A DNA stretch of 64,000 nucleotides. It comes from Deltaproteobacteria bacterium (GTDB taxonomy: Bacteria > UBA10199 > GCA-002796325 > JACPFF01). Location: contig JACQUX010000038.1 in assembly GCA_016210045.1 (NCBI GenBank), positions 165,139 to 229,138 of the forward strand, given 5' to 3'. Position numbers and translations under genes: made by a program. This document shows positions 1 through 64,000 of the stretch, piece after piece. The notes under the pieces are model-generated. The model was not told the origin of the DNA. It did not search any database and saw only the letters and a list, made by a program, of their open reading frames with translations. How positions within the stretch are numbered: the stretch's first letter is position 1; each line of letters begins with the position of its first letter.

Positions 1-668
1 TGAGGACCGGTCGCAAAGCGGATCGTCGGCGTGAGATGGAGTGTGAACCAACCGGCGAAGCCGGTTAACGTGGCGTTGCGCGTGATGCGAAACGTCGGAC
101 TGAACTGCCATGCGGTCGCACGGGCGGTGCGAAATGCACACACGGGGCTGGTTTGTGGATTTGCGATGAGCTGCGCAGCGGGAATGGCTTCGTCCCGGAG
201 CTGCCACGAGCGACGCCACGAGACAAACTCGGTCGGCGCGATCGTGAGCGCGCAGCCGTGCGGAATGATGCGTCCGCCGGGCTTCAGCCAGACGCGCCGA
301 GCCGTGCAGAGTAGCGGGAGGATGTTTTCATCGAATCCGAGCGAGCCGAGCGTCTCGGTCATAATGGCGTCGACGAGTTTCTTTGGCCGGACGGCTTGCG
401 CGAGGCCGGCGTAAAACGTGATCCGATCCGCGACGCCGCGCGCAGCGGCCTCGTGCCGTGCGAGCGCTAATGTGTGCGGCTCGACTTCGACCGCATGCAC
501 ATGCGCCGCGCCTGCGTCGAGCGCCAGAAATGCGAGCGCGCCAGTCCCGGTGCCGAGATCGGCCACGATATCGCCGGGCCGCACGATCGCGCGGATCGCG
601 CGCGTATAGGCTTGCATTCGGACGGTATCATCGAGCAGGATTTGATGCCGATGCTGCAATACTCTTTT
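1..668 (-). CDS. Class I SAM-dependent methyltransferase (PRMT-like), 3' portion; gene continues beyond window start
   Basis: Minus-strand translation gives ...HQILLDDTVRMQAYTRAIRAIVRPGDIVADLGTGTGALAFLALDAGAAHVHAVE..., containing the canonical SAM-binding motif I (DxGxGxG) and a PRMT-like pre-motif. The ORF track omits it because the ORF runs off the window. A GTG start would overlap the TGA stop of the upstream peptidase gene (GTGA); an alternative ATG start lies at 617. Confidence 0.65.
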
Positions 669-2005
669 CACGTCACAAATTCCTTCACCACATCATAAAG
701 CGTCCGCACGCCCCAGTGAAAGCCGTCGAGCGGGATCCGTTCGTCGTGGGCGTGTGCCAGCGCAACGACGTCAAAACCGCGCGGACAGCGCAGCGGCTGG
801 AAGCCGTAGGTCACGATGCCGAGCCGCTGATAGAAATGCGCATCGTCGAATCCGGTGATCATGAACGGCACGGCCCGCGCGCCCGGATCGGCCGCCGCGA
901 CGACGCGGGCAATGGTCGCAAAGAGCGGCGTGTCGCGCGGTTGCTCCAACGGCGCGCGATAGCGAATGACTTCGTACTCGTAACCGGGACCGAGCAGCAT
1001 TTGGAGCTCCGCCAAGAAATCGGCCTGTGTCTGTCCCGGGAGGATCCGACCGTCGACACTCAACTCCGCCTCCGACGGGATCACATTGACGGAATCGCCG
1101 CTGCCGGCCCGCAGACTGGTCGGGCATGCGGTGTTGTGGAGCGTGGCGAGTAGAAACGCGGTTTGTTGGTTCAGCGGCAATGCGCGTGCGCAATAGTCGC
1201 CGACGCCGCGAAGCGTGATGCCGCGCAGCCACCAACGTTGCGGTACCGGTGACGCCGCCGCGATGGCCTGCACAAAGTCGAGTGCGGCAGCGGTGCGATG
1301 GAGTGGTAAACGCCGCGTCGTTAAGCGGTGCAGCGCCTGTCCGAGACGGGCCACAGCCATATCGGCATGCGGTTTCGATCCATGGCCTGGCGTTCCGCGC
1401 GCGCGCACGTTCACCCAGACGATCCCTTTTTGTGCCACTTCGATCGGATACAGGCGTTGCGCGCCGATATGGAGCGTCATCCCGCCGACTTCATTCAACG
1501 CATACGCGGCACGGATCAGATCGGCGTGGTGTTCTACTAAATACGCGCTGCCGTACTGACAGCCCACTTCTTCGTCGGCCGTCGCGGCGAGAATCACGTC
1601 GCGTCGCACGCGGAGTCCGTGGCGCTTCAGCAGCAGCAGCGTCATCAGTTGGTAAATCGTCATCGACTTCATGTCGAGCGCGCCGCGGCCCCAAATATAT
1701 CCGTCCGCGAGCACGCCGTCGAACGGCGGATGGGTCCAATGCGCTGCCTCGGCGGGGACGACATCGACGTGCGAAGAGAGCAGCAGCGGGCCGTCCGTGC
1801 CGCCGGTCGTGTAGCGGCAGACCACGTTGGCACGACCGGGTGCGGGCTCGATGAGCTGCGGCGAGAATCCCTCGCGGGCCAATATTGCGGCCAGCCAGCG
1901 GGCCGCCGCGAGCTCATTCCCCGGCGGATTCGTAGTGTCGATCCGGAGCAGCTGTTGCAAATAGCCGGTCGCCTCGGCAGAGACTGAGTCCCACGCGATG
2001 TTCAT
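668..2005 (-). CDS. M20 family metallopeptidase (ArgE/DapE/CPG2-like)
   Basis: 445 aa ORF with SSHVDVVP, GRGALDMK and ATADEEVG motifs typical of M20 dinuclear-zinc peptidases/deacylases. Its start overlaps the stop of the thioesterase gene (ATGA). Confidence 0.8.
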   Translation of the reverse strand: MNIAWDSVSAEATGYLQQLLRIDTTNPPGNELAAARWLAAILAREGFSPQLIEPAPGRANVVCRYTTGGTDGPLLLSSHVDVVPAEAAHWTHPPFDGVLADGYIWGRGALDMKSMTIYQLMTLLLLKRHGLRVRRDVILAATADEEVGCQYGSAYLVEHHADLIRAAYALNEVGGMTLHIGAQRLYPIEVAQKGIVWVNVRARGTPGHGSKPHADMAVARLGQALHRLTTRRLPLHRTAAALDFVQAIAAASPVPQRWWLRGITLRGVGDYCARALPLNQQTAFLLATLHNTACPTSLRAGSGDSVNVIPSEAELSVDGRILPGQTQADFLAELQMLLGPGYEYEVIRYRAPLEQPRDTPLFATIARVVAAADPGARAVPFMITGFDDAHFYQRLGIVTYGFQPLRCPRGFDVVALAHAHDERIPLDGFHWGVRTLYDVVKEFVT

Positions 2006-2502
2006 GAACGATGTTTCTTGATGAAGTCGAGCCGCGCTTGGCGCCGTGCCTCGGCTCGACGGTAGCGCGCTTTATCTTCCGTTGCCTCGACGATCAAGCG
2101 CGGCACCGCGGCGGGCCGGCCTAAGTCATCCAGCGCGACCATGGTGAAATACGCACTCCCGACCTTATGGACGCGACCGGCCTTCAAGTCTTCCGCCTCG
2201 ACTAACACGCCGACTTCCATCGAGGTCGTACCGACATAATTGACTTGCGATTTGAGGATCAATACGTCGCCGATCCGCACCGGATGCAGAAAATTTTGTT
2301 GATCCACGCCGGCGGTGACGACGTTGCAGCGCGCCAGTCGCATTGCCGAGACGAACGCGGCTTCGTCGACCAACTTCATGATCTCGCCGCCGTGCACGTA
2401 TCCGTAAATGTTCGCTTGCGGCGGCTGCATGACTTTCATCATCGTATTTCGCGTGGCCCGAACGGGGATTCCTTCCAACTTCGCTAAGCGGCTTGTTTTC
2501 AT
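2002..2502 (-). CDS. Acyl-CoA thioesterase, hotdog fold (YciA-like)
   Basis: Residues ...TMMKVMQPPQANIYGYVHGGEIMKLVDEAAFVSA...VDQQNFLHPVRIGDV... align with YciA-type thioesterases. The ORF-track start at 2586 is probably an N-terminal over-extension, so I chose the ATG at 2502 (MKTSRLAKLEG...). Confidence 0.7.
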   Translation of the reverse strand: MKTSRLAKLEGIPVRATRNTMMKVMQPPQANIYGYVHGGEIMKLVDEAAFVSAMRLARCNVVTAGVDQQNFLHPVRIGDVLILKSQVNYVGTTSMEVGVLVEAEDLKAGRVHKVGSAYFTMVALDDLGRPAAVPRLIVEATEDKARYRRAEARRQARLDFIKKHRS

Positions 2503-2706
2503 AGCGTGCTCGCTCCTTATGCAACTCGTCTCCGGACTGCAAGGCGAATCCCCCGGGACAGGGCACGTATAGATAAGAGACGTCATCCTGAGCCGAAAGG
2601 CGAAGGATCCAGTGGGTTTTGTGGGATTCTGCGCCGCACTCAGAATGACAAATATGCGCGGGACATGACACGAAAAAAATGGAGCACGAATCTGATTTCA
2701 GTGCCG

Positions 2707-4446
2707 CTACGCAGCGGGTTCTTGGGCTGGGGCCGGCTCTGTCGGGGCCTCGGCCTCAGCTGCTGCCTTGGCCGCCGCAGCGGCTGCGGCGATGCTGTCG
2801 TAGTCGCGGAGCGCGGCGCCCACTAATGTCGGATTTTCTGATTCCAGCGCGACCAACGCCGCGCGATAGCGCCCTTCCGCGTGCCACGGTGTGCGGAGGA
2901 CAGCGATGCTGCTGAGTCCCAACAACATCTGCTGTGCGTTGGCGAAGGCCGTCGGCTGTGTTGCGGCCAACTCGCGCTGCGCGGTCAGCAACGGCACGAC
3001 GACGGCGTCGAAAAATGCGGACAAGCGGTCGGGGCGTGTCTCGATCTCGGCGATCTCTTCCTCGATGGCCGCGCGCTGTTCGGCAACGGCGAGCACGAGT
3101 GTATCGGGATCCCGAGCGACGAAGAGGCCAACGAGGCGAAGAAACGCGGCTCTCTCTGTTTCACCCATTGTGTTCAGTGCGGCGAGTGCCGCTTGGCGGT
3201 CCAATACGAGAGTGCGTTGTGCGCGAAGGATTTCCAATTGTGCGGTGTCGCGGGCCTGCTCTTCGCCCAAGTGTAGCAAATATACGCCGCTGCTGGCCCC
3301 TCCACGGGCGTAAAAGGTTACATCCGCATTGCCGAGCTCAGCGTAGCGCAACCATGCCGGGAGTGGTGTTTCGAGATACGGCGCATCTATGTTGAGTCGC
3401 ACGCAGCTCGCGGCATCAGCGCTGGTCTTGACGTGGGCGATGACGTGCTCCAGTCGTGCATTGCACAGCGCCTTCACGCGCGCCAAGGCCGCTTGTACCG
3501 CGGCGAGATACGATTCGCGATCCGCCTCGAGCACGCGCTGCGCCTCGGGCGTCAAGAATCGCAGTTTTCCTGCAATAATTTGGTAGGCCTCGCGGAGCCT
3601 TCCCAAGATTGCGACGTCCACGTCCGGGTCCGTCGATGCCGCGTCACCCAACTGGTCAAGCCGCTCCAGGCCTTGCAGGCCGCGTGCAAAGAAGTGGAGC
3701 GCAATCTCCTGCGGCCTTTTTTCATTGGCCGCGCCGTGTGCGTAACATGTTGCCGCGACAAAAGCGTCGCCAAGGAATTTCACTGCGGACGTTGGTTCCT
3801 CCAACAAAACCGCCAGCCGGGCGCCGAGCTCCATCACGTCGATCACTGCCGGTCCTTTGGATTTTTTATCATCCTGCACGAACCACATGGCGCTGCGAAC
3901 CGCGTCGGTATCTGCGTCGCTTAGTGGCAAGCCGGCGTTCTCCAAGCGATCCGCCAGACGCTGTGCGTTGGCGAGCGTGGCATTCACCGCGCTGCCGCGA
4001 TGCCTTGCCCGATAATGTTCGGCGACCACGGCCGGAACCTCAGCCGCCGTGGCATACTGTCCCGGCGAGAGACGTCGTGCGATGGCTTGCTGCCATCCGG
4101 GGAGTGCCGCGAAGGTCTCGCGCGGCATCCAGACCAAGCGGCGATAGAGTTGGACCGCCTTGAGTGCGCCCAACGAAGCTCCGAGACTGAGCACCGCCAG
4201 TGTAATGCCTCCGACCGTCGCGGTTGTGGCCACGACGTCGGTCGGTTCTCCGTTGCCTCCTTCCCCGAGCTTCGTCGAGAAGACGCCGAGCGGTCCCATC
4301 GGCAATGCGGCCATGCCGAATGTGGCCCGTTCCAATCCCTCTTTGACTCGCGCTCCAAGCGTGCGGCGTTGCGCCAGCGCTATTGCCTCGCCCGTGGGAT
4401 GTGAAATCGCTGTGGTCGTCCGACGCCTCAGTTGCACACGCTGCAT
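2707..4446 (-). CDS. Hypothetical single-pass membrane protein with a large Ala/Leu/Arg-rich helical domain
   Basis: 579 aa ORF with one hydrophobic segment (VGGITLAVLSLGASLGAL) near the N-terminus. A GAGGAG Shine-Dalgarno lies 5 nt upstream of the ATG, which sits 17 nt after the TAA stop of the Hint-domain gene. I recognise no family. Confidence 0.55.
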   Translation of the reverse strand: MQRVQLRRRTTTAISHPTGEAIALAQRRTLGARVKEGLERATFGMAALPMGPLGVFSTKLGEGGNGEPTDVVATTATVGGITLAVLSLGASLGALKAVQLYRRLVWMPRETFAALPGWQQAIARRLSPGQYATAAEVPAVVAEHYRARHRGSAVNATLANAQRLADRLENAGLPLSDADTDAVRSAMWFVQDDKKSKGPAVIDVMELGARLAVLLEEPTSAVKFLGDAFVAATCYAHGAANEKRPQEIALHFFARGLQGLERLDQLGDAASTDPDVDVAILGRLREAYQIIAGKLRFLTPEAQRVLEADRESYLAAVQAALARVKALCNARLEHVIAHVKTSADAASCVRLNIDAPYLETPLPAWLRYAELGNADVTFYARGGASSGVYLLHLGEEQARDTAQLEILRAQRTLVLDRQAALAALNTMGETERAAFLRLVGLFVARDPDTLVLAVAEQRAAIEEEIAEIETRPDRLSAFFDAVVVPLLTAQRELAATQPTAFANAQQMLLGLSSIAVLRTPWHAEGRYRAALVALESENPTLVGAALRDYDSIAAAAAAAKAAAEAEAPTEPAPAQEPAA

Positions 4447-4462
4447 AGTGACTCCTCGATCA

Positions 4463-5935
4463 TTACAATTTCATGTTATGGGCCACGAACCAATGTTGCC
4501 CGCCGTCGGATGACACCAAATAGTTATGGATCGCTCCAGTCCCGAAGCCGAGATTGAAGAGTGCGAACGTCCCTTCCATGCTCATCGAGCCCGCCATCGA
4601 CAGCGCATAGGCCGATCCGTCCGGATTGATGAGCGTATCGCCTTCCTGCAATGCGCCCGCGTGGATCCAGCGTTCCGTGCCGTGGCGTTGTACGCGCAAT
4701 CGATGGATCGACGTCGTCTCGAGCGTGCCGAGTGCGCCGTTCGCGTCGGTCACGGCGAGCGAGAGCAGATCGGACGGAACGACGCCGTGCTGCATCAGTT
4801 GGCGCGGCGTCTGATACACGACGGCGCGCGTGTCCGGATCGAATCCCGCTACGGCCGGCAGTGGCTGTCCCGCAGCCTCCAACGCGGCGAGTGCGGCAAA
4901 CGAAATCGTGCCGCCGTCCGCCGTGCGCAGCACCGCGCGTTCGGTGAAACAGCCGCCGTAGCCCTTGTTGCAACTCCCGACGTCGAAGCTGACTTCCGTG
5001 TCGGGATAGATGCCAAACAGCCACGCGGCGTCGTTGAATTCGACGTCGATCGTGCCTTCACCCTCGCACGCCGCCCAGTCGCCATCGCTCTGCTGTGTGC
5101 GGCATTCAATGGTCTCGACAGACGCGAGGATCTCTGCCGTCTCAGTCCACTGGGTCGCAGCCGCAGCGGCCAGCGGCCGTAGGGCCTCCGGTACACCGAG
5201 CGCGAAGTACGTCATTTGTTTGATCTCGTCGCACCCCTGGCCCAACACCAAATCGCCCGGATCGCGCAATCCGCCTAAGCGCACATAAATGGACAGCCCG
5301 CGCGCGGAGAGATCGGCCAAATAGTCTTTCGTGATGGCCGGGGCCTGCGCGTACGGATGGCTCGCGGGATAATAACCGCGCGGATCGATCCCGCTGCGCA
5401 CCGAATGATCGAATGTGGCTTGGTCGACTTGCAGGACGTCTGCATCGCCGTCGCCCGGAACGCTGTTGAGGACCCACTTTCTTGCATACTCGCTGACCCG
5501 TGCGACCTCCAGAGACCAATCGAGCAACTCGGTGACCGCGCGCTGTTGCCCGATTGTGATGGGTCCGCCAGTGAGCGGTACAGCCGCGTAGCCGATCAGT
5601 CCGCGCAGATGGGCGCGATCGAATCGTTGCGGTGTCTCGGACGGCGTGGGAAGCAGGAAGTCGTCTTCACTGAGCATGCTGAACGGCGACACACGATCGA
5701 AGCGTTTGAGGATCGCGACGGCCTCGGGCGAGCAAAATATCGCGCTGGCGCTGCGTGAGATGGAGGTGAACGCGTCGACCGCCTCGCCACTGCCGGTCAT
5801 ATCCCAAATGGGATGTACTGCAGCACGGATGCACGGTGTCGGCGCCGCGGCCGTCGCCGCATTTGCCGTCGTTCCTTCCACTTCATATCCCGTCACCAGT
5901 TGCGCCAACGCTGTCCCGAGTCCAATTCCAACCAT
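4463..5935 (-). CDS. Protein with C-terminal Hint (Hedgehog/intein-like, bacterial intein-like BIL) domain; N-terminal region of unknown function
   Basis: The C-terminal ~160 aa run CFTERAVLRTADGGTISFAALAALEAAG...TSIHRLRV...WIHAGALQEGDTLINPDGS...FVAHN, then MKL and stop. That gives the Cys1 block A, the TxxH block B and the terminal HN of Hint/intein domains. I placed the start at ATG 5935 because a GGAGG Shine-Dalgarno lies 5 nt upstream. The ORF-track GTG start at 5983 would lie inside the conserved promoter-like motif. Confidence 0.6.
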   Translation of the reverse strand: MVGIGLGTALAQLVTGYEVEGTTANAATAAAPTPCIRAAVHPIWDMTGSGEAVDAFTSISRSASAIFCSPEAVAILKRFDRVSPFSMLSEDDFLLPTPSETPQRFDRAHLRGLIGYAAVPLTGGPITIGQQRAVTELLDWSLEVARVSEYARKWVLNSVPGDGDADVLQVDQATFDHSVRSGIDPRGYYPASHPYAQAPAITKDYLADLSARGLSIYVRLGGLRDPGDLVLGQGCDEIKQMTYFALGVPEALRPLAAAAATQWTETAEILASVETIECRTQQSDGDWAACEGEGTIDVEFNDAAWLFGIYPDTEVSFDVGSCNKGYGGCFTERAVLRTADGGTISFAALAALEAAGQPLPAVAGFDPDTRAVVYQTPRQLMQHGVVPSDLLSLAVTDANGALGTLETTSIHRLRVQRHGTERWIHAGALQEGDTLINPDGSAYALSMAGSMSMEGTFALFNLGFGTGAIHNYLVSSDGGQHWFVAHNMKL

Positions 5936-5968
5936 AAGTGCCTCCGCATGGGTTCCGTACTGTTCGCT

Positions 5969-5997
5969 GTATATCGGCGTCACGAAAAAAGAGTTGC
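5969..5997 (-). promoter_or_regulatory. ECF-sigma-type promoter motif, copy A (GCAAC-N16-CGATATAC) upstream of the Hint-domain gene
   Basis: On the coding strand the sequence is AGCAACtcttttttcgtgacgcCGATATACagcg, lying 34-62 nt upstream of ATG 5935. The same architecture is found at 8402-8430 and 14529-14558. Confidence 0.5.
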
Positions 5998-6145
5998 TAA
6001 GAAAATGCCTGGCCGTTTCCGGGAGTCATTAGGGAACTCATGCCTGGCTTGAATACTCCGCAATCGACCCGCAGGGCTAGCGCCACGGGCGCGCTGATGG
6101 GGAGGCTCCAAATCCGCGAACGAGGACACGCGCACGCCGTCGTGC

Positions 6146-8380
6146 TTATGGCATGTTGCCTGCCGGGGGTGGGGGACAGTCTGGCATGTGCGGTTCCGCC
6201 GGGATATCGGCGGCGCAACGGAAGCCGATGAACTTGGAGCGCTGCGCGGGGTGCCACCGGCGGTCGGTGACATCGCGGATATCCGGGACCGTTTGATCGA
6301 CGGCGATCGCGTCGTCACACTCATTCAGCGGATCGGAGTCTGGATTGATATGATACGCATTGCCAACTACGACGGGTAGTCTGTCTCCGTCGAGTTCCGC
6401 GGTCAGTTCATAGACCGGACCGACCAGGTCGTGGATCCCCAACGGATTGGCCGGTGCGGTGGCGACGGACAACGGCCGCTTGGTGCCGATCGCCATTTCG
6501 TCGGCGCGTAGTTCGCCGCTGCGGGTGCCGAACTGGTTGTTCCCGCCGGCGGTCGCCAGATATTGCCATTCGGCTAGTGTGAGGAGCCGTTTGCCGGCGG
6601 AAAAGGCGAAGAAGAGGGCCTCCCAGAGGGTCACTTTGACGACCGGCTGATTGGGAGCGCCATGAGATTGGGGCAGCCGCCGTTGCGTGGCGACGGGGAC
6701 AATTCGCTCCACCTGCATCGCGTACGCATGGAAACGATGCTCGCTGCGATTCTGCCGAATCCACGCCTCCGCGTCGTTTTCGTTGCGGAAGCCGCCGACC
6801 AGCACGGAGTAGCGCCCGTCGATCTGACCGAAGACCGCGAAGGGCCTCGTGGCATAACGGCCGCAATGGGCATCGAAGGCCTCGTTCGTGACCACATGGG
6901 GATCACAGTAGAAGGGCGCGATGGCGACCACATGGAGGCTGCCGTCAACACCGCGGCTCGTGAAGCCCGTCATTCCCGCCACTTTGACCATTCCGATGAA
7001 ATCCCCGGTGCCATATTCCATGACCGTGTTCGGCGCGGCCAGTTGCAGCGGGTTCGGTGAGGGCGCGAAAGGCGTGCGCCGCACACGTGGAGCGGCCTTC
7101 CCAACCGCGCGCTGGGCTGCGGCCTTGGCCTGTCGTTCTTCCTGTGCCCGTGCAGTGCGCAACGTGTCGATTGCGGCCATCACCAACGCGCGCCGTTGCC
7201 GACGGCGGATCTGCCACCAGTGCGCCGATTCCGGCAGTAGATCCAACAGGGCCGCGAGGGCGGGGACCGCGTCGGTGGCGGCCAGAGTCGAGACATGGCG
7301 CACCGCGGCGGCGACTGTGGACCATCGGTTACGCACGGTGCCGGCGTCGAGGCCCCGCAGGAAGGCCACTTGATGTTGGGTCGTGACCTGCTGCTCCGCT
7401 TGGCGGATTAATTGGGCCTGCTCGCCGGCGCTGCGTTGATCGCGGCCGGCCAAACGGCGGAGATTGACGAGGGCAATCTGCTGGCCCTGCGTGAGGAGTC
7501 CAAATACGGTGAAGGGCTCATCGACCACGGTCCGACGAGTGGCTTCATCCAGTCCATAGAGGATCTCGCGGACGGCCAGTTCGCGCTCACGATCGGGCAG
7601 GACCTCCAACAGCGTAATCGAGAGGATGTAGAGCAGTAGATCGCTGGCGGCATTCAACTGGTGGGTGGGGTACTCCACGACGGTGTGGACCAGTCGGGAG
7701 ACCAGCCCGCGCAACAGGTCGCGCACAAATTCATACCGGCCGTCGACGGCGCGGATCACGTCGCCGCAATCGACGGCCAACATCTGACAGAATTGTTGCC
7801 ATGGCAGTTCGTCGCCCGCAAAGCGTTCCGGAAAGTCGCGCGGAAACATCATACGCAGGATGACCTCGCTTCGGTCCTCGGCCGCGGCGAGGTTCACGAC
7901 TCGACGCAAGTGATCGAAGTCCAGCAGGGAGCGCTCGGCAATCCATAACAGGCCATGATGGGGCGCGGCCGCCACCGGGCCCGAGGCCGTGGTCGCTAAA
8001 GCGGTTGACGGGCTGGTGGCATCAGTGACCGGGACTGCAGTCTCATTCGCGACAGCAGGTTCAGCGCTGGTCGGTGTAGGTGGCTGGGTCTCTCCGCTCA
8101 TACTGAAATGCGGCACTGCGGCGAAGCGAGTGCTGGCGGGTTCGGACGGTGACAGCGCGTGTGCAAAGGTTACTGGTCGATCCGGGACATGCGAAAAGGT
8201 GTCGCCGTTGGCACAGCGGAGGAGTGGCGCAGTGGCTGCATCCGGAGCGATCGGGTGGTGAGGCCGATGGGGAGCGGTCGGTGGTTGTGTTCGCGTCCGT
8301 AACGAAGGCCGAGTGGTCGCGCTAGTCCGCCCCCCCCCGTCTCCCCAGCGTCGCATGTGTGTCGTGCGTCTCCAACTCAT
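6146..8380 (-). CDS. Protein with unknown N-terminal region and C-terminal FGE/SUMF1-type (formylglycine-generating enzyme family) domain
   Basis: The C-terminal ~300 aa contain MVKVAGMTGFTSRGVDGSLHVVAIAPFYCDPHVVTNEAFDAHCG, ...VTLWEALFFAFSAGKRLLTLAEWQYLATAG..., ...NPLGIHDLVGPVYELTAE... and ...SKFIGFRCA, the hallmark blocks of FGE-sulfatase domains. The N-terminal ~430 aa are helical with no recognisable family. An RBS (GAGGAGAG) precedes the ATG at 8380. Confidence 0.65.
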   Translation of the reverse strand: MSWRRTTHMRRWGDGGGRTSATTRPSLRTRTQPPTAPHRPHHPIAPDAATAPLLRCANGDTFSHVPDRPVTFAHALSPSEPASTRFAAVPHFSMSGETQPPTPTSAEPAVANETAVPVTDATSPSTALATTASGPVAAAPHHGLLWIAERSLLDFDHLRRVVNLAAAEDRSEVILRMMFPRDFPERFAGDELPWQQFCQMLAVDCGDVIRAVDGRYEFVRDLLRGLVSRLVHTVVEYPTHQLNAASDLLLYILSITLLEVLPDRERELAVREILYGLDEATRRTVVDEPFTVFGLLTQGQQIALVNLRRLAGRDQRSAGEQAQLIRQAEQQVTTQHQVAFLRGLDAGTVRNRWSTVAAAVRHVSTLAATDAVPALAALLDLLPESAHWWQIRRRQRRALVMAAIDTLRTARAQEERQAKAAAQRAVGKAAPRVRRTPFAPSPNPLQLAAPNTVMEYGTGDFIGMVKVAGMTGFTSRGVDGSLHVVAIAPFYCDPHVVTNEAFDAHCGRYATRPFAVFGQIDGRYSVLVGGFRNENDAEAWIRQNRSEHRFHAYAMQVERIVPVATQRRLPQSHGAPNQPVVKVTLWEALFFAFSAGKRLLTLAEWQYLATAGGNNQFGTRSGELRADEMAIGTKRPLSVATAPANPLGIHDLVGPVYELTAELDGDRLPVVVGNAYHINPDSDPLNECDDAIAVDQTVPDIRDVTDRRWHPAQRSKFIGFRCAADIPAEPHMPDCPPPPAGNMP

Positions 8381-8401
8381 AACGTGGCTCTCCTCTTGTT
8401 C

Positions 8402-8430
8402 CGTGTATATCGGCCCTGCGAAAAAAAAGT
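8402..8430 (-). promoter_or_regulatory. ECF-sigma-type promoter motif, copy B (GCAAC-N16-CGATATAC) upstream of the FGE-domain gene
   Basis: On the coding strand the sequence is CCAGCAACttttttttcgcagggcCGATATACacgg, then ~20 nt containing GAGGAG, then ATG 8380. Confidence 0.5.
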
Positions 8431-8465
8431 TGCTGGATCAATGTGGGTAACTGGGAAACGTGCGT

Positions 8466-8930
8466 TTACGCCATCCACCCGCGCACCAGTGTGGCGAGCG
8501 CGTCCGGGGTGGGGTAGGTCCAGGGCCACACGCTCATCTGGTGCGCGAGCGTGCCGTCCGGTGTCACGAGCGCGACGCCGCGTTTGGGTCTCAGCCAGGA
8601 AGAAAGGCCGAGCGCGCGGAGCAGCACGGCCTGAGGATCGGCGATCAAGTCGAATGGCAGTCGATGCGTCTCGCGAAACTTCGTGTGTTGCTCCACAGTG
8701 CCGGTATTGATTCCCCACCACAGGCACGGCACGGCCTGCAGTGCCGCCCACATGTCGCGATAGGTGCAGAATTGTTTGGTGCATACCGGCGAGAAGTCGC
8801 CCGGATATGACAGAAACACCGTGTTCCGATCTGCGGCCAATATAGCCCGCACCGCTAACGCGCCACGTGTGGTTTCGAACGTCTGATCCAATATGTCCTG
8901 CAACGGAGCCACTGCTTGCGCCTTTCGCAC
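8466..8930 (-). CDS. bcp: Thioredoxin-dependent peroxiredoxin (Bcp/AhpC-TSA family)
   Basis: Contains ...VFLSYPGDFSPVCTKQFC..., which matches the peroxiredoxin FTPVCT active-site motif with peroxidatic Cys. The length of 154 aa fits. Confidence 0.8.
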   Translation of the reverse strand: MRKAQAVAPLQDILDQTFETTRGALAVRAILAADRNTVFLSYPGDFSPVCTKQFCTYRDMWAALQAVPCLWWGINTGTVEQHTKFRETHRLPFDLIADPQAVLLRALGLSSWLRPKRGVALVTPDGTLAHQMSVWPWTYPTPDALATLVRGWMA

Positions 8931-8954
8931 ATTCTACGCTAAGGCGAAAGTCCC

Positions 8955-10676
8955 ATGCCACTCGATCGGTCACAAATTGCGGCGCGGCTGATGGAATTCG
9001 CGGCGCTGTTGGAATTGACGGGCGCCAATCCGTTCCGCGTCCGCGCGCTCGCCAACGGCGCGCGCGTGCTCGGCGGGCTGGCCTCGTTCGAGCGACTCTT
9101 GGCCACAGCGCAGCTCACGAGCATCAAAGGGATCGGAGAGGGGCTGGCGGAACATGTGCAAGAACTTGCGACCACCGGGACGTTGCAGGAGTGCGACGCG
9201 CTCGCCAAGACGATTCCGCCCGGGGTGGTAGAGATGCTCGATATCCCCGGCGTCGGGCCGAAGACGGCGCGGCGGCTGTGGCAAGAGTTGCAGCTGACGA
9301 CGGTCGACGCGTTGGCCCAAGCGTGTGGCACACATCGGCTCGCCGCCGTCGCCGGAATGGGCGAGAAGACGGAGCAAAAGATCCTGCACGGGATCGACTA
9401 TCTGCGCACGCAGCACGGACGCCATTTGTATCCGGGCGTCGCGTTGGTCGCATATGAACTGGCGGCCGCGTTGACGCGGAGTCGCGTAGTGCAGCGGATC
9501 GAAGTGGCCGGGAGTATTCGGCGCCACAACGAGATCGTGAAAGATATCGACTTGGTGGCGAGTACGCGCGACGCGGAACGGTTGATGGCCGCGTTCGTCG
9601 CGCATCCGCTGGTCGGTCGGGTCGTGCAACACGGGCCGACAATATCGAGCGTGCAATTACGTCCCGGATTTTCCGCCGATCTGCGTTGTGTGACCGAAAC
9701 GGAATTTCCGTACGCGTTGCTCCACTTGACCGGCAGCAAGGCGCACAACGTGGCATTGCGCGCGCGCGCGCAGCAGATGGGGATGCAATTGAACGAATAT
9801 GGATTATTCAAGAGCGACGGGACTGTCGAATCACTCGTGCCGTGTGTGGCGGAAGACGAAATCTATGCCGCGTTGCAGCTCGCATTCATCCCGCCGGAAC
9901 TGCGCGAGGACTGCGGCGAGATCGCGGACGCAGCGAACGGCGCGTTGCCGGATCTGCTGACGTACGACGACTTGCAAGGCGTGTTTCATTGTCACACCAC
10001 ATACAGCGACGGGCGAGCGACGTTGGCCGAGATGGCGGACGCGGCGGCCGAACGCGGATTTCGGTACCTCGGCGTGACGGATCACAGTCAATCGGTGACC
10101 TACGCACGCGGTTTAGAACCGGCGCGGGTGCGCGAGCAGTGGCGCGAGATTGAACGGCTCAATACCAACGGCAAGATCCGGATCTACAAAGGGACGGAAG
10201 TCGATATCCTGAAAGACGGCGCGCTCGATTATCCGGATGAATTATTGCGCGGCTTCGATTTCGTGATCGCGTCCGTTCACACCCACTTCACACTCACGCG
10301 CGACGAAATGACCGCGCGCGTAATCCGCGCACTGCGCCATCCGGCGGTGCGGGTGTTGGGACATCCGACCGGACGGCTGCTGTTGTCGCGAGAACCGTTT
10401 GCGGTCGATCTCGAAGCCGTGTTGCGCGTGGCGGGGGAGGAGGGCGTCGTGGTGGAAACGAATTGCAATCCGCAGCGCGCGGAACTCGATTGGCGGCTGG
10501 CGCGCACGGCCCAAAGTTGCGGCGTGCGCACGATGATCTCGCCCGACGCGCATCACGTGGACGGACTCGACTACCTCCGCTTCGGCGTCGGGATCGCGCG
10601 CAAAGGCGGCTGGACGCGGGCGCACGTCGTGAATGCGTGGACGCCGCGCGCGGTGGAACGATGGCTCGGACAATGA
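8955..10676 (+). CDS. polX: DNA polymerase X family protein with C-terminal PHP phosphoesterase domain
   Basis: N-terminal helix-hairpin-helix and Pol-beta-like regions (...DIPGVGPKTARRL...). C-terminal PHP domain motifs (HCHTTYSDGRATLAEMA..., ...VTDHSQS...). 573 aa. Confidence 0.85.
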   Translation: MPLDRSQIAARLMEFAALLELTGANPFRVRALANGARVLGGLASFERLLATAQLTSIKGIGEGLAEHVQELATTGTLQECDALAKTIPPGVVEMLDIPGVGPKTARRLWQELQLTTVDALAQACGTHRLAAVAGMGEKTEQKILHGIDYLRTQHGRHLYPGVALVAYELAAALTRSRVVQRIEVAGSIRRHNEIVKDIDLVASTRDAERLMAAFVAHPLVGRVVQHGPTISSVQLRPGFSADLRCVTETEFPYALLHLTGSKAHNVALRARAQQMGMQLNEYGLFKSDGTVESLVPCVAEDEIYAALQLAFIPPELREDCGEIADAANGALPDLLTYDDLQGVFHCHTTYSDGRATLAEMADAAAERGFRYLGVTDHSQSVTYARGLEPARVREQWREIERLNTNGKIRIYKGTEVDILKDGALDYPDELLRGFDFVIASVHTHFTLTRDEMTARVIRALRHPAVRVLGHPTGRLLLSREPFAVDLEAVLRVAGEEGVVVETNCNPQRAELDWRLARTAQSCGVRTMISPDAHHVDGLDYLRFGVGIARKGGWTRAHVVNAWTPRAVERWLGQ

Positions 10677-10680
10677 CGGT

Positions 10681-10715
10681 CCAGCCACTAGCCACCAGTC
10701 ACCAGCCACCAACAA
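10681..10715. repeat. CCAGYCA heptamer tandem array (locus 1 of 4)
   Basis: The sequence ccagccactagccaccagtcaccagccaccaac lies at the polX/nth junction. Arrays of the same heptamer occur at 21661-21745, 46851-46960 and 49291-49380. Confidence 0.6.
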
Positions 10716-10732
10716 GGCGAGCGCCCCGCATC

Positions 10733-11335
10733 ATGTCGTTATTGCGCGCCGCCTATCCCTCGATCCACGTCGCGCTGACCCACGACAACCCGCTGCAGCT
10801 GTTAATCGCGACCATTCTTTCCGCGCAGTGTACCGACGAACGCGTCAATCAAGTCACGCCGCGACTCTTTGCGCGCTATGTCACGGCCGCCGACTTCGCG
10901 ACAGCCGCGACGGCGGAACTCGAAACGCTGATTCGGTCCACCGGTTTTTTCCGCAGCAAGGCGCGAAATATTATCGGTTGTTGTCGTGGCATCATGGAGC
11001 GATTCAATGGCGAAGTGCCGCCCCGACTCGACGACTTAGTCACGTTGCCCGGCGTGGGTCGCAAGACCGCCAACGTGGTCCTCGGGGCCTGTTGGGGGGT
11101 TCCGGGCGTCGTGGTCGATACGCATGTCAAACGAATCTCGAATCTTTTGGGCCTCACGCAATACGACGATCCGGAGAAAATTGAACGGGACTTGATGGCC
11201 TTGTTGCCACAATCCGACTGGAACGATTTCAGCCTCGCGCTCATTTGGCACGGCCGCCGCGTTTGCATCGCCCGCCGCCCCCGCTGCGCGGAATGCGTCT
11301 TGAGCGTGCTGTGCCCGAGCGCGCGCAGGAAGTAA
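10733..11335 (+). CDS. nth: Endonuclease III (DNA glycosylase/AP lyase)
   Basis: Contains ...LLIATILSAQCTDERVN..., the HhH-GPD motif LPGVGRKTANVVL, and a C-terminal 4Fe-4S cluster loop CxxxxxxCxxCxxxxxC (CIARRPRCAECVLSVLC). The ORF-track N-terminal extension overlapping polX is not supported. An alternative ATG lies at 10661. Confidence 0.85.
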   Translation: MSLLRAAYPSIHVALTHDNPLQLLIATILSAQCTDERVNQVTPRLFARYVTAADFATAATAELETLIRSTGFFRSKARNIIGCCRGIMERFNGEVPPRLDDLVTLPGVGRKTANVVLGACWGVPGVVVDTHVKRISNLLGLTQYDDPEKIERDLMALLPQSDWNDFSLALIWHGRRVCIARRPRCAECVLSVLCPSARRK

Positions 11336-11341
11336 CTTTCG

Positions 11342-12532
11342 TTACTCCAGATATTGGAAAAGTTCGGCCCATGGAATGGCCAAAATTTGTCCGATGCGTT
11401 GTGCTCGCGCCACTTGGCACACAAGATACGCAGCGTGCGGCCGGTACTCTTTGCAAAAATGCGCCAGGCCTTTTGTGTCCGCGAGTGTGGGCCGTGCAGT
11501 TGCTTTGACTTCGATAGCAATGCGCTGTTGACCGGTCTCCAACACCATATCGACTTCATCCCCCTGCTTATGCCGCCAATAAAAGAGTTGCGTTCGGGGG
11601 GAGCGCCGCGCCATCAATTCCAGGACCATCAAATGCTCGAACAACACGCCTTGTTGGAGGGGGAGGAGTCCGGGACCATGCCCGATCTGCGCTGCGGCGT
11701 TGCGGACCCCGAGGTCGAAGAAGTAATACTTCGCCGTGCGGAACACGGCATCGCGCACTTGGCCGAAGGCGGGTAGGCGTTGGATAATCAGCGAATCTTC
11801 AAGGATTTGAAAATACTCCCGGATCGTGGTGTGGCTCAGTCCGATGCGCCCGCCGATCTTCGAGAAATTGGGCGCCCCACCCGATTCTAGGGCAGCCAAA
11901 CGAAGAAATTGCGTAAAGCGCGGCACATTGCGAACCGCTGCCTCGGCGCGAATCTCTTCCTCCAAATAGAGGTGTGTATAGGCATTGAGATTGCCTTCGC
12001 GCTGCGTGAAGTCCGTTTGTGAAAGAATTCCGGGCAACATGCCATAGCGCAAGATTTCTCCCAGCCGAGAGAGGGGGAACCCAGTTTCTTGCCATGTCAA
12101 CGGAGGCAGGAAGTGGAGTTGCACTCGGCCGGGGAGCCAGTTCGTGCGCAAACGTTTCATCTTCCGAGCCGACGAGCCAGTGGCGGCGAGAACGATGCGG
12201 CGATGATCCAGGAGAAATTGTAGCGGATCCATGACGGCAGGGATTTTCTGGATCTCGTCGATGTAGAGGAAGAGCGGCGTGCGGGAACGTTTCGCTTCGA
12301 CCTCGCGCACGATGCACTCGGGGTCCTGTTCGATCGCTTCGCGTTGGGAGGGAAGTTGGAAATAATAGGTGAGACACTGCGCGGCGGGAAGCTGCGCGAA
12401 CAGGGCCTCCAACAGCGTGGATTTTCCCGTCTGACGGGGGCCGAAGAGGAGAAACGACTGGCGGCGATCGAGTAGTTGCTGCAAGCGCGAGACGGCAGAT
12501 CGAGGGAAAGTAGATGTTTCAAAATTGTTCAT
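11342..12532 (-). CDS. AAA+ ATPase with DUF4143-type C-terminal domain
   Basis: Walker A (LLFGPRQTGKSTLL) and Walker B (LFLYIDEIQ) motifs, with a C-terminal region typical of the widespread ATPase/DUF4143 family. 396 aa. Confidence 0.75.
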   Translation of the reverse strand: MNNFETSTFPRSAVSRLQQLLDRRQSFLLFGPRQTGKSTLLEALFAQLPAAQCLTYYFQLPSQREAIEQDPECIVREVEAKRSRTPLFLYIDEIQKIPAVMDPLQFLLDHRRIVLAATGSSARKMKRLRTNWLPGRVQLHFLPPLTWQETGFPLSRLGEILRYGMLPGILSQTDFTQREGNLNAYTHLYLEEEIRAEAAVRNVPRFTQFLRLAALESGGAPNFSKIGGRIGLSHTTIREYFQILEDSLIIQRLPAFGQVRDAVFRTAKYYFFDLGVRNAAAQIGHGPGLLPLQQGVLFEHLMVLELMARRSPRTQLFYWRHKQGDEVDMVLETGQQRIAIEVKATARPTLADTKGLAHFCKEYRPHAAYLVCQVARAQRIGQILAIPWAELFQYLE

Positions 12533-12674
12533 ATATTGAAAGTACCACTTTCAATTCGAATTCGCTAGCAAAACATCAGGCGCGCATTGGCGGACGTGAT
12601 TGCAGAAACCATTGACGTCGTGGGCTCAGGCTGCGTAGGATCATGCCTCACTTCGCAGGGAGGAGAACGTTTGT

Positions 12675-12908
12675 ATGGCGAATCGAGAAGATCGGGTCAA
12701 AGAGAACGTCGCGGGGCTGTTTTTTGTCGACTCGCAGTGCATCGATTGCAATTTGTGTCGCGACACGGCGCCGGCAAATTTCAAGCAACACGAAGCGGGT
12801 GGCTATTCGTTCGTGTATAAACAACCGGAAACCGACGAAGAGCGTCAACAATGCCAAGAAGCCCTCGAAGCGTGCCCCGTTGAAGCGATTGGCAGTAATG
12901 GGACGTAG
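12675..12908 (+). CDS. Ferredoxin (small 4Fe-4S protein)
   Basis: 77 aa with CIDCNLC...CP cysteine pattern, a single [4Fe-4S]-type ferredoxin signature. Confidence 0.7.
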   Translation: MANREDRVKENVAGLFFVDSQCIDCNLCRDTAPANFKQHEAGGYSFVYKQPETDEERQQCQEALEACPVEAIGSNGT

Positions 12909-12957
12909 TGTGTCGCACACAGTAAATGAGCAGATCATCCAGAATAAGATAGACTGA

Positions 12958-13112
12958 GTCCCAGCTCCGGGAGGGGAGTGCGGGGGGCCTGCGGGCCGTT
13001 CGCCTCGTGTTACGGCGCTCGGCTCACTGAGACCTCGCTCGGTCGAGCTTCAACACCATAGTACTCCCTCGCTCAGACTCGCCCGCAGGCCCCCCGCACT
13101 CCCATCCCGGGA
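12958..13112 (+). repeat. ~155 bp structured repeat element, copy 1 (conserved 95 bp core flanked by ~30 bp complementary terminal stems)
   Basis: Sequence ccgggaggggagtgcggggggcctgcgggc–core–gcccgcaggccccccgcactcccatcccgg. Its core (ggccgttcgcctcg.g.tacggcgctcggct.actgagacctcgctcggtcg.gcttcaacaccatagt.ctccctcgctcagactcgcccgc) is near-identical to 59688-59835. The terminal stems differ between copies but stay complementary. Confidence 0.7.
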
Positions 13113-13483
13113 CCATCGTTTCAATCCGGATAGTCAACCAATCAGATTGAATCATGTCCTTCGTGCTTCGGGGGGCAAGAGAGAAGGCCGTGCAGTGTTC
13201 GACTCCTCATAACCGGTTTGTGTCTCGATAAACATTGATCTTAAGAAAGAGGCTACCCAGGCACCGCTGTCTTATGGCCGGAGTCCAGGCCGGCGGGCGC
13301 CAGGGGCTCTCGCAGCCGTTTTCCCCTTGCGTAATCTAACGACGAAAACGGCGAGGGCGAGCGCGCGGCGGCTCGATGCCGCCGCGATAGCGTACCCTGG
13401 CGCCCGCCGGCCCGGGGCTCCGGCCCTTCGTGTGCCAGCAATGCGTGGACAGATGATCGTAAAGGCATACGTATGGCGTGCTG

Positions 13484-14497
13484 TTATCTCCGCTTCCCCT
13501 TCGCAACCGCCCACTCCACGAGCAGGTCTTGGAACGCGGGGTCGTTCTTGAGCGGGAAAAAGTCGTCGCCGATTTGGACCCACGTCTTGAGTTGGTGGCT
13601 GTTGTCGAGTGGTTGCGCTTGTTGCAGGGTCGCGATCGTTTTTGCCACATCGCCCGTCGCCGCGTAATAGCTGATTAGGGCCGTGAGGCCGCCGAATTCT
13701 TTGGTCACTTCGTCGAGTTTGACCTTTGCCACGCGTCGTTCGGCGTCGCGGGTTTTCCCCATCGTGGCGGCCAGCGCCGCAGTGAGCAGATCCGCTTCGT
13801 ATTGGTGAGCGCCGCGCGTTGCGCGTCGGGCCTTGCTGTAGGCTTGGGTTGCTTTGCCGACGAACCGCTTGTTCATCGTCCCGTGATTTTTCAGAAAGAG
13901 GATCAGGTTGTGATACGCGACGCCGAGGTTGAGGTAGTAATGGTGCTCGTCGCCCGGCGCCGGCTTCACGCCCGCTTGGGCCTCGCCGATCCGCTCCATT
14001 TCCCGAATCAGCATCATGCCGCGTACGGAGGCTGGTTCCAAATAAAGACGCCGTACGGCCGCAGCGATCTCGCCGTCGGCCAGCAGCGTGACGACAGCGC
14101 CGGGAATTGCGGTCTGCAGCGGCATGTTTCGCGGTTTTTCGAGCAGCGCAGGGAGTGGACGCTTGCCACGGGATGCGGCGGGGCGCGCTTTGTCCTTCGC
14201 CGCGTGACTTTTCTTCTTCGTATCCGTCTTGGCGGCACTCTTACTCTTGGCCTCTGTCTTGGTGGACTTCCCCTTCGCGGCGGGAGTGCCTTTCTTGGTC
14301 GGAGGCTGCGGCGTCTTCGCCGGCGCCGTTTTCGGTGCAGTGCCGGCCTTTCGGCCTGATTGGACCCAGGTCGGATTAGCGGCCGCGCCGACGAACGGGG
14401 CCGCGAGCGCGACGATGAGGAACAGGGTCACCAAACTGCCGAACGGGCGTAGAATCTGCATGGGAGGTCGTATAGGGAAGAGTGCTCGCGCTGTCAA
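13484..14497 (-). CDS. Hypothetical secreted protein with Lys/Ala/Pro/Thr-rich low-complexity region and helical C-terminal domain
   Basis: N-terminal signal-like segment (MQILRPFGSLVTLFLIVALAAPFVGAAA), then a KTAPAKTPQPPTKKGTPAAKGKSTKTEAKSK... histone-H1-like tract. The true start is possibly at 14461. Confidence 0.5.
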   Translation of the reverse strand: MTARALFPIRPPMQILRPFGSLVTLFLIVALAAPFVGAAANPTWVQSGRKAGTAPKTAPAKTPQPPTKKGTPAAKGKSTKTEAKSKSAAKTDTKKKSHAAKDKARPAASRGKRPLPALLEKPRNMPLQTAIPGAVVTLLADGEIAAAVRRLYLEPASVRGMMLIREMERIGEAQAGVKPAPGDEHHYYLNLGVAYHNLILFLKNHGTMNKRFVGKATQAYSKARRATRGAHQYEADLLTAALAATMGKTRDAERRVAKVKLDEVTKEFGGLTALISYYAATGDVAKTIATLQQAQPLDNSHQLKTWVQIGDDFFPLKNDPAFQDLLVEWAVAKGKRR

Positions 14498-14528
14498 ATC
14501 GACTGACAGCCATCATGCGTTTTCGCTA

Positions 14529-14558
14529 GCAACTTTTTTTCCACAATACCGATACTAC
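14529..14558 (+). promoter_or_regulatory. ECF-sigma-type promoter motif, copy C (GCAAC-N16-CGATACTAC) upstream of the HATPase-domain gene
   Basis: The sequence is GCAACtttttttccacaatacCGATACTAC, about 50 nt upstream of ATG 14609. It has the same spacing (N16) and the same flanking AGCAAC/T-run as copies A and B. Confidence 0.45.
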
Positions 14559-14608
14559 TGGTAATGGTCATTTGATACCGGCTGCAGGACGAGCTCAAAC
14601 GGGTTGCG

Positions 14609-16012
14609 ATGCGACGGATTGCGAAGGCCCGACCCCCCGTAATATGCACCCAGCGTGTGCGAAGCATCGCACGCCGGACCGGAATCAACGTTCGTCTTCC
14701 CCTGCCACAACCCCATGGGGGACAACCCCTCCACCCCGTCTTGTCGATCGGCGTCCATCGGGGCGGATATCGTCTGGTGCAAGTCGGCTTTGGCGGCGCG
14801 GCCGTGCCCGTACTCCCGTGGCAATACGAGACCTTGGCCATGCGGTTGGCGCGGCATTTTCATCATAATGATGTCGCGCCCGATCCCTGTGCGTTGGAAT
14901 TGGCGGCGACGGGTTTTGGAGATATGCCAGCGACTGAAAGTGTCTCGGTCGCGGCAGCGTGGGTGTTGAGCGGATCTGGAATGTTTGTTCGTGGTGGTGT
15001 CCCGCGTGGTCCGCTGCGCGTGGCATTGGCGACGCCAAACGACGCAGAGGCGGGGGGCGCGCAGATCAGTCACGGGCGCGCGTCTGCTGGCGTTGCAACG
15101 GCCGTTGCGAGCGCTCCGCCGAGCGAAGCGGACGGGATCGCGGCGGTCGATGCGGTGAAGCGGCGCTACGAATGTGAATTACGGCCGCGGATTGAAACGC
15201 TGCTGCAGATGACGGCGCAGCTCGTGGATGGGTCGGTGCCGTTGGTCATCCCGTGGCTCCGAGCGGCCATTGAGGCCATTGATCGGTTGAAGGGCGAGTT
15301 ACATGACATTGCGAAGCGTTTTTCTGCGTATCCCACCCCTTCGACGTATGCCCACATCGTGCGGCACAATACGCTTGCGCCGCTCGGCACGTCCCTCATG
15401 ATGTTGCAGCTTAAGATGGAGGTTGAGACCCAGCATCTCCCGTGGGTCGCATGGCTCCTCCCGGCATTCGGCGCCACGCCGCGGTTGTTGAAACACTTGG
15501 CAGATGCGGCGATGGGGCCGGTGCGCGTCGAGGCCGTGCGGCGGGGGATCAAGGAGGAGCCGGTCCGGTTGGAGCACGTGCAATTGGCCGTGACCATTTC
15601 AGACGCGCAGGCCGAGCAACTGTTGGAGGTGTTCCGCAATTTGGCGACCAATGGAATCGTCCACGGATGGGAGGGACGGGCGGATGAATTCGATCTGACT
15701 GCGGCGGAGGCGCAGCGCCGCTTCGTGCGGCTGAGCTTCAAGGAGGGTCAGTTAGTTTACGAAGATAACGGGCAGGGGATTCCCCCGGAAGTGATCGACG
15801 CCGTGGCGTTGGCCGATTGGACGGCGATTGCGCAGCGTTCGCAGACGCGTGGTACTGGCAGCGGTCTTGGCCTGGAACATTTTGTGCGCACCATGGATTT
15901 ACTTGGCTGGTCGTGGAGCTTCGGACCACGATCCGGTGGCGGGACGCGGATCGTCTGTACCCCAAATCCGGAAGATCTCGCCCATCGCCCGGCATATTCC
16001 CCCGGTTCATAA
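14609..16012 (+). CDS. Histidine-kinase-like ATPase (HATPase_c) domain protein with no obvious sensor or H-box; N-terminal region unknown
   Basis: C-terminal motifs match the N box (...NLATNGIVHG...), G1 (EDNGQGIP) and G2 (GTGSGLGLEHF) of GHKL ATPases. There are no transmembrane segments. The start codon is uncertain because no good Shine-Dalgarno precedes it. Confidence 0.6.
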   Translation: MRRIAKARPPVICTQRVRSIARRTGINVRLPLPQPHGGQPLHPVLSIGVHRGGYRLVQVGFGGAAVPVLPWQYETLAMRLARHFHHNDVAPDPCALELAATGFGDMPATESVSVAAAWVLSGSGMFVRGGVPRGPLRVALATPNDAEAGGAQISHGRASAGVATAVASAPPSEADGIAAVDAVKRRYECELRPRIETLLQMTAQLVDGSVPLVIPWLRAAIEAIDRLKGELHDIAKRFSAYPTPSTYAHIVRHNTLAPLGTSLMMLQLKMEVETQHLPWVAWLLPAFGATPRLLKHLADAAMGPVRVEAVRRGIKEEPVRLEHVQLAVTISDAQAEQLLEVFRNLATNGIVHGWEGRADEFDLTAAEAQRRFVRLSFKEGQLVYEDNGQGIPPEVIDAVALADWTAIAQRSQTRGTGSGLGLEHFVRTMDLLGWSWSFGPRSGGGTRIVCTPNPEDLAHRPAYSPGS

Positions 16013-16022
16013 CTTCATTTGA

Positions 16023-16082
16023 ATGGGGACAGGTACCTTCAAATGCCCGTAGAGTGGGCATTTGAAGGTACCTGTCCCCACT
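16023..16082. repeat. Palindromic hairpin element, family copy 1 (arms ~GGGGACAGGTACCTTCAAATGCCC); probable bidirectional terminator between convergent genes
   Basis: The sequence gaatggggacaggtaccttcaaatgccc-gtagagtg-gggcatttgaaggtacctgtccccactg lies between the HATPase gene end (16012) and the dapA end (16092). Related copies are at 30718-30790 and 50361-50437. Confidence 0.7.
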
Positions 16083-16091
16083 GCGATTACT

Positions 16092-16970
16092 TTATGGGGC
16101 GAGGAGTTGGGCGGTGCGCAGTACGGCGGCCAGCCGGTCCCGATTGGCGGGGGCCATTGGGGTGAGGGGGAGGCGCCAGGCCTCTTCGCAGCGGCCCATT
16201 AGTGCCAGCGCGGTCTTCACCGGGATCGGGTTGGATTCAATGAATAGGGCTTGATTCAGTGCGTACAGCGCTTGGTGGAGGCGTGCGGCCGTGGCGGTAT
16301 CGCCCCGTTGCCACGCGTTCCACAATTCCGCCACGCGGCGCGGCGCGACGTTCGCAGTGACGGAAATAGCGCCTTGGTACCCGATCGCATAGAGCGGATA
16401 GTTGAGCGCATCTTCGCCGGACAACAACGCGAACGTATCGGACACTGCGGCCCGATGTTCCGTGGCCTGGGTCAGCGAGCCGGAGGCGTCTTTGAGGCCG
16501 ACGATGTTGTTAATGCCCGCCAAGCGCGCGACGGTCGGCGGCAGCAAGTTGACGCCGGTGCGGCCGGGAACGTTGTACAAAATGATCGGCAACGGTGTCG
16601 CGGCGGCCACGGCTTGGAAGTGCTGCGCCAATCCCTCTTGCGTCGGCTTGTTGTAATACGGCGTGACGTGCAGCAGGCCGTCGGCTTTACATTCGGTGCA
16701 GAGCGTGGTCAGTTGCGTGGCCTTTTCGGTGATGTTGGCGCCCGCGCCCGCGATGACCGGCACGCGGCCGCGCGCTTGTGCCACCGTGAATCGCACGACG
16801 CGCGCATATTCTTCCAGCGTCAGCGCCCCGGCCTCTCCGGTCGTCCCACACGGCACGAGGCCATGCACGCCTTCGGTAATCAGCCATTCGACGTGGTCGC
16901 GAAACGCCGCTTCGTCGATCGCATTGCCTTTGAACGGAGTGATGACGGCGGGGAAGATGCCAGTGAACAT
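16092..16970 (-). CDS. dapA: 4-hydroxy-tetrahydrodipicolinate synthase
   Basis: 292 aa containing ...FPAVITPF..., ...GLVPCGTTGE... and the catalytic Lys region ...IVGLKDASG... typical of DapA. Confidence 0.9.
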   Translation of the reverse strand: MFTGIFPAVITPFKGNAIDEAAFRDHVEWLITEGVHGLVPCGTTGEAGALTLEEYARVVRFTVAQARGRVPVIAGAGANITEKATQLTTLCTECKADGLLHVTPYYNKPTQEGLAQHFQAVAAATPLPIILYNVPGRTGVNLLPPTVARLAGINNIVGLKDASGSLTQATEHRAAVSDTFALLSGEDALNYPLYAIGYQGAISVTANVAPRRVAELWNAWQRGDTATAARLHQALYALNQALFIESNPIPVKTALALMGRCEEAWRLPLTPMAPANRDRLAAVLRTAQLLAP

Positions 16971-17003
16971 GAAACGCCCCCTATTTGGTGACTAGTCACC
17001 CCT

Positions 17004-17852
17004 TTACGCACTTACAGGCACACTCCCCGAAAAAACCAATTCGGCCGGACCGGTCAGGTGGAGTTCGTGGGTCTCGCGGTCCCAATTCACCTTCACGGTG
17101 CCGCCCGGCATTTTGACTTCCACGTCGCGTTCGGTGTGGCCGTTCAGGACCGACGCCACGACGACCGCGCAGGCCCCGGTGCCGCAGCCGCGGGTCTCGC
17201 CGGTGCCGCGCTCCCAGACCCGCATTTCGATTTCGTTCGGGCTGACGGTGCGGGCGAATTCGACGTTAATGCGGCGCGGAAAGGCATGATAGGTCTCGAC
17301 CAACGGACCGAATTTGGTCACAGGAAAGTCTTGTGGATTTTCGACGAAAATCACGCAGTGCGGATTGCCGATCCCGCAACAGGTAATGCGCAGTTCGCGC
17401 CCTTCCATCCGCAGCGGGCGATTGATGATCCGGCCGTTCAAGCTGACGCCGATCTCTTTCCCCTTTAATTGGGGGACGCCCATGTTGACGCGATATTGCT
17501 TGCCGATCGGCGTGACGCTGTAAAACCCGCCCAACGTTTCGATGTTGACGCTCTTCTTTTTGACCTCTTTGCGGTCGAACAGATACTTCGCGACGCACCG
17601 AATGCCGTTGCCGCACATCTCGGCCTCGGAGCCGTCGGCATTGAAGGCCTGCATTTTGAAATCGCCGTCTTTGCGGCGCGTCGTGGAGATCAGCAGCATT
17701 TGATCCGCGCCGATGCCGGTGGACCGGTTACAGAGCTGCCGTGCGGTCCGTCCGGGGTGTTGCAGCGTCCAACCGCGCAGGTCGAAGATCACGAAGTCGT
17801 TGCCCGTGGCGTACATCTTGACAAAGGGACGGGCTTGTGAGCGTTGGGCCAT
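17004..17852 (-). CDS. dapF: Diaminopimelate epimerase
   Basis: 282 aa with the N-terminal KMYATGNDFVIFD motif and both catalytic Cys regions (EMCGNGIRC and GCGTGACA). Confidence 0.9.
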   Translation of the reverse strand: MAQRSQARPFVKMYATGNDFVIFDLRGWTLQHPGRTARQLCNRSTGIGADQMLLISTTRRKDGDFKMQAFNADGSEAEMCGNGIRCVAKYLFDRKEVKKKSVNIETLGGFYSVTPIGKQYRVNMGVPQLKGKEIGVSLNGRIINRPLRMEGRELRITCCGIGNPHCVIFVENPQDFPVTKFGPLVETYHAFPRRINVEFARTVSPNEIEMRVWERGTGETRGCGTGACAVVVASVLNGHTERDVEVKMPGGTVKVNWDRETHELHLTGPAELVFSGSVPVSA

Positions 17853-17904
17853 ACTTATCCTTATATTCCTTTATAAAGGACCGGGAGCCGCTTGTAGCAA
17901 TCGC

Positions 17905-18861
17905 ATGGGGGCGCTGTCAAAGAAAATGGGCTTCATTCGTCGGATAATCTGCTGTTTCTTGGCCTGTGCCGTGGGATTTCCCGGATATGCGGCGGCCGCA
18001 GCCGGTCGATTTCGGGTCATGGGGGATGGGGCCCTGACCGGGACGCGGGGGAAGGGAACCGCGACGGTCCGGTATCGCGGTGCCGACGGGCAATACCTGG
18101 CCGAGGGATTACGCACCATCAATAACTTCTTCGGGACCTCCTATGACCGCCCCACCGAGCGGATTGAACTCCGGCTGCTGGAATTGCTCGACGCGGTCCA
18201 AGACCATTTTGGCGGTCGCGCGATCGTGTTGCGATCCGGTTTCCGCAGCCCGTCCGAGAATAATGGCCTGCGGCGACAAGGCAAGCTGGCCGGGCAGTCG
18301 AGCATGCACATCGAGGGAGGCGCGGTGGACTTTCACTTGGCCGGTGTGGCGTCGGCTGAAGTCGCGGCGTATGCCCGCTCGTTGGAAGTGGGCGGCGTGG
18401 GCTATTATCACGGCCGAGAGGTCCACCTCGACACCGGCCCGGTCCGGCAGTGGGACGAACAGACGTCCGGGACCGAGAGTCGGGAGCCGCAGCGGAATGC
18501 CAAGATCATCCTGCAGACCGAATATGACCACTACCGCCCCGGAGAGCCGGTGCGGCTGCGCTGGATGCGGATCACCGAGTTTCCCGTGGCCGTCCCGCTC
18601 CGGGTCACGCTCGAATGTGATCGGGATGGGCGGGCCACGTCGCTGGGAGAGGTGATGCTACAGTACGGCGAAGGGGTGCTGCACCGTAAAGACGGCTGCG
18701 CCGTGCTGGAGACGCGGGCGGCGGCGCGGAGCCCCGTGTGGGTGGCGGCAGTCGGCGACCGGTGTGGGGCCCGGCATCGGCTGCGGGTCCGTTTCTGTGA
18801 ACGGCCGTCGGAAGCGATGCCGGCGGAGGTCACGTCCAATATTTTCCAAATCGATGATTGA
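17905..18861 (+). CDS. DUF882 / peptidase M15A-like (YcbK family) secreted protein
   Basis: Signal peptide, then ...SGFRSPSENNGLRRQG...SSMHIEGGAVDFHLAGV...GGVGYYHGREVHLDTGPVRQW, which matches the metal-binding core of DUF882 / peptidase M15 proteins. The ORF-track N-terminal extension antisense to dapF is rejected. Confidence 0.75.
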   Translation: MGALSKKMGFIRRIICCFLACAVGFPGYAAAAAGRFRVMGDGALTGTRGKGTATVRYRGADGQYLAEGLRTINNFFGTSYDRPTERIELRLLELLDAVQDHFGGRAIVLRSGFRSPSENNGLRRQGKLAGQSSMHIEGGAVDFHLAGVASAEVAAYARSLEVGGVGYYHGREVHLDTGPVRQWDEQTSGTESREPQRNAKIILQTEYDHYRPGEPVRLRWMRITEFPVAVPLRVTLECDRDGRATSLGEVMLQYGEGVLHRKDGCAVLETRAAARSPVWVAAVGDRCGARHRLRVRFCERPSEAMPAEVTSNIFQIDD

Positions 18862-19021
18862 CTATCTCGGCAGCTTACAGCATAACCCCGCCCGAATCTG
18901 AATCTGCAGGCCGCCGCACAGACCACCCCGAATGTAGGAATTTCATAACGCCCGACCGACTACGACCACTGCATGCTGCGCCCTCAACTCACTGACCATT
19001 CCCTTAAGGAGGATCTCCCCC

Positions 19022-20272
19022 ATGCATCTCAATGAACTGAAGCGAATGAAATTCGGCGATCTTGTCGAAATGGCCAACGGCTTCCGGGTCGAAAATGCGG
19101 CGGGCATGCGCAAACAAGATCTGATCTTTGCGCTGCTCCAATCGCAGGCCAGCCAAGATAAGGCGATCTACGGCGAAGGCGTCTTGGAAATCCTTCCCGA
19201 CGGGTTCGGTTTCTTGCGCTCCCCCGATTACAGCTATCTCCCCGGTCCCGACGACATCTATGTCTCGCCGTCGCAAATTCGTCGCTTCAGCCTGCGCACC
19301 GGCGATACGGTCGCAGGGGAAATCCGGCCGCCGAAAGAAGGCGAACGCTACTTCGCATTGCTCAAAGTGGAGACGATCAACTTTGAAAGTCCCGAAAAGG
19401 CGAAGACCAAGCTGCTCTTCGACAACTTGACGCCGCTCTATCCGAACCAACGCTTCAAACTCGAGACCAGCGATCCGGAAAATTACTCGATGCGGATCAT
19501 GGAACTGCTGACGCCGCTCGGCAAAGGGCAGCGCAGCCTGATCGTCTCGCCGCCGCGGGCCGGCAAGACCGTGTTGTTGCAAAATATCGCCAACGCGCTG
19601 ACCGGGAACTTCCCCGAAGTGAAACTGATCGTCCTGTTGATCGACGAACGGCCGGAAGAAGTGACCGACATGCAGCGCTCCGTGAAGGGCGAAGTCGTCA
19701 GTTCCACCTTCGATGAACAGGCCTCGCGGCACGTGCAGGTCGCCGAAATGGTCATCGAAAAGGCGAAGCGGTTAGTGGAACACCAACACGACGTGGTCAT
19801 TTTGCTCGACAGCATCACCCGGCTGGCGCGCGCGTACAACACCGTGGTCCCGCCGTCGGGCAAGATCCTCTCCGGCGGCGTCGACGCCAATGCGTTGCAC
19901 AAACCGAAGCGCTTCTTCGGCGCGGCTCGGAACGTGGAAGAGGGCGGCAGCCTCACCATCATCGGGACCGCGTTGATCGACACCGGGAGCCGGATGGACG
20001 AAGTCATCTTCGAAGAATTCAAGGGCACCGGCAACATGGAAATCCACCTCGATCGCCGGCTGATGGAAAAGCGGATCTTCCCGTGCATGGACATTAATAA
20101 GTCCGGCACGCGGAAGGAAGAACTGCTGCTGGAAGATGGCGTGTTGAAGCGTGTCTGGGTATTGCGCAAACTGTTGCAACCGCTGAATCCGATCGACTCG
20201 ATGGAATTCCTGCTCGATAAAATGGGTCATACGAAGAATAATCGCGAATTCCTGGATAGCATGAACAAGTAG
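19022..20272 (+). CDS. rho: Transcription termination factor Rho
   Basis: 416 aa with an N-terminal RNA-binding (OB) domain, Walker A ([15 protein letters not shown]) and full-length similarity to Rho. A strong RBS (AAGGAGG) follows a ~160 nt leader. Confidence 0.95.
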
Positions 20273-20279
20273 GAGTGGT

Positions 20280-20885
20280 ATGGCAATCACTGCCCTGTGT
20301 CGTTGGCTGAAAGGGTCGACGCGCAAAGTCGGCGCGCCTGCTACAGCGCGTGTGTCGCGTCCTGTGGCGCAGCACTTTGGCACGCTGGAGCGGTTTGCGC
20401 AACGGCCGACGCCGTACCAATTCGGCCGCGACCGAGAGGCGTTGCAGCTTGTCGAGTTGGCGTGGGGCGTTGTTAGCGAGCACGACATGCTCATGAATGC
20501 TCGGCGCACGGCCGGCAAGAATATAGAGTTGATCCGTGATTGTGAGCGGCGTTGGTGTCGTGCGATCCGCAGTTTTGCTGAATATGCGGTCCCTCGTTTC
20601 CCTGACACGATGGCGCGGGTGGCCGTACTCTCATCCTTCCAACAGCAGGGATTTCAAGCGGCATTGCCGTTTGGCGTGTTCGCGATCGCGGCACGGCGTG
20701 GCGACGTCGATTTCGTCGTCAGTGCATATCCGCTCGCGGCCGGGGCGCGCGAAGTACTCGCGATCCGCGCGGGTGGAACGGCGCTGGAAATTCTCGACGA
20801 GGCCGACTTGGAGCCGGAAGCCGATTGGTTGAATGATCTCCTCGGGGCGACCACCCTCGTGGTCGCAGCGCGCGACGCGGCGTAA
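20280..20885 (+). CDS. Hypothetical protein, probably co-transcribed with rho (8 nt downstream)
   Basis: 201 aa ORF with coding-like composition. I recognise no family. Confidence 0.45.
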   Translation: MAITALCRWLKGSTRKVGAPATARVSRPVAQHFGTLERFAQRPTPYQFGRDREALQLVELAWGVVSEHDMLMNARRTAGKNIELIRDCERRWCRAIRSFAEYAVPRFPDTMARVAVLSSFQQQGFQAALPFGVFAIAARRGDVDFVVSAYPLAAGAREVLAIRAGGTALEILDEADLEPEADWLNDLLGATTLVVAARDAA

Positions 20886-20898
20886 AGTCGTCGTGTTG

Positions 20899-21651
20899 TC
20901 ATTTTGGCAACACGACGACTGCATCGGTGATCGCACTCAAATTCGGGATGTGGAGCTGAAAGCGGCCTAAGCGGGTAAAGAGTTGGGCGGAACGGCCACC
21001 GTCCAAGTTGAGCGCCGACCGACAGCCGAGCCCGCCCTGTTTTTCGGTGCGCCGGAACAAATCGGCTAGCGTGGCCGTTTCCATCGGCGCGTGTTCCGTG
21101 ATCGCCACGACAACTTTCCCCTGCGGCGTGATCCCGAGCGCGGAACGGTCATCGGTGCCGGGCCGCAGCGGAGGAAGGGCGCCATCCACCAGCAGGCGCG
21201 GTCCTGCTTGCACGGCCATCGTCGGATTCGTGTCGGGACGAAAATCGCGTTGCGCCACGATGCGTGGTTGATGGCCGTGGATTGCAAAAACACCCCACCA
21301 ACTGGTGTTCTTGAGCGGCGAGCGAATCTTGCCGCCTTGAATCCGGAGCCCCAACGGTTCCAGTTCCGGCGAAAAAAACCCGCCGTTGATCGCGAGCAGT
21401 GCCTTCGAGCGCTCCGCCAATTCGCGGACCGAGGTGCTCTTTTGGGAAAAATCTTTGGCGAGCGCGACGCTGAAGCGATACTTCGCCGGATCGATCCGAA
21501 ACGCGTGGACGTAACTTTCGGTATTGGGTCCCGCCGCCGCGAGCTTGGCATATTCAAACCCCGGCGCGAGCGTCATCCACGTCGTCGGCGCCGCAATCGC
21601 CGGCGTGATACGGAGACAGAAGAGGCAGAGGATGAGTGCTCGAAGGCGCAT
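20899..21651 (-). CDS. Phosphodiester glycosidase family protein (NAGPA-like / DUF2233), secreted
   Basis: Signal peptide plus ...LLAINGGFF... and ...ALNLDGGRSAQL... blocks characteristic of the phosphodiester glycosidase domain. Confidence 0.7.
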   Translation of the reverse strand: MRLRALILCLFCLRITPAIAAPTTWMTLAPGFEYAKLAAAGPNTESYVHAFRIDPAKYRFSVALAKDFSQKSTSVRELAERSKALLAINGGFFSPELEPLGLRIQGGKIRSPLKNTSWWGVFAIHGHQPRIVAQRDFRPDTNPTMAVQAGPRLLVDGALPPLRPGTDDRSALGITPQGKVVVAITEHAPMETATLADLFRRTEKQGGLGCRSALNLDGGRSAQLFTRLGRFQLHIPNLSAITDAVVVLPK

Positions 21652-21660
21652 ATGTTAAGG

Positions 21661-21745
21661 GGTGACTGGTGGCTAGTGGCTGGTGATACGTGGTCCGTTC
21701 CCCAGTCACCAGCCACCAGTCACCAGTCACGATTCACCGCACATC
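21661..21745. repeat. CCAGYCA heptamer array with inverted arms (locus 2 of 4), between convergent genes
   Basis: The sequence gtgactggtggctagtggctggtga...ccagtcaccagccaccagtcaccagtcacg has inverted heptamer blocks able to form a long hairpin. Confidence 0.6.
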
Positions 21746-22789
21746 CACCACCGCTCCGTCTTGCAGCCCTTCCGCCCCTTTGACGACCACTAAATCGCCG
21801 CTGTGCACGCCGCTGGCCAGCGTGGCTTCTTCGTCGTCGATCCCTTTCACGACGACCGGCTGCAGCCGGGCGACGCCGCTTTGGATGATATAGACATGGG
21901 GTCGCCCGTTTTTCAACGTGAGCGCTGAGGCCGGGACGAGAAAAATATCGTGGACCTTGGTCGTGCGGAAATCCGCGAACGCGCGCATTCCGATTTTCAG
22001 CGCCGCGAGTGGATTGGGCAGCGCCGCCCAAACGGCGAATGTGGAGCCCGGCATTTCCAGGCTGGGCCCGACGAAGCGGACGGTGGCCTCGAAAGTCTCT
22101 CCGGGAAGTTCTTCGATCCGAATTCGGACCGAGTCGCCAGGCGCGATCGATCCGGCTTCGTCGGCCGTGAGATGGAATTGCGCGAGCAGCGGATCCGGCG
22201 CGACGATTTCCAGCGCCGGCACGCCGGCGGCGAGGTTTTGGCCGACGCTCGCGCCGCGCCGCACCACCATCCCGCCGATTGGACTCGAGACGGTGCCCGC
22301 GGCCAGTTCCTGTTCCAACGCGGCGATCTCTGCGTCGGTGCGTTCGGCGCGCGCCGCACTCAGTTCGACCTCTTTCTCCACGCCGGCGTACTGCAGATCG
22401 TCCATTTTTTTCTCGTCCCGCAACTTGTCCCGATTCTCCAACAAATAGCGGTTCCGGTCGAATTCGGCCGCCGCCTCGCGGCGCGTCGCGCGCAATTGTG
22501 CCAACGCCGATTGGCGCGTGCTCAGATCGAGACTCACGATGGGATCGCCTTTATTGACGACGTCCCCTTCGGTCACAAATATTTTTTCGATGCGCACTTC
22601 GCGAGGAAAAGAAATTTCCGCGCGGTCACTGGCCGCCAACGTGGCCGGAGCGGTAATTTGCGGACTGGCCTGGCGCGATTCCACGGTGGCGACGACGACC
22701 GATTGCCCGATCCCGTGTCCTTTGAACAGACGACCGCACGCCGCCGTCCCCACGGCCACACTCAACACCATGCAGAGCCCCCGCTGCAT
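21734..22789 (-). CDS. Efflux periplasmic adaptor subunit (HlyD / membrane-fusion protein family) lipoprotein
   Basis: Lipobox (LSVAVGTAAC), biotinyl-lipoyl-like beta-hairpin (VTEGDVVNKGDPIVSLD), coiled-coil region and a C-terminal beta-barrel typical of membrane-fusion proteins. No cognate pump gene is on the same strand nearby. Confidence 0.7.
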   Translation of the reverse strand: MQRGLCMVLSVAVGTAACGRLFKGHGIGQSVVVATVESRQASPQITAPATLAASDRAEISFPREVRIEKIFVTEGDVVNKGDPIVSLDLSTRQSALAQLRATRREAAAEFDRNRYLLENRDKLRDEKKMDDLQYAGVEKEVELSAARAERTDAEIAALEQELAAGTVSSPIGGMVVRRGASVGQNLAAGVPALEIVAPDPLLAQFHLTADEAGSIAPGDSVRIRIEELPGETFEATVRFVGPSLEMPGSTFAVWAALPNPLAALKIGMRAFADFRTTKVHDIFLVPASALTLKNGRPHVYIIQSGVARLQPVVVKGIDDEEATLASGVHSGDLVVVKGAEGLQDGAVVDVR

Positions 22790-22846
22790 GGGCCGGTCAT
22801 AGAGGGTCGAGCGAGTGGGGTCAAGGGGGAGAGGGGGCTTTTGTGC

Positions 22847-24577
22847 TTACCGTGTGGATGGCGACGTGCGTGACGCCGGGAGGGTTGTTCCGGCCGGCAT
22901 CGATTCGGTATTGGCAGGAGTGATGGCGCGTTCCATCGGCTGCGTCGCCAGTGGCGATGGGTCGATGGCGCCGCACAGCCGCGTGTTGAGCGGGGCGCCA
23001 AGAGTGCCCGCGGCGCAGCGTTCCACACGCGTGGGAGCGTTGCCGCCGCCGCATTTGGAGCAATCGCAGGCGTTGTGGCCGTCGGGTGAGGGGATGTCGG
23101 TCGGGGCTTGCTCGTTGCAGCAGATCGGGCAGTCGGAGTTTGTCCCGCCTGCGTCTCCGCTGGTCCCGCCGTTTCCCGCGTTCGCGCTGGTTCCCTCGGC
23201 ACGATCCCCACCCTCACCTGGATTGCAACCACAGGTCATCGGTCCACTGGGCGTCGGAAGCGGCATCCCAGGCGTCATGATGGGTGCTTGCTTGCCGGCG
23301 TTTTGCAGTGCGCAGGAGGCAACGGGATCGATCAGCGGCGCCTTAGCGGCGAAGCACCCATACGTGATCGTCGCGACGGCCTGACGGCACCAATTGGCGG
23401 TCTCTGCATCGGGCGTTGGTGAAAACGTGCCGAGCAGTCCGACTTCCGCGTGTCCGAAGCCGACGCCCTCGCCCCCGACATGCACGCTCCCCGAATGATA
23501 CACGCCGAGACCGAGTTCTCCGCCGACGTTTTTGGTGATCCCGCCGCCGCCTCCATACGTCCCGTCGGGATTTTTTCCACCCCATCCGCCGATGGTCGAT
23601 CCTCCTTTGGTCGTGTACCAAATTTCGCCACGCTGCTTGTTCTTGCCGTTCGGATTTTCCGGAGGCTTCGGCGTTGATCCCGGCGGGAGCGGGATCTCCA
23701 CAGGGGGCGCCTCGATCGGTTTCCCCACCCCCTGATTCGGTGTGGTGTAGTCGTTTGGATCTTCCGCCGTCGCAGGAGGCGCTGCTTGATTGCCGCCTTC
23801 CGGTTTTTCAGGCTTGGCGGTCTGTTCGCGAGGAGCCGCGCCCGGATCCTCGGCACTCGTTCCCGGCGCTGTGCTTGGAGCCTCTGCTGCCTGCTCGTTC
23901 GGTGTCGCCGCCCCGCCGAACAGCTTCGTGGGATCCACAGTCAGGCATTTGGCAGAAAGCGCCTCCATCCCTTCCACGCCCTTGGTGAGTGGCGGTTGTC
24001 CGGAGACTGTGCCGTTGCTTGCGCGTCCGGGCGTATATTCCTCGCCCGGCGGTTGCAATTGGCCGAAGTCGCAAAAAGGGTTCACCGCGCCGCTTTCCGG
24101 GCACGCACCGGGCTCCGCAATGTTCATCATCGGCTGAGTGAGCGGGCCGCCGCTCAGTGCCGCAGTCTTGTCGAGCATGGCCGCAAACGTCGCGGGACCG
24201 GTGTCTTCCATGGCTTCGATCATGGAGCGTTCCGCCAGACACCACCACCCCACGACGGCCGGTGTCGGTGTCTGGAGGGTATTCAGCTGCGCGGGGAGGG
24301 AAAGGGTCGAGCCGATCTGTTGCGCGGTGAACGTCTGTTGTAGCGTATTACATTGCTGTAAGGTCATCGTGATCGATTGCGCGCAGGTCTCCGTGAGTCC
24401 GTTGGGGCAAAGGTGGGTGGCCATTTGGGAACGAATCAGCTGCTCGTTGGTCGGCGGCGTAGGGTCCGCCGCCCCGTACAGCCACTGCCAGGCCAAGTTC
24501 CGTGTCGCCGCAGGGCGCGCCGCAGTCAGCCCAAGGCACAGCAACAGCAAAGAACCACGAAGACGAGTCCAGACCAT
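22847..24577 (-). CDS. Hypothetical secreted Cys-, Gly- and Pro-rich protein
   Basis: Signal peptide (MVWTRLRGSLLLLCLGLTAARPA). Pro/Ala/Glu-rich linker. Gly-rich block (GGWGGKNPDGTYGGGGG). C-terminal Cys clusters (CGCNPGEGG, CPICCNEQ, CDCSKCGGG). No family recognised. Start set at the first ATG preceding the signal peptide. Confidence 0.5.
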   Translation of the reverse strand: MVWTRLRGSLLLLCLGLTAARPAATRNLAWQWLYGAADPTPPTNEQLIRSQMATHLCPNGLTETCAQSITMTLQQCNTLQQTFTAQQIGSTLSLPAQLNTLQTPTPAVVGWWCLAERSMIEAMEDTGPATFAAMLDKTAALSGGPLTQPMMNIAEPGACPESGAVNPFCDFGQLQPPGEEYTPGRASNGTVSGQPPLTKGVEGMEALSAKCLTVDPTKLFGGAATPNEQAAEAPSTAPGTSAEDPGAAPREQTAKPEKPEGGNQAAPPATAEDPNDYTTPNQGVGKPIEAPPVEIPLPPGSTPKPPENPNGKNKQRGEIWYTTKGGSTIGGWGGKNPDGTYGGGGGITKNVGGELGLGVYHSGSVHVGGEGVGFGHAEVGLLGTFSPTPDAETANWCRQAVATITYGCFAAKAPLIDPVASCALQNAGKQAPIMTPGMPLPTPSGPMTCGCNPGEGGDRAEGTSANAGNGGTSGDAGGTNSDCPICCNEQAPTDIPSPDGHNACDCSKCGGGNAPTRVERCAAGTLGAPLNTRLCGAIDPSPLATQPMERAITPANTESMPAGTTLPASRTSPSTR

Positions 24578-24678
24578 ACCCAAAGAATTATCGGTGATTC
24601 GTTGTCGGGTGTCGAGATTTCTCTCGAGCCGTTGCACCATCTTGACACGCGCGGCGAAACTTATCATATACGGCGCCC

Positions 24679-25605
24679 ATGATTGAGGTCCGGAATATTG
24701 CGAAGGCGTTCGGTGCGATTCGGGCGGTGCAGGATATCTCGTGTACCATCCAACGCGGCGAAGTGGTCGGATTGCTCGGGCCCAACGGCGCCGGCAAATC
24801 CACGACCATGCGCATGATGACGGGCTATTTGCAGCCGGACGCCGGGGTCGTGCGGATCGGCGGGATCGACGTGGCCACCGATCCGCTCGGCGCGCGCGCC
24901 TTGATCGGCTATCTCCCGGAGAGTGCGCCGTTGTATCACGACATGGAAGTGACCGATTTTCTCGACTACATCGCAGCGCTACGCAAACTCGCCGCCCCGG
25001 TGCGGCGGGAACGGATCCGCGAGATGGTCGAACTGTGCGGGCTGAAGAGCGTGGTCGGGCGACCGATCGCGGAATTATCGAAGGGATATCGCCAACGCGT
25101 CGGCTTGGCCGCCGCGATGCTCCCCCACCCGCCGGTCCTGATCCTCGACGAACCGACCACCGGCCTCGATCCGAATCAAATTCAGGAAATCCGCGACGTG
25201 ATCCGCAACATCGGCCGCGAACGCACGGTCGTACTCAGCACGCATATCATGCAGGAAGTCGAAGCGGTCTGTAGTCGCGCGCTGATCATCCATCGCGGCC
25301 AATTGGCCGGCGAAGGAAGTCTGGCCGAATTAGTGAACCAACAATCGGGGCAAGTCCGGTTCGCGATGCTCGTGAATGCGGCGGAAGGGATGTTGCGGGA
25401 GCGCGCGCGCCAATTCAATCAGGGGAGTCTCGTGACGTGTCGTCGGCTGGACGGCGAATGGCATGAAGCGGTGTTCACGGCGCACGGCGGTGTGGCGGGC
25501 GAGGATCTGTTTCAATGGGTGGTCGCGAACGGCTGGCGATTGCGGGAATTGCGGCGCGAGGCGGTCAGTCTGGAAGACGTCTTCCGGGAGTTGACACGGC
25601 AATGA
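24679..25605 (+). CDS. ABC transporter ATP-binding protein (GldA-like)
   Basis: Walker A (GPNGAGKST), ABC signature (LSKGYRQRV), Walker B (ILDEPTTGLD), H-loop. Confidence 0.9.
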   Translation: MIEVRNIAKAFGAIRAVQDISCTIQRGEVVGLLGPNGAGKSTTMRMMTGYLQPDAGVVRIGGIDVATDPLGARALIGYLPESAPLYHDMEVTDFLDYIAALRKLAAPVRRERIREMVELCGLKSVVGRPIAELSKGYRQRVGLAAAMLPHPPVLILDEPTTGLDPNQIQEIRDVIRNIGRERTVVLSTHIMQEVEAVCSRALIIHRGQLAGEGSLAELVNQQSGQVRFAMLVNAAEGMLRERARQFNQGSLVTCRRLDGEWHEAVFTAHGGVAGEDLFQWVVANGWRLRELRREAVSLEDVFRELTRQ

Positions 25606-26312
25606 ACACGGTGCTCACCATCGCACGGCGGGAGTGGCTCGCGTATTTTCGCTCGCCGATCGCGTATGTTTTTTTGGTCACGTATTTAGCGCTGACCGCC
25701 TTTCTCTTCTTCCGCAGTTTTTTCCTGATCGGCGAAGCGGAACTGCGCCCGTTCTTCATGCTGATGCCGTGGATCTTCCTCTTTTATGTCCCGGCCGTGG
25801 CGATGGGGAAGTGGGCGGAAGAGCGGAAACAAGGGACGTTGGAACTCCTGCTCACGTTGCCGGTCGCGGATCGGGACGTGGTGTTGGGCAAATTTTTCGC
25901 CGGACTCGGCTTAATCGCCGCCGCGCTGCTGTGCACCTTCCCAATGACCTTCACGGTCTCGTTGCTCGGGACGCTCGATTGGGGCGCAGTCTGTGGGGCC
26001 TACCTCGGGCTGCTCTGCCTCGGTGGCGCGTATTTAGCGGTCGGGCTGGTCGTCTCGAGCCTCACGCAAAACCAGATCGTCGCGTTCATCATCGCGGTCG
26101 TGGCCTGTTTCTTGTTGCTCGTGATCGGCGAACCGATCTTCACCGTGGCCATGCCGCAGGGCGTGGTCCCGTTTTTCCAATATTTGGGCCTGGGGTATCA
26201 TTTCGAATCGATCGGCCGCGGCGTGATCGACACCCGCGACGTGGTCTATTACGTCTCGCTGATCGGATTCTTTTTGTGGGTGAATTGGCAAATCATTTTG
26301 AAGCGTAGATAA
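25602..26312 (+). CDS. ABC-2 type transporter permease (GldF-like)
   Basis: 236 aa with six predicted TM helices. ATGA overlap with the upstream ATPase gene. Confidence 0.8.
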   Translation: MNTVLTIARREWLAYFRSPIAYVFLVTYLALTAFLFFRSFFLIGEAELRPFFMLMPWIFLFYVPAVAMGKWAEERKQGTLELLLTLPVADRDVVLGKFFAGLGLIAAALLCTFPMTFTVSLLGTLDWGAVCGAYLGLLCLGGAYLAVGLVVSSLTQNQIVAFIIAVVACFLLLVIGEPIFTVAMPQGVVPFFQYLGLGYHFESIGRGVIDTRDVVYYVSLIGFFLWVNWQIILKRR

Positions 26313-26317
26313 CGATT

Positions 26318-27919
26318 ATGAAACGATCGGCTCCTATTAGCGGTGTGGCGATTGTCCTGACGCTGCTCGTGGTCAATTTCTTGGCGAGTAGGCATTTCGC
26401 GCGACTCGATCTGACCGCGAATCGCGAATATACGCTGGCTGCGGCCACGAAAGAGACGCTGCGCGGTTTGCAAGACGTGATCACGATCCGCGAATATTTC
26501 AGCCGGGATCTGCCGCCGCAGCTGACGTCGATCAAGCGCGGTGTTACGGACATTCTCGGCGAATACCAACGCTATGGCGCGGAGAATATCCAAGTCGAAG
26601 TCCTCGATCCGCAGGCCAATCCGCAGACCGAACGCGAAGTGATGATCCTCGGGATCAACCCGCTGGAAGTGAATGTGGTCAAGAAAGACAAGCAGGAATT
26701 GGCGCGCGTCTTCATGGGCCTCGTGTTGTTGTACGGCGACGACAAAGAAATCATTCAAATCGACCCGCGCGAGCCGACGCGTCATTTGGAAGAATGGCTG
26801 ACCGGCGGGATCGTGAAGCTGACGCGGGACAAACAACCGAAGATCGGTTGGGCGGCGCCGACCACGCGGCCGGAAGGCTCCGGATTCAACATCGCGCGTA
26901 AGTTCTTAGAAGAACGCTACGGCGTGGAGAACATCGACGCCAAGTCGCCGCAACTCGACCCGACGAAACTCGACGCGGTCGTGCTGGTCTCTCCGCAAGA
27001 CGCGACGCCGGAGCTGCCGTACGCGCTCGATCAATATCTCGGCGCCGGCGGAAAAGTCGTGTTGTTCCTCGACCGCGTGCAAGTCGAAGAACGCGGCTTT
27101 AGCGGGACCAAGCAGGCGTCCGGATTGGAACCGCTCTTGGAGGCCTATGGCGTGCAGAGCACCGGCAAGCTCGTCGCCGATGCCTCGGCGAATTATGCCT
27201 CGTTCCAATCGCAGATGTTATCGCAGATGTTCACGTACACCGTGCCGTATCCCTTTTGGCCGGCATTGCGCGGCGCCGGCCTGGACCGCGAGCATCCGGT
27301 CGTGAGCAAATTGGAACTCTTGACGTTGCCGTGGGCGACTGCGCTCGAAGTAGCGGCGACCGTCCCGGCGGGGCTGACGGCGAAGGTGTTGGCGCGGACT
27401 TCACCGAAGAGCGGGTTGTTGGCGGGCGAGCCGCCGTACACGCTCGATCCGGAGTCAGCCGCCGGCGCGATTCCGGCCAATCCCGGCGCCGGGTTCCCAT
27501 TGATTGTCGCCGTGGATGGCCAATTTCCGGATGCGTTCGCGGCCGGAGGATTGGCACGACCGGTCTCTGCGGAAGGAAAACCCGCACTGCCGCGCGGGAC
27601 GACGCCGGGCCGCCTGATTGTGATCGGGACCGCGCATTTGTTGGAAGATCGTTTCGTCGGACAGCGCCAATTCGCCGAAGGTGTCGCGTTTTTTGCCAAC
27701 GTGATCGATCACTGCACGATCGGCGACGCGTTGATCGGGATCCGTTCTCGTCCCGTCACCGCGCGACCGATCAGCCGCGATTTTTCCGAAGCGGATCGCG
27801 CGCTGATTCGCTATGCGAACTTGATCGGCGTGCCGTTGTTAGTGGTCGGCGCCGGGTTGTTCTGCCTGGCGCTGCGCCGCAAACGCTGGGCCGCGCTGCG
27901 CGCCGTGTACGGGCAATAA
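26318..27919 (+). CDS. GldG-family protein (ABC-type uncharacterized transport system auxiliary component)
   Basis: N-terminal TM anchor, large periplasmic domain, C-terminal TM. Its position after the ABC-2 permease is characteristic of GldG-like proteins. Confidence 0.65.
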   Translation: MKRSAPISGVAIVLTLLVVNFLASRHFARLDLTANREYTLAAATKETLRGLQDVITIREYFSRDLPPQLTSIKRGVTDILGEYQRYGAENIQVEVLDPQANPQTEREVMILGINPLEVNVVKKDKQELARVFMGLVLLYGDDKEIIQIDPREPTRHLEEWLTGGIVKLTRDKQPKIGWAAPTTRPEGSGFNIARKFLEERYGVENIDAKSPQLDPTKLDAVVLVSPQDATPELPYALDQYLGAGGKVVLFLDRVQVEERGFSGTKQASGLEPLLEAYGVQSTGKLVADASANYASFQSQMLSQMFTYTVPYPFWPALRGAGLDREHPVVSKLELLTLPWATALEVAATVPAGLTAKVLARTSPKSGLLAGEPPYTLDPESAAGAIPANPGAGFPLIVAVDGQFPDAFAAGGLARPVSAEGKPALPRGTTPGRLIVIGTAHLLEDRFVGQRQFAEGVAFFANVIDHCTIGDALIGIRSRPVTARPISRDFSEADRALIRYANLIGVPLLVVGAGLFCLALRRKRWAALRAVYGQ

Positions 27920-27922
27920 CGT

Positions 27923-28984
27923 ATGCAACTCAAACATCGTCCTTATTGGTACCTCCTCTTCGCGATCGCATTCGCCGGCGTGGTCCTCTGGATCGAACGG
28001 CCGGATCGGGAATCGATTCGTGTCGCGGAGTCGCAGCCACTATTCGCCGGGTTGCAGTCTGAACAGATCGCGCGGATCGAGATCGAGCAACTGCTGGATG
28101 GCGTACAGTTGGTCCGCGACGGGACGCAATGGATGATCCGCCCGTTGACGTCGACGTTGAAGGCCTCGGTGACCGAGGCGGAGGCGCAGCCGACTGCGGA
28201 TGCCCCGGAGACTGTGTCGGCCGCGCCGGCGTCGCCAGCCGACGCGACGCTGATTGCATCGGCGTTGGAGACGTTGACGAAACTCGAAGTCGGCGGCGTA
28301 GCGAGCCGGAATCCGGACGCGCACGACAAATTGCAAGTCGGAAAACTGGCGCTGCAAGTGCGCGCGTTCGACGCCGCAGGCAAGGCGTTGGCCTCGCTGC
28401 GGATCGGCGGCCAAGGCCCCGATTTCCTGAGCAGCTACGTGCGCGCCGGCGACGCGCCGAATGTCTATTTGGTTCGCCAACAATTGCGCAGCCATTTCCC
28501 GACCCGCTTGGCGCCATGGCGCGATAAAGTGATTTGGAAGCTCGACCCGGATCTAATCACGTCCGTGCAACTCGACCGCAAGACCGGCAACTTGGCGATC
28601 GCGAAACAGCCCGATGGCTTATTCGCGCGCAGCGATGTCGCCACGCCAACTCCGCTGGATGCGGCGAAATTGCGGGAGTGGTTCAGCGGCTGGACCGGAC
28701 TCAATGCCGTCGAGATCGCGGAAACTGCGGATCCGAAAACCACCGGTCTCGACGACACGAAAGATCGTTTGATTGTCAAATTGCAAGATGGGACCGAACG
28801 GATGCTGTTGCTCGGTAAAGCGGCCACGCACGGCTCCTACTTCGCGAAGCTAGCCGACCGCGATACCGTGTTCGTGTTGCCGACGACTTTCCAATCCGTG
28901 ATGACCGCCGACGTCGCCCAATGGGTCCCAGCCGCCGAACCGCCCGCTTCCACCGCCGAGTCGTCTGCGCCGGTTGCGGAATAA
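27923..28984 (+). CDS. DUF4340-like protein (usual fourth gene of GldA/F/G-type ABC clusters)
   Basis: N-terminal TM anchor plus periplasmic domain. Assigned by position and general architecture only, with no specific motif. Confidence 0.5.
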   Translation: MQLKHRPYWYLLFAIAFAGVVLWIERPDRESIRVAESQPLFAGLQSEQIARIEIEQLLDGVQLVRDGTQWMIRPLTSTLKASVTEAEAQPTADAPETVSAAPASPADATLIASALETLTKLEVGGVASRNPDAHDKLQVGKLALQVRAFDAAGKALASLRIGGQGPDFLSSYVRAGDAPNVYLVRQQLRSHFPTRLAPWRDKVIWKLDPDLITSVQLDRKTGNLAIAKQPDGLFARSDVATPTPLDAAKLREWFSGWTGLNAVEIAETADPKTTGLDDTKDRLIVKLQDGTERMLLLGKAATHGSYFAKLADRDTVFVLPTTFQSVMTADVAQWVPAAEPPASTAESSAPVAE

Positions 28985-29002
28985 CGCACTGCCTTGCCGT
29001 TA

Positions 29003-29493
29003 TCTCTACGGATCCACGACCGGCAGCCAGCGGTCCAATTCGCCGAGGCGGTCTTCCACTGGGGGCTGGCAAGTATACTCCGTCGTCCGGTGAGCGCGAC
29101 GGTGGCGGACGCGGATGCCGCGCTGTTGCTCCGGCCGCTCGCCCTCGCCGTTGTAATCGGAAAAGAGTTCGTACGTGTAATCGCCGTTGTCGAACGCGAC
29201 CGTGAGATACGTCACTTGATACCGCGTATAGCGCGAAAGTCGGAAATGGGCCGACGGCGTTCCGTGGGCAGTGGGAAACGTGAGTTCCAAATGTCCCAAC
29301 TTGCCGAAGCGATATTGCAACGCCGTCAGCGATTCCCGCTGCCGCGTGCCACAGAGCGCCACGACCTTTCCGCTCCCGACGATCGTGCAACTGAAATACG
29401 TCGCCTCCGGCGGACGGCACCAGGTATCGACACTGGCGGCGTGGAGTAGTGAGGGCGGGAGCGACAAGCAAAATGCCAGTGTCAGGTTACGCA
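29003..29493 (-). CDS. Hypothetical secreted protein
   Basis: Starts MRNLTLAFCLSLPPSLLHAAS (signal peptide). The ATG lies 3 nt after the MFS gene stop. No family recognised. Confidence 0.5.
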
Positions 29494-30707
29494 TGTTCCC
29501 TCTTACGAGCCGATGCGTTTGCAGTGGCATCGGCGTGTCCCCACGCCCGATACCCATACATGCACAATCCGCACGCCACCACGCCGGTTGTGCCGCAGAG
29601 TACCCAGCAGGGGCCGAAGCCAAACCAGTCGAGCAATAGGCCGGCACCGAGCGGGCCCACCATGGCCCCAGCTGCGGAGACGGCGTGGGAGATGCCAAAA
29701 AGCCGGCCGCGAAGGTGACGCGGGGATTGTAATGTGATCAACTGATACAGCACTGCTGCGGCCAGCGCCTCGCCGATCGTGACGACGGCCTCGGCCGCCA
29801 AGAGTCCCGGCAGTGTGCGAGCTATGGCAAACAGTGCGGTCCCGGCACCCAGCACGAGCGTGCCGAGGCCGGTGCCGATGAACGGATGCCAGCGACTGAG
29901 CCACGCCGTGAGCGGATATGCGAGGATGATGATCCCGATCGCGTTCCACGAGACGGTCACGCCGTAGACCCAGGTTGGCAGTGCCAACTGCTGATGGATG
30001 TAAAGCGGCAACACGGAGAAGCCGAGGACCATCGGAATCATAAACAGCAGTTCGACCAACATCACGAGCGCGAAACGCCCGACGAAAAACGTTTCCTGGT
30101 CGTCGCGTGCCGTGTCTTCGGTGCTTGTTGTCGACGGCGCATTCCAAATCAACCGCCAGGCGATCGCCCAACAACCCGCCAGCGCCACCGCATTCCACGC
30201 AAAGAGCCACTCGAAGCCCCAGGCCAGCAGCGCGCTGCCGAGCAACGGGGCGATCAAAAAACCGATGTTGATCATCGTGTGATGCAGGCTGAAGGCCTTC
30301 GTCAACTGAGGTCCGGCCATATAATGAGTCAGCAGCGTCGAGGAGGGTGGCCGGACGAGTTCAATACAGACGCCGCAAGCAAAGACGGATGCCACGAGCC
30401 ACGCGACCGAGTGTGCCCGCAACAGCGCGAGAATGGTGACGACACCGCCGGCGTAACTGAGCAGGATGAGCCGCCGGCATCCCCAACGGTCGACCGCGTA
30501 GCCGCCCAATACCGTGGCGAGGATCGAGCCGGCCCCGTAGATGCCCATCGTTTTGGTCGCCTGCGCCGCCGTGAAGTGGAAGCGTTCCGCCAGATACAAG
30601 GCGAGAAACGGAATCACCATCGCCCCGGCCCGAGAAAGGGCCGTCGTCGTGAAGATCCCCAGCACCGGGCCAGGATAGGAACGCAGCAATGTCAGCAAAG
30701 CGCGCAT
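29487..30707 (-). CDS. MFS transporter
   Basis: 406 aa with 12 predicted TM segments and MFS-like loop motifs (GxxxDRxGxR). Confidence 0.85.
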   Translation of the reverse strand: MRALLTLLRSYPGPVLGIFTTTALSRAGAMVIPFLALYLAERFHFTAAQATKTMGIYGAGSILATVLGGYAVDRWGCRRLILLSYAGGVVTILALLRAHSVAWLVASVFACGVCIELVRPPSSTLLTHYMAGPQLTKAFSLHHTMINIGFLIAPLLGSALLAWGFEWLFAWNAVALAGCWAIAWRLIWNAPSTTSTEDTARDDQETFFVGRFALVMLVELLFMIPMVLGFSVLPLYIHQQLALPTWVYGVTVSWNAIGIIILAYPLTAWLSRWHPFIGTGLGTLVLGAGTALFAIARTLPGLLAAEAVVTIGEALAAAVLYQLITLQSPRHLRGRLFGISHAVSAAGAMVGPLGAGLLLDWFGFGPCWVLCGTTGVVACGLCMYGYRAWGHADATANASARKREHA

Positions 30708-30717
30708 ACGTTACATT

Positions 30718-30790
30718 CATCCGAGTGGGGACAGGTACCTTGCGATCGTTATTTTTCGCGCATTGGAAGGTACCTGTCCCCACTCGGATG
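30718..30790. repeat. Palindromic hairpin element, family copy 2 (arms CATCCGAGTGGGGACAGGTACCTT)
   Basis: The sequence catccgagtggggacaggtacctt-gcgatcgttatttttcgcgcattgg-aaggtacctgtccccactcggatg lies in the divergent region between the MFS gene and the lytic transglycosylase gene. Confidence 0.7.
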
Positions 30791-30899
30791 GAATTAGAAG
30801 TGGGCTATTAGCATCAGGTGGGCGCGGGTGCAATGGGTGTGTTATCCGACAAAATTGCCGATTGACGAGTGGCGATGCTGTGGATAAGTAGCGCCCTCT

Positions 30900-31505
30900 A
30901 TGTCTCGTACCCCGCGTCCTCGGATTCGTTGGTCCATTGGGCTGGCGTTGCTGCTGATCGGTGGCGGCGTGAACTTGTGGCCCGCCCCGACGGCCGTCCG
31001 CTTGGTGGCCCGCGCCGTGCCGTGGGAGGCGGTTGCCGTCACGCGGGGCCGTCCCGCGCTGGGAAAGCGAGTCCAGTTCCGCGGCATCCCCCGCTTGGCG
31101 CAGCACCCGCTGGCGCCGATTATCATCGCGGCCGCAGAGCGGTATCAGCTTGATCCGGCGATCATTGCGGCCATCATTCATGTCGAGTCGGGATTCAATC
31201 CGTTAGCGCGTTCTCCGAAAGGCGCGATGGGGCTGATGCAACTGATGCCGCAGACCGCGGGGCGACTCGGGGTCGAAACGCCGTATGATCCGGCCACGAA
31301 CGTCTTTGCCGGGGCCCGCTACTTCCGCCAAATGCTCAACCGCTTTCATGGCGATTATCTGCTGGCGCTCGCCGCGTACAACGCCGGGCCCGGTGCCGTC
31401 GAACAGCACGGCGGTATTCCTCCGTACGCCGAAACCGTCCAATATGTGCCGAAAGTGATCCGCTACTATCGCCAATACGCGGCCCTCGCGCGTCCCGCCG
31501 GCTAA
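30900..31505 (+). CDS. Lytic transglycosylase (SLT domain) protein
   Basis: Contains ...IHVESGFNPLARSPKGAMGLMQLMPQTA... and ...AYNAGPGAV..., the SLT catalytic Glu region and family motifs. N-terminal signal/TM. Confidence 0.8.
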   Translation: MSRTPRPRIRWSIGLALLLIGGGVNLWPAPTAVRLVARAVPWEAVAVTRGRPALGKRVQFRGIPRLAQHPLAPIIIAAAERYQLDPAIIAAIIHVESGFNPLARSPKGAMGLMQLMPQTAGRLGVETPYDPATNVFAGARYFRQMLNRFHGDYLLALAAYNAGPGAVEQHGGIPPYAETVQYVPKVIRYYRQYAALARPAG

Positions 31506-31508
31506 GCG

Positions 31509-32294
31509 TTACAACAATCCCGCAGCCATCAGCAGGCCGATGACCACGAGCAGCAGCCCCGTGAGCCGCTGGATGGTCGTCATCGTGATCTTGTGGAGGA
31601 ATTGCATCCCGAGCAGGACGCCGCAAACCGCAGCGATGCTGCCGGTCAGGATCATCCGGCCTTCAGCGGTGACAGGGAGCGTCCGCCAGTGGAATGTAGA
31701 CAGCATCGTCCCATACGTCAGCAACCGGATCGCATCCACGGCCAGGCCGATCACCGCGTTGGTCCCGATGAACGCCTGCGGTGTCAGGTCGACTTTCGTG
31801 AGAAACGCGGAACGTAAGGCGCCTTGATGGCCGGAGAGACCGCCGAAAAAGCCGGAGAGCATTCCGCCGAGCGGCAAATATTTGCGGTTGAAGGAGAGGT
31901 GTTTGAATCCGGGGTGCAACTCCAGCACTGCAAAGCCCAAGATGAGTACGCCTAAGACGAATGACAGCGGACTGACGTCGCGTGCGCCGAAACATTGGTA
32001 CGAAAACCATGGAGGGAGATGCGCCAGTCGGACCAGCAATACCGCTCCCACATAGGCCGTCGCAATGGCCGCAAGCCCGAAGCGCCAGACGATTTTGAAA
32101 TCGGCCAGTCGGCCTGCGACCAGCACCTTGAGTACATTATTAGCGCCATGGACGATCGCGGTCGCGGCGACGGCCATATCGGTGGGGAGGAAGATCGCGA
32201 ACACGGGCAACAGAATGGTGCCGAGACCGAATCCGGAAAAGAGGGAAAGAAACGATGCCCCCAACGAAACCACGGCTATGAGTACGAGATCCAT
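31509..32294 (-). CDS. Sulfite exporter TauE/SafE family (DUF81) membrane protein
   Basis: 261 aa, 7-8 TM helices with the duplicated GxGGG-like motifs of the TauE/SafE family. Confidence 0.75.
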   Translation of the reverse strand: MDLVLIAVVSLGASFLSLFSGFGLGTILLPVFAIFLPTDMAVAATAIVHGANNVLKVLVAGRLADFKIVWRFGLAAIATAYVGAVLLVRLAHLPPWFSYQCFGARDVSPLSFVLGVLILGFAVLELHPGFKHLSFNRKYLPLGGMLSGFFGGLSGHQGALRSAFLTKVDLTPQAFIGTNAVIGLAVDAIRLLTYGTMLSTFHWRTLPVTAEGRMILTGSIAAVCGVLLGMQFLHKITMTTIQRLTGLLLVVIGLLMAAGLL

Positions 32295-32359
32295 CGGCTG
32301 ATAGCGAATGTCTCTCGCACGAAATCATCCGGATTGTCTAGGGTGGTATTGCCGTGTCG

Positions 32360-33520
32360 TTAGATCTCGGGGAGAAATCCGAGCCGATCGAGCGTTTCGA
32401 CTACGCTGTCGAGTGAAGGCGCTGCAGCTGCGGCGGCTCTTGGGGCCGGGCGTTTTTGGACGATTCGTAGCGGATTGCGAGCGATCGCCGTCATGAGCGC
32501 TGGGCTCCACGGGGCTTGCGTCAGATGGTAACGCCGGAGGGCCGCCTTCGTGAGCGCCATACGGGCTTTGGGTGGATCGAGATGCCAATCGACCAGTAAA
32601 TGTTGCCACGCCGGCGGGACTGCGAGTTTTTGTTCCATCAGTTGCGTCGCATGTTCCACGCCCTTCACGAGGACTTCCACGGTGATCCACGCATCGCTGA
32701 TCCGATCCACCAAGTCCGCACAATAGCCAGCCAGGCCTCCGTAGTCGGCGTCACATTCGGTCGCGACGCGCTGCAAGTCCGCTAGCGGCGGGAAACAGGC
32801 GGCAAAGCGATCGAGCTTGTGTCGCAGCGTCGTCCGGAATCGGATTTCGTCGATGAGATTCGCAAAGGCCAGCGCAGGATCGCGGTCGGCAAGGAGCTCG
32901 ATTTCGAGCGTCACGGGATCGCGGCTGGTCATCCGTGCCAGCCCTAACGCGAAATCTCGTTCTTCGGGTGGCGTCTCGGCGACGTGATAGCGAATGACGA
33001 GAGGCTCCCGAGGATCTGGAGCCATTTGCCGCAGGGCCGAGGCATAGATGCAGCGGCGCGGATCCGAGGTATTCGAGAGTGGCGCGATCAGGTCCAATGG
33101 GCTGAGTTTGCCGGCCAACGCTGCCGTGTTGCGGTGTTGCGTGGCACGGCGTGCGCGTTCCGCGCTACGACTGGGATGCGGTGGTCGTTCCGCGCGCCGA
33201 GGCGCCGCATCTTCTGCCGGGGGCACGCGGCTCTCGAAGAGGCGCCGTGCGAGCAAAACGGTGCCGGGGACGAAGCGCGCGACGCGCGCATGAGCCGTGG
33301 GCGCGCCGGGTGCGCGGAGTGCCACGGGCGCTGCGCGTTGCATCGGCTTTGGTATTAATGGTGTCGGGGCGCCGGGAAATACGTGCAATTTCCCGCCAAT
33401 GGCAGTGCCGGTGCCCGGGCGCAACTTGCCGCCCCCGCCCATGCGGCCCCGAAACGGTCCAAAAGGTCCTCCCCCGGGTCCCCGGGGCGGTCGCGTACCC
33501 ATCATAAGAGGTATCGGCAA
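32360..33520 (-). CDS. Hypothetical protein; the Gly/Pro-rich N-terminus may be a start-codon over-extension
   Basis: Long ORF with coding-like C-terminal two-thirds and no recognisable family. Divergent from the two-component operon. Confidence 0.4.
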   Translation of the reverse strand: MPIPLMMGTRPPRGPGGGPFGPFRGRMGGGGKLRPGTGTAIGGKLHVFPGAPTPLIPKPMQRAAPVALRAPGAPTAHARVARFVPGTVLLARRLFESRVPPAEDAAPRRAERPPHPSRSAERARRATQHRNTAALAGKLSPLDLIAPLSNTSDPRRCIYASALRQMAPDPREPLVIRYHVAETPPEERDFALGLARMTSRDPVTLEIELLADRDPALAFANLIDEIRFRTTLRHKLDRFAACFPPLADLQRVATECDADYGGLAGYCADLVDRISDAWITVEVLVKGVEHATQLMEQKLAVPPAWQHLLVDWHLDPPKARMALTKAALRRYHLTQAPWSPALMTAIARNPLRIVQKRPAPRAAAAAAPSLDSVVETLDRLGFLPEI

Positions 33521-33668
33521 TCTGCCGGAAAAGTTGTGTCAGTCGGCGAACGACAAGTGCACGGCGGACGCGTATCGCAGAACGAACGGCGCCGTGCAAC
33601 GGAAATGATTTGATATCGAATGACTGCGGTCATGGCGTCTCGGCGTCGGCAGGCGTCCGATAGCCGGT

Positions 33669-35276
33669 ATGGGGCCGCAAGCGCGCACACTCAGCATAAA
33701 ACACCGGATCTTGCTGTTCTCCGTGGTGGGACTCGGTATCTCGATCGCGATGGTCTTGATGTACAGCGTGGCCCATGTGCGCGAGGCGATCGACCGCAGG
33801 GTCACCGAACAACAGCGCGTGACGACGTTGGTGGCTCGGCATCTGGATCACGTGCTGCAATCCCAACTCACAACGTTGAGCGGGCTTTCGCTGTTGCCGG
33901 GCGTGGATCTGCACGACGCCGATTGGGAGCCGGAGCGGGTGGCAATTCACGGCATGGTCCGCACGTCACTTTTTCGGAAGGGGATTTTTTTGCAAGACGC
34001 GCAAGGCGCGGTCCCGTTGCGCGAGCCGATGGATGCCCTCGTGCCGGCGGTCGCGTGGTCGGCCGTATCGTTGCATAAACCGTTAGTGACGACGGTGACG
34101 GCCGACGGGGCGGGGGGCGCGCGGTGGATCCTCATGGTGTTGCCGTTGCGTGACGGGCGCGGGGGCAGCTTCGGTATCATCGGCGGCCTGATCGACCCGG
34201 CCCAGACGGGATGGGTCACGGCGCTGTTTCCGGCAGCGGCCGACCTTCCAGGCATGATCGAGGTGTTGGATCGCGATGGCGTCGCGGTGTGGCGCACGGG
34301 ATGGTCCGACACCACCGCTGTCACGACGGCGCATGATGATGTCTCCGCGACCGTCACGGAGGCCGCGCTGGCCGTGGCGCCGTGGCGAGTGTCTGTGCGG
34401 CAACCGCGAAGCGCGGCGTGGCGGTCTGTGATGTCGTTGCAAACGCGAGCCGTCTTGCTGGCCCTGTTGCTTTTGCTGGTCGGACTCGGGTTTGCGCTCG
34501 GCATGGCCCGCAGTGTGACGCGCCCGATCGCGGTGTTGCAACGGAGCGCGCAGCAGATCGCCGATGGGGATTTCGCGCGGCCGGTCCCGCTGCTGGGCGG
34601 CGACGAACTGGGCGTGCTCAGTCGCCACTTCGAAGTGATGCGGGTCCGGTTGTTTTCCTGGCATCGGGAACTGGAAGGAAAAATCCGGGAACGCACCCAG
34701 AAGATCATTACGGCACAAGAGGAAGAACGGAAGCGGATTGCACGGGAGCTGCACGACGACTTGGCGCAAAAGATGGCCGCGCTGCTGCTGAAACTCGAGT
34801 TGCAGCGGCCGGAGGAGGCGCGCGCATTGGCCATTCAAGTGCTCGACGACATGCAGCGGTTAATGCGCAATTTGCGGCCGTCGATCTTGGACGATGTCGG
34901 ACTCAATTCGGCGATCCGCTGGTTGGTGAAACACAATCTCACGGCGACGGGCGTTGCGACGCAATTGTTTCTCGATGAGTCGCATCCGCGCTTGGCGCCG
35001 GCGCTGGAAACGGCTGTCTTTCGCGTGGTGCAGGAAGCGGTGGCAAACGTCTGTCGTCATGCGGCGGCGCAGCGAGTCGTCATTTGCACGCAACAGCAAC
35101 ACGACGTACTCCACGTCACGATTGAAGATGACGGTTGCGGATTCGATCCCGCGGCGGCCGCGAGCTTCGGGATTGCAGGGATGCAAGAGCGGGTCGCGTT
35201 AGTCGACGGGCGGATGCAGATCGACGCGGTCCCGGGACGCGGCACGAAGATCCGCGTGGAGGTTCCACTGCGATGA
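33669..35276 (+). CDS. Sensor histidine kinase, NarL/HisKA_3 type, with two TM segments and HAMP-like linker
   Basis: Two hydrophobic segments flank a ~230 aa periplasmic region. H-box EERKRIARELHDDLAQ (HisKA_3). C-terminal HATPase with N box, EDDGCGF and G2 motifs. Confidence 0.85.
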   Translation: MGPQARTLSIKHRILLFSVVGLGISIAMVLMYSVAHVREAIDRRVTEQQRVTTLVARHLDHVLQSQLTTLSGLSLLPGVDLHDADWEPERVAIHGMVRTSLFRKGIFLQDAQGAVPLREPMDALVPAVAWSAVSLHKPLVTTVTADGAGGARWILMVLPLRDGRGGSFGIIGGLIDPAQTGWVTALFPAAADLPGMIEVLDRDGVAVWRTGWSDTTAVTTAHDDVSATVTEAALAVAPWRVSVRQPRSAAWRSVMSLQTRAVLLALLLLLVGLGFALGMARSVTRPIAVLQRSAQQIADGDFARPVPLLGGDELGVLSRHFEVMRVRLFSWHRELEGKIRERTQKIITAQEEERKRIARELHDDLAQKMAALLLKLELQRPEEARALAIQVLDDMQRLMRNLRPSILDDVGLNSAIRWLVKHNLTATGVATQLFLDESHPRLAPALETAVFRVVQEAVANVCRHAAAQRVVICTQQQHDVLHVTIEDDGCGFDPAAAASFGIAGMQERVALVDGRMQIDAVPGRGTKIRVEVPLR

Positions 35277-35950
35277 CACCCATCACGGCCACGATTAATG
35301 TGCTGATTGTCGATGATCACGCGATTTTGCGGGAGGGCATCCGCGCGTTGCTCGCGGCCGCGGAGGATATGGTGGTGGTCGGTGAGGCGGCCAATGGCCA
35401 AGAGGCGATCGAGCGGGTTGAGGAACGGCGGCCGGATGTCGTCTTGATGGATATCGCGATGCCGGGGCTCGGTGGGCTCGAAGCCACGCGGCAGGTCTGC
35501 GTGCGGAGTAAAGTCCTGATCCTCACGCAGTACGACAATCCGGAGTATATCTATCGCGCATTCAAGTCCGGTGCCTTGGGCTACATTCTGAAACGCGCCC
35601 TTGGGAGTGAACTGTTGACCGCGATTCGCGCGGTGCATCGCGGCCGCACTTATCTCGATCCGACGATCGCGTCCGACGTCATTGCCGGATATCTGCGTGA
35701 TCGGGGGGAGCACGTAGTGACCGATCCGTACGAACTCTTGACGGATCGCGAGCGCCAAGTGCTGAAACTCTTCGCGGAAGGTTGCACGGCGAAAGAAGTG
35801 GCGACGGTATTGAAAGTCAGCGTGAAGACAGCGGGGGCGCATCGTGACAACCTGATGCGCAAGTTAGGGCTCCATAATCGGGCCGCGCTGGTGCGGTTCG
35901 CGATCGAAAAAGGCGTGCTCTCGGGCATTAAAGAGGGAGAAATCGGGTGA
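35272..35950 (+). CDS. Response regulator, NarL/LuxR family (REC + HTH)
   Basis: REC domain (VLIVDDH...DVVLMDIAMPG...) plus C-terminal LuxR-type HTH (LTDRERQVLKLFAEGCTAKEVATVLKVSVKTAGAHRDNLMRKLG). ATGA overlap with the kinase gene. Confidence 0.9.
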
Positions 35951-36013
35951 GTGCCCAATGGTTAAAGTGTGGCCGACATCGTATCTTGGTGGCGAACCAA
36001 GAAGGAGGTACGT

Positions 36014-36208
36014 ATGAAAACCACATTGCAAGCCATCGGGATGCTCGTGACAGGGTCGCTGTTGGGCCTGCTGTACGTCATCTTTCTCCCGTTCATCGGC
36101 TTCACGATGGTGTTCTATCACGGCATCGTGTGGGCGGGGCGGGCGGCGCGACGGGCGGTGAGCCTCTGCGCAGACGCGGTGGAGAGAAGGGTACGGGACA
36201 AGGCATGA
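36014..36208 (+). CDS. Small (64 aa) membrane protein
   Basis: Strong Shine-Dalgarno (AAGGAGG, 6 nt spacer) before the ATG. One long hydrophobic helix (AIGMLVTGSLLGLLYVIFLPFIGFTMVFY). Stop overlaps the cytochrome c gene start. Confidence 0.5.
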   Translation: MKTTLQAIGMLVTGSLLGLLYVIFLPFIGFTMVFYHGIVWAGRAARRAVSLCADAVERRVRDKA

Positions 36209-37257
36209 AGCGCTGCTGGGTGGTCGTGGGGCTGTGCGGGCTGTTGTTGGGGCCGATAGTCGAGGCGCAGAGCCAAGAGAAAAATGCCGCGTGTCTGGCG
36301 TGCCATGACGATCCGACGTTGACCACGTCGTTGTCGAGCGGCGAGTCGCTGGTCTTGCACGTCGACCCGCAGCAGTTTGCCGGATCGGTGCATGGCGCGC
36401 AACTCTCCTGCACCGACTGCCATGATGTGGCGCTGGAGTCGCATCCGAGCGGGACTGTGGCATTTGCGACGCGGCGCCAATATGCGCTGGCGATGTATGA
36501 AAATTGTAAGCGGTGCCATTTTTCCAATTACACCAAATTGTTGGAAAGCGTGCATTACGACATGCTGGCGCAAGGGGCGCTGCACGCGCCGGTCTGCGTC
36601 GATTGCCACGGCGCCCATGATGTGGAACGGCCGGCCGCGGATCGCCAAGGCATCTCGCGGCGCTGTGCCACGTGCCATCATACAATTTATGCTACGTATG
36701 CCACGAGTGTGCATGGCGCGGCGCTGCTCGGCGACAACAACCAAGACGTTCCCGTATGCACCGATTGCCATACGGCCCACAATATTCAGGACCCGCGGTC
36801 CGCGCAATTTCATTTGGAGTCCCCGGAGGTCTGCGGACGGTGTCATGCCAACGCCCCGTTAATGGCCAAATACGGTCTTTCAACGGACGTCTTGCGCACG
36901 TATCTGAACGACTTTCATGGCGTCTCGGTGCAGTTGCATCGACAGGAAGGCGCCCCCGAATCGACCGCAGTGACGGCGGGGTGTATCGATTGTCACGGCG
37001 TTCATAATATCAGTCGAGCCGATGCGCCGAATTCAACCGTCATGAAAACCAATCTCGTCCAACAGTGCCGGCGCTGTCATCCGGAGGCCTCGGAGCACTT
37101 TCCCGATGCGTGGCTGTCGCATTACGAGCCGACGCCGACCAAGGCGCCGCTCGTCTACGCGGTGAAGCTCTTTTATCGGATCTTTATTCCGTTCATCATC
37201 GGGGGGCTGGCGCTCCATATCTTGCTCCATATCTGGCGAGCGATCGTGAATCGATAG
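36205..37257 (+). CDS. Multiheme c-type cytochrome with nine CXXCH motifs, signal peptide and C-terminal membrane anchor
   Basis: Nine haem-binding motifs: CLACH, CTDCH, CKRCH, CVDCH, CATCH, CTDCH, CGRCH, CIDCH, CRRCH. N-terminal signal peptide. C-terminal hydrophobic helix. Confidence 0.85.
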   Translation: MKRCWVVVGLCGLLLGPIVEAQSQEKNAACLACHDDPTLTTSLSSGESLVLHVDPQQFAGSVHGAQLSCTDCHDVALESHPSGTVAFATRRQYALAMYENCKRCHFSNYTKLLESVHYDMLAQGALHAPVCVDCHGAHDVERPAADRQGISRRCATCHHTIYATYATSVHGAALLGDNNQDVPVCTDCHTAHNIQDPRSAQFHLESPEVCGRCHANAPLMAKYGLSTDVLRTYLNDFHGVSVQLHRQEGAPESTAVTAGCIDCHGVHNISRADAPNSTVMKTNLVQQCRRCHPEASEHFPDAWLSHYEPTPTKAPLVYAVKLFYRIFIPFIIGGLALHILLHIWRAIVNR

Positions 37258-37266
37258 GAGGCGGTT

Positions 37267-37953
37267 GTGCGAAAGTGGATACGCTTTACCCGGCAAGATC
37301 GTCTGGAGCACTGGCTGGTCGCGCTCTGTTTTCTGTTGTTGGTGTGGACCGGGCTGCCACAAAAATACTACGGAGCCGAGGTGTCGCAGTGGATCATCGC
37401 CCACAGTGGCGGGATCGATTACACCCGATTACTACATCGCGTGGTCGGTTTTGTTTTTACTGCGCTGACCGTATGGCATGTCGGCTCGCGCGTCTGGGGC
37501 TTTCTGCGCAAAAAAATTGCCCCCTCGATGCTGCCGACGAAACGCGATTTTACCGACGCGATCACGAATCTACGCTATTACATGGGGCTCACGGACCACG
37601 AAGCGCGCTGCGATCGATTCGATTACAAACAGAAGTTCGAATATTGGGGCATGCTGATGGGGAGCGCCGTGATGATCGCCACCGGGCTGCTGCTCTATGC
37701 GCCGGCATGGTTCACGCAGTGGTTGCCCGGGGTGTTGATCCCCGCCGCTAAAGTGGCGCACAGCAATGAGGCAATGTTGGCACTGCTCGTAATCGTCGTT
37801 TGGCATTTGTACGGCGTGGTGTTCAGCCCCGAAGTCTTCCCGCTCGATACCAGTATGTTCACCGGCAACATTTCGGAAGAGCGGATGAAGAAAGAACATC
37901 CGTTGGAATACGAACGCCTGCAGCGCGAAGCGGAGACGCCGCCGCTCACTTGA
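37267..37953 (+). CDS. Membrane cytochrome b (Ni/Fe-hydrogenase / formate dehydrogenase gamma-subunit-type, PF01292-like)
   Basis: 228 aa, 4 TM helices with conserved His residues (..EHWLVA.., ..HRVVGF.., ..VWH..) in the arrangement of dihaem cytochrome b quinone-interacting subunits. Confidence 0.75.
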   Translation: MRKWIRFTRQDRLEHWLVALCFLLLVWTGLPQKYYGAEVSQWIIAHSGGIDYTRLLHRVVGFVFTALTVWHVGSRVWGFLRKKIAPSMLPTKRDFTDAITNLRYYMGLTDHEARCDRFDYKQKFEYWGMLMGSAVMIATGLLLYAPAWFTQWLPGVLIPAAKVAHSNEAMLALLVIVVWHLYGVVFSPEVFPLDTSMFTGNISEERMKKEHPLEYERLQREAETPPLT

Positions 37954-40900
37954 CGTCGAAGTAGCGCGCGGCGGGATGGTGCACGATCAAGGCCGACGTG
38001 CTGGCTTCCGGATCCATTTGGAACGTCTCGCTGAGACTGACGCCGATCCGTTCCGGTTGCAGCAATTCAAACAGCAGCGCCTGATCCTCTAAATTCGGAC
38101 ACGCGGGATATCCGAAACTGTACCGACTCCCTTGATACCCTTGGTGATACAGTCCCTCGATCGTTGTCGCGTCGGCTCCCGTAATGCCAAGTTCCACGCG
38201 GATTGCCCGGTGCCAATATTCCGCCAACGCCTCCGCCGTTTCGACCGAAAGCCCGTGGAGATAGAGGTAATCCGTGTAATTGCCCGCTTCGTAATACTGC
38301 TGACACACGGCCTTCGCGCGCGCGCCGATCGTGACCACATGCAGCCCGATCACGTCCATCGTGCCCGCATCGAGCGGCCGGAAGAAATCCGCAATGCAGT
38401 GATACGGCTCTCGCGGCTGCCGCGGAAACGTAAACAGCACGCGCTCTTGCCGCGTCTCCGGATCCAACACGATCACGTCATTGCCCACCGCGCCACAGGG
38501 GAAATATCCGTACACCACCTGCGGCGCGAAAATCCCCTCCCGCTCCACGCGTCCCGTCAACTCGCGAAAGATCGGTTCAATTTTTTCCCGCACCAGCGCT
38601 TCATACTCCGCCTTCCGCATCTGCCCCTGCCGAAACTGCCACTGCCCCTTGAACAACGCCGTCCGATTAATCAACGGCCACAGTTGCCCCACAGCAATAT
38701 CCCCCACCACCCGCGTCCCCCAAAACGGCGGCGTAGGGATTGAAGCCGCCATCTTAATGGCAGAGCGCCTGCCTCGTCCCCCCAATAAAGTGGAGGATTG
38801 CGATGCAGCCGGAGACGGGATGGGGTCCGCGGGGGGGACTTGCGGAGCCCGCTGCAACGATGTTGTTGATACCGCAGCGGGCGAGCATGAGCGCGGCTGC
38901 GGCGCGTAAGCCGCAGCCGACGCGTGCCCCCCCGCGGACCCCATCCCGTCTCCGGCTGCCACCTTGCATTCCGAAACGACCGCTTCCATCACCCGCAACC
39001 CCTCGAACGCATCTTTACCATAATACACCGCCCGCCCATACGCGCTCGCCAAGTCGCTCTCCACAAAGCGCCGCGTCAACGCCGCCCCGCCGCAGATCAC
39101 TGGGATCGCCAGGCCGCGGTGCGACATCTCTTCCAAGTTTTCCTTCATGATCGCCGTCGACTTCACCAGCAAGCCCGACATCCCGATCGCGTGCGCCGCA
39201 TGCTGTTCCGCCGCCGCCAACATCTGTTCCAACGGGACTTTAATGCCGAGATTGTAGACCGTGTAGCCGTTGTTGGTCAGGATGATATCGACCAAGTTCT
39301 TTCCGATGTCATGCACGTCGCCTTTTACCGTTGCCAACACGATCTTCCCCTTCGATTGGCCCTCGACCCGCTCCATGTGCGGTTCCAGGAATGTCACTGC
39401 GGCTTTCATGACTTCCGCCGACTGGAGCACAAACGGGAGTTGCATCTTGCCGGCGCCGAACAACTCGCCCACGACTTTCATCCCGTCGAGCAGGATCGTG
39501 TTGATAATTTCGAGCGGCGCGTAGCGCCCCATTGCCTCGCGGAGCAACGGTTCCAAGTCGGTGCGGCGTCCGTTGATGATCCGTTGTTTCAACCGTTCTT
39601 CGAGCGGTGCGGCGCGATCCTCCGCTTCGCTGGGACCCGTCTCCAAACGGTTCGTCTGAAAATAGGCCATGAACGCCGTGAGCGGATCGCCTTGGCTGCG
39701 GTCGTTGTGCACCAGCCGCTGCGCCAACTGGAGTGCCGCATCGGGGATTCGGTTGAGCGGCAAGATCTTCGCGGCGTGGACAATGGCGGCGTCGAGCCCG
39801 GCCTCGACAGCGGCGTGCAAGAAGACGCTGTTCAACACGACGCGGGCCGCCGGATCGAGGCCGAACGAAATATTGCTGACGCCCAAGACCGTGCGCACGC
39901 CGGGCAATGTGGCCTTGACTTGGCGAATTCCGGCAAGCGTCTGGACGCCGGCATCATGAAATTCAGCGTCGCCGCTGCCGAGCGTGAACGTCAGCGTGTC
40001 GAACAACAGATCTTCCGGCTTCAGGCCGTATTCTTCCACACAGAGGCGATAGATCCGTTGCGCAATGGCGACTTTTTGTTCCGCGCGCTTCGCCATCCCT
40101 TGTTCGTCGATGGTCAGCGCAATCACGCCGGCGCCGAAGCGCCGCGCCAGTTCCAAGACACGCCGCGCGCGCGCGTCGCCGTCTTCCAAGTTGATCGAGT
40201 TGATCAGGCAGCGTCCGCCGGCGAGCGCGAGCGCGTGCTCCAACACCGGGAGCTCGGTGGTGTCGATCACGAGTGGCAGCGGAACTTGCGTGACATAGCG
40301 GCGGATCGTTTCCGTCATATCGCGCACTTCGTCGCGGCCCACGTACGCTACGCAAACGTCGAGCGCGTGACAGCCTTCGGCGACTTGTTCTTTCGCCATC
40401 TCGACCAGGCCATCCCAATCGTCGCGTTGCAATAAGTCGCGGAATTTTTTCGACCCGTTCGCATTGGTCCGCTCGCCGATCAGAAACGGCCGCGGCTCTT
40501 GGTCGAGCGCTTGCGCGGTGTACATGCTGCTCACCGCGGGCGTCCATTCCACCGTGCGGGCGTTGGGCGCTCGTCCGGCCAGCGCGATGGAGAGTGCGCG
40601 GATATGTTCGTCGGTCGTCCCGCAGCAGCCGCCAACTGCGGCGACGCCGTAATGCTCGACGAAATACGTCTGCCACTGGACGAATTCCTCCGGCGTGAGG
40701 CGGTAATGGGCGTGGCCGCCGACATTTTCCGGCAGTCCGGCGTTTGGATTGATCACGATCGGGACGGGACAGTGTTGACTTAAATGGCGGACGTTGTCTT
40801 CCATCTCCTTCGGACCGGTCGCGCAGTTCATTCCGAAGAGATCGATGCCATACGGCAGCAATGCCGTGCAGGCCGCGCCGATTTCGGTGCCGATCAACAT

Positions 40901-41491
40901 GGTGCCGGTCTGTTCGATCGTGACGGAGACGAGGATCGGGACGCGCTGTCCGGCCGTGGCCATCGCCTCGTGCGCCGCGACGATCGCGGCCTTGACTTGC
41001 AGCAAGTCCTGACAGGTCTCGATCGCGAAGAGATCCACGCCGCCTTCGAGTAATCCGAGACATTGTTCGGCATATGAAAGGCGCAATTCGTCGAATGTGG
41101 TTTGCCCTAAGGTGGCGAGTTTAGTGCCGGGACCGATCGAGCCGGCCACAAAGCGCGGTCGTTCCGGCGTGGCGAATTGGTCGGCGGTCCGTCGCGCGAG
41201 CGCGGCGGCGCTGCGATTCAGTTCTTGCGCCTGTGCAGCGATGTCGTACTCCGCCAATACGATCCGGTTGGCGCCGAACGTATCAGTCTCGACGATGTCG
41301 GCGCCGGCCGCATAATAGCGGGTATGAATGTCGGCAATCGTATCTGGGCGGGTGACGACCAGATATTCGTTGCACCCCTCCAGCGCCTTGCCGCCGAAAT
41401 CGTCCGCGGTCAGCCCGACCCGTTGGATCATCGTGCCCATGCCACCGTCGAATACGAGCACGCGCCGTTGTAGAAGCGTCAACAGTTCCAC
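37946..41491 (-). CDS. metH: Cobalamin-dependent methionine synthase
   Basis: 1181 aa with all four modules: Hcy-binding (N-term), pterin-binding, B12-binding (DxHxxG-type region ...GDVHDIGKNLV...) and the C-terminal AdoMet activation domain. Confidence 0.95.
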   Translation of the reverse strand: MELLTLLQRRVLVFDGGMGTMIQRVGLTADDFGGKALEGCNEYLVVTRPDTIADIHTRYYAAGADIVETDTFGANRIVLAEYDIAAQAQELNRSAAALARRTADQFATPERPRFVAGSIGPGTKLATLGQTTFDELRLSYAEQCLGLLEGGVDLFAIETCQDLLQVKAAIVAAHEAMATAGQRVPILVSVTIEQTGTMLIGTEIGAACTALLPYGIDLFGMNCATGPKEMEDNVRHLSQHCPVPIVINPNAGLPENVGGHAHYRLTPEEFVQWQTYFVEHYGVAAVGGCCGTTDEHIRALSIALAGRAPNARTVEWTPAVSSMYTAQALDQEPRPFLIGERTNANGSKKFRDLLQRDDWDGLVEMAKEQVAEGCHALDVCVAYVGRDEVRDMTETIRRYVTQVPLPLVIDTTELPVLEHALALAGGRCLINSINLEDGDARARRVLELARRFGAGVIALTIDEQGMAKRAEQKVAIAQRIYRLCVEEYGLKPEDLLFDTLTFTLGSGDAEFHDAGVQTLAGIRQVKATLPGVRTVLGVSNISFGLDPAARVVLNSVFLHAAVEAGLDAAIVHAAKILPLNRIPDAALQLAQRLVHNDRSQGDPLTAFMAYFQTNRLETGPSEAEDRAAPLEERLKQRIINGRRTDLEPLLREAMGRYAPLEIINTILLDGMKVVGELFGAGKMQLPFVLQSAEVMKAAVTFLEPHMERVEGQSKGKIVLATVKGDVHDIGKNLVDIILTNNGYTVYNLGIKVPLEQMLAAAEQHAAHAIGMSGLLVKSTAIMKENLEEMSHRGLAIPVICGGAALTRRFVESDLASAYGRAVYYGKDAFEGLRVMEAVVSECKVAAGDGMGSAGGHASAAAYAPQPRSCSPAAVSTTSLQRAPQVPPADPIPSPAASQSSTLLGGRGRRSAIKMAASIPTPPFWGTRVVGDIAVGQLWPLINRTALFKGQWQFRQGQMRKAEYEALVREKIEPIFRELTGRVEREGIFAPQVVYGYFPCGAVGNDVIVLDPETRQERVLFTFPRQPREPYHCIADFFRPLDAGTMDVIGLHVVTIGARAKAVCQQYYEAGNYTDYLYLHGLSVETAEALAEYWHRAIRVELGITGADATTIEGLYHQGYQGSRYSFGYPACPNLEDQALLFELLQPERIGVSLSETFQMDPEASTSALIVHHPAARYFDVK

Positions 41492-41540
41492 GCGCGGGGC
41501 TTACTAAGGTCCAGGGGCGGGGGTCAAGGGGTGAGAGGGA

Positions 41541-41590
41541 AATGCAAACGGCAAAATGCAAAAATCAAAAGGCAAAATGCCGGGACCACG
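41541..41590 (-). promoter_or_regulatory. Triple direct repeat (GCATTTTGCC-like) and sigma70-like promoter upstream of metH
   Basis: The coding strand is ggCATTTTGCCttttgattttTGCATTTTGCCgtttGCATTTccctctcacccc TTGACC cccgcccctggacct TAGTAA. It holds three T-rich direct repeats followed by a candidate -35/-10 ~45 nt before the metH ATG. Confidence 0.35.
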
Positions 41591-41618
41591 TCCGAACCGT
41601 TTGCGGAGGCCGGTCCCT

Positions 41619-42056
41619 TCACAGCGGATTAATGACGTGCAGCTTCGGGATGCGGCGGAATTCCGTGTCGCGTGTGAAGATCGTGTCGATGCCGTGTTCG
41701 CGCATGATCGCCGCAATCCGGCAGTCGTGGACAAAACTTCCGCGCACGGCGCCGACGTCCTGCAAGATCGCTTGCAGCGTCGTCCAATATCCTTCGCCTT
41801 CGGTGAGGAGGCGCAATGTCGGGAGCGCCAACAATGACGTCACGTTGGCGCACGCCTCCTGAAGAGAGAAGAGGGGCGGCGCGCCGCCGAACGACTGGGT
41901 CACGAAGGCGAGATATTCGCCGATGTTGATCCATGTGATGGCGTATGAAGATCGGTCCTGTGCCACTTGATCCAGGAATGCACGGGCCGCCCGATGCTCC
42001 GGCGCGGCCTCACTCGAGGCGTAAATGAGGATGTTCGTGTCGATCAGGCCGTGCAC
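41619..42056 (-). CDS. vapC: Type II toxin-antitoxin system toxin, PIN domain (VapC family)
   Basis: The N-terminus MHGLIDTNILIY is the PIN-domain motif with acidic residues. 145 aa. Confidence 0.85.
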   Translation of the reverse strand: MHGLIDTNILIYASSEAAPEHRAARAFLDQVAQDRSSYAITWINIGEYLAFVTQSFGGAPPLFSLQEACANVTSLLALPTLRLLTEGEGYWTTLQAILQDVGAVRGSFVHDCRIAAIMREHGIDTIFTRDTEFRRIPKLHVINPL

Positions 42057-42307
42057 GGCAGTGGTCGCTCCAAATCAGGGAGATACGAAGTGCGATCCGC
42101 AGGGTCGATGCCGGCCGGAAGCGGACGTTTGCTCGTGTGCCACGTGGCCAGCCGGGCGGCCGCCGTATGCCGCCGCTCCGTGCGCGCCTCCAAGCCGCCG
42201 CGAATGAGTTCCACCACAAGGTGTTTCAATCGTCGGCCCTCGCTCACGCACAGCCGTTTGAGGGTGCGCAACAACTGGTCGTCCATTTCGATGGTGGTTC
42301 GATGCAT
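42044..42307 (-). CDS. vapB: Type II antitoxin (VapB-like)
   Basis: Small ORF (MHRTTIEMDDQLLRTLKR...) overlapping the vapC start, the typical arrangement. Confidence 0.7.
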   Translation of the reverse strand: MHRTTIEMDDQLLRTLKRLCVSEGRRLKHLVVELIRGGLEARTERRHTAAARLATWHTSKRPLPAGIDPADRTSYLPDLERPLPCTA

Positions 42308-42331
42308 CGTCAAAAATGATAAAATGTTCCA

Positions 42332-45300
42332 ATGAATGTGTCAATATGTGAAAACCTTCCGATTGCACCCCCGTTGGGGGCGTGGCACAATGGTCGCGTG
42401 ATCGAAAAGAGTCTGAACCTCGGCCATCTGGCCGAGGATTTTGCAAAGTTGTTGGTCGATGTCCCGGGCGAATCCCTGCCCGAAGACACGATTCAATTGG
42501 AGGAAGGAGAGCGACGCGAAGTCACGATCCTTTTCCTCGATATCGTCGGCTATACGCGGCTGGCGGAACAACTCGATCCGGAACAACTCAAGTTCGTCAT
42601 CTCGAACACGTTGCAAGTCTTTACCAATCAGATCAAACGCTGCGGCGGGACGGTCGAGAAATACGTCGGCGACGCGATCATGGCGTTGTTCGGCCGTTCG
42701 GAGGCGCACGAAGACGATTCGCGGCGCGCGGTGGCCGCCGCGCGCGCCATCTTGGAACGGCTCGAAGACATCAACAGCATCCTGGCGCAGAAGGGGATCA
42801 ACATCAGTTGTCGGATCGGCGTGAATCGCGGTTTGATCGTCACCGGACAGATGGGCGAACACGACACCGTGACCGGCGAAGCGATCAATATCGCGCAACG
42901 GTTGGAAGCCAACGCCCCATCGAACGGGATTCTCGTCTCCGACTCTGTTTTTGCGGAATGTCAGGCATATTACGATTGCCAAGCCTTGCCGCCGCTGCAT
43001 GTGAAAAATAAGACCGAGCCGGTGATCGTCTATTTAGTGAGCGACGAAAAGGCCGGCGGCGATCGCGTGATGATCCGGCATGAAGGGACGTTCGCGGGAC
43101 GGGAAGGGGAACGGTCGACGTTGCGGGCGGTGTGGGAGCGGGCCGCGCAAGGGCAAATGGGTTTGGTGCAGGTGGTCGGCGAGGCCGGGGTCGGCAAGAG
43201 CGCGCTGTTGCAAGCGGTGATGCAGGAAATGCGGTCCGAGACGTTGCGCGCGGCGACCGTGTATTTCAAGGCCGATTCGTTCGGATTGACGCCCTACCAT
43301 GTCCTTTCGGACTTGGTGCGGGAATATTTGGCCGGACACGTGACGAGTCTCGAGGACTTTATCGCGGCGATTCCGGACGCGGCGTTGCGCGACGGTCTCG
43401 GCGCGTATCGACTGTATCTCACAGATATTCTCGGATTGCCGCTCGGTGAAGACGATCGGCAGCGCTTATCGCGGATGGATCCGCGGGCGCGCCAAGCGGA
43501 AACCAATTTGGCGTTGAAACGCTTTATCGAAGCCGCCGTGGCGACCGAACGCGTCCGTGGTGCGCTGCCGCTGGTGATCGCGGTCGACAACTTTCAATGG
43601 GTCACGCATGCCTCGCGCGAGGCGCTCAGTCAAATCATCCAGACGTTGCCGTCCGAATCGGCGGTACTCTGGCTGATGGCGGGGCGCAGCGGCGATGCGG
43701 CGCCATGGTTGTCGGCGCAATTGGGGGCAACCGTGTTGCAACTCACGCCGTTGCCGTTCGAGGCCGCAGCGACACTGATTCGGGCGCGTTTCCCGGAACG
43801 CGTGTTAGGCGACGAGTTTTGTCGTCGTCTGTTTTTGCGCAGCGGCGGCAACGCGCTGTTTCTCAACGAACTGGTCGGCGAGTTGCGGCACGACAGCGAT
43901 CTGAGCGATGTCAGTTTCGCTGAGCGGCTGCCGTCGTCGATCAAGGCGTTAGTGTTGTCGCGTCTGGATCGACTGCCGCGTCCGGAAAAATTCGCGCTGC
44001 AACTCGGCGCGTTGGCGGGGCGGGAATTTTCCGAAGACCTGTTGCGCCATGTGCTGCGGCGCGCGATGTACGATTACGACGCCACGCAACTGATCGAACG
44101 GCTCTGTGCCGCGAATTTCCTGGCCCGCAGCGATCACGGCGTCACGATCGCGCAGCCGATGCTGACCGAAGTCGCGTACTCCACGATTTTGTACGCCAAT
44201 CGCCGCAAACTCCACGCGACCGTCGCGCAGTGGGTGGAAGACAATCGTCCCGACATCTCGATTTACGCCGCGTATTTGGCCGAACAGTGGGAGCGGGCCG
44301 AGGAATATGCGAAGGCGTATCATTACTATGCCGACGCCGGGCATTCCGCGCGGCGCCGCTATGCGCAACGCGAAGCGGCGACATTCCTTGAAAAGGCCCT
44401 CAAGTTCCGATCGGCGGCGAATGCGACTCCGGACCAATTGGCGGAGGTGTACGGACATTTGGTCGGCGCGTTCGAGGCGTTGGGCGATCAGGAAAAATGG
44501 CAATTGTATTTAAAAGAAGGGTTGCAATATGCTCCGCCCGAAAGCCGGATGCATTTTCGCTTTCGCTTGTCCGCGATCGAAGTGGAGCAGCGCTATGGCG
44601 ACCGCGCGAAGGCAAAAGAGCGATTGGCTGTGTTTCTTGCCGATGCCGCCGTGCAGGCCAATGCGGAAGTCCATTTGCGGGCGTTGCTGACGGCCAGTAA
44701 TTTTGCGAACGATCAAGGCGCCGACGACACCGCCTTCATCGGCACGGCATTGGCGTTGCGTCCCAAAATTCAAGACGTGGATCTCCAAGAGAAACTCGAT
44801 CATTGCGTGTTTAATCATTACAAAAACGCGGACGAGCTGACGCAAGCGGAACAATATCTCATGCGGCTGCTGGATGCGGCGCAGACGGATTTTCGGCGTC
44901 ATTTGTGCGATCTTTTTTATTGTTCGTTCGCGTGGGATCGTGGCGTTGATTTCGCGGCGATCATGACGCGGGCGTTGGCGGCGCAGAACTATTGGCGAGA
45001 AGTCGGCTGGGTGCGGGGCGTCGGCTGGGGCGCGTTTTATCGAGGCGCGGCGTTATGGCGGATGAGCCGTTACACGGAGGCGCGGCAGGTCTTCATTGAA
45101 GGCGTCAAGGAATTAGAACGCGCGCGGGACCAATTCATGTTGGGTAAATTGGAACTCGTGTTGGCGGCGATCCATCTATTCAGCGGCGATCAAGTGAATT
45201 ACCAAGTGCGGAAGAATCGGATTCTCACGCACGCGCAGCAGACGTCGGAATCGGAATGGCTCGCGCTGCGGCGCGAATTTGCGATGTTCGAAGGCCAATG

Positions 45301-45757
45301 CCTCGAGCCGCGCCATGCGCTGACGGGCGTGTATGAAGAACTCGTCGCGACCGGGTCGGCGCCGTTAGCGAAGGTGCAGATCGACGAATATACCGTCACA
45401 TTGGCGCTCGTGGCCGTGCAGTTAGGCCACACCGTGGAGGCGGAACAGTTAATCCACAAAGTGGGTCCGCATATTCGCGACAATGAAAAGACGTGGCTGT
45501 GGGGACTGTGCGGCCGGGTCGAGGCGTTGATCGCCGCGGCGCGGGAGGAGTGGGAACCGATGGAACGGTCGTTTGCGGAGAGCGTGCTGCGGTTTCAAAA
45601 ACTCGGCGCGCTGTACGACGCGTATCAGACCTATCGCGGTTGGTGGCGGGCGTTGAAGCAGCGAGGATTGGGAGAAACGCCGACCGGGGCAACGGTCCAG
45701 CAAGCGCTGGCGCAGCTGGCGGTTTCGGTGGGTGTGCCGGGGGAGGGACGGGGATGA
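42332..45757 (+). CDS. Adenylate/guanylate cyclase (class III) fused to STAND-type AAA ATPase and TPR/helical repeats
   Basis: Cyclase domain motifs (VTILFLDIVGYTRL..., ...KYVGDAIMALFG...). Walker A (VVGEAGVGKSALL). A long C-terminal helical repeat region. 1141 aa. Confidence 0.85.
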   Translation: MNVSICENLPIAPPLGAWHNGRVIEKSLNLGHLAEDFAKLLVDVPGESLPEDTIQLEEGERREVTILFLDIVGYTRLAEQLDPEQLKFVISNTLQVFTNQIKRCGGTVEKYVGDAIMALFGRSEAHEDDSRRAVAAARAILERLEDINSILAQKGINISCRIGVNRGLIVTGQMGEHDTVTGEAINIAQRLEANAPSNGILVSDSVFAECQAYYDCQALPPLHVKNKTEPVIVYLVSDEKAGGDRVMIRHEGTFAGREGERSTLRAVWERAAQGQMGLVQVVGEAGVGKSALLQAVMQEMRSETLRAATVYFKADSFGLTPYHVLSDLVREYLAGHVTSLEDFIAAIPDAALRDGLGAYRLYLTDILGLPLGEDDRQRLSRMDPRARQAETNLALKRFIEAAVATERVRGALPLVIAVDNFQWVTHASREALSQIIQTLPSESAVLWLMAGRSGDAAPWLSAQLGATVLQLTPLPFEAAATLIRARFPERVLGDEFCRRLFLRSGGNALFLNELVGELRHDSDLSDVSFAERLPSSIKALVLSRLDRLPRPEKFALQLGALAGREFSEDLLRHVLRRAMYDYDATQLIERLCAANFLARSDHGVTIAQPMLTEVAYSTILYANRRKLHATVAQWVEDNRPDISIYAAYLAEQWERAEEYAKAYHYYADAGHSARRRYAQREAATFLEKALKFRSAANATPDQLAEVYGHLVGAFEALGDQEKWQLYLKEGLQYAPPESRMHFRFRLSAIEVEQRYGDRAKAKERLAVFLADAAVQANAEVHLRALLTASNFANDQGADDTAFIGTALALRPKIQDVDLQEKLDHCVFNHYKNADELTQAEQYLMRLLDAAQTDFRRHLCDLFYCSFAWDRGVDFAAIMTRALAAQNYWREVGWVRGVGWGAFYRGAALWRMSRYTEARQVFIEGVKELERARDQFMLGKLELVLAAIHLFSGDQVNYQVRKNRILTHAQQTSESEWLALRREFAMFEGQCLEPRHALTGVYEELVATGSAPLAKVQIDEYTVTLALVAVQLGHTVEAEQLIHKVGPHIRDNEKTWLWGLCGRVEALIAAAREEWEPMERSFAESVLRFQKLGALYDAYQTYRGWWRALKQRGLGETPTGATVQQALAQLAVSVGVPGEGRG

Positions 45758-46431
45758 CCGACATGCACGACGTGATGATCACGCTTTTTTCGGGACTCGA
45801 CGCGGCCGCATTGGCCGGCGTGCGCCAGCGGGCGGAGCCGCGCGACTTCGACGGTAACGTGGCGATCATTCGCGAAGGGGAGCCGGGCGATGCGCTGTAT
45901 ATTATTGTGCAAGGGACAGTGGCCATCATTAAACATGCGGCGAGCGGACGCGGCGACTTGCTGGGCATTTTGGGGCGCGGTGAATACGTCGGCGAGATGG
46001 CGCTGCTGACCGTTGCGCCACGCTCGGCCTCGGTCATCACGTTGGAGCCGGTCAAGACGTTGGCGATCAGTCACGCCCATTTCGGGCAATTCGTCGAACA
46101 ATTCCCCGGCGCCGGGGCGCAGATTTTCCGGACCTTTGCAACGACGCTGAGCGCCCGGTTGCAGCGCGTGACGGAAAAATTGGGGGAACTCTTGACCCCG
46201 ACCGCCGCGCGGGCCTCGCAGGCTGCGTCCGTGGACGCGAGTATCAGCCAGCCCGATGCCGAACTCTCGACGCCGGCTGCGGTGCTGAAAGGCACTGTGG
46301 ATCTGTTGTCCCAAACGGCCTTGACGCCGGAACGGCGGCAGGAATTCTTGCGCACGATGACGATTCAAGCGGAACGCTTGGTCGGTCTGTTGCGCACGGC
46401 GAACGGATTGAGTCATGAACAGACGCAGTAA
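45754..46431 (+). CDS. Cyclic-nucleotide-binding domain protein (CAP/CRP-type cNMP-binding fold) with C-terminal helical extension
   Basis: Contains ...GEPGDALYIIVQGTVAI...GEYVGEMALL...PRSASVITL..., the conserved Gly/Glu/Arg-Ser-Ala phosphate-binding cassette of cNMP-binding domains. ATGA overlap with the cyclase gene. Confidence 0.8.
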   Translation: MTDMHDVMITLFSGLDAAALAGVRQRAEPRDFDGNVAIIREGEPGDALYIIVQGTVAIIKHAASGRGDLLGILGRGEYVGEMALLTVAPRSASVITLEPVKTLAISHAHFGQFVEQFPGAGAQIFRTFATTLSARLQRVTEKLGELLTPTAARASQAASVDASISQPDAELSTPAAVLKGTVDLLSQTALTPERRQEFLRTMTIQAERLVGLLRTANGLSHEQTQ

Positions 46432-46849
46432 CTGCGGCGTGATCATCCTGTTGGCGCTAGCGGCGTGCAGTGCCGTGGGCTGCCGCGATTCGCGCTACTA
46501 CGGAACGGTCGAAGATTTGGTCTTCGATTCGGTGCCGGAAAAACACGACTTGATGACACAAACCATTAGTGGATTTGTGACTTGCCCGACCTGTCCGCCG
46601 GATACCTCCAGTATGTTGATCGAAGTGCGTGGTCCGCAATTATTGACCGCAGAGCCGTTAGTGAGTGAACCCTTCGCGCGGGTCGGGGCCTACGAAGTCA
46701 CCGTGAAGGTGCGGCCCGGCGAACCTCTCGTCGTCGAAGCGACCATCTTTACCAGCGGCGGGCTCCGCAACGTCTCACAAGAAGTCATGGCCATCGCCGA
46801 CGCCCCCGATGGGACCGCGAGTATGACGGTGAATTTGCGCGTGGAATGA
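46415..46849 (+). CDS. Hypothetical lipoprotein
   Basis: Signal peptide with lipobox (LALAACSAVGC). 144 aa. No family recognised. Confidence 0.5.
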   Translation: MNRRSNCGVIILLALAACSAVGCRDSRYYGTVEDLVFDSVPEKHDLMTQTISGFVTCPTCPPDTSSMLIEVRGPQLLTAEPLVSEPFARVGAYEVTVKVRPGEPLVVEATIFTSGGLRNVSQEVMAIADAPDGTASMTVNLRVE

Positions 46850-46850
46850 G

Positions 46851-46960
46851 TGGCTGGTAAGCGGCGCGCATAGCACACGTTGTTCCCAGCCACCAGTCAC
46901 GAGTCACCAGCCACCGCTTTTCCCAGTCACCAGTCACTAGCCACCAGTCACGCATCTAAA
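46851..46960. repeat. CCAGYCA heptamer tandem array (locus 3 of 4)
   Basis: The array cccagccaccagtcacgagtcaccagccaccgcttttcccagtcaccagtcactagccaccagtcacg lies between convergent genes, preceded by an inverted block gtggctggt. Confidence 0.6.
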
Positions 46961-49148
46961 ACTCCGTCACTTCCACCGGTGTAGTTTGCGGGGGCAGTTG
47001 ATAGCCGGGGTTGATGCCGATGCCGAGTTGTCCCGAGCTTGGATCGCCCCACGCCCAGACAGTGCCGTCGTTCTTGAGCGCCAAACTGTGGCGCATTCCC
47101 GCCGCGACGGCGATCACGCGGTCCAAATTCACGGTCGTGGGGTCGCAAGAGGTCCGGTCGATCGTCGTGCCGTCGCCCAGTTGCCCATTGTCGTTCTCGC
47201 CCCACGCGAAGACGCGGCCGCTCGCATCGATCGCCAAGAAATGGTTGCTATTGGCGCCTAAGCCGGCATCCACGATATTCGACAATGCAGTGACCTGGCG
47301 TGGGCCGGTGTTCCATTCGTTCTCCACGTCGCAATAGCTGCCGCCCCAGACCCAAAGTGTGCCGTCGCGTTTGACGGCCAACGAGACGCCGCTGCCTGCG
47401 GCAATGTCGACGACATCGGAGATCCCGGGGATTTGGGTGGGAGTTGGGACGTAGCGGTCGTCGGGAGACGAATTCGAATCATACGGCGTAATCTCGCCAT
47501 TCACGGACCATCCCCACCCCCACACCGTGCCGTCGCTGCGCAGTGCCAGATTATGAAACGATCCCGCTGCGAGTGTGACGACGTTTGACAGCGAGCCGAT
47601 GAGTACCGGGGTCAAGCGGTCGGTCGTCGTGCCATCCCCCAATTGTCCGGTGCCGTTATCGCCCCAGGCCCAGATCGTGCCGTCGTTGCGCAGCGCAATG
47701 TTGTGACTGTCGCCCGCGCCGACAGTAATGATATTGCTGAGCGACGAAACTTGGATCGGCGTCGGGCTATAGGTCGTGGTCCCGTTGCCGAGTTGCCCCG
47801 AACGATTACTCCCCCACGTCCAGACCGTGCCGTCGCGTGCCCGCGCCACGGCGTGTTGCGGCCCGGCGCTTAGCTGAGTCGCTGCGATGTTCACCACGGC
47901 TGGCGTGAAGACGTTGGTCTGTCCTTCGCCCGTGCCGAGCGTATATTCCACGCCATCATCCACCGCCCACCGGATATAATTGTTGCCCCATCCGTACACG
48001 GTCCCATCGACATCCAACGTGTACGAAGTCACGTTGCCAGCAAAGACGCCGACGAATCCGGTCGACGCGGCAGTGGTCGATGCCAACGTGACGTCATCGT
48101 CCGCCGCACGACCTGGGACGGCGAGCAGCTCTTGGGCGGTGCATCCGCTGGCCGCGCTACCAGCCAGCGTAACGCAGCTTTGCGACGCGCTTTCTCCGTC
48201 GACCGTGTAGGTTGTGTAAAGTTTGCCCGAGGCCGGGGTCCAAGTGGCCGTGAATTCGACATCCGCTTCGGCGCCGAAGTCCGCGTGCGTCCCGAGCACT
48301 GCGGCCTGTACCACGGTGTCGCTGGCCGCGGTCTTGTCGCGGGCGATCGACTGTGACGAGCCCGCCGTTTCGGTCAAGTACGCGTGCGACGTCTCCACGT
48401 CGAACCCGGTGAGATCGGGGAGCGACGTCGACCAATACAGCTCGAGTTGTCGGCTAGTCGTCGCTTGCTGATCCCAGACGCCGCTCAGCACGTAGGTTTC
48501 CACCCCGCGGATCTGCGCGTCTTCGTTGGTGCCGGTGTTGTGCGTCCCGAAGAGGCGGAAACAGCCGGCCCCTTGTCCGGTGTCGTCTTCGGCCGGCAGC
48601 GCGGTGAATTTCCCGACGAAGACGCGGCGATTGTTCACATACAGCCGGACACACATCGGCAGTTCGCCCGCATTGCCCGAACAACTGGCGGAGCAATCGA
48701 CGGTCGAGATCTGTTGATTGGACAGCGCGGGAAACGTGAAGGACGAAAAGTCGAGTCGGTAACTGCTGCCACCTGCCGTCGTGCCGGTGGTCGCGGTCGT
48801 CGCGGTGTTATTTTCGACTTCGATGCCGCTGAGCAACAGCAGCAGCGCGTCTAATCGATCGCTCGCATCGTCGACAAATGAGAGCGCCCGTTCCGGCGCC
48901 CCGCTGCCAGAGAGTGCCTTCGCCGACTTGGCCGCGCTGACACTGCTGCTGCTCGAGCTCACCGTGCCGACGCCGACGCCTAAACTATTAGGGAACGAGA
49001 AGTTGCCGGTGGCGGACGGCAGTTCAATCGGAATCGGCGTGCTGGTTCCTCCGCCGGTCGGGACCCCGGCGCCGCCACAGGCGGCCACGCCGATACACAG
49101 CATCAAGACAGAGATACACCGCCAACACACCTGGGACGGTTTTCGCAT
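46956..49148 (-). CDS. Secreted/lipoprotein RCC1-repeat (regulator of chromosome condensation-like beta-propeller) protein
   Basis: The C-terminal half is seven consecutive ~50 aa repeats of the form ...HxxALxxDGTVWxWGxNxxGQLGxG.... The N-terminus is a signal/lipobox (MLCIGVAACGGAG), then a Thr/Ser-rich region. Confidence 0.8.
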   Translation of the reverse strand: MRKPSQVCWRCISVLMLCIGVAACGGAGVPTGGGTSTPIPIELPSATGNFSFPNSLGVGVGTVSSSSSSVSAAKSAKALSGSGAPERALSFVDDASDRLDALLLLLSGIEVENNTATTATTGTTAGGSSYRLDFSSFTFPALSNQQISTVDCSASCSGNAGELPMCVRLYVNNRRVFVGKFTALPAEDDTGQGAGCFRLFGTHNTGTNEDAQIRGVETYVLSGVWDQQATTSRQLELYWSTSLPDLTGFDVETSHAYLTETAGSSQSIARDKTAASDTVVQAAVLGTHADFGAEADVEFTATWTPASGKLYTTYTVDGESASQSCVTLAGSAASGCTAQELLAVPGRAADDDVTLASTTAASTGFVGVFAGNVTSYTLDVDGTVYGWGNNYIRWAVDDGVEYTLGTGEGQTNVFTPAVVNIAATQLSAGPQHAVARARDGTVWTWGSNRSGQLGNGTTTYSPTPIQVSSLSNIITVGAGDSHNIALRNDGTIWAWGDNGTGQLGDGTTTDRLTPVLIGSLSNVVTLAAGSFHNLALRSDGTVWGWGWSVNGEITPYDSNSSPDDRYVPTPTQIPGISDVVDIAAGSGVSLAVKRDGTLWVWGGSYCDVENEWNTGPRQVTALSNIVDAGLGANSNHFLAIDASGRVFAWGENDNGQLGDGTTIDRTSCDPTTVNLDRVIAVAAGMRHSLALKNDGTVWAWGDPSSGQLGIGINPGYQLPPQTTPVEVTEF

Positions 49149-49290
49149 ATCGTCATGGAAGAGCAAAGGACATGCCGCAGCCCCTCGATGCCAACGCGTC
49201 AATATCGCAACGCTTTTATCCGGCGTATCCGTCCGCCCGGGTAGGCGTTCACCACAAAATCCTCGAAATGAATGAGAATGCACTCATACG

Positions 49291-49380
49291 GCAGTGACTG
49301 GTGGCTAGTGGCTGGGAAATGGGACTCACTTGCTCCGTTCCCCCGCCACCAGTCACACCTTTCCCAGCCACCGCTTTACA
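49291..49380. repeat. CCAGYCA heptamer array with inverted arms (locus 4 of 4), in a divergent promoter region
   Basis: The sequence is cagtgactggtggctagtggctgg...ccgccaccagtcacacctttcccagccaccg. Confidence 0.6.
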
Positions 49381-49413
49381 CCGCCCCGCAGATCGACTAG
49401 CCCTCGCGGACCT

Positions 49414-50358
49414 ATGCAACCGAGCTTGTGGCAACGCCTGCGCTATGCGCCGTGGTTTGTGCAGTTGGTGGTGATCCGCCGCTGCAATTTGAGCTGCGGG
49501 TATTGCAACGAATTCGACAAGACCTCCGCGCCGGTCCCGTTGGACCTCTTGAAAGCGCGCGTGGATCGGATCAAAGATTTGGGCTCGTTCGGGATCTGTT
49601 TCACCGGCGGCGAACCGACGTTGCACCCCGATCTGCCGGCACTCATTCATTACGCCCGCTATGAACGGCGTTTTCTCCGCACCGGGATGATCTCGAACGG
49701 CACCTATCTGACGCCGAAGTTGATCCAGGCGCTGAACGAGGCCGGACTGCAGGAATTGCAAATCTCGATCGACGGTGTGCAACGCAACGAAACGACCGAA
49801 AAGGTGTTGAACAATTTGCGCAAACGCTTGGAGGCGCTCCGCGAACACGCCACGTTTAATGTTACGGTCTCCGGGGTCGTCGGCGCGTGTCCGCCGGAGG
49901 AGAGTTTCGAAGTCATCGCGTATGCGAAACAGATGGGTTTTCGTCCGCGCGTGTTACTGGTGCACGGCGCTGACGGACAGATTCGGCTGACGGCAGAGCA
50001 GTTGCAAGCGTATCACGAAATCCAAAAGAGTATCGGCCGGCATCTGTTCGAACCGTCGGCGTATCGGCATCGCTTGATCACCACGGGCCGCGCGCCGTTC
50101 AAGTGCCGCGCCGGAAGCCGCTATTTGTACGTCAACGAATTCGGGATGGTGCATTGGTGTTCGCAGACCAAGCAATATTTCGGCAAGCCGTTGGCCGAGT
50201 ATACGTTCGACGATTTGAAGCAACAATTCCACACCCCGAAATCCTGCGCCGATCGCTGCACGCTCGGCTGCGTCCGCTCCGCCAGCGCGTTCGATGAATG
50301 GCGCGGCCAAACGGCACTCGCTACGCAAGCGCCCGCCGCGGCCTCCAACTCCCGCTAG
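49414..50358 (+). CDS. Radical SAM protein, possibly with a C-terminal auxiliary Cys cluster
   Basis: CNLSCGYC (CxxxCxxC) sits near the N-terminus after the start MQPSLWQRLRY.... GGEPTL glycine-rich SAM motif. C-terminal cysteines: C..C....WC and CADRCTLGC. The ORF-track upstream extension is encoded by the heptamer repeat and is rejected. Confidence 0.75.
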   Translation: MQPSLWQRLRYAPWFVQLVVIRRCNLSCGYCNEFDKTSAPVPLDLLKARVDRIKDLGSFGICFTGGEPTLHPDLPALIHYARYERRFLRTGMISNGTYLTPKLIQALNEAGLQELQISIDGVQRNETTEKVLNNLRKRLEALREHATFNVTVSGVVGACPPEESFEVIAYAKQMGFRPRVLLVHGADGQIRLTAEQLQAYHEIQKSIGRHLFEPSAYRHRLITTGRAPFKCRAGSRYLYVNEFGMVHWCSQTKQYFGKPLAEYTFDDLKQQFHTPKSCADRCTLGCVRSASAFDEWRGQTALATQAPAAASNSR

Positions 50359-50360
50359 AA

Positions 50361-50437
50361 TACATCCGAGTGGGGACAGGTACCTTCAAACGCTGTATTG
50401 ACAATGGTTTGAAGGTACCTGTCCCCACTCGGATGTA
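50361..50437. repeat. Palindromic hairpin element, family copy 3 (perfect 31 bp arms TACATCCGAGTGGGGACAGGTACCTTCAAAC); likely bidirectional terminator
   Basis: The sequence tacatccgagtggggacaggtaccttcaaac-gctgtattgacaatg-gtttgaaggtacctgtccccactcggatgta lies between convergent radical SAM and DedA genes. Confidence 0.75.
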
Positions 50438-50450
50438 TTTGATTGCGATG

Positions 50451-51161
50451 CTACGCTGCACCGCCGGCATGGTGCGCGCGGCGGCGTTCGCGCCATGCGG
50501 TGATCACGGCCGGGAGCAGTGAGAGGCCGATGATGGCGAAGATCACCAGGCTGAAATGTTCTCGGACCGTCGGTAAATTGCCGAAGCCGAAGCCGGCGCC
50601 GACGAAGCCGCCGACCCACAACGCGGTGCCGACGACGCTGAAGGTCAGGAAGCGCGGATAGTGCATCCGGCCGATCCCGGCGACAAACGGCGCGAAGGTG
50701 CGCACGATTGGCGCGAAGCGGGCGATGATCACCGTCTTGCCGCCGTGCCGCGCGTAAAAGGCGTGCGTTTGATCGAGATGGCGCCGATTCAGGAAGCGAT
50801 GTCGTGCATCGTGAAAGAGGCGCGGGCCCACTACGCGGCCGATCCAATAATTCGTCGAGTCGCCGGCCACCGCCGCGCCCGCCAATACTGCCAGCACGGA
50901 TGCGCAGTCCAACGCACCGGTCCCCGCCAATGCCCCCGCCGCAAAGAGGAGCGAGTCGCCGGGGAGGAACGGCGTGACGACCAGGCCGGTCTCGCAGAAG
51001 ACGATCAGGAAGAGGAACGCATAAATCCACGGGCCGTACATCGCCGCGAGCGCCACCAAGTGGCGATCGATATGCAGGACGAAGTCGATCACGAGGGGGA
51101 TGCCTTGCCAGAGCCAGTCGAGCATGAGGCGGCTCATAGCGGATGCAGAGATTTGAGACAA
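50451..51161 (-). CDS. DedA/VTT-domain family membrane protein
   Basis: 236 aa with the DedA signature region (...FCETGLVVTPFLPGDSLLFAAG...) and re-entrant helices. Confidence 0.85.
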   Translation of the reverse strand: MSQISASAMSRLMLDWLWQGIPLVIDFVLHIDRHLVALAAMYGPWIYAFLFLIVFCETGLVVTPFLPGDSLLFAAGALAGTGALDCASVLAVLAGAAVAGDSTNYWIGRVVGPRLFHDARHRFLNRRHLDQTHAFYARHGGKTVIIARFAPIVRTFAPFVAGIGRMHYPRFLTFSVVGTALWVGGFVGAGFGFGNLPTVREHFSLVIFAIIGLSLLPAVITAWRERRRAHHAGGAA

Positions 51162-51223
51162 GGTTTTGACAGCGCCGCAAATTGCGCTATGGGAGACAGC
51201 TCAACAGGACAACAGGGGGAACT

Positions 51224-52603
51224 ATGCGACGACGAATCAGCTTCGTACTGATTGGACTGCTCAGTGCTGCGGCCTATGCCGCCGGATGTGGAGGGAGTGG
51301 CACGACAACGACGACCGAAAGTGGGCTGGGAGACGCGACGAATATTACCGGCACCGTCTACGCCCCGAGCGGGTTGACCGGCGTTGCCGGTGCCTCGGTC
51401 TATGTCCCGGGCGGCGTTACGAGCAACGTCACGGCCTCGAAGGCCGTGACCGATCCGGCCGATGACGGGACGACGTGCGACGACCCGCCCGAAACAGCCT
51501 GTGCCAGCACGTGTACCCAGGCCAACGGGACGTTTGCGTTAGACGTCAGCGCATGCGCCGACTCTGCCACGTCGATCAAATTCGCGAAGGGATCGTTTAC
51601 CAAGACCACGACATTGGATTGCGGGACCGACACGACCTGCACCTTAGTCGCGACCGATACCACGTTCGCCGCGACGGTCGTGAGCATGGCCGTGGTCTCG
51701 GGCGCATACGACAACATGGAAGACGTCTTGGCAAAATTGGGCTTCGGCACGTTGGACGCAACCGGACATCTCACGATCGGCACGGAACAGTTCGCGATCT
51801 ATCGCGGCGGCGGCAGTATCGACAGCCAGCTGACCGACACGGATCGCTATAAGGCCTCCACGACACTCTTTTCCGATATCGACGAGTTGAAAAAATACAG
51901 CATCATCTTCATTAATTGTGGGGCCGACGAATCCTTAGTGACGACCGACGAAAATGCGTTGCCGAGTTTCAATTTCAAGTCCCATCAGAAAACGGCTCAT
52001 GTCCATAAGTCGCTGCCGGCGGCGGTCGTCAGTAATCTCCAAACGTATGTGCAAGACGGCGGACGATTGTATGTCACCGATTTGGCCTATGACTTCATCG
52101 AACAATCGTTCCCCGCCGTCATGGACTTTGAAGGCGACGGGACCGATGCGAGCACGGCGGAAAATTACGGCGAGGCGCAACTCGGCACGTCGGGCATCGT
52201 GTCGGACGCGACCGTCAACGACGCGACGATGCAGTCATGGCTCAGTTCGCAAACGAGCAACACGATCGCCAGCACCGGGGCACCGAGCAGTAGCGAGTGC
52301 ACGACGACGGAAAACGGCAGCACGACCGCGTTGAATGCCAATAATACGATCCGGATCGGCGACTTCCTCTCCGGCTGGGCGGTGATGAACAGCGTCCATA
52401 ACGGACAGGACACCAAGATCTGGCTGACCGGCCCCGTCAGTTTCAGCGGCGGTTCCGGCGATCGTCCGCTGACGATCACGAAGACGGTCGGCAGCGGCAA
52501 GGTCCTCTATTCGTCGTACCACACCGCCCACTCCTGCCCCACGACCGGCGCGTGGCCGCAGGAACGTGTGCTGCAATATTTAGTCTTCGACGTAGCGGAT
52601 TAG
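51224..52603 (+). CDS. Hypothetical Thr/Ser-rich lipoprotein with carboxypeptidase-regulatory-like beta-sandwich segment
   Basis: Lipobox ([15 protein letters not shown]). The [25 protein letters not shown] segment resembles CarbopepD_reg-like domains. Ends 11 nt before gmd. Confidence 0.5.
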
Positions 52604-52614
52604 CGAGGGCGTCT

Positions 52615-53655
52615 ATGGCGCGCGCGTTGATTACCGGGATTACTGGGCAAGACGGGTCCTATTTAGCGGAGTTCTTGCTGGCGCAAGGCTACGAAGTTCA
52701 TGGCCTGATCCGGCGGGCCAGCACGTTCAACACCAAGCGGATCGATCACCTTTATACCGATCCGCATACGTCGACCGCAGCGCTGCAGCTTCACTACGCT
52801 GACTTGGCCGACGGCGGCCAGCTGACCCATTTAGTCTACCAAATCGCCCCGGACGAAGTGTATCACTTGGGCGCACAGAGCCACGTGCGGGTCAGTTTCG
52901 ATCTGCCGGAGTACACCGTCGACATCACGGGGCTCGGGACCGTGCGCCTGCTGGAAGCGATTCGGCGCAGCGGCATCACAACGCGATTTTATCAAGCGTC
53001 GTCTTCGGAAATGTTCGGCGATGCGCCCACGCCCCAATCGGAGCAAACGCCGCTGCGTCCGCGCAGTCCGTATGCGATCGCGAAAGTGGCGGCGTATTGG
53101 TCGGTCGTCAATTATCGCGAGGCGTATGGGCTCTTCGCCTGTAACGGCATCTTGTTTAATCACGAATCGCCGCGGCGTGGCGAGACGTTCGTCACCCGCA
53201 AGATCACGCGCGCGGTGGTCGCGATCAAGGCAGGACGCCAGGAGAAGCTCTACTTAGGCAATCTGCAGGCCTGCCGCGATTGGGGCTTTGCGCCGGAGTA
53301 TGTGGCGTGCCAATGGCGGATGTTACAACACGACACGCCGGACGATTACGTGATCGGGACCGGAGAGACGCATCGTGTGCAGGAATTCGTGGAAGCGGCG
53401 TTTGCGTATGCCGGACTCGATTGGCGGGTGCATGTGGCGGAAGATCCACGTTACTTGCGCCCCACCGAAGTGGAGTGTCTGCAAGCGGATGCGAGTAAGG
53501 CGCGGCGGATCTTGGCATGGGAGCCGCGGGTGCGATTTCACGATCTGGTCGCGATCATGGTCGACGCGGATCTGCGGGACGCCGGGCTTCCGGCACCGGG
53601 GCGGGGGGCCGCGGCGCTGGAGCGGGCGGGATTGACGTGGTTGCAACGGTGGTAA
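52615..53655 (+). CDS. gmd: GDP-mannose 4,6-dehydratase
   Basis: Starts [22 protein letters not shown] (Rossmann GxxGxxG). Contains the catalytic YxxxK region ([10 protein letters not shown]) and the characteristic ...[17 protein letters not shown]... block. Confidence 0.9.
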
Positions 53656-53659
53656 GTCG

Positions 53660-54619
53660 ATGACGACGCGCGCGAAAACAATCTATGTCGCGGGGCACAC
53701 GGGTTTAGTGGGGCATGCGTTGTGCCCGCAAATACAAGCGGCCGGATGTGCGCGGCTCGTGGTGCGGACGCATCAGGAATTGGAATTGACCGATCAAGCG
53801 GCCGTCGACGCGTTCTTCGCGGCGGAACGGCCCGACAGCGTCGTGTTGTTGGCGGGGCGCGTGGGCGGCATTCTCGCGAACAACACGTATCCGGGCGATT
53901 TCATCGAGCAGAATCTCTTGATCCAGACCAACGTGCTGCGCGCGGCATTGCGGGCGCATGTGCGGCGACTGCTCTTTTTCGGCAGCGTCTGTATTTATCC
54001 GCGCGAGGCGGCGGTGCCGGTGCGGGAAGCGGCGTTGCTGACCGGGCCATTGGAAGCGACCAACGATGCCTATGCCGTGGCCAAGATCGCCGGCATTCTG
54101 CAATGCCACGCGTACAATCGCCAACACGGGACGCAGTATCTCGGGCTGATGCCCGCGAATTTATATGGTCCGCACGACAATTTTCATCCGCACGACGCGC
54201 ACGTCATTCCGGCACTGCTGCGTCGCTTTCACGAGGCCGCGCAGCGCGGCGATGCGAGCGTAACGCTGTGCGGAACCGGCGCGCCGCGACGGGAGTTCCT
54301 CTTCGCCGACGACTTGGCCCGCGCGGCCGTGCAGCTGTTGCAATTAGACGATGCCGCGTGGGGCGCGTTGTTGGCGGAATCCCGCTATCCGATCGTGAAT
54401 GCCGGGAGCGGCGAAGAGGTGACGATCCGGGACTTGGCCGAACAGATTCGTGCGCTCACCGGATTTCGTGGCGAGATCGTCTGGGACACGACCAAACCCG
54501 ACGGCACGCCGAGCCGCATGATGGACAGCACGCGGATGCGCCGCCTGGGTTGGCAACCGCTGGTCCCGTTGTCCGCAGGCTTGGCGCAGGCCTATCGGTG
54601 GTTTGCGGGCCGCAAGTAG
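53660..54619 (+). CDS. fcl: GDP-L-fucose synthase (GDP-4-keto-6-deoxymannose 3,5-epimerase/4-reductase)
   Basis: Starts IYVAGHTGLVGHAL. Contains YAVAKIAG (YxxxK) and ...LYGPHDNFHPHDAHVIPALLRRFHEA..., typical of Fcl/WcaG. Confidence 0.9.
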   Translation: MTTRAKTIYVAGHTGLVGHALCPQIQAAGCARLVVRTHQELELTDQAAVDAFFAAERPDSVVLLAGRVGGILANNTYPGDFIEQNLLIQTNVLRAALRAHVRRLLFFGSVCIYPREAAVPVREAALLTGPLEATNDAYAVAKIAGILQCHAYNRQHGTQYLGLMPANLYGPHDNFHPHDAHVIPALLRRFHEAAQRGDASVTLCGTGAPRREFLFADDLARAAVQLLQLDDAAWGALLAESRYPIVNAGSGEEVTIRDLAEQIRALTGFRGEIVWDTTKPDGTPSRMMDSTRMRRLGWQPLVPLSAGLAQAYRWFAGRK

Positions 54620-54646
54620 AGCATTTTCCATAAGAGGGACGGGCTG

Positions 54647-56515
54647 TCATCCCGGGAACCCGCTACACCACGCCCGCCACATGCCGCGATATGCCGCTTC
54701 CAAGTCGCGTGTGAAGGCCGCGGCGTCGCAGAGCGAAGATGCTCGCATCCGGTCACGCAATTGCGCACGCCAGGTTGCGAGCTGGTCCGGATCGTTGGCG
54801 AGCCGCACGGCCGTTGTGACATATCCGGCACGATCATTCGCGATGCATTCAGATAAACCGACGCGCGTAAGCAGACTCGCGCTGACACGTGCGGCATGCC
54901 GATCGCCCCAGGACGCGATGACGGGCACGCCCATCCAGAGTGCCTCGCACGTGGTCGTCGTGCCGTTGTACGGAAATGGATCGAGGGCGAGGTCGAGTTC
55001 CCGATAATACGAAAGCTGATCGCGTCGGTCGGTACTCCACCCGACCAGCTCCAGACGCGCAGCCGCGATGCCGTGCGCCGCGAAGCGCTGCGCCACGAAT
55101 GCGCGCGTCGCCGCGTCGCCGAGCGCCTTGCTCTTGAGCAGCAGACGCGCGGTCGGCACGCCGTGCAGGATCGCGGCCCACGTCTGCAATACGTCGTCGT
55201 TGAGCTTGGCCGGATTGTTGAGCGAACCGAACACGACGTGGCCGCGCTGTCGCGCCGGTAGCGGTCCCACAGCCGGCGCATCGGCGGGCGGGAGATAACA
55301 GTTGAAGCCGTGCGGGAGTCGCCACAATCGCTCGCTGTGAACTGGCTCGGCGCCGTCCGGATCGGTGAGCGCGTCGACCAGGCGATAATCGATCGTCGCG
55401 AGGCCGGTCGTGTTCGGATAGCCGAGATACGTGACTTGGAGCGGCGCCGGCTGTTGTGCGAACACGTCGAGTCGTTCGCCTTCGGTGTGGCCGGCCAAGT
55501 CCACTAGGATGTCGATCCGGTCCGCGACGATCTGTGCCGCGATCTCGTTGGTGGCGCGGCGATGAATCATCCGCCAGAAATCACCGTAACTTTGCAGCCG
55601 CGTGGTCGTGGCGTCGGGTTGGGCCACGTTGGCGTAACAAAACAGTTCAAACACGGCACGATCGTGTTGTTGCAGAAACGGCTCGATGAAATAGACGCAC
55701 GCGTGCCGCCGAAAATCGGGCGAGACATATCCGATACGCAGCCGTCGATTCGGGTCGCGATCGTGGTCCGTACCGACGATTGTTCGCACCGGCTGCCGCT
55801 GCCCCCACGCGCGGTGTTGCGCAGCGACGGAGGCAGTGCTCAACGACGGATGGTAATTCAAGTTCAGTAAATGGTTGTGCCATGCCTCACGATAATCCGG
55901 TTTCAATGCGGTCGCCTGTTCCAACGCGGCCAACGCCTCCACAATCCGTCCTTGGGCGGTGAAAATGGCACTCCGATTGTTCCAAACCTCCGCCAGGATC
56001 GCGGGGTCTTGCGCCGCGCGGTCGAAATATTCCAACGCGCGGCTGAAATTTCCCCACTGCGTATGAATCACGCCTAAGTTGAGCGCGGCGGCGCTTGGAT
56101 TGGCGTCGAGCTCTAAGACGCGCTGATAGCAAGCCGCCGCGGCCTCGAGGTCTCCGTGGTGTTCATGCCAACTGCCTAAGTATTGGTGGGCGCACGCGGA
56201 CGGCGGATTGCAGTCGGCTGCGCGGGCAAGGCATGCCCCGGCCTCGTCGCGTTGTCCCGTTTGCAGATAGACGATGCCTAAGTTAAGCCACGCATCGCCG
56301 TGCTGCGGCTCCCGTTCCACGACCTGTTGGAGATGGGTAATCGCCTCGGCCGATGCTCCGTGCTGTGCACACGCGGTGCCCAGCAGAATGCGGACTTCCA
56401 CAGACTCCGGCAGTGCCGCTAAGACCGTGCGATAGCCGTCGATCGCTGCTTTGAGACGACCTTGTTGTTGATCGGCGATGGCGTGATCGAGCAACGTGGC
56501 GAGTTCCGGCGTCAC
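54647..56515 (-). CDS. TPR-repeat glycosyltransferase, O-GlcNAc-transferase-like (GT41 family)
   Basis: N-terminal TPR repeats. The C-terminal catalytic region (...LRIGYVSPDFRRHACVYF...PLQVTYLGYPNTTGLATIDYRLVDALTDP...) matches SPINDLY/OGT-type transferases. The start is probably the GTG overlapping the upstream gene's stop (TTGTGA); the ORF-track ATG at 56677 would overlap the upstream CDS by 165 nt. Confidence 0.7.
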   Translation of the reverse strand: MTPELATLLDHAIADQQQGRLKAAIDGYRTVLAALPESVEVRILLGTACAQHGASAEAITHLQQVVEREPQHGDAWLNLGIVYLQTGQRDEAGACLARAADCNPPSACAHQYLGSWHEHHGDLEAAAACYQRVLELDANPSAAALNLGVIHTQWGNFSRALEYFDRAAQDPAILAEVWNNRSAIFTAQGRIVEALAALEQATALKPDYREAWHNHLLNLNYHPSLSTASVAAQHRAWGQRQPVRTIVGTDHDRDPNRRLRIGYVSPDFRRHACVYFIEPFLQQHDRAVFELFCYANVAQPDATTTRLQSYGDFWRMIHRRATNEIAAQIVADRIDILVDLAGHTEGERLDVFAQQPAPLQVTYLGYPNTTGLATIDYRLVDALTDPDGAEPVHSERLWRLPHGFNCYLPPADAPAVGPLPARQRGHVVFGSLNNPAKLNDDVLQTWAAILHGVPTARLLLKSKALGDAATRAFVAQRFAAHGIAAARLELVGWSTDRRDQLSYYRELDLALDPFPYNGTTTTCEALWMGVPVIASWGDRHAARVSASLLTRVGLSECIANDRAGYVTTAVRLANDPDQLATWRAQLRDRMRASSLCDAAAFTRDLEAAYRGMWRAWCSGFPG

Positions 56516-58389
56516 AAATGTGTTCCGCGCAACGCCGCGACGCGTTCTTGTAAGTCTGCGGCGCGAACTTGCGTCGGCGGAAGCGGCTCGGCGATTACCA
56601 GCCGAATGTGGGAACGCAGTCGTTGTAGAAATCGCCATACGGTGCGGCCCGGCATCCGGCTGAACGCGCTGCCCCACAACCCTTGCAGCGCCATCGGAAT
56701 GACCGGCGCCGGTGTGCGTTCGATGATTCGCTCAATCCCCGGTTTGAACGGATTCATCGCGCCGTCGTGCGTCAGTTTCCCTTCGGGGAAAATGCAGACG
56801 ACGTCGCCTTCCTGCAGCGCCTGCGCGATCGCGTCGTATGCGGATCCCAACACATCCGGATTTTCCCGCTTCGACGCGATCGGGATCGCGCGGCCGCGTT
56901 TGGCGAAGTAGCTGATGATCGGATGCGCGGCGATGTAATGATCCATGATAAATCGGGCAGGGCGACGGCATGCCGCGGCGACGATCAGGCCGTCGACGAA
57001 GCTGACGTGGTTGCAGACCAACACCACCGGCCCGTGTTCCGGGATCCGCTCCGCGCCTTCGACCTCGAGCCGATAGAGGGAGTGCATCAGGATCCAGATC
57101 ATGAAGCGGTAGAGGAATTCCGGGATGATCCCGTAAATGTAACTCGCGACGGCGGCGTTCAAGATTGCGAGCACGAGGAACATCTGGGGAATGGAGCAAT
57201 GGAGTTGTGTGAGGAGCATCGTCAGCAGCGCGGAGCTGACGACGAACACGGCGTTAATGATGTTATTCGCAGCGATAATCCGCGAGCGCCGCTCCGGTGC
57301 GGACCGTTGTTGAATCAACGCTTGCAGTGGCACGACGAAGAATCCGGAGAAGATGCTGATGCCGACGAGGTCGATGAGAATTCGCCAACTCCCGACACTG
57401 TGCAGAAATGCGGCGACGCCCAATGGTCCGGACGCATTGCCGTGAAACTGCGGACTGGCCCACGCGAGATCGAGTGTGAAGAGTGTCATGCCGATCGAAC
57501 CGAACGGCACTAAGCCCAATTCCACGCGCTTGCCCGAGAGCCGTTCGCAGCCGAGTGATCCGATCCCGATCCCGACACAAAACATCACGAGACACAGCGT
57601 GACCACCGACTCGCGACTGCCCAAGACGTCTTTACCGAAACTCGGCAGCAGCGTGAGCAACATCGCGCCGAAGAACCAGAACCACGAGATACCGAGAATG
57701 GAGAGAAAGATCGTGCGATGGCGGCGCGCGTCGCGGACCAAGGCATACGTCAGGCGCAGCGGATTCCACGTAGCGACGGTCGTGTGATCGAGTGGCGGGG
57801 CGGTTGGGATGCCGCGGGAAAATCCCCAACCGAGCATGGCGACGCCGATGGCCGTGAGCGGGACAATATGCGCGCCGTTCGGCAGCGCCATCAGGACGCC
57901 GCCCAAGATCGTGCCGAGCAAGATCGCGAGGAACGTCCCCATTTCGATCATACCGTTCCCGCCGATCAATTCGTCCGCATGCAGGTGTTGCGGCAGTAAA
58001 CTGAACTTGATCGGGCCGAAGACCGTGGAGTGGAGCCCCATCAATGTGAGTACGACCAACAATCCCGCCAGGCTGTGGTAGTGAAAGGCGATGAGCGCGA
58101 GTCCCATAATGGCGATTTCTGCCAGCTTGACGAAACGCACCAAGCGCGATTTTTCGCAGCGATCCGCCAATTGCCCGGCCAGCGCGGAAAAAAGGAAGAA
58201 CGGCAGAATGAACAACCCTTGGCAGAGGGCCACCAGCGACGTGCGTTGCGCCTCGCTCGTCTCCGCGCTGTGGAAGACGATCAGGATCATCAGCGCGTTC
58301 TTGAATAAGTTGTCGTTGAGTGCGCCAAAAAATTGCGTCCCGAACAACGGCCAAAAGCGCGTGCTGCGCAGCAACAGGAATTGATTCAT
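56512..58389 (-). CDS. Lysophospholipid transporter (MFS, LplT-like) fused to acyltransferase (PlsC/Aas-like)
   Basis: N-terminal 12-TM MFS region. The C-terminal acyltransferase region carries the NHVSFVDG (HxxxxD) and FPEGKLTHDG (FPEG) motifs. Confidence 0.8.
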   Translation of the reverse strand: MNQFLLLRSTRFWPLFGTQFFGALNDNLFKNALMILIVFHSAETSEAQRTSLVALCQGLFILPFFLFSALAGQLADRCEKSRLVRFVKLAEIAIMGLALIAFHYHSLAGLLVVLTLMGLHSTVFGPIKFSLLPQHLHADELIGGNGMIEMGTFLAILLGTILGGVLMALPNGAHIVPLTAIGVAMLGWGFSRGIPTAPPLDHTTVATWNPLRLTYALVRDARRHRTIFLSILGISWFWFFGAMLLTLLPSFGKDVLGSRESVVTLCLVMFCVGIGIGSLGCERLSGKRVELGLVPFGSIGMTLFTLDLAWASPQFHGNASGPLGVAAFLHSVGSWRILIDLVGISIFSGFFVVPLQALIQQRSAPERRSRIIAANNIINAVFVVSSALLTMLLTQLHCSIPQMFLVLAILNAAVASYIYGIIPEFLYRFMIWILMHSLYRLEVEGAERIPEHGPVVLVCNHVSFVDGLIVAAACRRPARFIMDHYIAAHPIISYFAKRGRAIPIASKRENPDVLGSAYDAIAQALQEGDVVCIFPEGKLTHDGAMNPFKPGIERIIERTPAPVIPMALQGLWGSAFSRMPGRTVWRFLQRLRSHIRLVIAEPLPPTQVRAADLQERVAALRGTHL

Positions 58390-58458
58390 CGCTGCTCGTC
58401 TATATCGTATCGTCACTACTTGCCTCAACGGGATAATTGGCGTAAGAGACGCGACACT

Positions 58459-59619
58459 ATGCGCAAATGGGGAGCGAGTATTGTGGTGGCGGCGGCGCTG
58501 TTCGGAGTGCTCTGCAGTGCCATCGCGTTGAAACATTACGTCGGCATCGCACAAGGCGGATTAAGCGAGCCCTCGTTCTGCAACATCAGCGAGGCGTTCA
58601 ATTGCGACGCCGTCGCCGCGAGCAGTTATGCTACGCTGGGCGGCCTTCCGGTCGCGGGACTCGGCCTCATCTTCTTCGCGGCGCAGGCCCTGTTCGGGCT
58701 CTGGGTCCTGTTTCAAGGCGAAGCGGCGCATGCCACGGCCGGCTTCGGCCTTTGGTTGGCAGCGTTGGGGCTCATCCCCAGTGCGTATCTCCTCTATGTC
58801 ATGACCGTCGTGTTGGGAACGTACTGTCTCACTTGTCTCGGCATGGACGCCGCAACACTGCTGATGCTGTTCGGCTGGGCATGTTATGGGCGCGCCGGCT
58901 TGGCTGCCTTGAAAGATCGCAGCGCTTGGGTGCGGCACGGTTCCACGTTAGGCGTGCTGTTTTTCGTCGGGATCTTGTTCCTCGTCAACCTGCGCAGCGC
59001 GACGGGCGGCGGCCAAGTGAAGCCGGAAGTGTTGCGCGAGGCGCTGCGGGCCTTTCAACGTCAGCCGCAAGTACAACTGGCGATCAATCCGCAAGAACAT
59101 CCGGTATGGGGCGCGCCGGACGCCAAGGTCACGATCGTGGAATTCAGCGACTTCGAATGTCCGCATTGTCAAAAGGCGGCGTTCTTTATTCGCCCATCGT
59201 TGGCGGAATTCCGGCGCCACGTGCGTTTCGTGTTCGTCAATAATCCGCTCGATCAGTCGTGCAATGACGACATCAAGCACCCGGCCCACCAATTCGCGTG
59301 CCTCGCCGCGCGCGCGGCGCTCTGCGCCGGAGACGTGGGTCGGTTTTGGGAATATCACGACGCCGTATTCAAGATCCAAACGAAGCTGTCACGCGAGCGC
59401 TTGATCGGCCTCGCGAAGACGCACGGGATCGAAGAGTCCGCATTTGTCGCCTGTCTCGATGCGCCGGAAACTGACCAACGGGTGCGCCGCGATCTGGAAA
59501 TCGGTCGTAGTGTGAAAATCAGCGGTACGCCGACCGTCTATGTGAATGGGCGGCTCCTCCGCATTTGGCAAAACGCCGAATTCCTCCGCGCCGTCCTCAA
59601 CGCCGAGTTGTCTCGATGA
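58459..59619 (+). CDS. Vitamin K epoxide reductase (VKOR) domain fused to DsbA-like thioredoxin-fold domain
   Basis: N-terminal 4-5 TM helices with CxxC (TYCLTCLG) and loop Cys pair (FCNISEAFNC). C-terminal periplasmic thioredoxin-fold with CPHC. Confidence 0.8.
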   Translation: MRKWGASIVVAAALFGVLCSAIALKHYVGIAQGGLSEPSFCNISEAFNCDAVAASSYATLGGLPVAGLGLIFFAAQALFGLWVLFQGEAAHATAGFGLWLAALGLIPSAYLLYVMTVVLGTYCLTCLGMDAATLLMLFGWACYGRAGLAALKDRSAWVRHGSTLGVLFFVGILFLVNLRSATGGGQVKPEVLREALRAFQRQPQVQLAINPQEHPVWGAPDAKVTIVEFSDFECPHCQKAAFFIRPSLAEFRRHVRFVFVNNPLDQSCNDDIKHPAHQFACLAARAALCAGDVGRFWEYHDAVFKIQTKLSRERLIGLAKTHGIEESAFVACLDAPETDQRVRRDLEIGRSVKISGTPTVYVNGRLLRIWQNAEFLRAVLNAELSR

Positions 59620-59687
59620 TGCATACGCCGAGAGCTTCAAGGCATGCCGTAGTAGAGCATCCAGATTGAATTGTAGCGTCACATGCC

Positions 59688-59835
59688 CCGGCAGGGGCGT
59701 GAGGGGAGTCCCGCGGGGCCGTTCGCCTCGCGGTACGGCGCTCGGCTTACTGAGACCTCGCTCGGTCGGGCTTCAACACCATAGTGCTCCCTCGCTCAGA
59801 CTCGCCCGCGGGACTCCCCTCTCGCCCCTGCCGGG
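59688..59835 (+). repeat. ~155 bp structured repeat element, copy 2
   Basis: The core is near-identical to 12988-13082. The terminal stems (ccggcaggggcgtgaggggagtcccgcggg ... cccgcgggactcccctctcgcccctgccgg) differ from copy 1 but remain self-complementary. Located ~70 nt after the VKOR-DsbA gene stop. Confidence 0.7.
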
Positions 59836-60077
59836 ACCTTTTTACAATTTGGATACTCTACTAAAGCACATCGCACTCAATGCCGAAGCGCCTGCTCCTC
59901 TCAGCGGGTGACGCCGGCGGAAGGCCTCCAGTCTGGAGCCGCACAGCGTCGGCAAGGCCAGCTCTTACGGACCTGGAAGGCGTCAGCGAGCAGCGAAGAC
60001 TGGAGGGACCCGCCGGTGGCAGGACCCGCCCACGTGGCCAGAAGCGAATTAGAAGATGTGTGCTGGATGCTAGGTGT

Positions 60078-62630
60078 TCACGGTCTCGCGAGCGATGACG
60101 CAGATGGAATGTGATTCGAGTTCCCCATAACTTTTTGTTCCAATTCAATCCACGTCACATACGCCGGTAGCACGACCACGGCTGTGAGCAGACAGGTGAT
60201 CTCTGCGAGCAAGCCCGTCAGTCCGAAGGTCTGGAGCGCGCCGTTGCGCGAGATCATCAATACGCCGTAGCCGAGAATCGTCGTAAGGGAACAGAGGCAG
60301 ACCGCACCGCCGACTTGTTGCACGGCCGTGCGCATGGAGCCGGGGCCGTCTTGCCGATACCGTTGGAAGATGTTGACGGCGTAATCGACGCCGATTCCGA
60401 ATGCGATCGGCAGTGCGACGAAATTCAAAAAGTTGAGTTTGACGCGGAACAGCGGCAGACACGCGATCAGCCAAATGATCCCGAGACAAAGACTCGCGAG
60501 CACCTTCGTGACCGCGAACCGATCGCGGAACGTCAGCCAGACGACGAAGACGACTAACGCCAGCGCCAACAGCGAGACCCGCGGCCCCTCGCGCGTGACG
60601 ACGTTCAGCAGGTCGGAAAAGATCACCGCCTCGCCCGAGGCATAAATGATCTTACCAGACGCGAGTTCAATCCGACTGAGCAGTCCGGCGAATTTAACCA
60701 GCTCCCGACCGTCCCACAAATTGGCAGAAGAGGTCGGATACACGTAAATGACGAGCCCCGTTCGCCCATCCAATTCGCGGAATTTTTCGATGACCGTCAC
60801 CGGCAAATCCTTGATCTTGACCGGCTGCAAGTCGACAGTCCGCTCGAATTCATCGACTTTTTCCCGCTGCGCATCGGTCAGAAACTTCAACGTGTTGCCG
60901 GTCAGGAGTTTCCGGATGCGTTGCAAGGCGGCCAGCTTGTCTTCCTGTTGTTCGGGGATGAACGAAAACAGCGTCTTGCATTGATCGAAAATCCGGTGTC
61001 CCGCCTCGGTGTACAGATTCGCGGCCTTGGCGTGAATGGCGTCGCAAATCGGCTGTACGTCGGCGAGGTCGTCGGCCAAGATCACGGCCGGCGAGGCCGA
61101 TTCGCCGAAGACGTCGTCGGCGTGGCTCTGCGCCCATTTCTCCCACGACTCCTGCTGTTCCTGCGGTTTGAATCGCAGCTTATTGAAATCGTACTCCAGC
61201 GAATCGGGAATATACCAGCCCGCGACGACCAGCGACGTGGCCGCGAGGCACGCCGCGCTGATCAAGACCGGACGCCAGCGCTGCGTGGCGAGACGTGCCA
61301 ACGGATTCATGAACAATGCGAACGGCGTGCGCGCGTTCGCGCGGAAGCGGAGCGGCCACATCCGTTCGGTGCAGTGGATCCAGCCGGGGAGCAATCCATA
61401 CGTGGCCAGCCAGCAACCGACCATGCCGATGCTGCCGATCACGCCAAACTGATTGAAGCCGCGCACCTGCGCGACCGCGAGCGCCAAGAACGAAAAGACC
61501 GTCGTGGCACACGACGCGAACGTGCCGCGCCAGGTCTGATGCATCGCGATCGCCATCGCGCCGATGGGCGGATGCGCGCGCTCCCGTCGTTCTTCCAGAT
61601 ACCGCGCCATCAGGATCAGGCCGTAGTTGATCCCGTTGCCCAAGATAATCGAACCGAGGAAGGCCGTTTGCGAGGTGAGATAGCCGATCGTGTAGCGCGC
61701 AAACGTCAGCGCAGCCAACGTGCCGAGTCCCGCCGCGCCGATCATCAGGAAACACATTCGGAATTTGCGAAAATAGAGCAATACGGTGCTCCCGACCAGC
61801 AACGCGCACAGCAGCAGCGTGTGTTGTGCATCGCCGACGATCGTCTCGTACTCGGTGATCATTTTCGGATAACGCCCGCCGAATCCGATCCGCAGCCCAA
61901 CGCCATATTGTTCGGGATGGAGTTTATCGACTAATGCACGCGCGGCAGCGATCAGCCGCTTCGCGTCTGCGACGTTCAGCGAACCCGCCTTCGGTTTCAA
62001 CACCACGATCGCCAGCGTCGCTTCGGCATTGGTGAAATAGCCGTCTCGGTTTTTCCCCGGCTCTTTGGAGGTGTGGCGATACTTCCCTTCGATATCGGTA
62101 ATGTCGAAGTTCGGCGGATCGTCGATGTCGACGAAGAATGGATTCTTTTTCAGTTTTTCGTAACGAATTTGGCGATCAAGCCGTTTTTCGATCTCATGCA
62201 AATCAGGGAGATCGATATAGAGGTAGCGATATTTTTCCGTGAAGTCATCGATCGGCTTGGTGTTGTATTCGACGCGGTCCACCAACTCCCGGAGCCGCTC
62301 CGGTGCCGCAGCGGCGAAATCGTCGATGAAGCGCCGCATCGTCGGCCAATCGGGCCCGGCCGCGCCATCCGCCATGTTGCCGCCGCCAATCAGTAACAGC
62401 AAGTTGGCGGTGGAACGGAAGCGCTGTTCGATTTCTTCCAACTCCTGCACGCTCGGATAGCTACGCGGCAACATGCGCTTGAAGTCGCTGTCGATCCCCA
62501 AACGGCGCACTGCCAACGTCGTGAGCACGGCGCATGTCATCCCGAGGATGACAAATCCCCACGCATACTTCCACGCGACCCGACTGTATCGTTCCCAAAA
62601 CGTGGCCATACGTCCGTGCGTCCGTAGCAT
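60078..62630 (-). CDS. MMPL/RND superfamily transporter (12 TM, two large periplasmic loops)
   Basis: 850 aa with duplicated 6-TM plus periplasmic-domain architecture and MMPL-type motifs. Resembles hopanoid/lipid exporters of the HpnN type, but the substrate cannot be inferred. Confidence 0.85.
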   Translation of the reverse strand: MLRTHGRMATFWERYSRVAWKYAWGFVILGMTCAVLTTLAVRRLGIDSDFKRMLPRSYPSVQELEEIEQRFRSTANLLLLIGGGNMADGAAGPDWPTMRRFIDDFAAAAPERLRELVDRVEYNTKPIDDFTEKYRYLYIDLPDLHEIEKRLDRQIRYEKLKKNPFFVDIDDPPNFDITDIEGKYRHTSKEPGKNRDGYFTNAEATLAIVVLKPKAGSLNVADAKRLIAAARALVDKLHPEQYGVGLRIGFGGRYPKMITEYETIVGDAQHTLLLCALLVGSTVLLYFRKFRMCFLMIGAAGLGTLAALTFARYTIGYLTSQTAFLGSIILGNGINYGLILMARYLEERRERAHPPIGAMAIAMHQTWRGTFASCATTVFSFLALAVAQVRGFNQFGVIGSIGMVGCWLATYGLLPGWIHCTERMWPLRFRANARTPFALFMNPLARLATQRWRPVLISAACLAATSLVVAGWYIPDSLEYDFNKLRFKPQEQQESWEKWAQSHADDVFGESASPAVILADDLADVQPICDAIHAKAANLYTEAGHRIFDQCKTLFSFIPEQQEDKLAALQRIRKLLTGNTLKFLTDAQREKVDEFERTVDLQPVKIKDLPVTVIEKFRELDGRTGLVIYVYPTSSANLWDGRELVKFAGLLSRIELASGKIIYASGEAVIFSDLLNVVTREGPRVSLLALALVVFVVWLTFRDRFAVTKVLASLCLGIIWLIACLPLFRVKLNFLNFVALPIAFGIGVDYAVNIFQRYRQDGPGSMRTAVQQVGGAVCLCSLTTILGYGVLMISRNGALQTFGLTGLLAEITCLLTAVVVLPAYVTWIELEQKVMGNSNHIPSASSLARP

Positions 62631-62715
62631 GGGTCAGGGAAGGGGAGCAAGGGAATGGGGGACGCGGAGTTCCCCTTCTTGCGCCCCCTGCCGAAGCGTG
62701 CTACTGCTTCTTCCT

Positions 62716-63480
62716 ATGTGTTCCCGCCTTGGTGTCAGTCTCGGTCTTTGTGGGGTGCTGGCTGTTTCGGCGCCGGCGTTTGCCAAGAAAAAAGGGGATG
62801 ACCTCGGCGTGATCACGGTGGAAGAAGTGCCGCTCGGGGCCGTGCCGGCGTCGCGTAGCACCGGAAAATCCGCGCCGGCCGTGAAGCGGAAGAAACCGAA
62901 GCCGGTAGTGCAAACGAAGGCCGCGCCGCACCATGCGCACACCGCGACTCCGCCGAGTGAACCCGCGACTGCGACCGTCGCGACGCCCGTTCCGATGCCG
63001 ACACCCACAGCCTCCGCAACGGGTCCCACTGCGACCGCAGAGCCAACCGTCGTTGTCACGCCTCCTTCGCCGCAGGCGGGAGTCGAGGCCGCTCCACCCG
63101 CGGCGACTGCAGACGCGACCGCCGCGCCAACTCCCGTGCCTCCACCGACCGAAACGCCAACGACTCCAGCGGTGACAGCCACGGCCCCCGTCGAAGTTGT
63201 GACGCCGTCACCGAGCCCCAGCGCCCCGATCGCTTCACTCCCCCCCGCAGCCGTGCCGCCGCGTCCCGAAGCTCCCACGAAACGTCCCGAGGATCAATTT
63301 GCGGGCCAACTCGTGCAAGTCACGCCCCAGTCCGTCGTGGTTCGTGCGCTGAACGGCGAGACCCGCACGTTTGCACGCGCCGGCCTCAAGATCGAAACGC
63401 CTCGCGCCGGCGACATGGTCACTGCCCGCTTCCGCGAAGGCACCGATGAATTAGTCGCCGTCGATGTTGCCGGGCCTTGA
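62716..63480 (+). CDS. Hypothetical secreted Pro/Thr/Ala-rich protein with small C-terminal beta-rich domain
   Basis: Signal peptide (MCSRLGVSLGLCGVLAVSAPAFA). ~180 aa of PTA-rich low complexity. C-terminal ~70 aa globular segment. Confidence 0.5.
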   Translation: MCSRLGVSLGLCGVLAVSAPAFAKKKGDDLGVITVEEVPLGAVPASRSTGKSAPAVKRKKPKPVVQTKAAPHHAHTATPPSEPATATVATPVPMPTPTASATGPTATAEPTVVVTPPSPQAGVEAAPPAATADATAAPTPVPPPTETPTTPAVTATAPVEVVTPSPSPSAPIASLPPAAVPPRPEAPTKRPEDQFAGQLVQVTPQSVVVRALNGETRTFARAGLKIETPRAGDMVTARFREGTDELVAVDVAGP

Positions 63481-63536
63481 GGGAACTTCTTACAAATTCA
63501 ATTTGTTGGGGACCTTGAAGAATGCCCCAGATGCTA

Positions 63537-63599
63537 GGCGCCCGGCCCGCCGCGACCGGAGCGTACTCGGTTGTACGTGAGGATCGCGGCGGGCCGGGC
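63537..63599. terminator. Hairpin (16 bp perfect GC-rich stem) between convergent genes
   Basis: The hairpin is gcccggcccgccgcga-ccggagcgtactcggttgtacgtgaggatcgcg-tcgcggcgggccgggc. Confidence 0.5.
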
Positions 63600-63633
63600 A
63601 ACAACGCAGATGTGGTATTCTCCGAGGTCCCCA

Positions 63634-64000
63634 CTAATCCGCAAACACGAAGACTGATTCTGGGTAATAGCGAATGCGATCTGCTTCGTAACACCAACGC
63701 AGATGCTCGCGCAGTAGCCGATTTTTGGCCGCGAGGCTGACTTGGCCGCGCAGCCAGGCGAGCGCAACGTCGACCCGCAGCGGACGCCCCGGAATCAGGT
63801 GGCGTGTGCTTTTCCGCGGGAAGATCTTCCCGGCGACCGTGCGCTCGATGACCTCGGCCTTCGTGTAGAGCGGCCGCATCACCAGTCCACCGCAATCCAT
63901 CCGGTGAAAATCGCGCAGCGACAATACATCCGGGACATACAGCGGACGAAACCCGTCCGCATCGAGCGCGGCATCCATCCGCGCACAGGCCTGCACGCAG
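63634..64000 (-). CDS. Hypothetical protein, 3' portion (gene runs off the window end)
   Basis: ORF of ≥120 aa reaching the window edge. No family recognised. Confidence 0.35.
   Translation of the reverse strand, partial: CVQACARMDAALDADGFRPLYVPDVLSLRDFHRMDCGGLVMRPLYTKAEVIERTVAGKIFPRKSTRHLIPGRPLRVDVALAWLRGQVSLAAKNRLLREHLRWCYEADRIRYYPESVFVFAD

Follow-up and report, generated by a model that had tools for sequence, protein, structure and literature searches.

What are three long hairpins, built on one and the same arm sequence, doing in the short gaps between the genes of an uncultured 'Deltaproteobacteria' MAG? The question comes from an earlier note on this stretch of DNA (64 kb in length and here called the window), which had placed the hairpins at 16023-16082, 30718-30790 and 50361-50437, and the sequence there is indeed as described. 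Our answer is that they most likely belong to a known kind of repeat, the REP/REPIN type. To our knowledge, REP and REPIN elements and their REP-associated tyrosine transposases (RAYTs) have been studied almost entirely in Gammaproteobacteria. The prevailing view of REPIN-RAYT systems is that each is resident in one lineage and passes down by vertical inheritance.

The hairpins are held together by an invariant 16-mer, TGGGGACAGGTACCTT, with six exact copies in the window that form three inverted pairs, one pair to each hairpin (Table 1). A search for GAGTGGGGACAGGTACCTT that allowed up to three mismatches likewise gave six matches, as three inverted pairs, and there were matches in none of 100 dinucleotide-preserving shuffles, so none would be expected by chance. 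All three hairpins are 73-bp units with ends of the form CATCCGAG...CTCGGATG, and the loci give a gap-free alignment of 103 columns, in which copy 1 shows decayed outer arms (CATTTGAA versus CATCCGAG). In every copy the 16-mers start 41 nt apart and enclose a spacer of exactly 25 nt, and an 8-bp palindrome, AGGTACCT, lies inside each 16-bp half-site. The spacers are unrelated in sequence from copy to copy, each being itself palindromic (over 9, about 4 and 5 bp in copies 1, 2 and 3, respectively). This corrects the earlier note, which had taken loops of 8, 25 and 15 nt as evidence of a variable loop: the spacer has a constant length, and it is the depth of its own palindrome, varying from copy to copy, that makes the loops look unequal. 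By an inverted-repeat finder the arms of copies 1, 2 and 3 measure 41 nt (83% complementary), 29 nt (93%) and 33 nt (100%), and as single-stranded DNA the units fold with energies of -32.8, -33.2 and -41.4 kcal/mol (z-scores of -11.5 to -16).

Table 1. Hairpin units, their core 16-mers and the neighbouring genes, in window coordinates
Feature	Position	Strand	Remark
Histidine kinase gene	14609-16012	+	beside copy 1, convergent
Copy 1, 73-bp unit	16016-16088		perfect 26-bp stem, 16024-16049 with 16055-16080; outer arms decayed
Copy 1, left-arm core (TGGGGACAGGTACCTT)	16024-16039	+	exact match
Copy 1, right-arm core	16065-16080	-	exact match
dapA	16092-16970	-	beside copy 1, convergent
MFS gene	29487-30707	-	beside copy 2, divergent
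Copy 2, 73-bp unit (CATCCGAG...CTCGGATG)	30718-30790		perfect 24-bp outer stem
Copy 2, left-arm core	30726-30741	+	exact match
Copy 2, right-arm core	30767-30782	-	exact match
SLT gene	30900-31505	+	beside copy 2, divergent
Radical-SAM gene	49330-50358	+	beside copy 3, convergent
Copy 3, 73-bp unit	50363-50435		perfect palindrome reaches 50359-50439, 33-nt arms
Copy 3, left-arm core	50371-50386	+	exact match
Copy 3, right-arm core	50412-50427	-	exact match
VTT/DedA gene	50451-51161	-	beside copy 3, convergent

The architecture of these units matches the published definition of a REPIN (PMC3116915), in which cores stand at a fixed distance around a spacer that is less conserved but keeps its length and its pairing, and this holds for 3/3 copies. 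They also have the hairpin form of REP/REPIN sequences, being three inverted doublets with 24-33-nt arms and energies of -33 to -41 kcal/mol. Indeed, the resemblance to the REPINs of Pseudomonas fluorescens SBW25 (PMC3116915) is a close one: two invariant inverted 16-mers at a fixed distance in extragenic DNA, a spacer that is less conserved yet retains length and pairing, and a core that recurs unchanged beside RAYT genes, in the case of the window core in other genomes. The differences are that the window unit is shorter (41 versus 71 nt between 16-mer starts), that its core sequence is unrelated and forms no local stem, whereas each SBW25 REP is itself a small palindrome (Bertels & Rainey 2011, PMC3116915), and that the 64-kb window, with its three copies, holds no cognate RAYT. 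The E. coli REP/BIME elements and RayT (TnpA-REP, YafM) offer a second parallel, as short extragenic palindromic repeats whose inverted copies stand on either side of an associated Y1 HUH transposase-like gene, although the window arms are much longer and perfect, and the window core is common to several phyla rather than specific to one species. In addition, the GTAG and CGTC superfamilies of REPs carry a conserved tetranucleotide at one palindrome end (Di Nocera 2013, PMC3733652), and unlike these tagged REPs, those of E. coli included, the window unit ends with neither GTAG nor CGTC.

If the units are mobile, their surroundings should be informative. All three copies are extragenic, in short gaps between Pfam-supported genes that are functionally unrelated. 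Copies 1 and 3 lie between the stop codons of their neighbours, with the hairpin only 3-4 nt past the stop codon of the upstream gene; copy 1 fills the 79-bp gap between histidine kinase and dapA, of which 6 bp are left when the 73-bp unit is removed. Copy 2 is upstream of both its neighbours, at 10 nt from the called MFS start codon (30707) and 109 nt from the SLT gene, a position from which the hairpin may affect MFS expression. The flanks (ACTT/ACTT, CATT/GAAT and AATA/TATT) show no consistent target-site duplication, a comparison to which three copies lend low power. At the dapA/kinase site we can look further, since two relatives, L141 (72% DapA identity) and L142 (69%), share the dapF-dapA-kinase synteny. 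There the site is empty, the genes being 15 bp apart or overlapping, and the core is absent throughout the 13.6 kb and 20.9 kb, respectively, of these two loci. In a closer relative, L139 (84%; sample SRR22388245), an element directly follows dapA, at a different offset than in the window, and the dapA stop codon falls inside the outer arm CATCTGAGC. Presence and absence at orthologous positions, as expected of mobile DNA, is therefore seen at one site; an exact look-up of the radical-SAM protein beside copy 3 returned no record.

The enzyme most pertinent to such movement comes into view in other genomes. In unrelated genomes the core, as GGGGACAGGTACCT, brackets RAYT genes (NCBIfam NF047646), and 8/8 RAYT genes of this clade that we examined, as well as one fragment, have it no more than about 200 nt, and mostly no more than 60 nt, from one of their ends. 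For example, the L071 gene, with GGGGACAGGTACCT upstream on the plus strand and downstream on the minus strand, scores 94.1 bits against NF047646 (REP_Tyr_transpos, cut-off 80), matches Pfam Y1_Tnp at 3.9e-18 and reaches only 24.2 bits against the IS200 model, under its cut-off of 55. The core also brackets three paralogs in Sporomusa sp. KB1 (L133), a gene in Lutispora (L134) and those of the P0101 loci (L135-138), at about 45-60 nt ahead of the start codon and about 8 nt past the stop codon, and it adjoins the gene in L062 and L114 and the RAYT fragment in L017. Many of the homologs bear the source name 'REP element-mobilizing transposase RayT'. The core variant tracks the enzyme: P0388 (L143, 53% GC), a RAYT that shares about 42% identity with the Firmicutes clade and was the best candidate for a high-GC member, has the variant GGGGACGGAG on its flanks in place of the core. 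Beside RAYT genes the core is usually part of a short local stem-loop, GGGACA...TGTCCC, a stem that the window cores lack, pairing as doublets only.

These associations uphold two suggestions of the earlier note, namely that the repeats are REP-like, which the empty dapA/kinase site of the more distant relatives also favours, and that they are linked to hairpin-recognising (Y1/HUH) transposases of the IS200/IS605 kind. The kinship with IS200/IS605 elements has its limits. At their ends (IS608, ISDra2) a Y1 transposase recognises subterminal hairpins in single-stranded DNA, by analogy with which the window hairpins might be read, these elements too make no target duplication, and the core-associated enzyme matches Pfam Y1_Tnp. 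Unlike them, the window units are gene-free, the associated proteins lie above the RAYT cut-off and below that for IS200, and the two cores that flank the gene are mutually inverted, rather than in the same orientation, in most RAYT loci examined.

Taken together, we think it probable that the three hairpins are REPIN-type elements, that is, non-autonomous mobile DNA, and from the association of core and RAYT in other genomes we infer that a matching RAYT is, or once was, encoded in the window genome. If IS200/IS605 and E. coli RayT are a guide, the unit would fold into a hairpin on single-stranded DNA, for example on the lagging-strand template; a RAYT (a Y1 HUH enzyme) whose gene lies elsewhere in the genome would recognise the core in the folded hairpin, cut out the unit and re-insert it into short stretches of intergenic DNA, with no target-site duplication. 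Recognition by the enzyme would account for the conservation of the core, whereas a suitable length and the capacity to pair would be all that is asked of the spacer. Any effects on neighbouring genes would be secondary; at the two convergent sites mRNA 3' ends could be protected, for example, and at the divergent one the MFS 5' leader could be occluded. As to the enzyme itself, a search of the 64-kb window by tblastn and, in six-frame translation, by a clade HMM yielded no RAYT gene, and among some 380 RAYT homologs inspected (by profile search, composition filter and homolog search) none has the GC-rich amino-acid composition expected for the window organism; RAYTs of the exact-core clade were seen only in low-GC Bacillota-like contigs. 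The relative L141 has a different RAYT with different flanking repeats, and the resident RAYT of the lineage may likewise fall outside the matching clade.

Could the hairpins instead be host RNA elements, maintained by host need as bidirectional intrinsic terminators or as stabilisers of mRNA 3' ends? They are certainly very stable, two of the three sit at convergent gene ends 3-4 nt past a stop codon, and E. coli REPs are generally known to stabilise the upstream mRNA. The earlier note had favoured bidirectional terminators at the convergent sites, and it is here that we part company with it, since a T-tract follows none of the three hairpins on either strand, and we reject intrinsic (Rho-independent) termination; the sole terminator-like match, close to copy 2, is a stem of 6 pairs within a single arm. 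In addition, one copy occupies a 5' region, and the hairpin is missing from the dapA/kinase junction of L141 and L142, where the convergent genes lie about 15 bp apart or overlap, which argues that no terminator stood at this site ancestrally. Host need would also leave unexplained why the hairpins share an invariant 16-mer with the RAYT flanks of other phyla. We therefore consider an origin as RNA elements unlikely, though a mobile element can still take on such an RNA role secondarily.

Another kind of mobile DNA deserves consideration, namely MITEs derived from a DDE-type insertion sequence, with the 24-33-nt arms as terminal inverted repeats bound as duplex by a trans-acting transposase. 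Long terminal inverted repeats, a uniform 73-bp length, intergenic sites and presence or absence at one orthologous site would all suit this, and bacterial MITEs such as Correia/NEMIS, RUP and bcr1 are similarly small, non-coding repeats with inverted ends that lie intergenically near gene ends. Unlike these, however, the window units show no consistent target-site duplication across the three copies, their interiors are unrelated, which is unexpected for deletion derivatives of one insertion sequence, and the conserved core adjoins genes for tyrosine (Y1, HUH) rather than DDE transposases in 8/8 genes examined, and we regard a DDE-type origin as very unlikely. Weaker still is the idea of operators for a dimeric or tetrameric regulator, with inverted 16-bp half-sites whose centres lie 41 bp (about four helical turns) apart: the strictly fixed spacing in 3/3 copies (by which the earlier note's variable-loop case against an operator falls, even as its REP-like reading stands and its terminators do not), the AGGTACCT palindrome in each half-site and the one copy in a divergent promoter region are what an operator would show, but two of three copies lie between convergent stop codons with no obvious target, the neighbouring genes are functionally unrelated, non-conserved spacers that are palindromic over 9 and 5 bp point to strand folding rather than duplex binding, the site is missing from the orthologous locus in relatives and the core is tied to RAYT genes elsewhere, all of which makes this scarcely credible.

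Returning to REPIN-type elements, how far does this core reach? A scan of a genome collection gave at least 132 exact matches to the 16-mer in at least 120 genome loci; among the matches listed, 30/132 have an inverted partner within 110 nt, 34/132 have a local flanking inverted repeat of 5 bp or more, and 8 have both. REP and REPIN elements typically run to tens or hundreds of copies in a genome, and three were seen in the 64-kb window. Many copies per genome are found in Paucisalibacillus globulus, the Bacillota MAG OH_CBrB_215 and Collinsella, among others, and hairpins with the core are scattered through Bacillota, Collinsella and further lineages. In a metagenome collection in which the window lineage is not represented, an exact 18-mer is nearly absent (10 matches, mostly coding or chance). 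Rfam gives no match in the window at the gathering threshold and none at the core in 18 other loci, and a literature search with the core sequence returned unrelated primer matches only, papers on REP classes making no mention of it. Two other associations were rejected: a group II intron, whose 3' end lies 110 nt from the hairpin in one case (L007), and CRISPR, as the window contains no arrays.

What, then, does an identical 14-16-nt core in an uncultured 'Deltaproteobacteria' MAG, many Bacillota and Collinsella mean? One tentative reading, which we would not yet favour, is that GGGGACAGGTACCT, as the core, and its RAYT clade make up one REPIN system that spreads horizontally and has colonised at least four distant lineages or, alternatively, that the window copies persist in perfect form without a resident RAYT. 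The lineages concerned would be Bacillota, Coriobacteriia (Collinsella) and the 'Deltaproteobacteria' MAG, and probably Anaerolineae, Omnitrophota and Thermoanaerobaculia, with the flanking arms and spacer length re-tailored in each. If true, such spread would contrast with the prevailing view of lineage-specific, vertical descent, and the shared core allows horizontal and vertical spread of REPIN-RAYT systems to be tested against one another. With it, hairpins of this type can also be given their proper annotation instead of being called terminators or operators. It may furthermore reveal what the enzymes of a large, uncharacterised RAYT clade recognise (3564 representatives at 50% identity, E of 1e-30 or below), and the core-bearing sequence GGGACAaGGGGACAGGTACCTTGTCCC would be a candidate single-stranded DNA substrate for the Sporomusa/Lutispora-clade RAYT. 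Finally, short-read contigs from 4/4 samples end 1 nt outside element 2, and contigs bearing the kinase or dapA end in or at element 1. Such breaks are what a multi-copy repeat would give and are suggestive of one, in which case the repeats explain why short-read assemblies break at these points of the window.

The three long intergenic hairpins of the window (copies or elements 1 to 3) form a genuine repeat family, and we think it likely that they are REPIN-type doublets, that is, REP pairs that fold into a hairpin, built on the REP core of a widespread clade of REP-associated tyrosine transposases (RAYTs). The hairpins are indeed where an earlier note on this DNA had placed them, and the 19-mer GAGTGGGGACAGGTACCTT occurs six times in the window at up to 3 mismatches, as three inverted pairs, with no match in any of 100 dinucleotide-preserving shuffles. 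An invariant 16-mer, TGGGGACAGGTACCTT (the core), is exact in all six arms. An inverted-repeat finder reports arms of 41, 29 and 33 nt that are 83%, 93% and 100% complementary, respectively, and the single-stranded DNA fold energies of the three units are -32.8, -33.2 and -41.4 kcal/mol (z-scores -11.5 to -16). The loci align without gaps across 103 columns, each unit being 73 bp long with the ends CATCCGAG ... CTCGGATG, and in all three the paired 16-mers lie 41 nt apart, start to start, around a 25-nt spacer. The variable loops described earlier (8, 25 and 15 nt) thus give way to a spacer of constant length, the apparent loop sizes differing because the copy-specific spacers are palindromic to unequal depth: CAAATGCCC pairs with GGGCATTTG in copy 1, CAAAC with GTTTG in copy 3, and about 4 bp in copy 2. 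By chance, 5 bp of such pairing would arise with a probability of about 1e-3, and 9 bp with one of about 4e-6. Palindromic spacers that are not conserved show that single-strand folding, or a palindrome-generating process, is what matters. The outer arms of copy 1 are decayed (CATTTGAA versus CATCCGAG), and this copy therefore looks older.

Hairpin units and neighbouring genes (window coordinates)
Feature	Position	Strand	Neighbourhood
Histidine kinase gene	14609-16012	+	beside copy 1
Copy 1 unit	16016-16088		
dapA	16092-16970	-	beside copy 1
MFS transporter gene	29487-30707	-	beside copy 2
Copy 2 unit	30718-30790		
SLT transglycosylase gene	30900-31505	+	beside copy 2
Radical-SAM gene	49330-50358	+	beside copy 3
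Copy 3 unit	50363-50435		
VTT/DedA gene	50451-51161	-	beside copy 3

Gene calls at all three loci bear out the context first proposed, two convergent gaps and one divergent: copy 1 occupies the gap separating the stop codons of the histidine kinase gene and dapA, copy 3 lies between those of the radical-SAM and VTT/DedA genes, and copy 2 sits between the divergent MFS transporter and SLT transglycosylase genes. Only 10 nt (30708-30717) separate element 2 from the ATG called as the MFS start, so that the element supplies most of the expected ribosome-binding-site region; no clear Shine-Dalgarno motif was seen upstream of this ATG in the element 2 region.

Relatives of the window's organism retain the dapF-dapA-kinase synteny. 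One of them, with 72% DapA identity (L141), has 15 bp between dapA and the kinase gene, and in another (L142, 69%) the two genes overlap, the core being absent throughout the 13.6 and 20.9 kb of these loci, versus a gap of 79 bp in the window, 73 bp of them element. An 84% relative (L139) also carries the element after dapA, but at a shifted position: there its GGGG begins 17 nt past the conserved ...AAVLRT codons, compared with 33 nt in the window, and the outer arm CATCTGAGC contains the dapA stop codon. This arrangement points to an independent insertion or to subsequent reshaping. In addition, the first base of all four SLT-gene contigs (L146-L149, position 1; four samples) lies 1 nt outside element 2, contigs with the kinase gene or with dapA stop inside or at element 1, and short-read (Logan) contigs from several samples (including the L121, L122, L139 and L140 ends) stop at or inside elements. 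The breaks at elements 1 and 2 are a hint of a multi-copy repeat, which would produce just this. In L141 a Y1_Tnp/RAYT-like gene also lies immediately upstream of dapF (7990-9000), and ~65-nt repeats made up of CACGTG-containing hairpins (CATCCAAACCACGTGACAAAATCACGTGG...) flank it on both sides in the same orientation; these are quite different from the window element, though both begin CATCC.

Could the hairpins instead be primarily terminators or transcript stabilisers? The bidirectional-terminator role suggested earlier finds no support, T-tracts being absent on both strands and the dapA site having had no ancestral hairpin; an influence of either kind may still arise secondarily. Rfam has no family at the hairpins. 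Operators are compatible with the fixed half-site spacing, and the earlier note's argument against them, that the spacing varies, therefore fails as stated; however, the location of two of the three sites between stop codons, the palindromic spacers, the unrelated neighbouring genes and the lack of the site in relatives all speak against operators.

Beyond the window, a 16-mer scan of one genome per species (at least 120 loci; the window's organism is absent from the matches listed) shows that many unrelated bacteria carry the core as a structured repeat: the Bacillaceae Paucisalibacillus globulus, Rossellomorea, Pontibacillus and Halalkalibacter, as well as Clostridia, Syntrophomonas and Peptococcaceae MAGs, and Collinsella. 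There it is flanked by short lineage-specific inverted repeats (for example GGGACA/TGTCCC, GAGCCA/TGGCTC, CCACCACAA/TTGTGGTGG) and, alternatively or additionally, has an inverted second copy 9-52 nt away. Of the 132 exact 16-mer matches listed, 30 are paired with an inverted copy no more than 110 nt away, 34 sit between local inverted repeats of 5 bp or more, and 8 show both features; in the window the copies have no short local stem of the kind seen at RAYT flanks and pair as doublets only. An exact 18-mer search of the metagenome collection gave 10 matches, mostly irrelevant. Head-to-tail core arrays with a period of ~32 nt (TGGGGACAGGTACCTTGGCTCAATTTGACCAC) occur in a Bacillota MAG (OH_CBrB_215) and a Ruminiclostridium MAG (L062 5595-5765, directly 3' of a RAYT gene; also L064, L073, L102 and L107). 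In Paucisalibacillus globulus a core hairpin is preceded, at a distance of ~110 nt, by the 3' end of a group II intron (Rfam RF00029; L007 19-91), a single instance and probably a coincidence.

The core also keeps company with RAYT genes. At L071, inverted core copies bracket a 276-aa gene. Its product matches NCBIfam NF047646 "REP-associated tyrosine transposase" at 94.1 bits, above the cut-off of 80, and Pfam Y1_Tnp at 3.9e-18, and stays under the cut-off of the IS200 model; it has 3540 homologs at E <= 1e-10, many labelled RayT by their sources, and a profile search returned 3564 representatives at 50% identity (E <= 1e-30). We examined contigs for three further family members, namely Sporomusa sp. 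KB1 (three RAYT paralogs), Lutispora (one) and P0101 (contigs from four samples), and at each of these genes GGGACAa-GGGGACAGGTnnCT-TGTCCC precedes the start codon by ~45-60 nt and the reverse complement of the core follows the stop codon by ~8 nt. The core likewise adjoins the L062 and L114 genes and a gene fragment at L017. P0388 (L143), a RAYT that shares ~42% identity with the Firmicutes clade, has a variant core, GGGGACGGAG, on its flanks; the core therefore tracks enzyme lineage, as would be expected of a recognition sequence. The REP-like reading of the earlier note is upheld by this adjacency and by the empty dapA/kinase site in L141 and L142. No RAYT gene was found in the 64-kb window, and none of ~380 RAYT homologs inspected had a GC-rich amino-acid composition like the window organism's. 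In Sporomusa sp. KB1 (L133 3300-9900, VLKC01000002.1) the three core-bracketed paralogs are interleaved with toxin/immunity cassettes (Colicin-DNase/WHH, SUKH/SMI1) downstream of a filamentous-haemagglutinin-type gene, an arrangement suggestive of a polymorphic-toxin locus with interspersed RAYT units. MITEs of a DDE insertion sequence fit poorly, given the lack of a consistent target-site duplication at the three copies, the unrelated interiors and the link of the core to Y1 enzymes.

REPINs are defined as two inverted invariant 16-mers at a fixed distance, with compensatory changes common, and their sequences flank RAYT genes (Bertels & Rainey 2011, PMC3116915). The window units show each structural feature of that definition, the 16-mers being 41 nt apart, start to start, whereas the distance is 71 bp in GI-type REPINs. 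By analogy with the IS200/IS605 and RayT literature, a unit would fold as single-stranded DNA, be recognised and cleaved by a Y1 HUH enzyme, and re-insert without target duplication. The identity of the core across phyla is mildly surprising; it is compatible with a published RAYT group whose members come from 21 bacterial classes, Clostridia among them, and show signs of horizontal transfer (Bertels et al. 2017, PMC5581495), and, if confirmed with full genomes, would argue for horizontal REPIN-RAYT spread.

The window holds other repeats. A ~145-bp family with GC-rich ~30-nt arms, 84-89 nt apart, appears to be a further MITE- or REPIN-like element family; its copies at 12967-13110 and 59687-59835 have nearly identical interiors, and those at 13285-13415 and 38805-38959 share the architecture with divergent sequence. 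A nested palindrome of ~127 bp (63507-63633) has outer arms of TGGGGACCTTGAAGAATGCCCCAGATGC and its complement, vaguely resembling the copy 1 arm, around a GC-rich 27-nt inner pair, and overlapping inverted repeats of GTGACTGGTGGCTAGTGGCTGGTGA-type units (pairs I7 and I8) occupy 21661-21730.

Follow-up and report, generated by a model that had tools for sequence, protein, structure and literature searches.

Geobacter sulfurreducens CbcL (GSU0274) combines a nine-haem cytochrome c with a HydC/FdnI-like cytochrome b domain; all nine of its c haems are bis-His coordinated, and five candidate His ligands for the b haems are spread across TM helices 1, 2, 3 and 5. In Geobacter, expression of the cbcBA operon is under BccR, a response regulator dedicated to it. 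The Nhc complex consists of NhcA, the FeS protein NhcB, the NrfD-like protein NhcC and NhcD, and contains no cytochrome b (PMC8076601). Sensor domains of the sCache_haem type (DUF3365/PF11845) have recently been described. Here, we analysed a locus from a family in which the cytochrome c and cytochrome b are split into two genes, and of which no member has been characterised so far.

The locus lies in a 64,000-nucleotide stretch of a Deltaproteobacteria bacterium contig (JACQUX010000038.1), hereafter the window. Inspection of open reading frames and sequence, together with Pfam assignments, confirmed the five closely packed plus-strand genes placed there by a first-pass annotation: a sensor histidine kinase (33669..35276; 535 aa), a NarL/FixJ-class response regulator (35273..35950; 225 aa), a small membrane protein (36014..36208; 64 aa), a nonahaem cytochrome c (36205..37257; 350 aa, corrected from 351) and a dihaem cytochrome b of the FdnI/HydC type (37267..37953; 228 aa, from a GTG start). 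The same protein set was called identically in four independent assemblies. Since the kinase stop overlaps the regulator ATG by 4 nt (ATGA), as does the small-gene stop with the cytochrome c ATG, and since the remaining gaps measure only 9 nt (cytochrome c to b) and 63 nt (regulator to small gene; 35951..36013), with no terminator predicted in the latter spacer, the five genes probably form one compact unit transcribed as a single operon. A promoter consensus search of the 63-nt spacer was also negative. Scanning 181 bases for repeats returned a 7-nt inverted repeat at 35984-36002, overlapping the ribosome-binding site, although by our own rough estimate about 0.7 such repeats would be expected by chance in that length. 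The operon promoter likely lies at 33521..33668, the sole sizeable non-coding stretch 5' of the five genes, which separates the kinase gene from a divergent ORF (32360-33520). We infer this from position rather than from a motif: that stretch gave no match to the sigma-70 consensus and has none of the TAGGGY boxes present upstream of c8 genes in related loci. The first-pass annotation had pointed to the region upstream of 36014 for a regulator site; the search of the window for regulator-binding motifs was negative. At its 3' end, the cytochrome b gene overlaps the convergent metH gene by its final 8 nt. Flanking genes encode Rho, ABC transporters, MFS, TauE, MetH and a cyclase, and no electron partner gene is encoded within ~10 kb on either side. 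Compared with its relatives the window version is reduced: its small protein is truncated, its sensor is shortened, and the M56-peptidase-like and c11 genes that most relatives carry are missing.

The cytochrome c (Pfam Paired_CXXCH_1, Cytochrome_C7 and Cytochrom_c3_2) comprises a signal peptide (aa 1-21), recognised as an N-terminal signal-like helix, a nine-haem periplasmic domain (aa 22-313) and a C-terminal TM anchor (aa 314-348), the last modelled by AF2 as a terminal helix spanning residues 315-348. The search for its homologues returned more than 4,300. The nine annotated CXXCH motifs, at residues 30, 69, 101, 131, 154, 185, 210, 260 and 288, are invariant in 29 homologues, and nine further His residues (63, 80, 117, 138, 170, 192, 238, 267 and 306) are likewise invariant. 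Nine invariant CXXCH motifs accompanied by nine invariant distal His match the published all-bis-His haems of CbcL. Within the anchor, His342, Trp344 and Arg345 are also invariant.

The cytochrome b was assigned to Ni_hydr_CYTB (PF01292; E 5.5e-19) and aligned over its full length with FdnI (1kqf_C; E 1.5e-11), in keeping with its annotation as a gamma-subunit-type protein; its NCBIfam scores were under the equivalog cut-offs. The annotated count of four TM helices held in the alignment to FdnI, whereas the hydrophobicity scan passed only three. His15, His57, His165 and His180 align with the haem ligands His18, His57, His155 and His169 of FdnI, and none of the four varies among 75 sequences. 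Pairing of the two cytochromes is obligatory: the cytochrome b gene lies immediately 3' of the cytochrome c gene in all 80 related loci, drawn from many phyla, and single polypeptides exist in which full-length homologues of the two are fused. One of these (P0297) has nine CXXCH motifs and shares 49% identity with the window cytochrome c across 325 aa (E 9e-107) and 40% with the window cytochrome b; four others (P0243, P0245, P0248 and P0271) share this layout. In the fused homologues, the terminal helix of the cytochrome c runs straight into the cytochrome b domain. We take it from this arrangement that the window cytochromes c and b would form a complex.

The small protein fits its annotation, with one TM helix (aa 16-34) and a strong ribosome-binding site (AAGGAGG, 36001-36007). 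Alignment placed it in c8, a family of ~120-140-aa proteins with which it has the TM core GLLYVIFLPFIG in common, as a member truncated at its N terminus, and tblastn gave 36-50% identity to c8 members across 28-63 aa. Genes for c8 proteins adjoin the module in 22 loci, most commonly directly 5' of the cytochrome c gene. The small ORF has a GC3 of 0.82.

Pfam bore out the annotation of a NarL-type pair for both the kinase core and the regulator. The regulator has a REC domain (aa 10-119; Response_reg, E 3.8e-27) and a GerE/LuxR helix-turn-helix (aa 155-210; E 5.5e-17), and no NCBIfam equivalog reaches its cut-off against it. In the kinase, HAMP (aa 279-328), HisKA_3 (aa 353-403) and HATPase_c (aa 447-534) domains follow two TM helices (aa 14-32 and 261-279), which enclose a periplasmic domain of about 228 aa (aa 33-260; nt 33765-34448), close to the ~230 aa annotated. 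An AF2 model of residues 1-324 (pLDDT 86) matched the dCache sensor KinD in Foldseek (4jgo; E 5e-10, TM 0.72-0.75), with further dCache matches to PctA, LuxQ and DctB; on this modelled structure the sensor is a dCache domain, the double-Cache fold also found in KinD, DctB and LuxQ. Many kinase homologues have an insertion of ~35 aa bearing a CXXCH, and one periplasmic CXXCH occurs in 55 of 104 full-length homologues. This insertion recalls the single-Cache haem-c sensors of the sCache_haem type; the homologues are nonetheless annotated as dCache_1 (PF02743), with PF11845 in none of their precomputed domain lists. Unlike sCache_haem domains, the window sensor has no CXXCH, no Cys and no recognisable cofactor motif in its sequence. 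Because it lacks both the CXXCH insertion and any sensor Cys, the redox or electron-acceptor sensing suggested by the first-pass annotation finds no sequence support in this kinase.

An orthologous kinase/regulator pair flanks the cytochrome c-b genes in about 28 species-level genomes and in four gene orders (23 loci with both genes adjoining the module, and 5 more with the kinase cut by a contig end). These loci belong to Acidobacteriota, Myxococcota, Nitrospirota, Chloroflexota and 'Deltaproteobacteria' bins, and the orthologues align over their full length wherever the contig allows (regulator 53-60% identity; kinase 26-40%). Among non-Anaerolineae loci with enough flanking sequence, the pair is missing only from L025 and L036. 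In Anaerolineae, the c-b pair occurs without an orthologous kinase, in islands with other multihaem cytochromes, Ccm genes and a Rieske/cytochrome b complex. Linkage of the module to the pair is therefore conserved and not accidental. Given its recurrence across species and gene orders, we consider regulatory coupling of pair and module well supported, and we infer that this pair itself regulates the module.

We lean, with some reserve, toward a split CbcL-like, bc-type, quinone-linked unit that is switched by its own kinase/regulator pair. The last three genes would encode a membrane bc-type cytochrome in which the CbcL design is divided into separate polypeptides. A nine-haem, bis-His periplasmic cytochrome c would be held in the membrane by its C-terminal helix, and this anchor may pack on a cytochrome b of the formate-dehydrogenase gamma type, with four helices, two haems and a quinone site, while the 64-aa one-helix protein could serve as a third subunit or an assembly factor. 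Such a complex would link the (mena)quinone pool to periplasmic electron carriers, with quinol oxidation and export of electrons to a periplasmic or extracellular acceptor as the likeliest direction. The dCache kinase and NarL-class DNA-binding regulator would switch the unit on upon a periplasmic signal.

The same complex could instead run in reverse, with Fe(II), Mn(II), humics, reduced cytochromes or a syntrophic partner as the electron donor on the periplasmic side; it would then reduce quinone at the cytoplasmic face and conserve energy as a redox loop, like formate dehydrogenase-N. In FdnI the quinone site is on the cytoplasmic side; by analogy, a site so placed would give a geometry that fits both quinone reduction and quinol oxidation. 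FdnI (1KQF) itself runs toward quinone reduction, and the window cytochrome b keeps its four ligands across a full-length alignment. CbcL-family fusions (MtoC) occur in Fe(II) oxidisers, and both directions have been proposed in the literature; relatives of the module occur in two bins, one of Nitrospirota with a contig labelled 'Mn-Nitrospirae' (L039) and one of Nitrospira (L009). However, CbcL and CbcBA, which are the sole analogues to have been characterised, both act as quinol oxidases, and no donor-oxidising enzyme is encoded nearby, and we regard reverse flow as an unlikely, if serious, alternative. Nothing in the module sequence sets the direction of electron flow.

It is improbable, in our estimation, that the cytochromes are mainly sensory accessories through which a kinase controlling genes elsewhere would read the redox state of the periplasm or quinone pool. 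In favour of such a role, kinase and cytochromes are co-inherited in all four gene orders, half of the kinase homologues have a periplasmic CXXCH through which electrons could pass to or from a multihaem partner, and the window has no downstream electron partner gene. Yet nine haems plus a dihaem cytochrome b would make a costly sensor, the kinase of the window has no haem motif, and the kinase-free c-b pairs of the Anaerolineae cytochrome islands fit bulk electron transfer. We strongly disfavour the idea that the two-component and cytochrome genes are functionally unrelated chance neighbours, since, common as NarL-class pairs are and though the window offers neither a regulator-binding site nor a promoter match, the window genes lie at most 63 nt apart on one strand and orthologous pairs recur beside the module in rearranged orders, with just two exceptions among the non-Anaerolineae loci that have enough flanking sequence.

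The favoured quinone-linked unit can be set against several known systems. Nhc of Desulfovibrio (NhcABCD), to which the first-pass annotation had likened the locus, also links a nine-haem periplasmic cytochrome c to the quinone pool; it does so through an FeS subunit and a haem-free, NrfD-like membrane subunit in place of a cytochrome b, which makes it the wrong analogue for a window that has neither an FeS nor an NrfD gene. We therefore rejected it, and a cytochrome c profile search of the PDB returned no Nhc-type or solved nine-haem cytochrome. FdnI, the gamma subunit of E. coli formate dehydrogenase-N (1KQF chain C), is the closest solved structure to the window cytochrome b, although its partner is an FeS/molybdopterin dehydrogenase rather than a multihaem cytochrome c.

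CbcBA (GSU0593-0594) is, like the window module, a split bc-type cytochrome with a four-helix dihaem b subunit, a multihaem cytochrome c anchored by a C-terminal helix bearing a conserved His, and a dedicated response regulator. CbcA has seven haems rather than nine, BccR is sigma-54-dependent whereas the window regulator is NarL-class, and CbcB, said to lack sequence homology to the b domain of CbcL, supplies three ligand His where the window cytochrome b supplies four. With the CbcL/MtrH/MtoC family, the window shares nine bis-His c haems in a periplasmic domain and a HydC/FdnI-type dihaem b membrane domain, and both lack FeS, flavin and molybdopterin subunits. If the anchor is counted as TM1, the His residues of the window pair (His342; His15; His57; His165 and His180) reproduce the CbcL pattern. 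Machine-read fragments of the GSU0274 b domain aligned with the window cytochrome b in register (z 3-4, from these fragments only) and, strongly, with fused family members (z 11-16). The window differs in using two genes with 1+4 helices where CbcL is one polypeptide with six, in its periplasmic domain of ~290 aa against 250 aa, in its additional small membrane protein, and in its dedicated kinase/regulator pair, cbcL being reported as constitutively expressed. By these analogies, CbcL and CbcBA are the right counterparts of the module, which most resembles CbcL.

We found all five open reading frames (ORFs) of the cluster on the + strand, both in the ORF list and in the sequence itself, so the five-gene observation of the first-pass annotation is correct. 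The histidine kinase gene (535 aa; 33669-35276) is followed by the response regulator gene (225 aa; 35273-35950), whose ATG overlaps the kinase stop codon (ATGA). After a 63-nt spacer (35951-36013), with AAGGAGG at 36001-36007 near its end, come a small ORF (64 aa; 36014-36208), whose stop overlaps the next ATG in the same way (ATGA), the cytochrome c gene (350 aa; 36205-37257) and, 9 nt further on, a cytochrome b gene with a GTG start (228 aa; 37267-37953). A methionine synthase gene on the - strand (1,181 aa; 37946-41491) converges on the cytochrome b gene, and their 3' ends overlap by 8 nt (37946-37953), too closely for a terminator to fit in between. The same cytochrome c was present in four independent assemblies, in the longest of which all five genes are called identically. 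The base composition of the cluster does not point to its recent transfer, and an Rfam scan of the whole window returned no match. Upstream, a divergent ORF on the - strand (32360-33520) encodes 386 aa (360 aa in the public gene call) with a Pro/Gly/Arg-rich N-terminus and no Pfam match, and is not kept beside the cassette in other loci. Downstream lie genes for a 1,141-aa adenylate/guanylate cyclase-AAA ATPase protein (42332-45757) and a 775-aa RCC1-repeat protein (46956-49283), both unrelated to the finding.

Pfam assigned HAMP, HisKA_3 and HATPase_c domains to the kinase, Response_reg and GerE to the regulator, several multihaem families to cytochrome c, and Ni_hydr_CYTB to cytochrome b. 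None of the five proteins reached an NCBIfam equivalog cut-off, and therefore no specific name, such as NarX, NarL or FdnI, can be assigned to them. The regulator belongs to the NarL/FixJ class (PF00072, E 3.8e-27, aa 10-119; PF00196, E 5.5e-17, aa 155-210) and is not NarL or NarP proper, scoring 141 bits against NarL (cut-off 250) and 140 against NarP (cut-off 343). The kinase core matched PF07730 (HisKA_3; E 1.3e-8) and PF02518 (HATPase_c; E 3.1e-11); against NarQ and NarX the kinase scored 106 bits (cut-off 553) and 74 bits (cut-off 578), the best-scoring stretch in both cases being this core (aa 352-533).

The cytochrome c consists of a signal-like N-terminal helix, a region bearing nine CXXCH motifs, and a C-terminal membrane helix (aa 314-348) that carries invariant His342, Trp344 and Arg345. 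In an alignment of 29 homologues the haem-motif count held, with all nine CXXCH motifs invariant, as are nine further histidines (63, 80, 117, 138, 170, 192, 238, 267 and 306). Since there is also no conserved Met in this alignment, conservation makes bis-His ligation probable for all nine haems. Sequence and profile searches of the PDB gave weak generic multihaem matches and no close solved structure, and a Foldseek search of the PDB with the AF2 model (pLDDT 71, built without haems) returned nothing below E 0.05. A longer form of the protein (~475 aa) with four extra N-terminal CXXCH motifs, and hence 13 haems, was seen in six of the related loci in other genomes (L019, L031, L041, L044, L045 and L047). 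There it is preceded by genes for a 4Fe-4S protein and/or an NrfD-like membrane protein, one of the two calls being missing in L044, L045 and L047; with the cytochrome b this makes up an Hmc-like set. Several Nitrospirota-type loci show this 13-haem arrangement.

Cytochrome b covered the whole of PF01292 (69.1 bits; cut-off 30.1) and aligned end to end with FdnI of Escherichia coli formate dehydrogenase-N (1kqf_C; E 1.5e-11). In this alignment His15, His57, His165 and His180 correspond to the FdnI haem ligands His18, His57, His155 and His169, and all 75 family members compared have these four. They lie on TM1, TM2 and TM4, two of them on TM4, as expected of a dihaem protein. His211 is likewise invariant in all 72 sequences that have that column, and 72 of the 75 have His71.

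Two observations link the two cytochromes. In every one of the 80 best loci of a scan that took one genome per species, the cytochrome c gene is followed by a cytochrome b homologue whose start lies at most a few hundred bases away, and mostly only tens. Moreover, an exhaustive phmmer search with cytochrome b gave 2,095 cluster representatives, and many of the best matches were long proteins with the b domain at the C-terminus. One of these homologous proteins, P0297, is a 641-aa fusion with nine CXXCH motifs spaced as in the window's cytochrome c, to which it is 49% identical over 325 aa (E 9e-107); its anchor helix runs directly into a domain that shares 40% identity with the window's cytochrome b. 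P0243, P0245, P0248 and P0271 are further nine-haem fusions, and others (within P0243-P0350) carry 7, 13 or 15 CXXCH motifs. The source bins of these fusions are labelled Anaerolineae, Dehalococcoidia, Armatimonadota and Candidatus Schekmanbacteria. The occurrence of fused and split forms in the same family is a classic argument for complex formation between the separate partners, and we read the window's cytochromes c and b as one machine. Some cytochrome b homologues instead have an N-terminal b domain and a long C-terminal extension (for example, in proteins of 529-967 aa).

Homologues of cytochrome c number more than 4,300 and were found in Acidobacteriota, Myxococcota, Nitrospirota, Nitrospinota, Actinomycetota (one Acidimicrobiia bin) and Chloroflexota, with at least 597 species carrying a relative in the one-genome-per-species scan. 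The 80 best loci come from Acidobacteriota, Myxococcota, Nitrospirota, Nitrospinota, Chloroflexota and Acidimicrobiia, and the carriers include a cultured, named strain rather than a metagenome bin, Anaeromyxobacter terrae SG22 (Myxococcota). In Anaerolineae-type loci (L040 and L046-L084) the c-b pair sits in cytochrome islands with CcmF/E/H-like genes, cytochromes of 7 haems (~565 aa) and 10 haems (~715 aa), a Rieske protein, and a cytochrome b with a multi-monohaem c tail. These islands, like the 13-haem FeS/NrfD-like settings, fit a role in bulk electron transfer. The islands often also encode a different NarL-class kinase of ~500 aa.

A regulator 53-60% identical to that of the window adjoins the cytochromes in 23 of the 80 loci, and in 22 of these 23 it stands beside a histidine kinase of 26-40% identity, aligning from end to end unless the contig runs out; in the remaining one, L006, the contig breaks off within the regulator. 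The kinase is truncated by a contig end in five more loci (L014, L039, L041, L045 and L047). Mapping of all recurrent neighbours yielded four gene orders. Dehalococcoidia and other Chloroflexota share the order of the window, in which kinase and regulator are followed by a small-protein gene (family c8), cytochrome c and cytochrome b, in some cases with two further recurrent neighbours, c6 and c11. In Nitrospirota the order is c6-c11-c8, then, after an interval, cytochrome c, cytochrome b, kinase and regulator; in Anaeromyxobacter, other Myxococcota and some Acidobacteriota it is cytochrome c, cytochrome b, c6, c11, kinase and regulator; and in other Acidobacteriota the cytochromes are followed by kinase, regulator and c8. 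Among loci outside the Anaerolineae type with enough flanking sequence, the pair is absent only from L025 and L036. That the linkage has outlasted these rearrangements in several phyla is a strong argument for functional coupling, and the simplest form of coupling would be control of the cytochrome genes by the two-component system. The first-pass annotation was right to propose a regulated, quinone-linked cytochrome module.

Proteins of the c8 family have one helix and 120-140 aa, and the window's 64-aa protein is an N-terminally truncated homologue that shares with them the helix core GLLYVIFLPFIG. A longer small-protein gene starting upstream of 36014 can be dismissed, as the in-frame similarity to c8 there is broken by stop codons and overlaps the end of the regulator gene. 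The c6 family comprises M56/M48-peptidase-like membrane proteins of ~340 aa with an HExxH motif, and c11 comprises unannotated anchored proteins of ~180 aa. Both accompany the cytochromes and kinase in most relatives (L006, L009-L012, L014, L015, L017, L019, L022, L024, L030-L033, L039, L044, L045 and L047), and neither was found in a search of the whole window. With c8 truncated and c6 and c11 missing, the cassette of the window is a reduced version.

The sensor part of the kinase (aa 1-324) gave a confident AF2 model (pLDDT 86), and Foldseek matched its periplasmic portion to the double-Cache alpha/beta fold of KinD (TM 0.72-0.75, E 5e-10), and also to PctA, LuxQ and DctB. This modelled fold and the scores below the equivalog cut-offs set it apart from the four-helix-bundle nitrate sensors of the NarX/NarQ type. 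Searching for homologues with aa 1-324 alone gave one weak match, the domain being divergent; the full-length query succeeded, and its homologues are annotated dCache_1. Exactly one periplasmic CXXCH, mostly CHRCH, was present in 55 of 104 full-length two-helix kinase homologues, and 8 more had CXXC only. The motif sits in an insertion of ~35 aa in the membrane-proximal dCache_1 module, and its bearers fall within the homologues P0122-P0241 (loci L005, L010, L011, L015, L019 and L033). Work from 2026 describes single-Cache proteins with haem c (sCache_haem, PF11845) that sense NO or redox state. PF11845 appears in none of the precomputed domain lists of the kinase homologues, which are dCache_1 proteins, so that the CXXCH-bearing double Cache may be an independent case; these homologues may represent a class of haem-c double-Cache sensors not yet described. 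The window kinase itself is not a haem-c Cache sensor, given that it has no Cys in aa 1-324 and a gap where its homologues have the CXXCH-bearing insertion. Redox sensing, as suggested by the first-pass annotation, is thus plausible for the family and unproven for the window's member, in which binding of a small ligand or partner protein is more likely.

These features could be drawn together more ambitiously, in a reading that we consider improbable as a whole: kinase, regulator, small protein and split bc-cytochrome would form an ancient, self-regulating 'redox-sensing respiratory cassette', to which the version of most relatives would add the M56-peptidase-like protein and the 180-aa membrane protein. 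The kinase would use its periplasmic dCache domain to monitor the redox state of the cytochrome chain in the periplasm. In roughly half of the family the signal would be taken up by a covalently bound c-haem, which would make these kinases a new haem-dCache class of sensor distinct from the single-Cache PF11845 family, and the haem-less members, including the window kinase, would sense by contact with the cytochrome or the small protein.

We also looked for transcription signals and operators. A scan of 33200-38300 for sigma-70 promoters and terminators gave promoter-like matches at chance level, and no terminator was predicted in the spacer between regulator and small ORF. This spacer does contain a perfect 7-nt inverted repeat, TCTTGGT-N5-ACCAAGA (35984-36002), whose right arm overlaps the start of the small-ORF ribosome-binding site; it could form a translational hairpin, and by a rough estimate is short enough to occur by chance. 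The regulator's binding site proved elusive in the window. Perfect palindromic dyads common to 23 related upstream regions and the window were only GC-rich chance dyads, and a TAGGGY box is absent from both non-coding stretches of the window; its only TAGGGC copy, at 35865, is discounted as an operator because it lies within the regulator coding sequence (Lys-Leu-Gly codons of the helix-turn-helix). Among the relatives, a box A[AC]TAGGG[TC], noticed by eye and then counted, recurs within 300 nt upstream of the c8 genes that precede or flank the cytochrome genes. It was counted 12 times where 1.1 were expected, the hits being spread over 9 of the 22 loci (nominal Poisson P 3e-9 for a motif picked after looking). 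In locus coordinates it lies at about 710 in L006, 1008 in L008, 7020 in L012, 10122 in L016, 7178 in L023, 5727 in L030 and 3843 in L044, and at 6435 and 6457 in L022 and 6650 and 7389 in L043. The L022 copies are direct and ~22 bp apart, and L008 has one exact box and two near-copies at about the same spacing. We consider this box a candidate operator of the regulator family. For the window, the most economical account is that after truncation of c8 the cytochrome genes came to be read through from a promoter upstream of the kinase gene.

By analogy with the Geobacter bc-type cytochromes CbcBA and CbcL, the latter a menaquinol oxidase that feeds low-potential extracellular electron transfer, the complex would oxidise menaquinol and deliver the electrons to carriers in the periplasm by way of its two b haems and nine c haems. 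The quinone site would lie at the cytoplasmic face, as in FdnI; quinol oxidation at such a site would be assisted by, and dissipate, the membrane potential, and the reverse reaction would conserve energy. The sequence does not decide between quinol oxidation and quinone reduction, and the roughly 10 kb flanking the cluster on each side contain no gene for an electron partner.

Oxidoreductases between the quinone pool and the periplasm set which extracellular and low-potential acceptors can be used and how much energy is kept. To our knowledge only a handful have been studied, all from Geobacter and Shewanella. The window adds a member of a very large unnamed family with the CbcL design in split form. 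The association of this module with its own sensor kinase and regulator across several phyla offers a testable handle on what switches a respiratory branch on, and the kinase homologues point to a probable haem-binding double-Cache sensor class.

The closest known system is CbcL (GSU0274), in which a nine-haem periplasmic domain is fused to a HydC/FdnI-like dihaem b domain without FeS, flavin or molybdopterin subunits, and in which bis-His ligation was argued from conservation and then confirmed by spectroscopy. The window pair likewise has nine CXXCH motifs and nine further invariant histidines, and if the cytochrome c anchor is taken as helix 1 it matches the CbcL His pattern (TM1, 2, 3 and 5) exactly. 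CbcL is, however, one polypeptide with six TM helices, whereas the window has two genes 9 nt apart and 1+4 helices. We compared the b domain of GSU0274, in the form of two machine-read (OCR) fragments from a supplementary alignment, and found these in register with residues 6-34 and 90-129 of the window's cytochrome b (z 3-4) and strongly aligned with the fused proteins P0350, P0347 and P0311 (z 11-16), which in turn match the window's cytochrome b at E about 1e-40. Alignments of two such fragments, from the b domain alone, support, short of proof, the placing of the window's cytochrome b in the CbcL b-domain family. CbcBA (GSU0593-0594) is the known split case, with a four-helix b subunit, a C-terminal, His-bearing anchor on the c subunit, and a dedicated response regulator. 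The window resembles it in its separate c and b proteins and in the anchor (aa 314-348) with invariant His342, but differs in having nine haems rather than the seven of CbcA, and a NarL-class regulator, lacking a sigma-54 interaction domain, rather than the sigma-54 regulator BccR; CbcB is, moreover, said to be unrelated to the CbcL b domain. The likeness to nine-haem cytochrome (Nhc) complexes drawn by the first-pass annotation did not hold, as Nhc comprises NhcA, the FeS protein NhcB, the NrfD-like NhcC and NhcD, without a cytochrome b (PMC8076601), whereas the window cluster has no NrfD-like or FeS gene and tblastn of the NrfD-like and FeS neighbours of related loci against the window gave no match. 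On sequence grounds, we place the locus in a widespread but uncharacterised family of split CbcL-like cytochromes that has a conserved two-component system dedicated to it; the window's version is a reduced one.

Follow-up and report, generated by a model that had tools for sequence, protein, structure and literature searches.

A three-gene operon of uncultured groundwater bacteria as a proposed, unusual variant of bacterial cAMP signalling

We identify a three-gene operon, kept among uncultured groundwater bacteria, that encodes a cyclase (ORF1), a cyclic-nucleotide-binding (cNMP-binding) receptor (ORF2) and a predicted exported lipoprotein (ORF3). Judged from profile comparisons, the C-terminus of ORF2 is a helical hairpin derived from the DHp/HisKA domain, the relic of a cNMP-regulated histidine kinase. 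We propose that the operon is a dedicated cAMP module in which this hairpin provides the output by binding a protein, independently of phosphorylation, a reading that we regard as evenly poised between right and wrong. The operon lies within a stretch of 64,000 nucleotides, which was analysed whole and is called the window here.

Results

Gene layout and conservation of the operon

An earlier note on this DNA had described two coupled genes, and both reading frames (42332..45757, plus strand, 1141 aa; 45754..46431, plus strand, 225 aa) and their ATGA overlap are borne out. The pair stands but was incomplete: a third gene, ORF3, overlaps ORF2 by 17 nucleotides and belongs to the conserved unit (Table 1). 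The length given for ORF1 probably does not hold. Its frame is open over 1141 codons, but translation probably starts at GTG 42398 (1119 aa) rather than at ATG 42332, because the N-termini of homologues start at the position of that GTG (V-x-E-K-S-L-N-L-G) and the ATG is overlapped by a sigma-70-like promoter of a divergent antitoxin gene.

Against a relative that is 84-92% identical (locus L001, dS about 1), dN/dS is 0.054 for ORF1, 0.097 for ORF2 and 0.181 for ORF3. These low values indicate purifying selection on all three genes and mark ORF1 and ORF2 as real genes, not chance open frames. All 11 assessable loci carry the cyclase, receptor and lipoprotein genes together, with differing flanks; two of these loci were found independently with a profile of the ORF1 C-terminal domain. 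Cyclase and receptor genes are adjacent in all 11, mostly with a four-nucleotide overlap, and stop/start overlaps are frequent across the cassettes compared. The pairing is thus conserved at receptor identities to ORF2 of 30-45% (84% in the closest relative); it is not present at either of two loci of a sister cyclase clade.

Table 1. Positions of the operon's genes and domains in the window
Feature	Position	Strand	Details
ORF1, cyclase-STAND-helical protein	42398..45757	+	1119 aa from GTG 42398 (probable start); longest ORF, from ATG 42332, 1141 aa
Class III nucleotidyl cyclase domain	42512..43036	+	residues 61-235 (1141-aa form); D70, K110, D114, T179, N186, R190
AAA_16 (STAND-type) NTPase	43091..43672	+	Walker A GEAGVGKS (283-290); degenerate Walker B AVDN (417-420)
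Family-specific C-terminal domain, assumed alpha-helical	43829..45754	+	about 640 aa, including a tail of about 60-75 aa
ATGA stop/start overlap, ORF1-ORF2	45754..45757	+	four-nucleotide overlap likewise in 6 of 9 loci
ORF2, cNMP-binding protein with His-less DHp-like C-terminus	45754..46431	+	225 aa
cNMP-binding beta-barrel	45844..46101	+	intact phosphate-binding cassette G80, E81, R90, S91, A92
C-helix / signalling helix	46105..46194	+	residues 118-147; helix in the AF2 model
DHp (HisKA)-derived helical hairpin	46264..46419	+	residues 171-222; motif TPAAVLKG..DLL
ORF3, predicted exported lipoprotein	46415..46849	+	144 aa; beta-sandwich fold, invariant CxxC (C57, C60)

ORF1 is a predicted adenylyl cyclase with a family-specific C-terminal domain

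The cyclase domain of ORF1 matches Pfam PF00211 (Guanylate_cyc) at 69 bits (cut-off 21.9), and in the PDB it is closest to the adenylyl cyclases CyaC (1WC1) and CyaB (3R5G), both at E of about 1e-21. The catalytic residues align one-to-one with those of Spirulina CyaC and Pseudomonas aeruginosa CyaB: the metal-binding pair D70/D114, the substrate pair Lys110/Thr179, which is the pair present in both of these adenylyl cyclases, and the transition-state residues Asn186/Arg190 (1141-aa numbering). All six are invariant in 15 relatives from the ORF1 family and its sister clade, and identity within the family is 76-83% in this domain compared with 39-53% elsewhere in the protein. From these residues we infer that the product is cAMP. 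The earlier note's reading of a cyclase with a dedicated receptor is supported on both counts that bear on it, the catalytic residues and the conserved pairing.

Residues 254-447 match Pfam PF13191 (AAA_16) at 77 bits (cut-off 32.6), with additional weak matches to NACHT and nSTAND1. The Walker B motif reads D-N in place of the E-D of mainstream cyclase-AAA_16-TPR relatives, its second acidic residue being replaced by Asn (D-N/H across the ORF1 family); the predicted switch may bind nucleotide without hydrolysis, or may not cycle. A hydrophobicity scan of ORF1 found no TM-like segment.

The TPR label that had been assigned to the remainder of ORF1 is unsupported: across the C-terminal 641 residues, Pfam yields only TPR_8 (E=0.013, 16 bits, cut-off 25.7), while a genuine TPR protein of the same window matches 18 TPR-type families. 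A family profile of this domain finds nothing significant in the PDB. Full-length relatives amount to 11 clusters plus 4 of the sister clade, which is missing the tail; the remaining homologues align over cyclase and NTPase only. The domain, 92% identical to its L001 counterpart, is no less conserved than the other parts of ORF1.

ORF2 joins an intact cNMP-binding domain to a kinase-derived hairpin

Residues 31-116 of ORF2 match Pfam PF00027 (cNMP_binding) at 78 bits (cut-off 27.5), and the CAP-type cassette is confirmed (GEMALL, residue 80; PRSASV, residue 89). The domain is modelled with AF2 pLDDT of 80-90. As in CRP/FNR receptors, a beta-barrel is followed by a long C-helix, and the best Foldseek matches are Mycobacterium tuberculosis CRP and GlxR. 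We infer from the cassette and the pairing that ORF2 is the receptor of the cAMP made by ORF1. Because two orthologues (P0154, P0169), whose cyclases are intact, have the phosphate-binding Arg replaced by Tyr, cNMP binding may not be universal among receptors of the family.

The C-terminus had been described as helical and unlike a CRP-type HTH, and it is so: unlike CRP/FNR proteins, ORF2 has no winged helix or HTH, and the alignment of its C-terminus to CRP (rmsd about 11 Å) is meaningless. This C-terminus, to which the earlier note assigned no output, is identifiable as a His-less DHp/HisKA remnant. A profile of the last 70 residues finds the HK853 DHp domain (4JAS, E=4.5e-6) and GacS (7N0E, E=1e-4) significantly; the matches to DivL (4Q20, E=0.07) and RetS are weaker and not significant. 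The C-terminus aligns with SHELRTP kinases, and ORF2 aligns end to end with CNB-HisKA-HATPase_c proteins of 380-397 aa. Ala169 stands at the position of the phospho-acceptor His and the ATPase (CA) domain is absent, so phosphotransfer by ORF2 would be impossible. A full-length CNB-HisKA-HATPase_c protein survives in one orthologous operon (L014; HisKA 35.8 bits, HATPase_c 66.5 bits), with Lys for His. The His is missing from eight of the nine short receptor forms.

Between C-helix and hairpin lies a variable, Pro-rich linker (residues 148-170) that includes the former H-box position A169; AF2 pLDDT is below 50 over residues 142-173 and 50-70 in the hairpin. Within ORF2, dN/dS is 0.046 in the C-helix, 0.139 in the linker and 0.027, the lowest value, in the hairpin, which is therefore not decaying.

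ORF3 is a predicted lipoprotein

ORF3 starts with a hydrophobic segment (KD 2.65) followed by an invariant Cys23. Its AF2 model has pLDDT 80 (above 90 within the beta-sandwich), with the pilotin AspS as best Foldseek match (5WEC, E=3.6e-5, TM 0.47/0.58). In every locus ORF2 is followed by a lipoprotein gene, which in most of them overlaps the ORF2 stop, so the frames are kept intact.

Comparison with known systems

Proteins annotated "class 3 adenylate cyclase/predicted ATPase/TPR" resemble ORF1 in layout, with a class III cyclase at the N-terminus, then an AAA_16 P-loop NTPase and a long helical C-terminal part; the mycobacterial Rv0386, Rv1358 and Rv2488c add a LuxR HTH. Rv0386 reportedly uses a Gln/Asn substrate pair, whereas ORF1 has the canonical Lys/Thr. 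Alignments of ORF1 to hundreds of these proteins cover cyclase and NTPase at 26-33% identity. In contrast, neither TPR repeats nor an HTH can be detected in the ORF1 family, its C-terminal domain occurs in about 15 clusters only, and ORF1 is always followed by the CNB-DHp and lipoprotein genes. Rv0386, a cyclase of this broad type, is active in experiments (PMC3466318, citing Castro et al. 2005).

ORF2 aligns along the N-terminal 220 residues of cNMP-binding histidine kinases (for example P0164, P0219, P0049 and P0068, all uncharacterised) and shares with them the CNB domain, C-helix and DHp hairpin. Unlike these, it would be incapable of autophosphorylation. DivL of Caulobacter and RetS of Pseudomonas are likewise kinase-derived, and their DHp domains act through protein contact, not phosphotransfer. 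To our knowledge, neither has a cNMP-binding input and neither is reduced to a bare hairpin. Both retain the CA domain and have PAS or periplasmic sensors, whereas ORF2 is a bare hairpin joined to a cNMP-binding domain; it may resemble them in the way it signals. DivL is a pseudo-kinase without the His that has been repurposed for response-regulator reading (PMC4211667; see also PMC9430884).

Discussion

We propose that ORF1 is a soluble adenylyl cyclase regulated by a nucleotide switch of the STAND type together with a large helical sensor domain peculiar to its family. If it behaves like other STAND proteins, a cue would cause ORF1 to oligomerise, pairing its cyclase domains into active dimers. 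The CRP/PKA-type domain of ORF2 would read the cAMP, and the C-helix and flexible linker would pass the signal to the DHp hairpin. Because ORF2 is without phospho-acceptor His and ATPase domain, its output would be cAMP-dependent protein-protein binding through that hairpin. As partner we prefer a protein encoded elsewhere, either a response regulator or a true kinase bound at its DHp domain, in the manner of the pseudo-kinases DivL and RetS; our second choice is ORF1 itself, with ORF2 as a feedback subunit. No response regulator or kinase partner is encoded within or near any cassette, and the earlier description of the module as self-contained is overstated, because the cassette encodes no output partner. 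Besides this missing partner, the Tyr-bearing orthologues and the Asn of Walker B, further findings count against our proposal. The linker is Pro-rich and predicted to be disordered, breaking the continuous-helix coupling of true kinases, AF2 confidence in the hairpin is low, and the lipoprotein is part of the unit yet has no place in the mechanism.

Docking of ORF2 on the C-terminal domain of ORF1, by which it would tune the cyclase to the cAMP level, is an unlikely, though not remote, reading. The overlap conserved in six of nine loci is as expected of subunits made in fixed ratio, and the cassette encodes no other cytoplasmic partner. The ORF1 tail is present in the ORF2-linked family and missing in the ORF2-less sister clade, but this correlation reflects one clade split. 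Fusions of cNMP-binding domain and cyclase exist, and one PADLOC model, PDLC00734, is hit by ORF2 as well as by ORF1; the known binding partners of DHp domains, however, are receiver domains, CA domains and other DHp domains, not helical-repeat sensors.

It is improbable that ORF2, gated by cAMP, dephosphorylates or sequesters a phosphorylated response regulator by means of the retained Thr of H-E-x-x-T. Isolated EnvZ DHp domain and His-less EnvZ mutants are precedents. The segment that ORF2 keeps, helix 1 past the H-box and helix 2, carries the receiver-docking residues in true kinases, and the Thr/Ser of L-x-T-P is kept in eight of nine short forms despite the loss of His. The H-box region is, however, variable, Pro-rich and predicted to be non-helical; the Glu of the motif is not conserved, Thr-Pro could merely cap a helix, and the L097 receptor is missing Thr-Pro entirely.

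We consider a Pycsar- or Avs-like anti-phage role, in which the STAND sensor would detect a phage protein, the cyclase would make a cyclic nucleotide and ORF2 would be the effector, to be very doubtful. As in Pycsar, a cyclase gene is followed by a cNMP-binding gene, ORF1 matches PADLOC PycC models (best 77 bits) and ORF2 matches the cNMP-binding part of PycTIR effectors, but these matches cover generic cyclase and cNMP-binding domains only. PADLOC models and hydrophobicity reveal no TIR, TM, hydrophobic segment or other toxic module in ORF2. The cyclase has purine-type specificity residues, and among its PDB matches CyaC, at 80 bits, far outscores the cytidylate cyclase 8JSF, at 28 bits. Toxin-antitoxin modules adjoin the cassette in the window and at L006, L007 and L014, but L001 is without the window's pair, which is therefore an independent insertion. 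Local synteny persists between relatives, with RCC1 and radical SAM genes in both L001 and the window, and the conserved, slow-evolving sensor shows no immune-type diversification. The cassette also has an additional lipoprotein gene, and no relative of it was found in IMG/VR contigs.

That ORF2 is a decaying remnant, a truncated kinase gene with a functionless C-terminus and a merely historical pairing, is scarcely credible. ORF2 does look like the N-terminal 225 residues of a longer protein (about 390 aa), still complete in L014, but the selection on the hairpin contradicts decay, short forms of 207-225 aa share their end point in at least nine lineages at 33-45% identity, and the overlap with the downstream gene in most loci shows that the frames are kept.

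Our preferred reading remains a dedicated cAMP module in which ORF2 would act by binding a protein partner. If ORF2 were instead a feedback subunit, the outputs of the pathway would be the other cAMP receptors of the cell.

Results

A strictly linked three-gene cassette

ORF1 (cyclase, AAA_16/STAND NTPase and helical C-terminal domain) and ORF2 (a cNMP-binding protein of 225 aa) lie where the earlier note had placed them and have an ATGA in common at 45754-45757; a predicted lipoprotein gene, ORF3, follows. We used a close relative, locus L001 from a Logan assembly (84-92% identical, dS ~1), for a selection test, which gave dN/dS values of 0.054 for ORF1, 0.097 for ORF2, and 0.181 for ORF3. 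Because these ratios are low at dS ~1, we regard all three as real genes. The orthologues all start at the position of GTG 42398 (V-x-E-K-S-L-N-L-G), and a strong sigma-70-like promoter of the divergent antitoxin gene (11/12, TTGACA-17-TATCAT, 42344-42316) spans ATG 42332. Together these observations suggest that ORF1 probably begins at the GTG and is 1119 aa long; residue numbers used here refer to the 1141-aa form.

Features of the cassette and its surroundings (window positions unless residues are given)
Feature	Position	Strand	Remark
HAMP-HisKA_3 sensor kinase	33669-35276		upstream of metH
Multihaem c-type cytochrome	35947-37257		upstream of metH
Cytochrome b561	37267-37953		upstream of metH
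AAATGCA heptamer / 21-nt tandem repeat	41540-41580		AT-rich spacer upstream of metH, between metH start and PIN 3' end
PIN toxin	41619-42056	-	between metH and ORF1
RHH antitoxin	42075-42313	-	between metH and ORF1
ORF1	42332..45757	+	from ATG 42332
Guanylate_cyc	ORF1 residues 61-235	+	Pfam PF00211, 69.1 bits (cut-off 21.9)
AAA_16	ORF1 residues 254-447	+	Pfam, 77.3 bits (cut-off 32.6)
ORF2	45754..46431	+
cNMP_binding	ORF2 residues 31-116	+	Pfam PF00027, 78.3 bits (cut-off 27.5)
ORF3	46415..46849	+	144 aa; overlaps ORF2 end by 17 nt
RCC1-repeat (beta-propeller) protein	46956-49283	-	775 aa; converges on cassette
CCAG(T/C)CA heptamer arrays	10681-10710, 21668-21738, 46886-46951, 49300-49315		intergenic

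The gene linkage is strict and selected. The earlier note had read the first two genes as a cyclase with its dedicated receptor, and co-occurrence across genomes bears out the pairing: a cyclase gene and a gene for a CNB-DHp protein (a cNMP-binding domain, CNB, joined to a relative of the dimerisation and phosphotransfer domain of histidine kinases, DHp or HisKA) stand together in 11 of 11 assessable loci. On contigs with short forms of the receptor, the order is cyclase-AAA_16 (1117-1172 aa), CNB-DHp, and lipoprotein gene (134-158 aa), as found in L001, L005, L006, L007 (also L008 and L009), L010, L011, and L012. Contig ends cut the upstream gene in L005, L006, and L011, where the remaining fragment has 44-53% identity to the C-terminal domain of ORF1; L013 is itself a fragment with too little upstream sequence for ORF1 to be assessed. 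The stop and start of ORF1 and ORF2 overlap by 4 nt in 6 of 9 loci, and overlaps are the rule. The flanks of the cassette vary and include RCC1 with radical SAM genes, MMPL with aminotransferase genes, and a GT4 glycosyltransferase gene.

Searching metagenome contigs with the ORF1 C-terminal profile alone yielded two further loci, L097 and L098, in each of which the cyclase is followed by a CNB-DHp gene and a small ORF. Both partner genes are absent from 2 of 2 loci of the sister clade of ORF1 (cyclase-AAA_16 proteins of ~1000 aa, 35% identity). A profile search of genome contigs with the ORF2 family alignment picked up the generic phosphate-binding-cassette motif, which carries no information on co-occurrence, and, among the matches listed, only unrelated cNMP-binding proteins. 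The cassette family numbers roughly a dozen 90% clusters, and each comes from MAGs of groundwater or soil origin, uncultured and labelled Deltaproteobacteria by NCBI. In the sister-clade locus L095 (9013-11496), a PTS_EIIA_2-domain protein and an amino-acid permease, with no CNB-DHp gene, follow the cyclase-AAA_16 gene.

A predicted adenylyl cyclase with a degenerate Walker B motif

The residue check called for by the earlier note, carried out by alignment to the adenylyl cyclases Spirulina CyaC and P. aeruginosa CyaB, finds all six metal-binding, substrate-specifying, and transition-state residues in ORF1. D70 (FLDIVG) and D114 (EKYVGD) align with the metal-binding D1017 and D1061 of CyaC, and N186 and R190 (NIAQR) with its transition-state N1146 and R1150; the substrate pair K110/T179 is the one present in both CyaC and CyaB. 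All six are invariant in 11 orthologue clusters and 4 sister-clade clusters. In class III cyclases, Lys with Asp or Thr specifies adenine, and Glu with Cys or Ser specifies guanine. Because ORF1 shares its Lys/Thr pair with CyaC and CyaB, we predict an adenylyl-type enzyme with ATP as substrate. Among PDB structures, CyaC and CyaB match the cyclase domain at E ~1e-21, and the cytidylate cyclase 8JSF scores 28 bits, against 80 bits for CyaC. Across orthologues the cyclase domain is 76-83% identical, and the NTPase and C-terminal domains just 39-53%.

The NTPase region matches AAA_16 better than it does the NACHT, nSTAND1, and NB-ARC families of Pfam. Its Walker A motif is normal (GEAGVGKS, residues 283-290); its Walker B lacks the second acidic residue (hhhhD-N, AVDN, residues 417-420, window ~43580-43591). 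This residue, the catalytic one of the acidic pair, is replaced throughout the ORF1 family and the sister clade, giving D-N or D-H and, in the orthologue P0284, T-H; in mainstream cyclase-AAA_16-TPR proteins the motif is E-D. The degenerate motif suggests nucleotide binding with poor hydrolysis: binding is plausible, hydrolysis doubtful.

The earlier note labelled the C-terminus of ORF1 as TPR, a label that our searches do not support. The last 641 residues match only TPR_8, below cut-off at E=0.013; the TPR protein at 54647-56677 in the window, our positive control, matches 18 TPR-type families. A seven-sequence family profile of this domain gave no significant match among PDB structures. Relatives beyond the family and the sister clade align with ORF1 over the cyclase and NTPase domains alone, and carry real TPRs. 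The final ~60-75 residues (FAESV..FQ..GA.YD.Y.TYR.WW.AL, window ~45530-45754) form a tail that the ORF1 family has and the sister clade lacks.

A predicted cNMP receptor ending in a former kinase domain

The cNMP cassette of ORF2 that the earlier note had recognised is intact (G80, E81, R90, S91, A92). In two orthologues, P0154 (L007 8001-8633, EPYSATV) and P0169 (L012 3553-4194, MPYSATV), Tyr replaces the phosphate-binding Arg; the cyclases paired with them retain all catalytic residues. The earlier note was also right that the receptor's C-terminus is no HTH, since ORF2 matches no HTH family; a CRP-like transcription factor, which would carry an HTH_Crp_2/Crp domain, is ruled out.

The profile search that it had recommended for this C-terminus matched DHp domains and thereby identified its origin. 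As a single sequence, ORF2 matches HisKA weakly (residues 170-215, 19.4 bits, below the 26.9 cut-off). It aligns over its full length with CNB-HisKA-HATPase_c proteins of 380-397 aa, and when 1.8 billion representatives were searched exhaustively with HMMER, a family of short CNB-DHp proteins (207-225 aa, 33-45% identical to ORF2) emerged. A profile of the last 70 residues of these short forms matches the DHp domains of HK853 (E=4.5e-6) and GacS (E=1e-4); its matches to DivL and RetS are weak, with E above the significance threshold. ORF2 reads D-A169-E-L-S-T-P where the kinases read S-H-E-L-R-T-P, so the phospho-acceptor His is missing, as it is in 8 of 9 short forms. The ATP-binding HATPase_c (CA) domain is missing too: the protein ends ~10 residues past DHp helix 2, and an unrelated gene for a predicted lipoprotein follows. 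By these alignments, the output domain of ORF2 derives from a kinase DHp and cannot accept phosphate, and ORF2 is best described as a cNMP-binding pseudo-kinase remnant.

Longer relatives bear on how this form arose. The middle gene of L014 encodes P0137, a full-length CNB-HisKA-HATPase_c orthologue of 386 aa that matches HisKA at 35.8 bits and carries Lys in place of the His. Set beside the truncated forms, this full-length His-less form fits a stepwise history in which the His went first and the ATPase domain later. Two other full-length CNB-HisKA-HATPase_c proteins, P0191 and P0218, have Arg at the phospho-acceptor position (SRELRTP and AREVAAP); P0164 and P0219 keep the His.

AlphaFold models the CNB and C-helix of ORF2 well and residues 142-173 as disordered. 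For residues 174-222 it gives a helical hairpin, whose modest confidence is no surprise when a dimerisation module is modelled as a monomer. Foldseek with the whole model returned CRP-type matches only, which are driven by the CNB domain, with the C-terminus aligned at rmsd ~11 A; we identified the C-terminus by sequence profile instead. The segments differ in dN/dS: the hairpin (171-218) has 0.027, the C-helix 0.046, the CNB 0.097, and the linker with the former H-box 0.139. Because the hairpin has the lowest value, we consider it functional. A decaying pseudogene remnant is contradicted by the purifying selection and by how deeply the short form is conserved. A frameshifted kinase whose CA domain runs on in ORF3 is likewise rejected, as ORF3 has no HATPase_c match and is a conserved beta-sandwich protein, predicted to be a lipoprotein.

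ORF3 and the surrounding genes

We read ORF3 as a predicted exported lipoprotein. Bacterial lipoproteins have a signal peptide followed by a lipobox Cys; in ORF3 a hydrophobic N-terminus (KD 2.65) leads to an invariant Cys23, before which most orthologues have [LVA][AGVS][GAS], and then to a CxxC motif. AlphaFold gives a confident beta-sandwich (pLDDT >90 over residues 47-138), whose nearest solved folds, at modest scores, are the pilotins AspS and ExsB, which are small lipoproteins, and CBM20/transthyretin-like sandwiches. Metagenome scans seeded from ORF3 gave no match.

The RCC1 gene keeps its position in L001 (6705-8840) and not in more distant loci. One CCAG(T/C)CA array lies in the gap where ORF3 and this gene meet tail to tail. 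The pattern CCAGTCACNAGCCACC occurs 12 times with up to 2 mismatches, against 0.06 expected, and the arrays are a dispersed short tandem repeat. The PIN/RHH pair is an indel, because L001 has no such pair at this position. Several unrelated loci also have toxin-antitoxin modules a few kb or less from the cassette: L006 (6199-6776), L007 (3807-4509), and L014 (1234-2113 and 9782-10066), the types being ParE/PhD, NTP_transf_2/NTase_sub_bind, ParE/CopG, and BrnT. They may point either to genomes heavily loaded with such modules or to a location in variable regions. The sensor kinase and cytochrome genes upstream of metH have no evident link to the cassette, and an Rfam search of the window gave no match.

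Discussion

Our comparisons predict that ORF1 is a catalytically equipped adenylyl-type cyclase and ORF2 a ligand-competent cNMP receptor. Tentatively, and at well short of even confidence, we propose that CNB-DHp proteins are a new class of second-messenger receptor, histidine kinases cut to a docking hairpin, in which cAMP would gate response regulator or kinase binding and so connect cAMP signalling with two-component circuits, phosphotransfer playing no part. With a STAND cyclase deficient in hydrolysis and a dedicated lipoprotein, they would form a new envelope-linked signalling module. The STAND module and helical domain would gate cyclase dimerisation on some cue, and cAMP bound by ORF2 would then change the binding preference of the DHp hairpin. 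DHp domains are known to dock with receiver domains, with CA domains, and with one another, which is why we prefer a response regulator or kinase encoded elsewhere as the partner of ORF2. The analogy is with DivL (PMC4211667) and RetS-GacS; in the loci examined, we found no such partner gene near the cassettes.

The main rival to docking with a partner encoded elsewhere is that ORF2 serves as a feedback subunit of ORF1 itself, as the translational coupling of the two genes and the clade-specific C-terminal tail of ORF1 would suggest. It is also possible that ORF2 acts as a phosphatase through the retained Thr of H-E-x-x-T, but the surroundings of this motif are disordered and variable in ORF2. 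We consider a Pycsar/Avs-like defence system unlikely, on four grounds. PADLOC matches are confined to generic domains (in ORF2, residues 22-142 only). ORF2 has no TIR, transmembrane, or other toxic module and no hydrophobic segment (max KD 1.25), whereas a Pycsar effector joins its cNMP-binding domain to a toxic module of TIR or transmembrane type. The sensor domain has changed slowly, and related loci are syntenic. Scanning IMG/VR with the ORF1 C-terminal profile gave no viral relative (0 matches). Pycsar cyclases make the pyrimidine products cCMP and cUMP; on ORF1, PycC models reach 77 bits, about as a generic Pfam model does.

ORF2 differs from CRP-type regulators in having no HTH and from histidine kinases in having neither the His nor a CA domain. 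To our knowledge, nearly every bacterial cAMP receptor of known output is a transcription factor, an enzyme, or a channel, and we found no description of CNB-DHp proteins or of the three-gene operon in the searchable literature. ORF1 is a member of the very common cyclase-AAA_16 class (Rv0386-like; PMC3466318), set apart by its private C-terminal domain and degenerate Walker B.

Since the family is narrow, its general importance is limited unless the principle is widespread. The cassette offers a clean small system, of three genes and soluble proteins, for learning how a STAND switch controls a cyclase. If cAMP-gated docking by ORF2 proves true, a receptor with a His-less DHp hairpin as its sole output would mean that the docking surface of a kinase can take on a new use as an adaptor gated by a second messenger.
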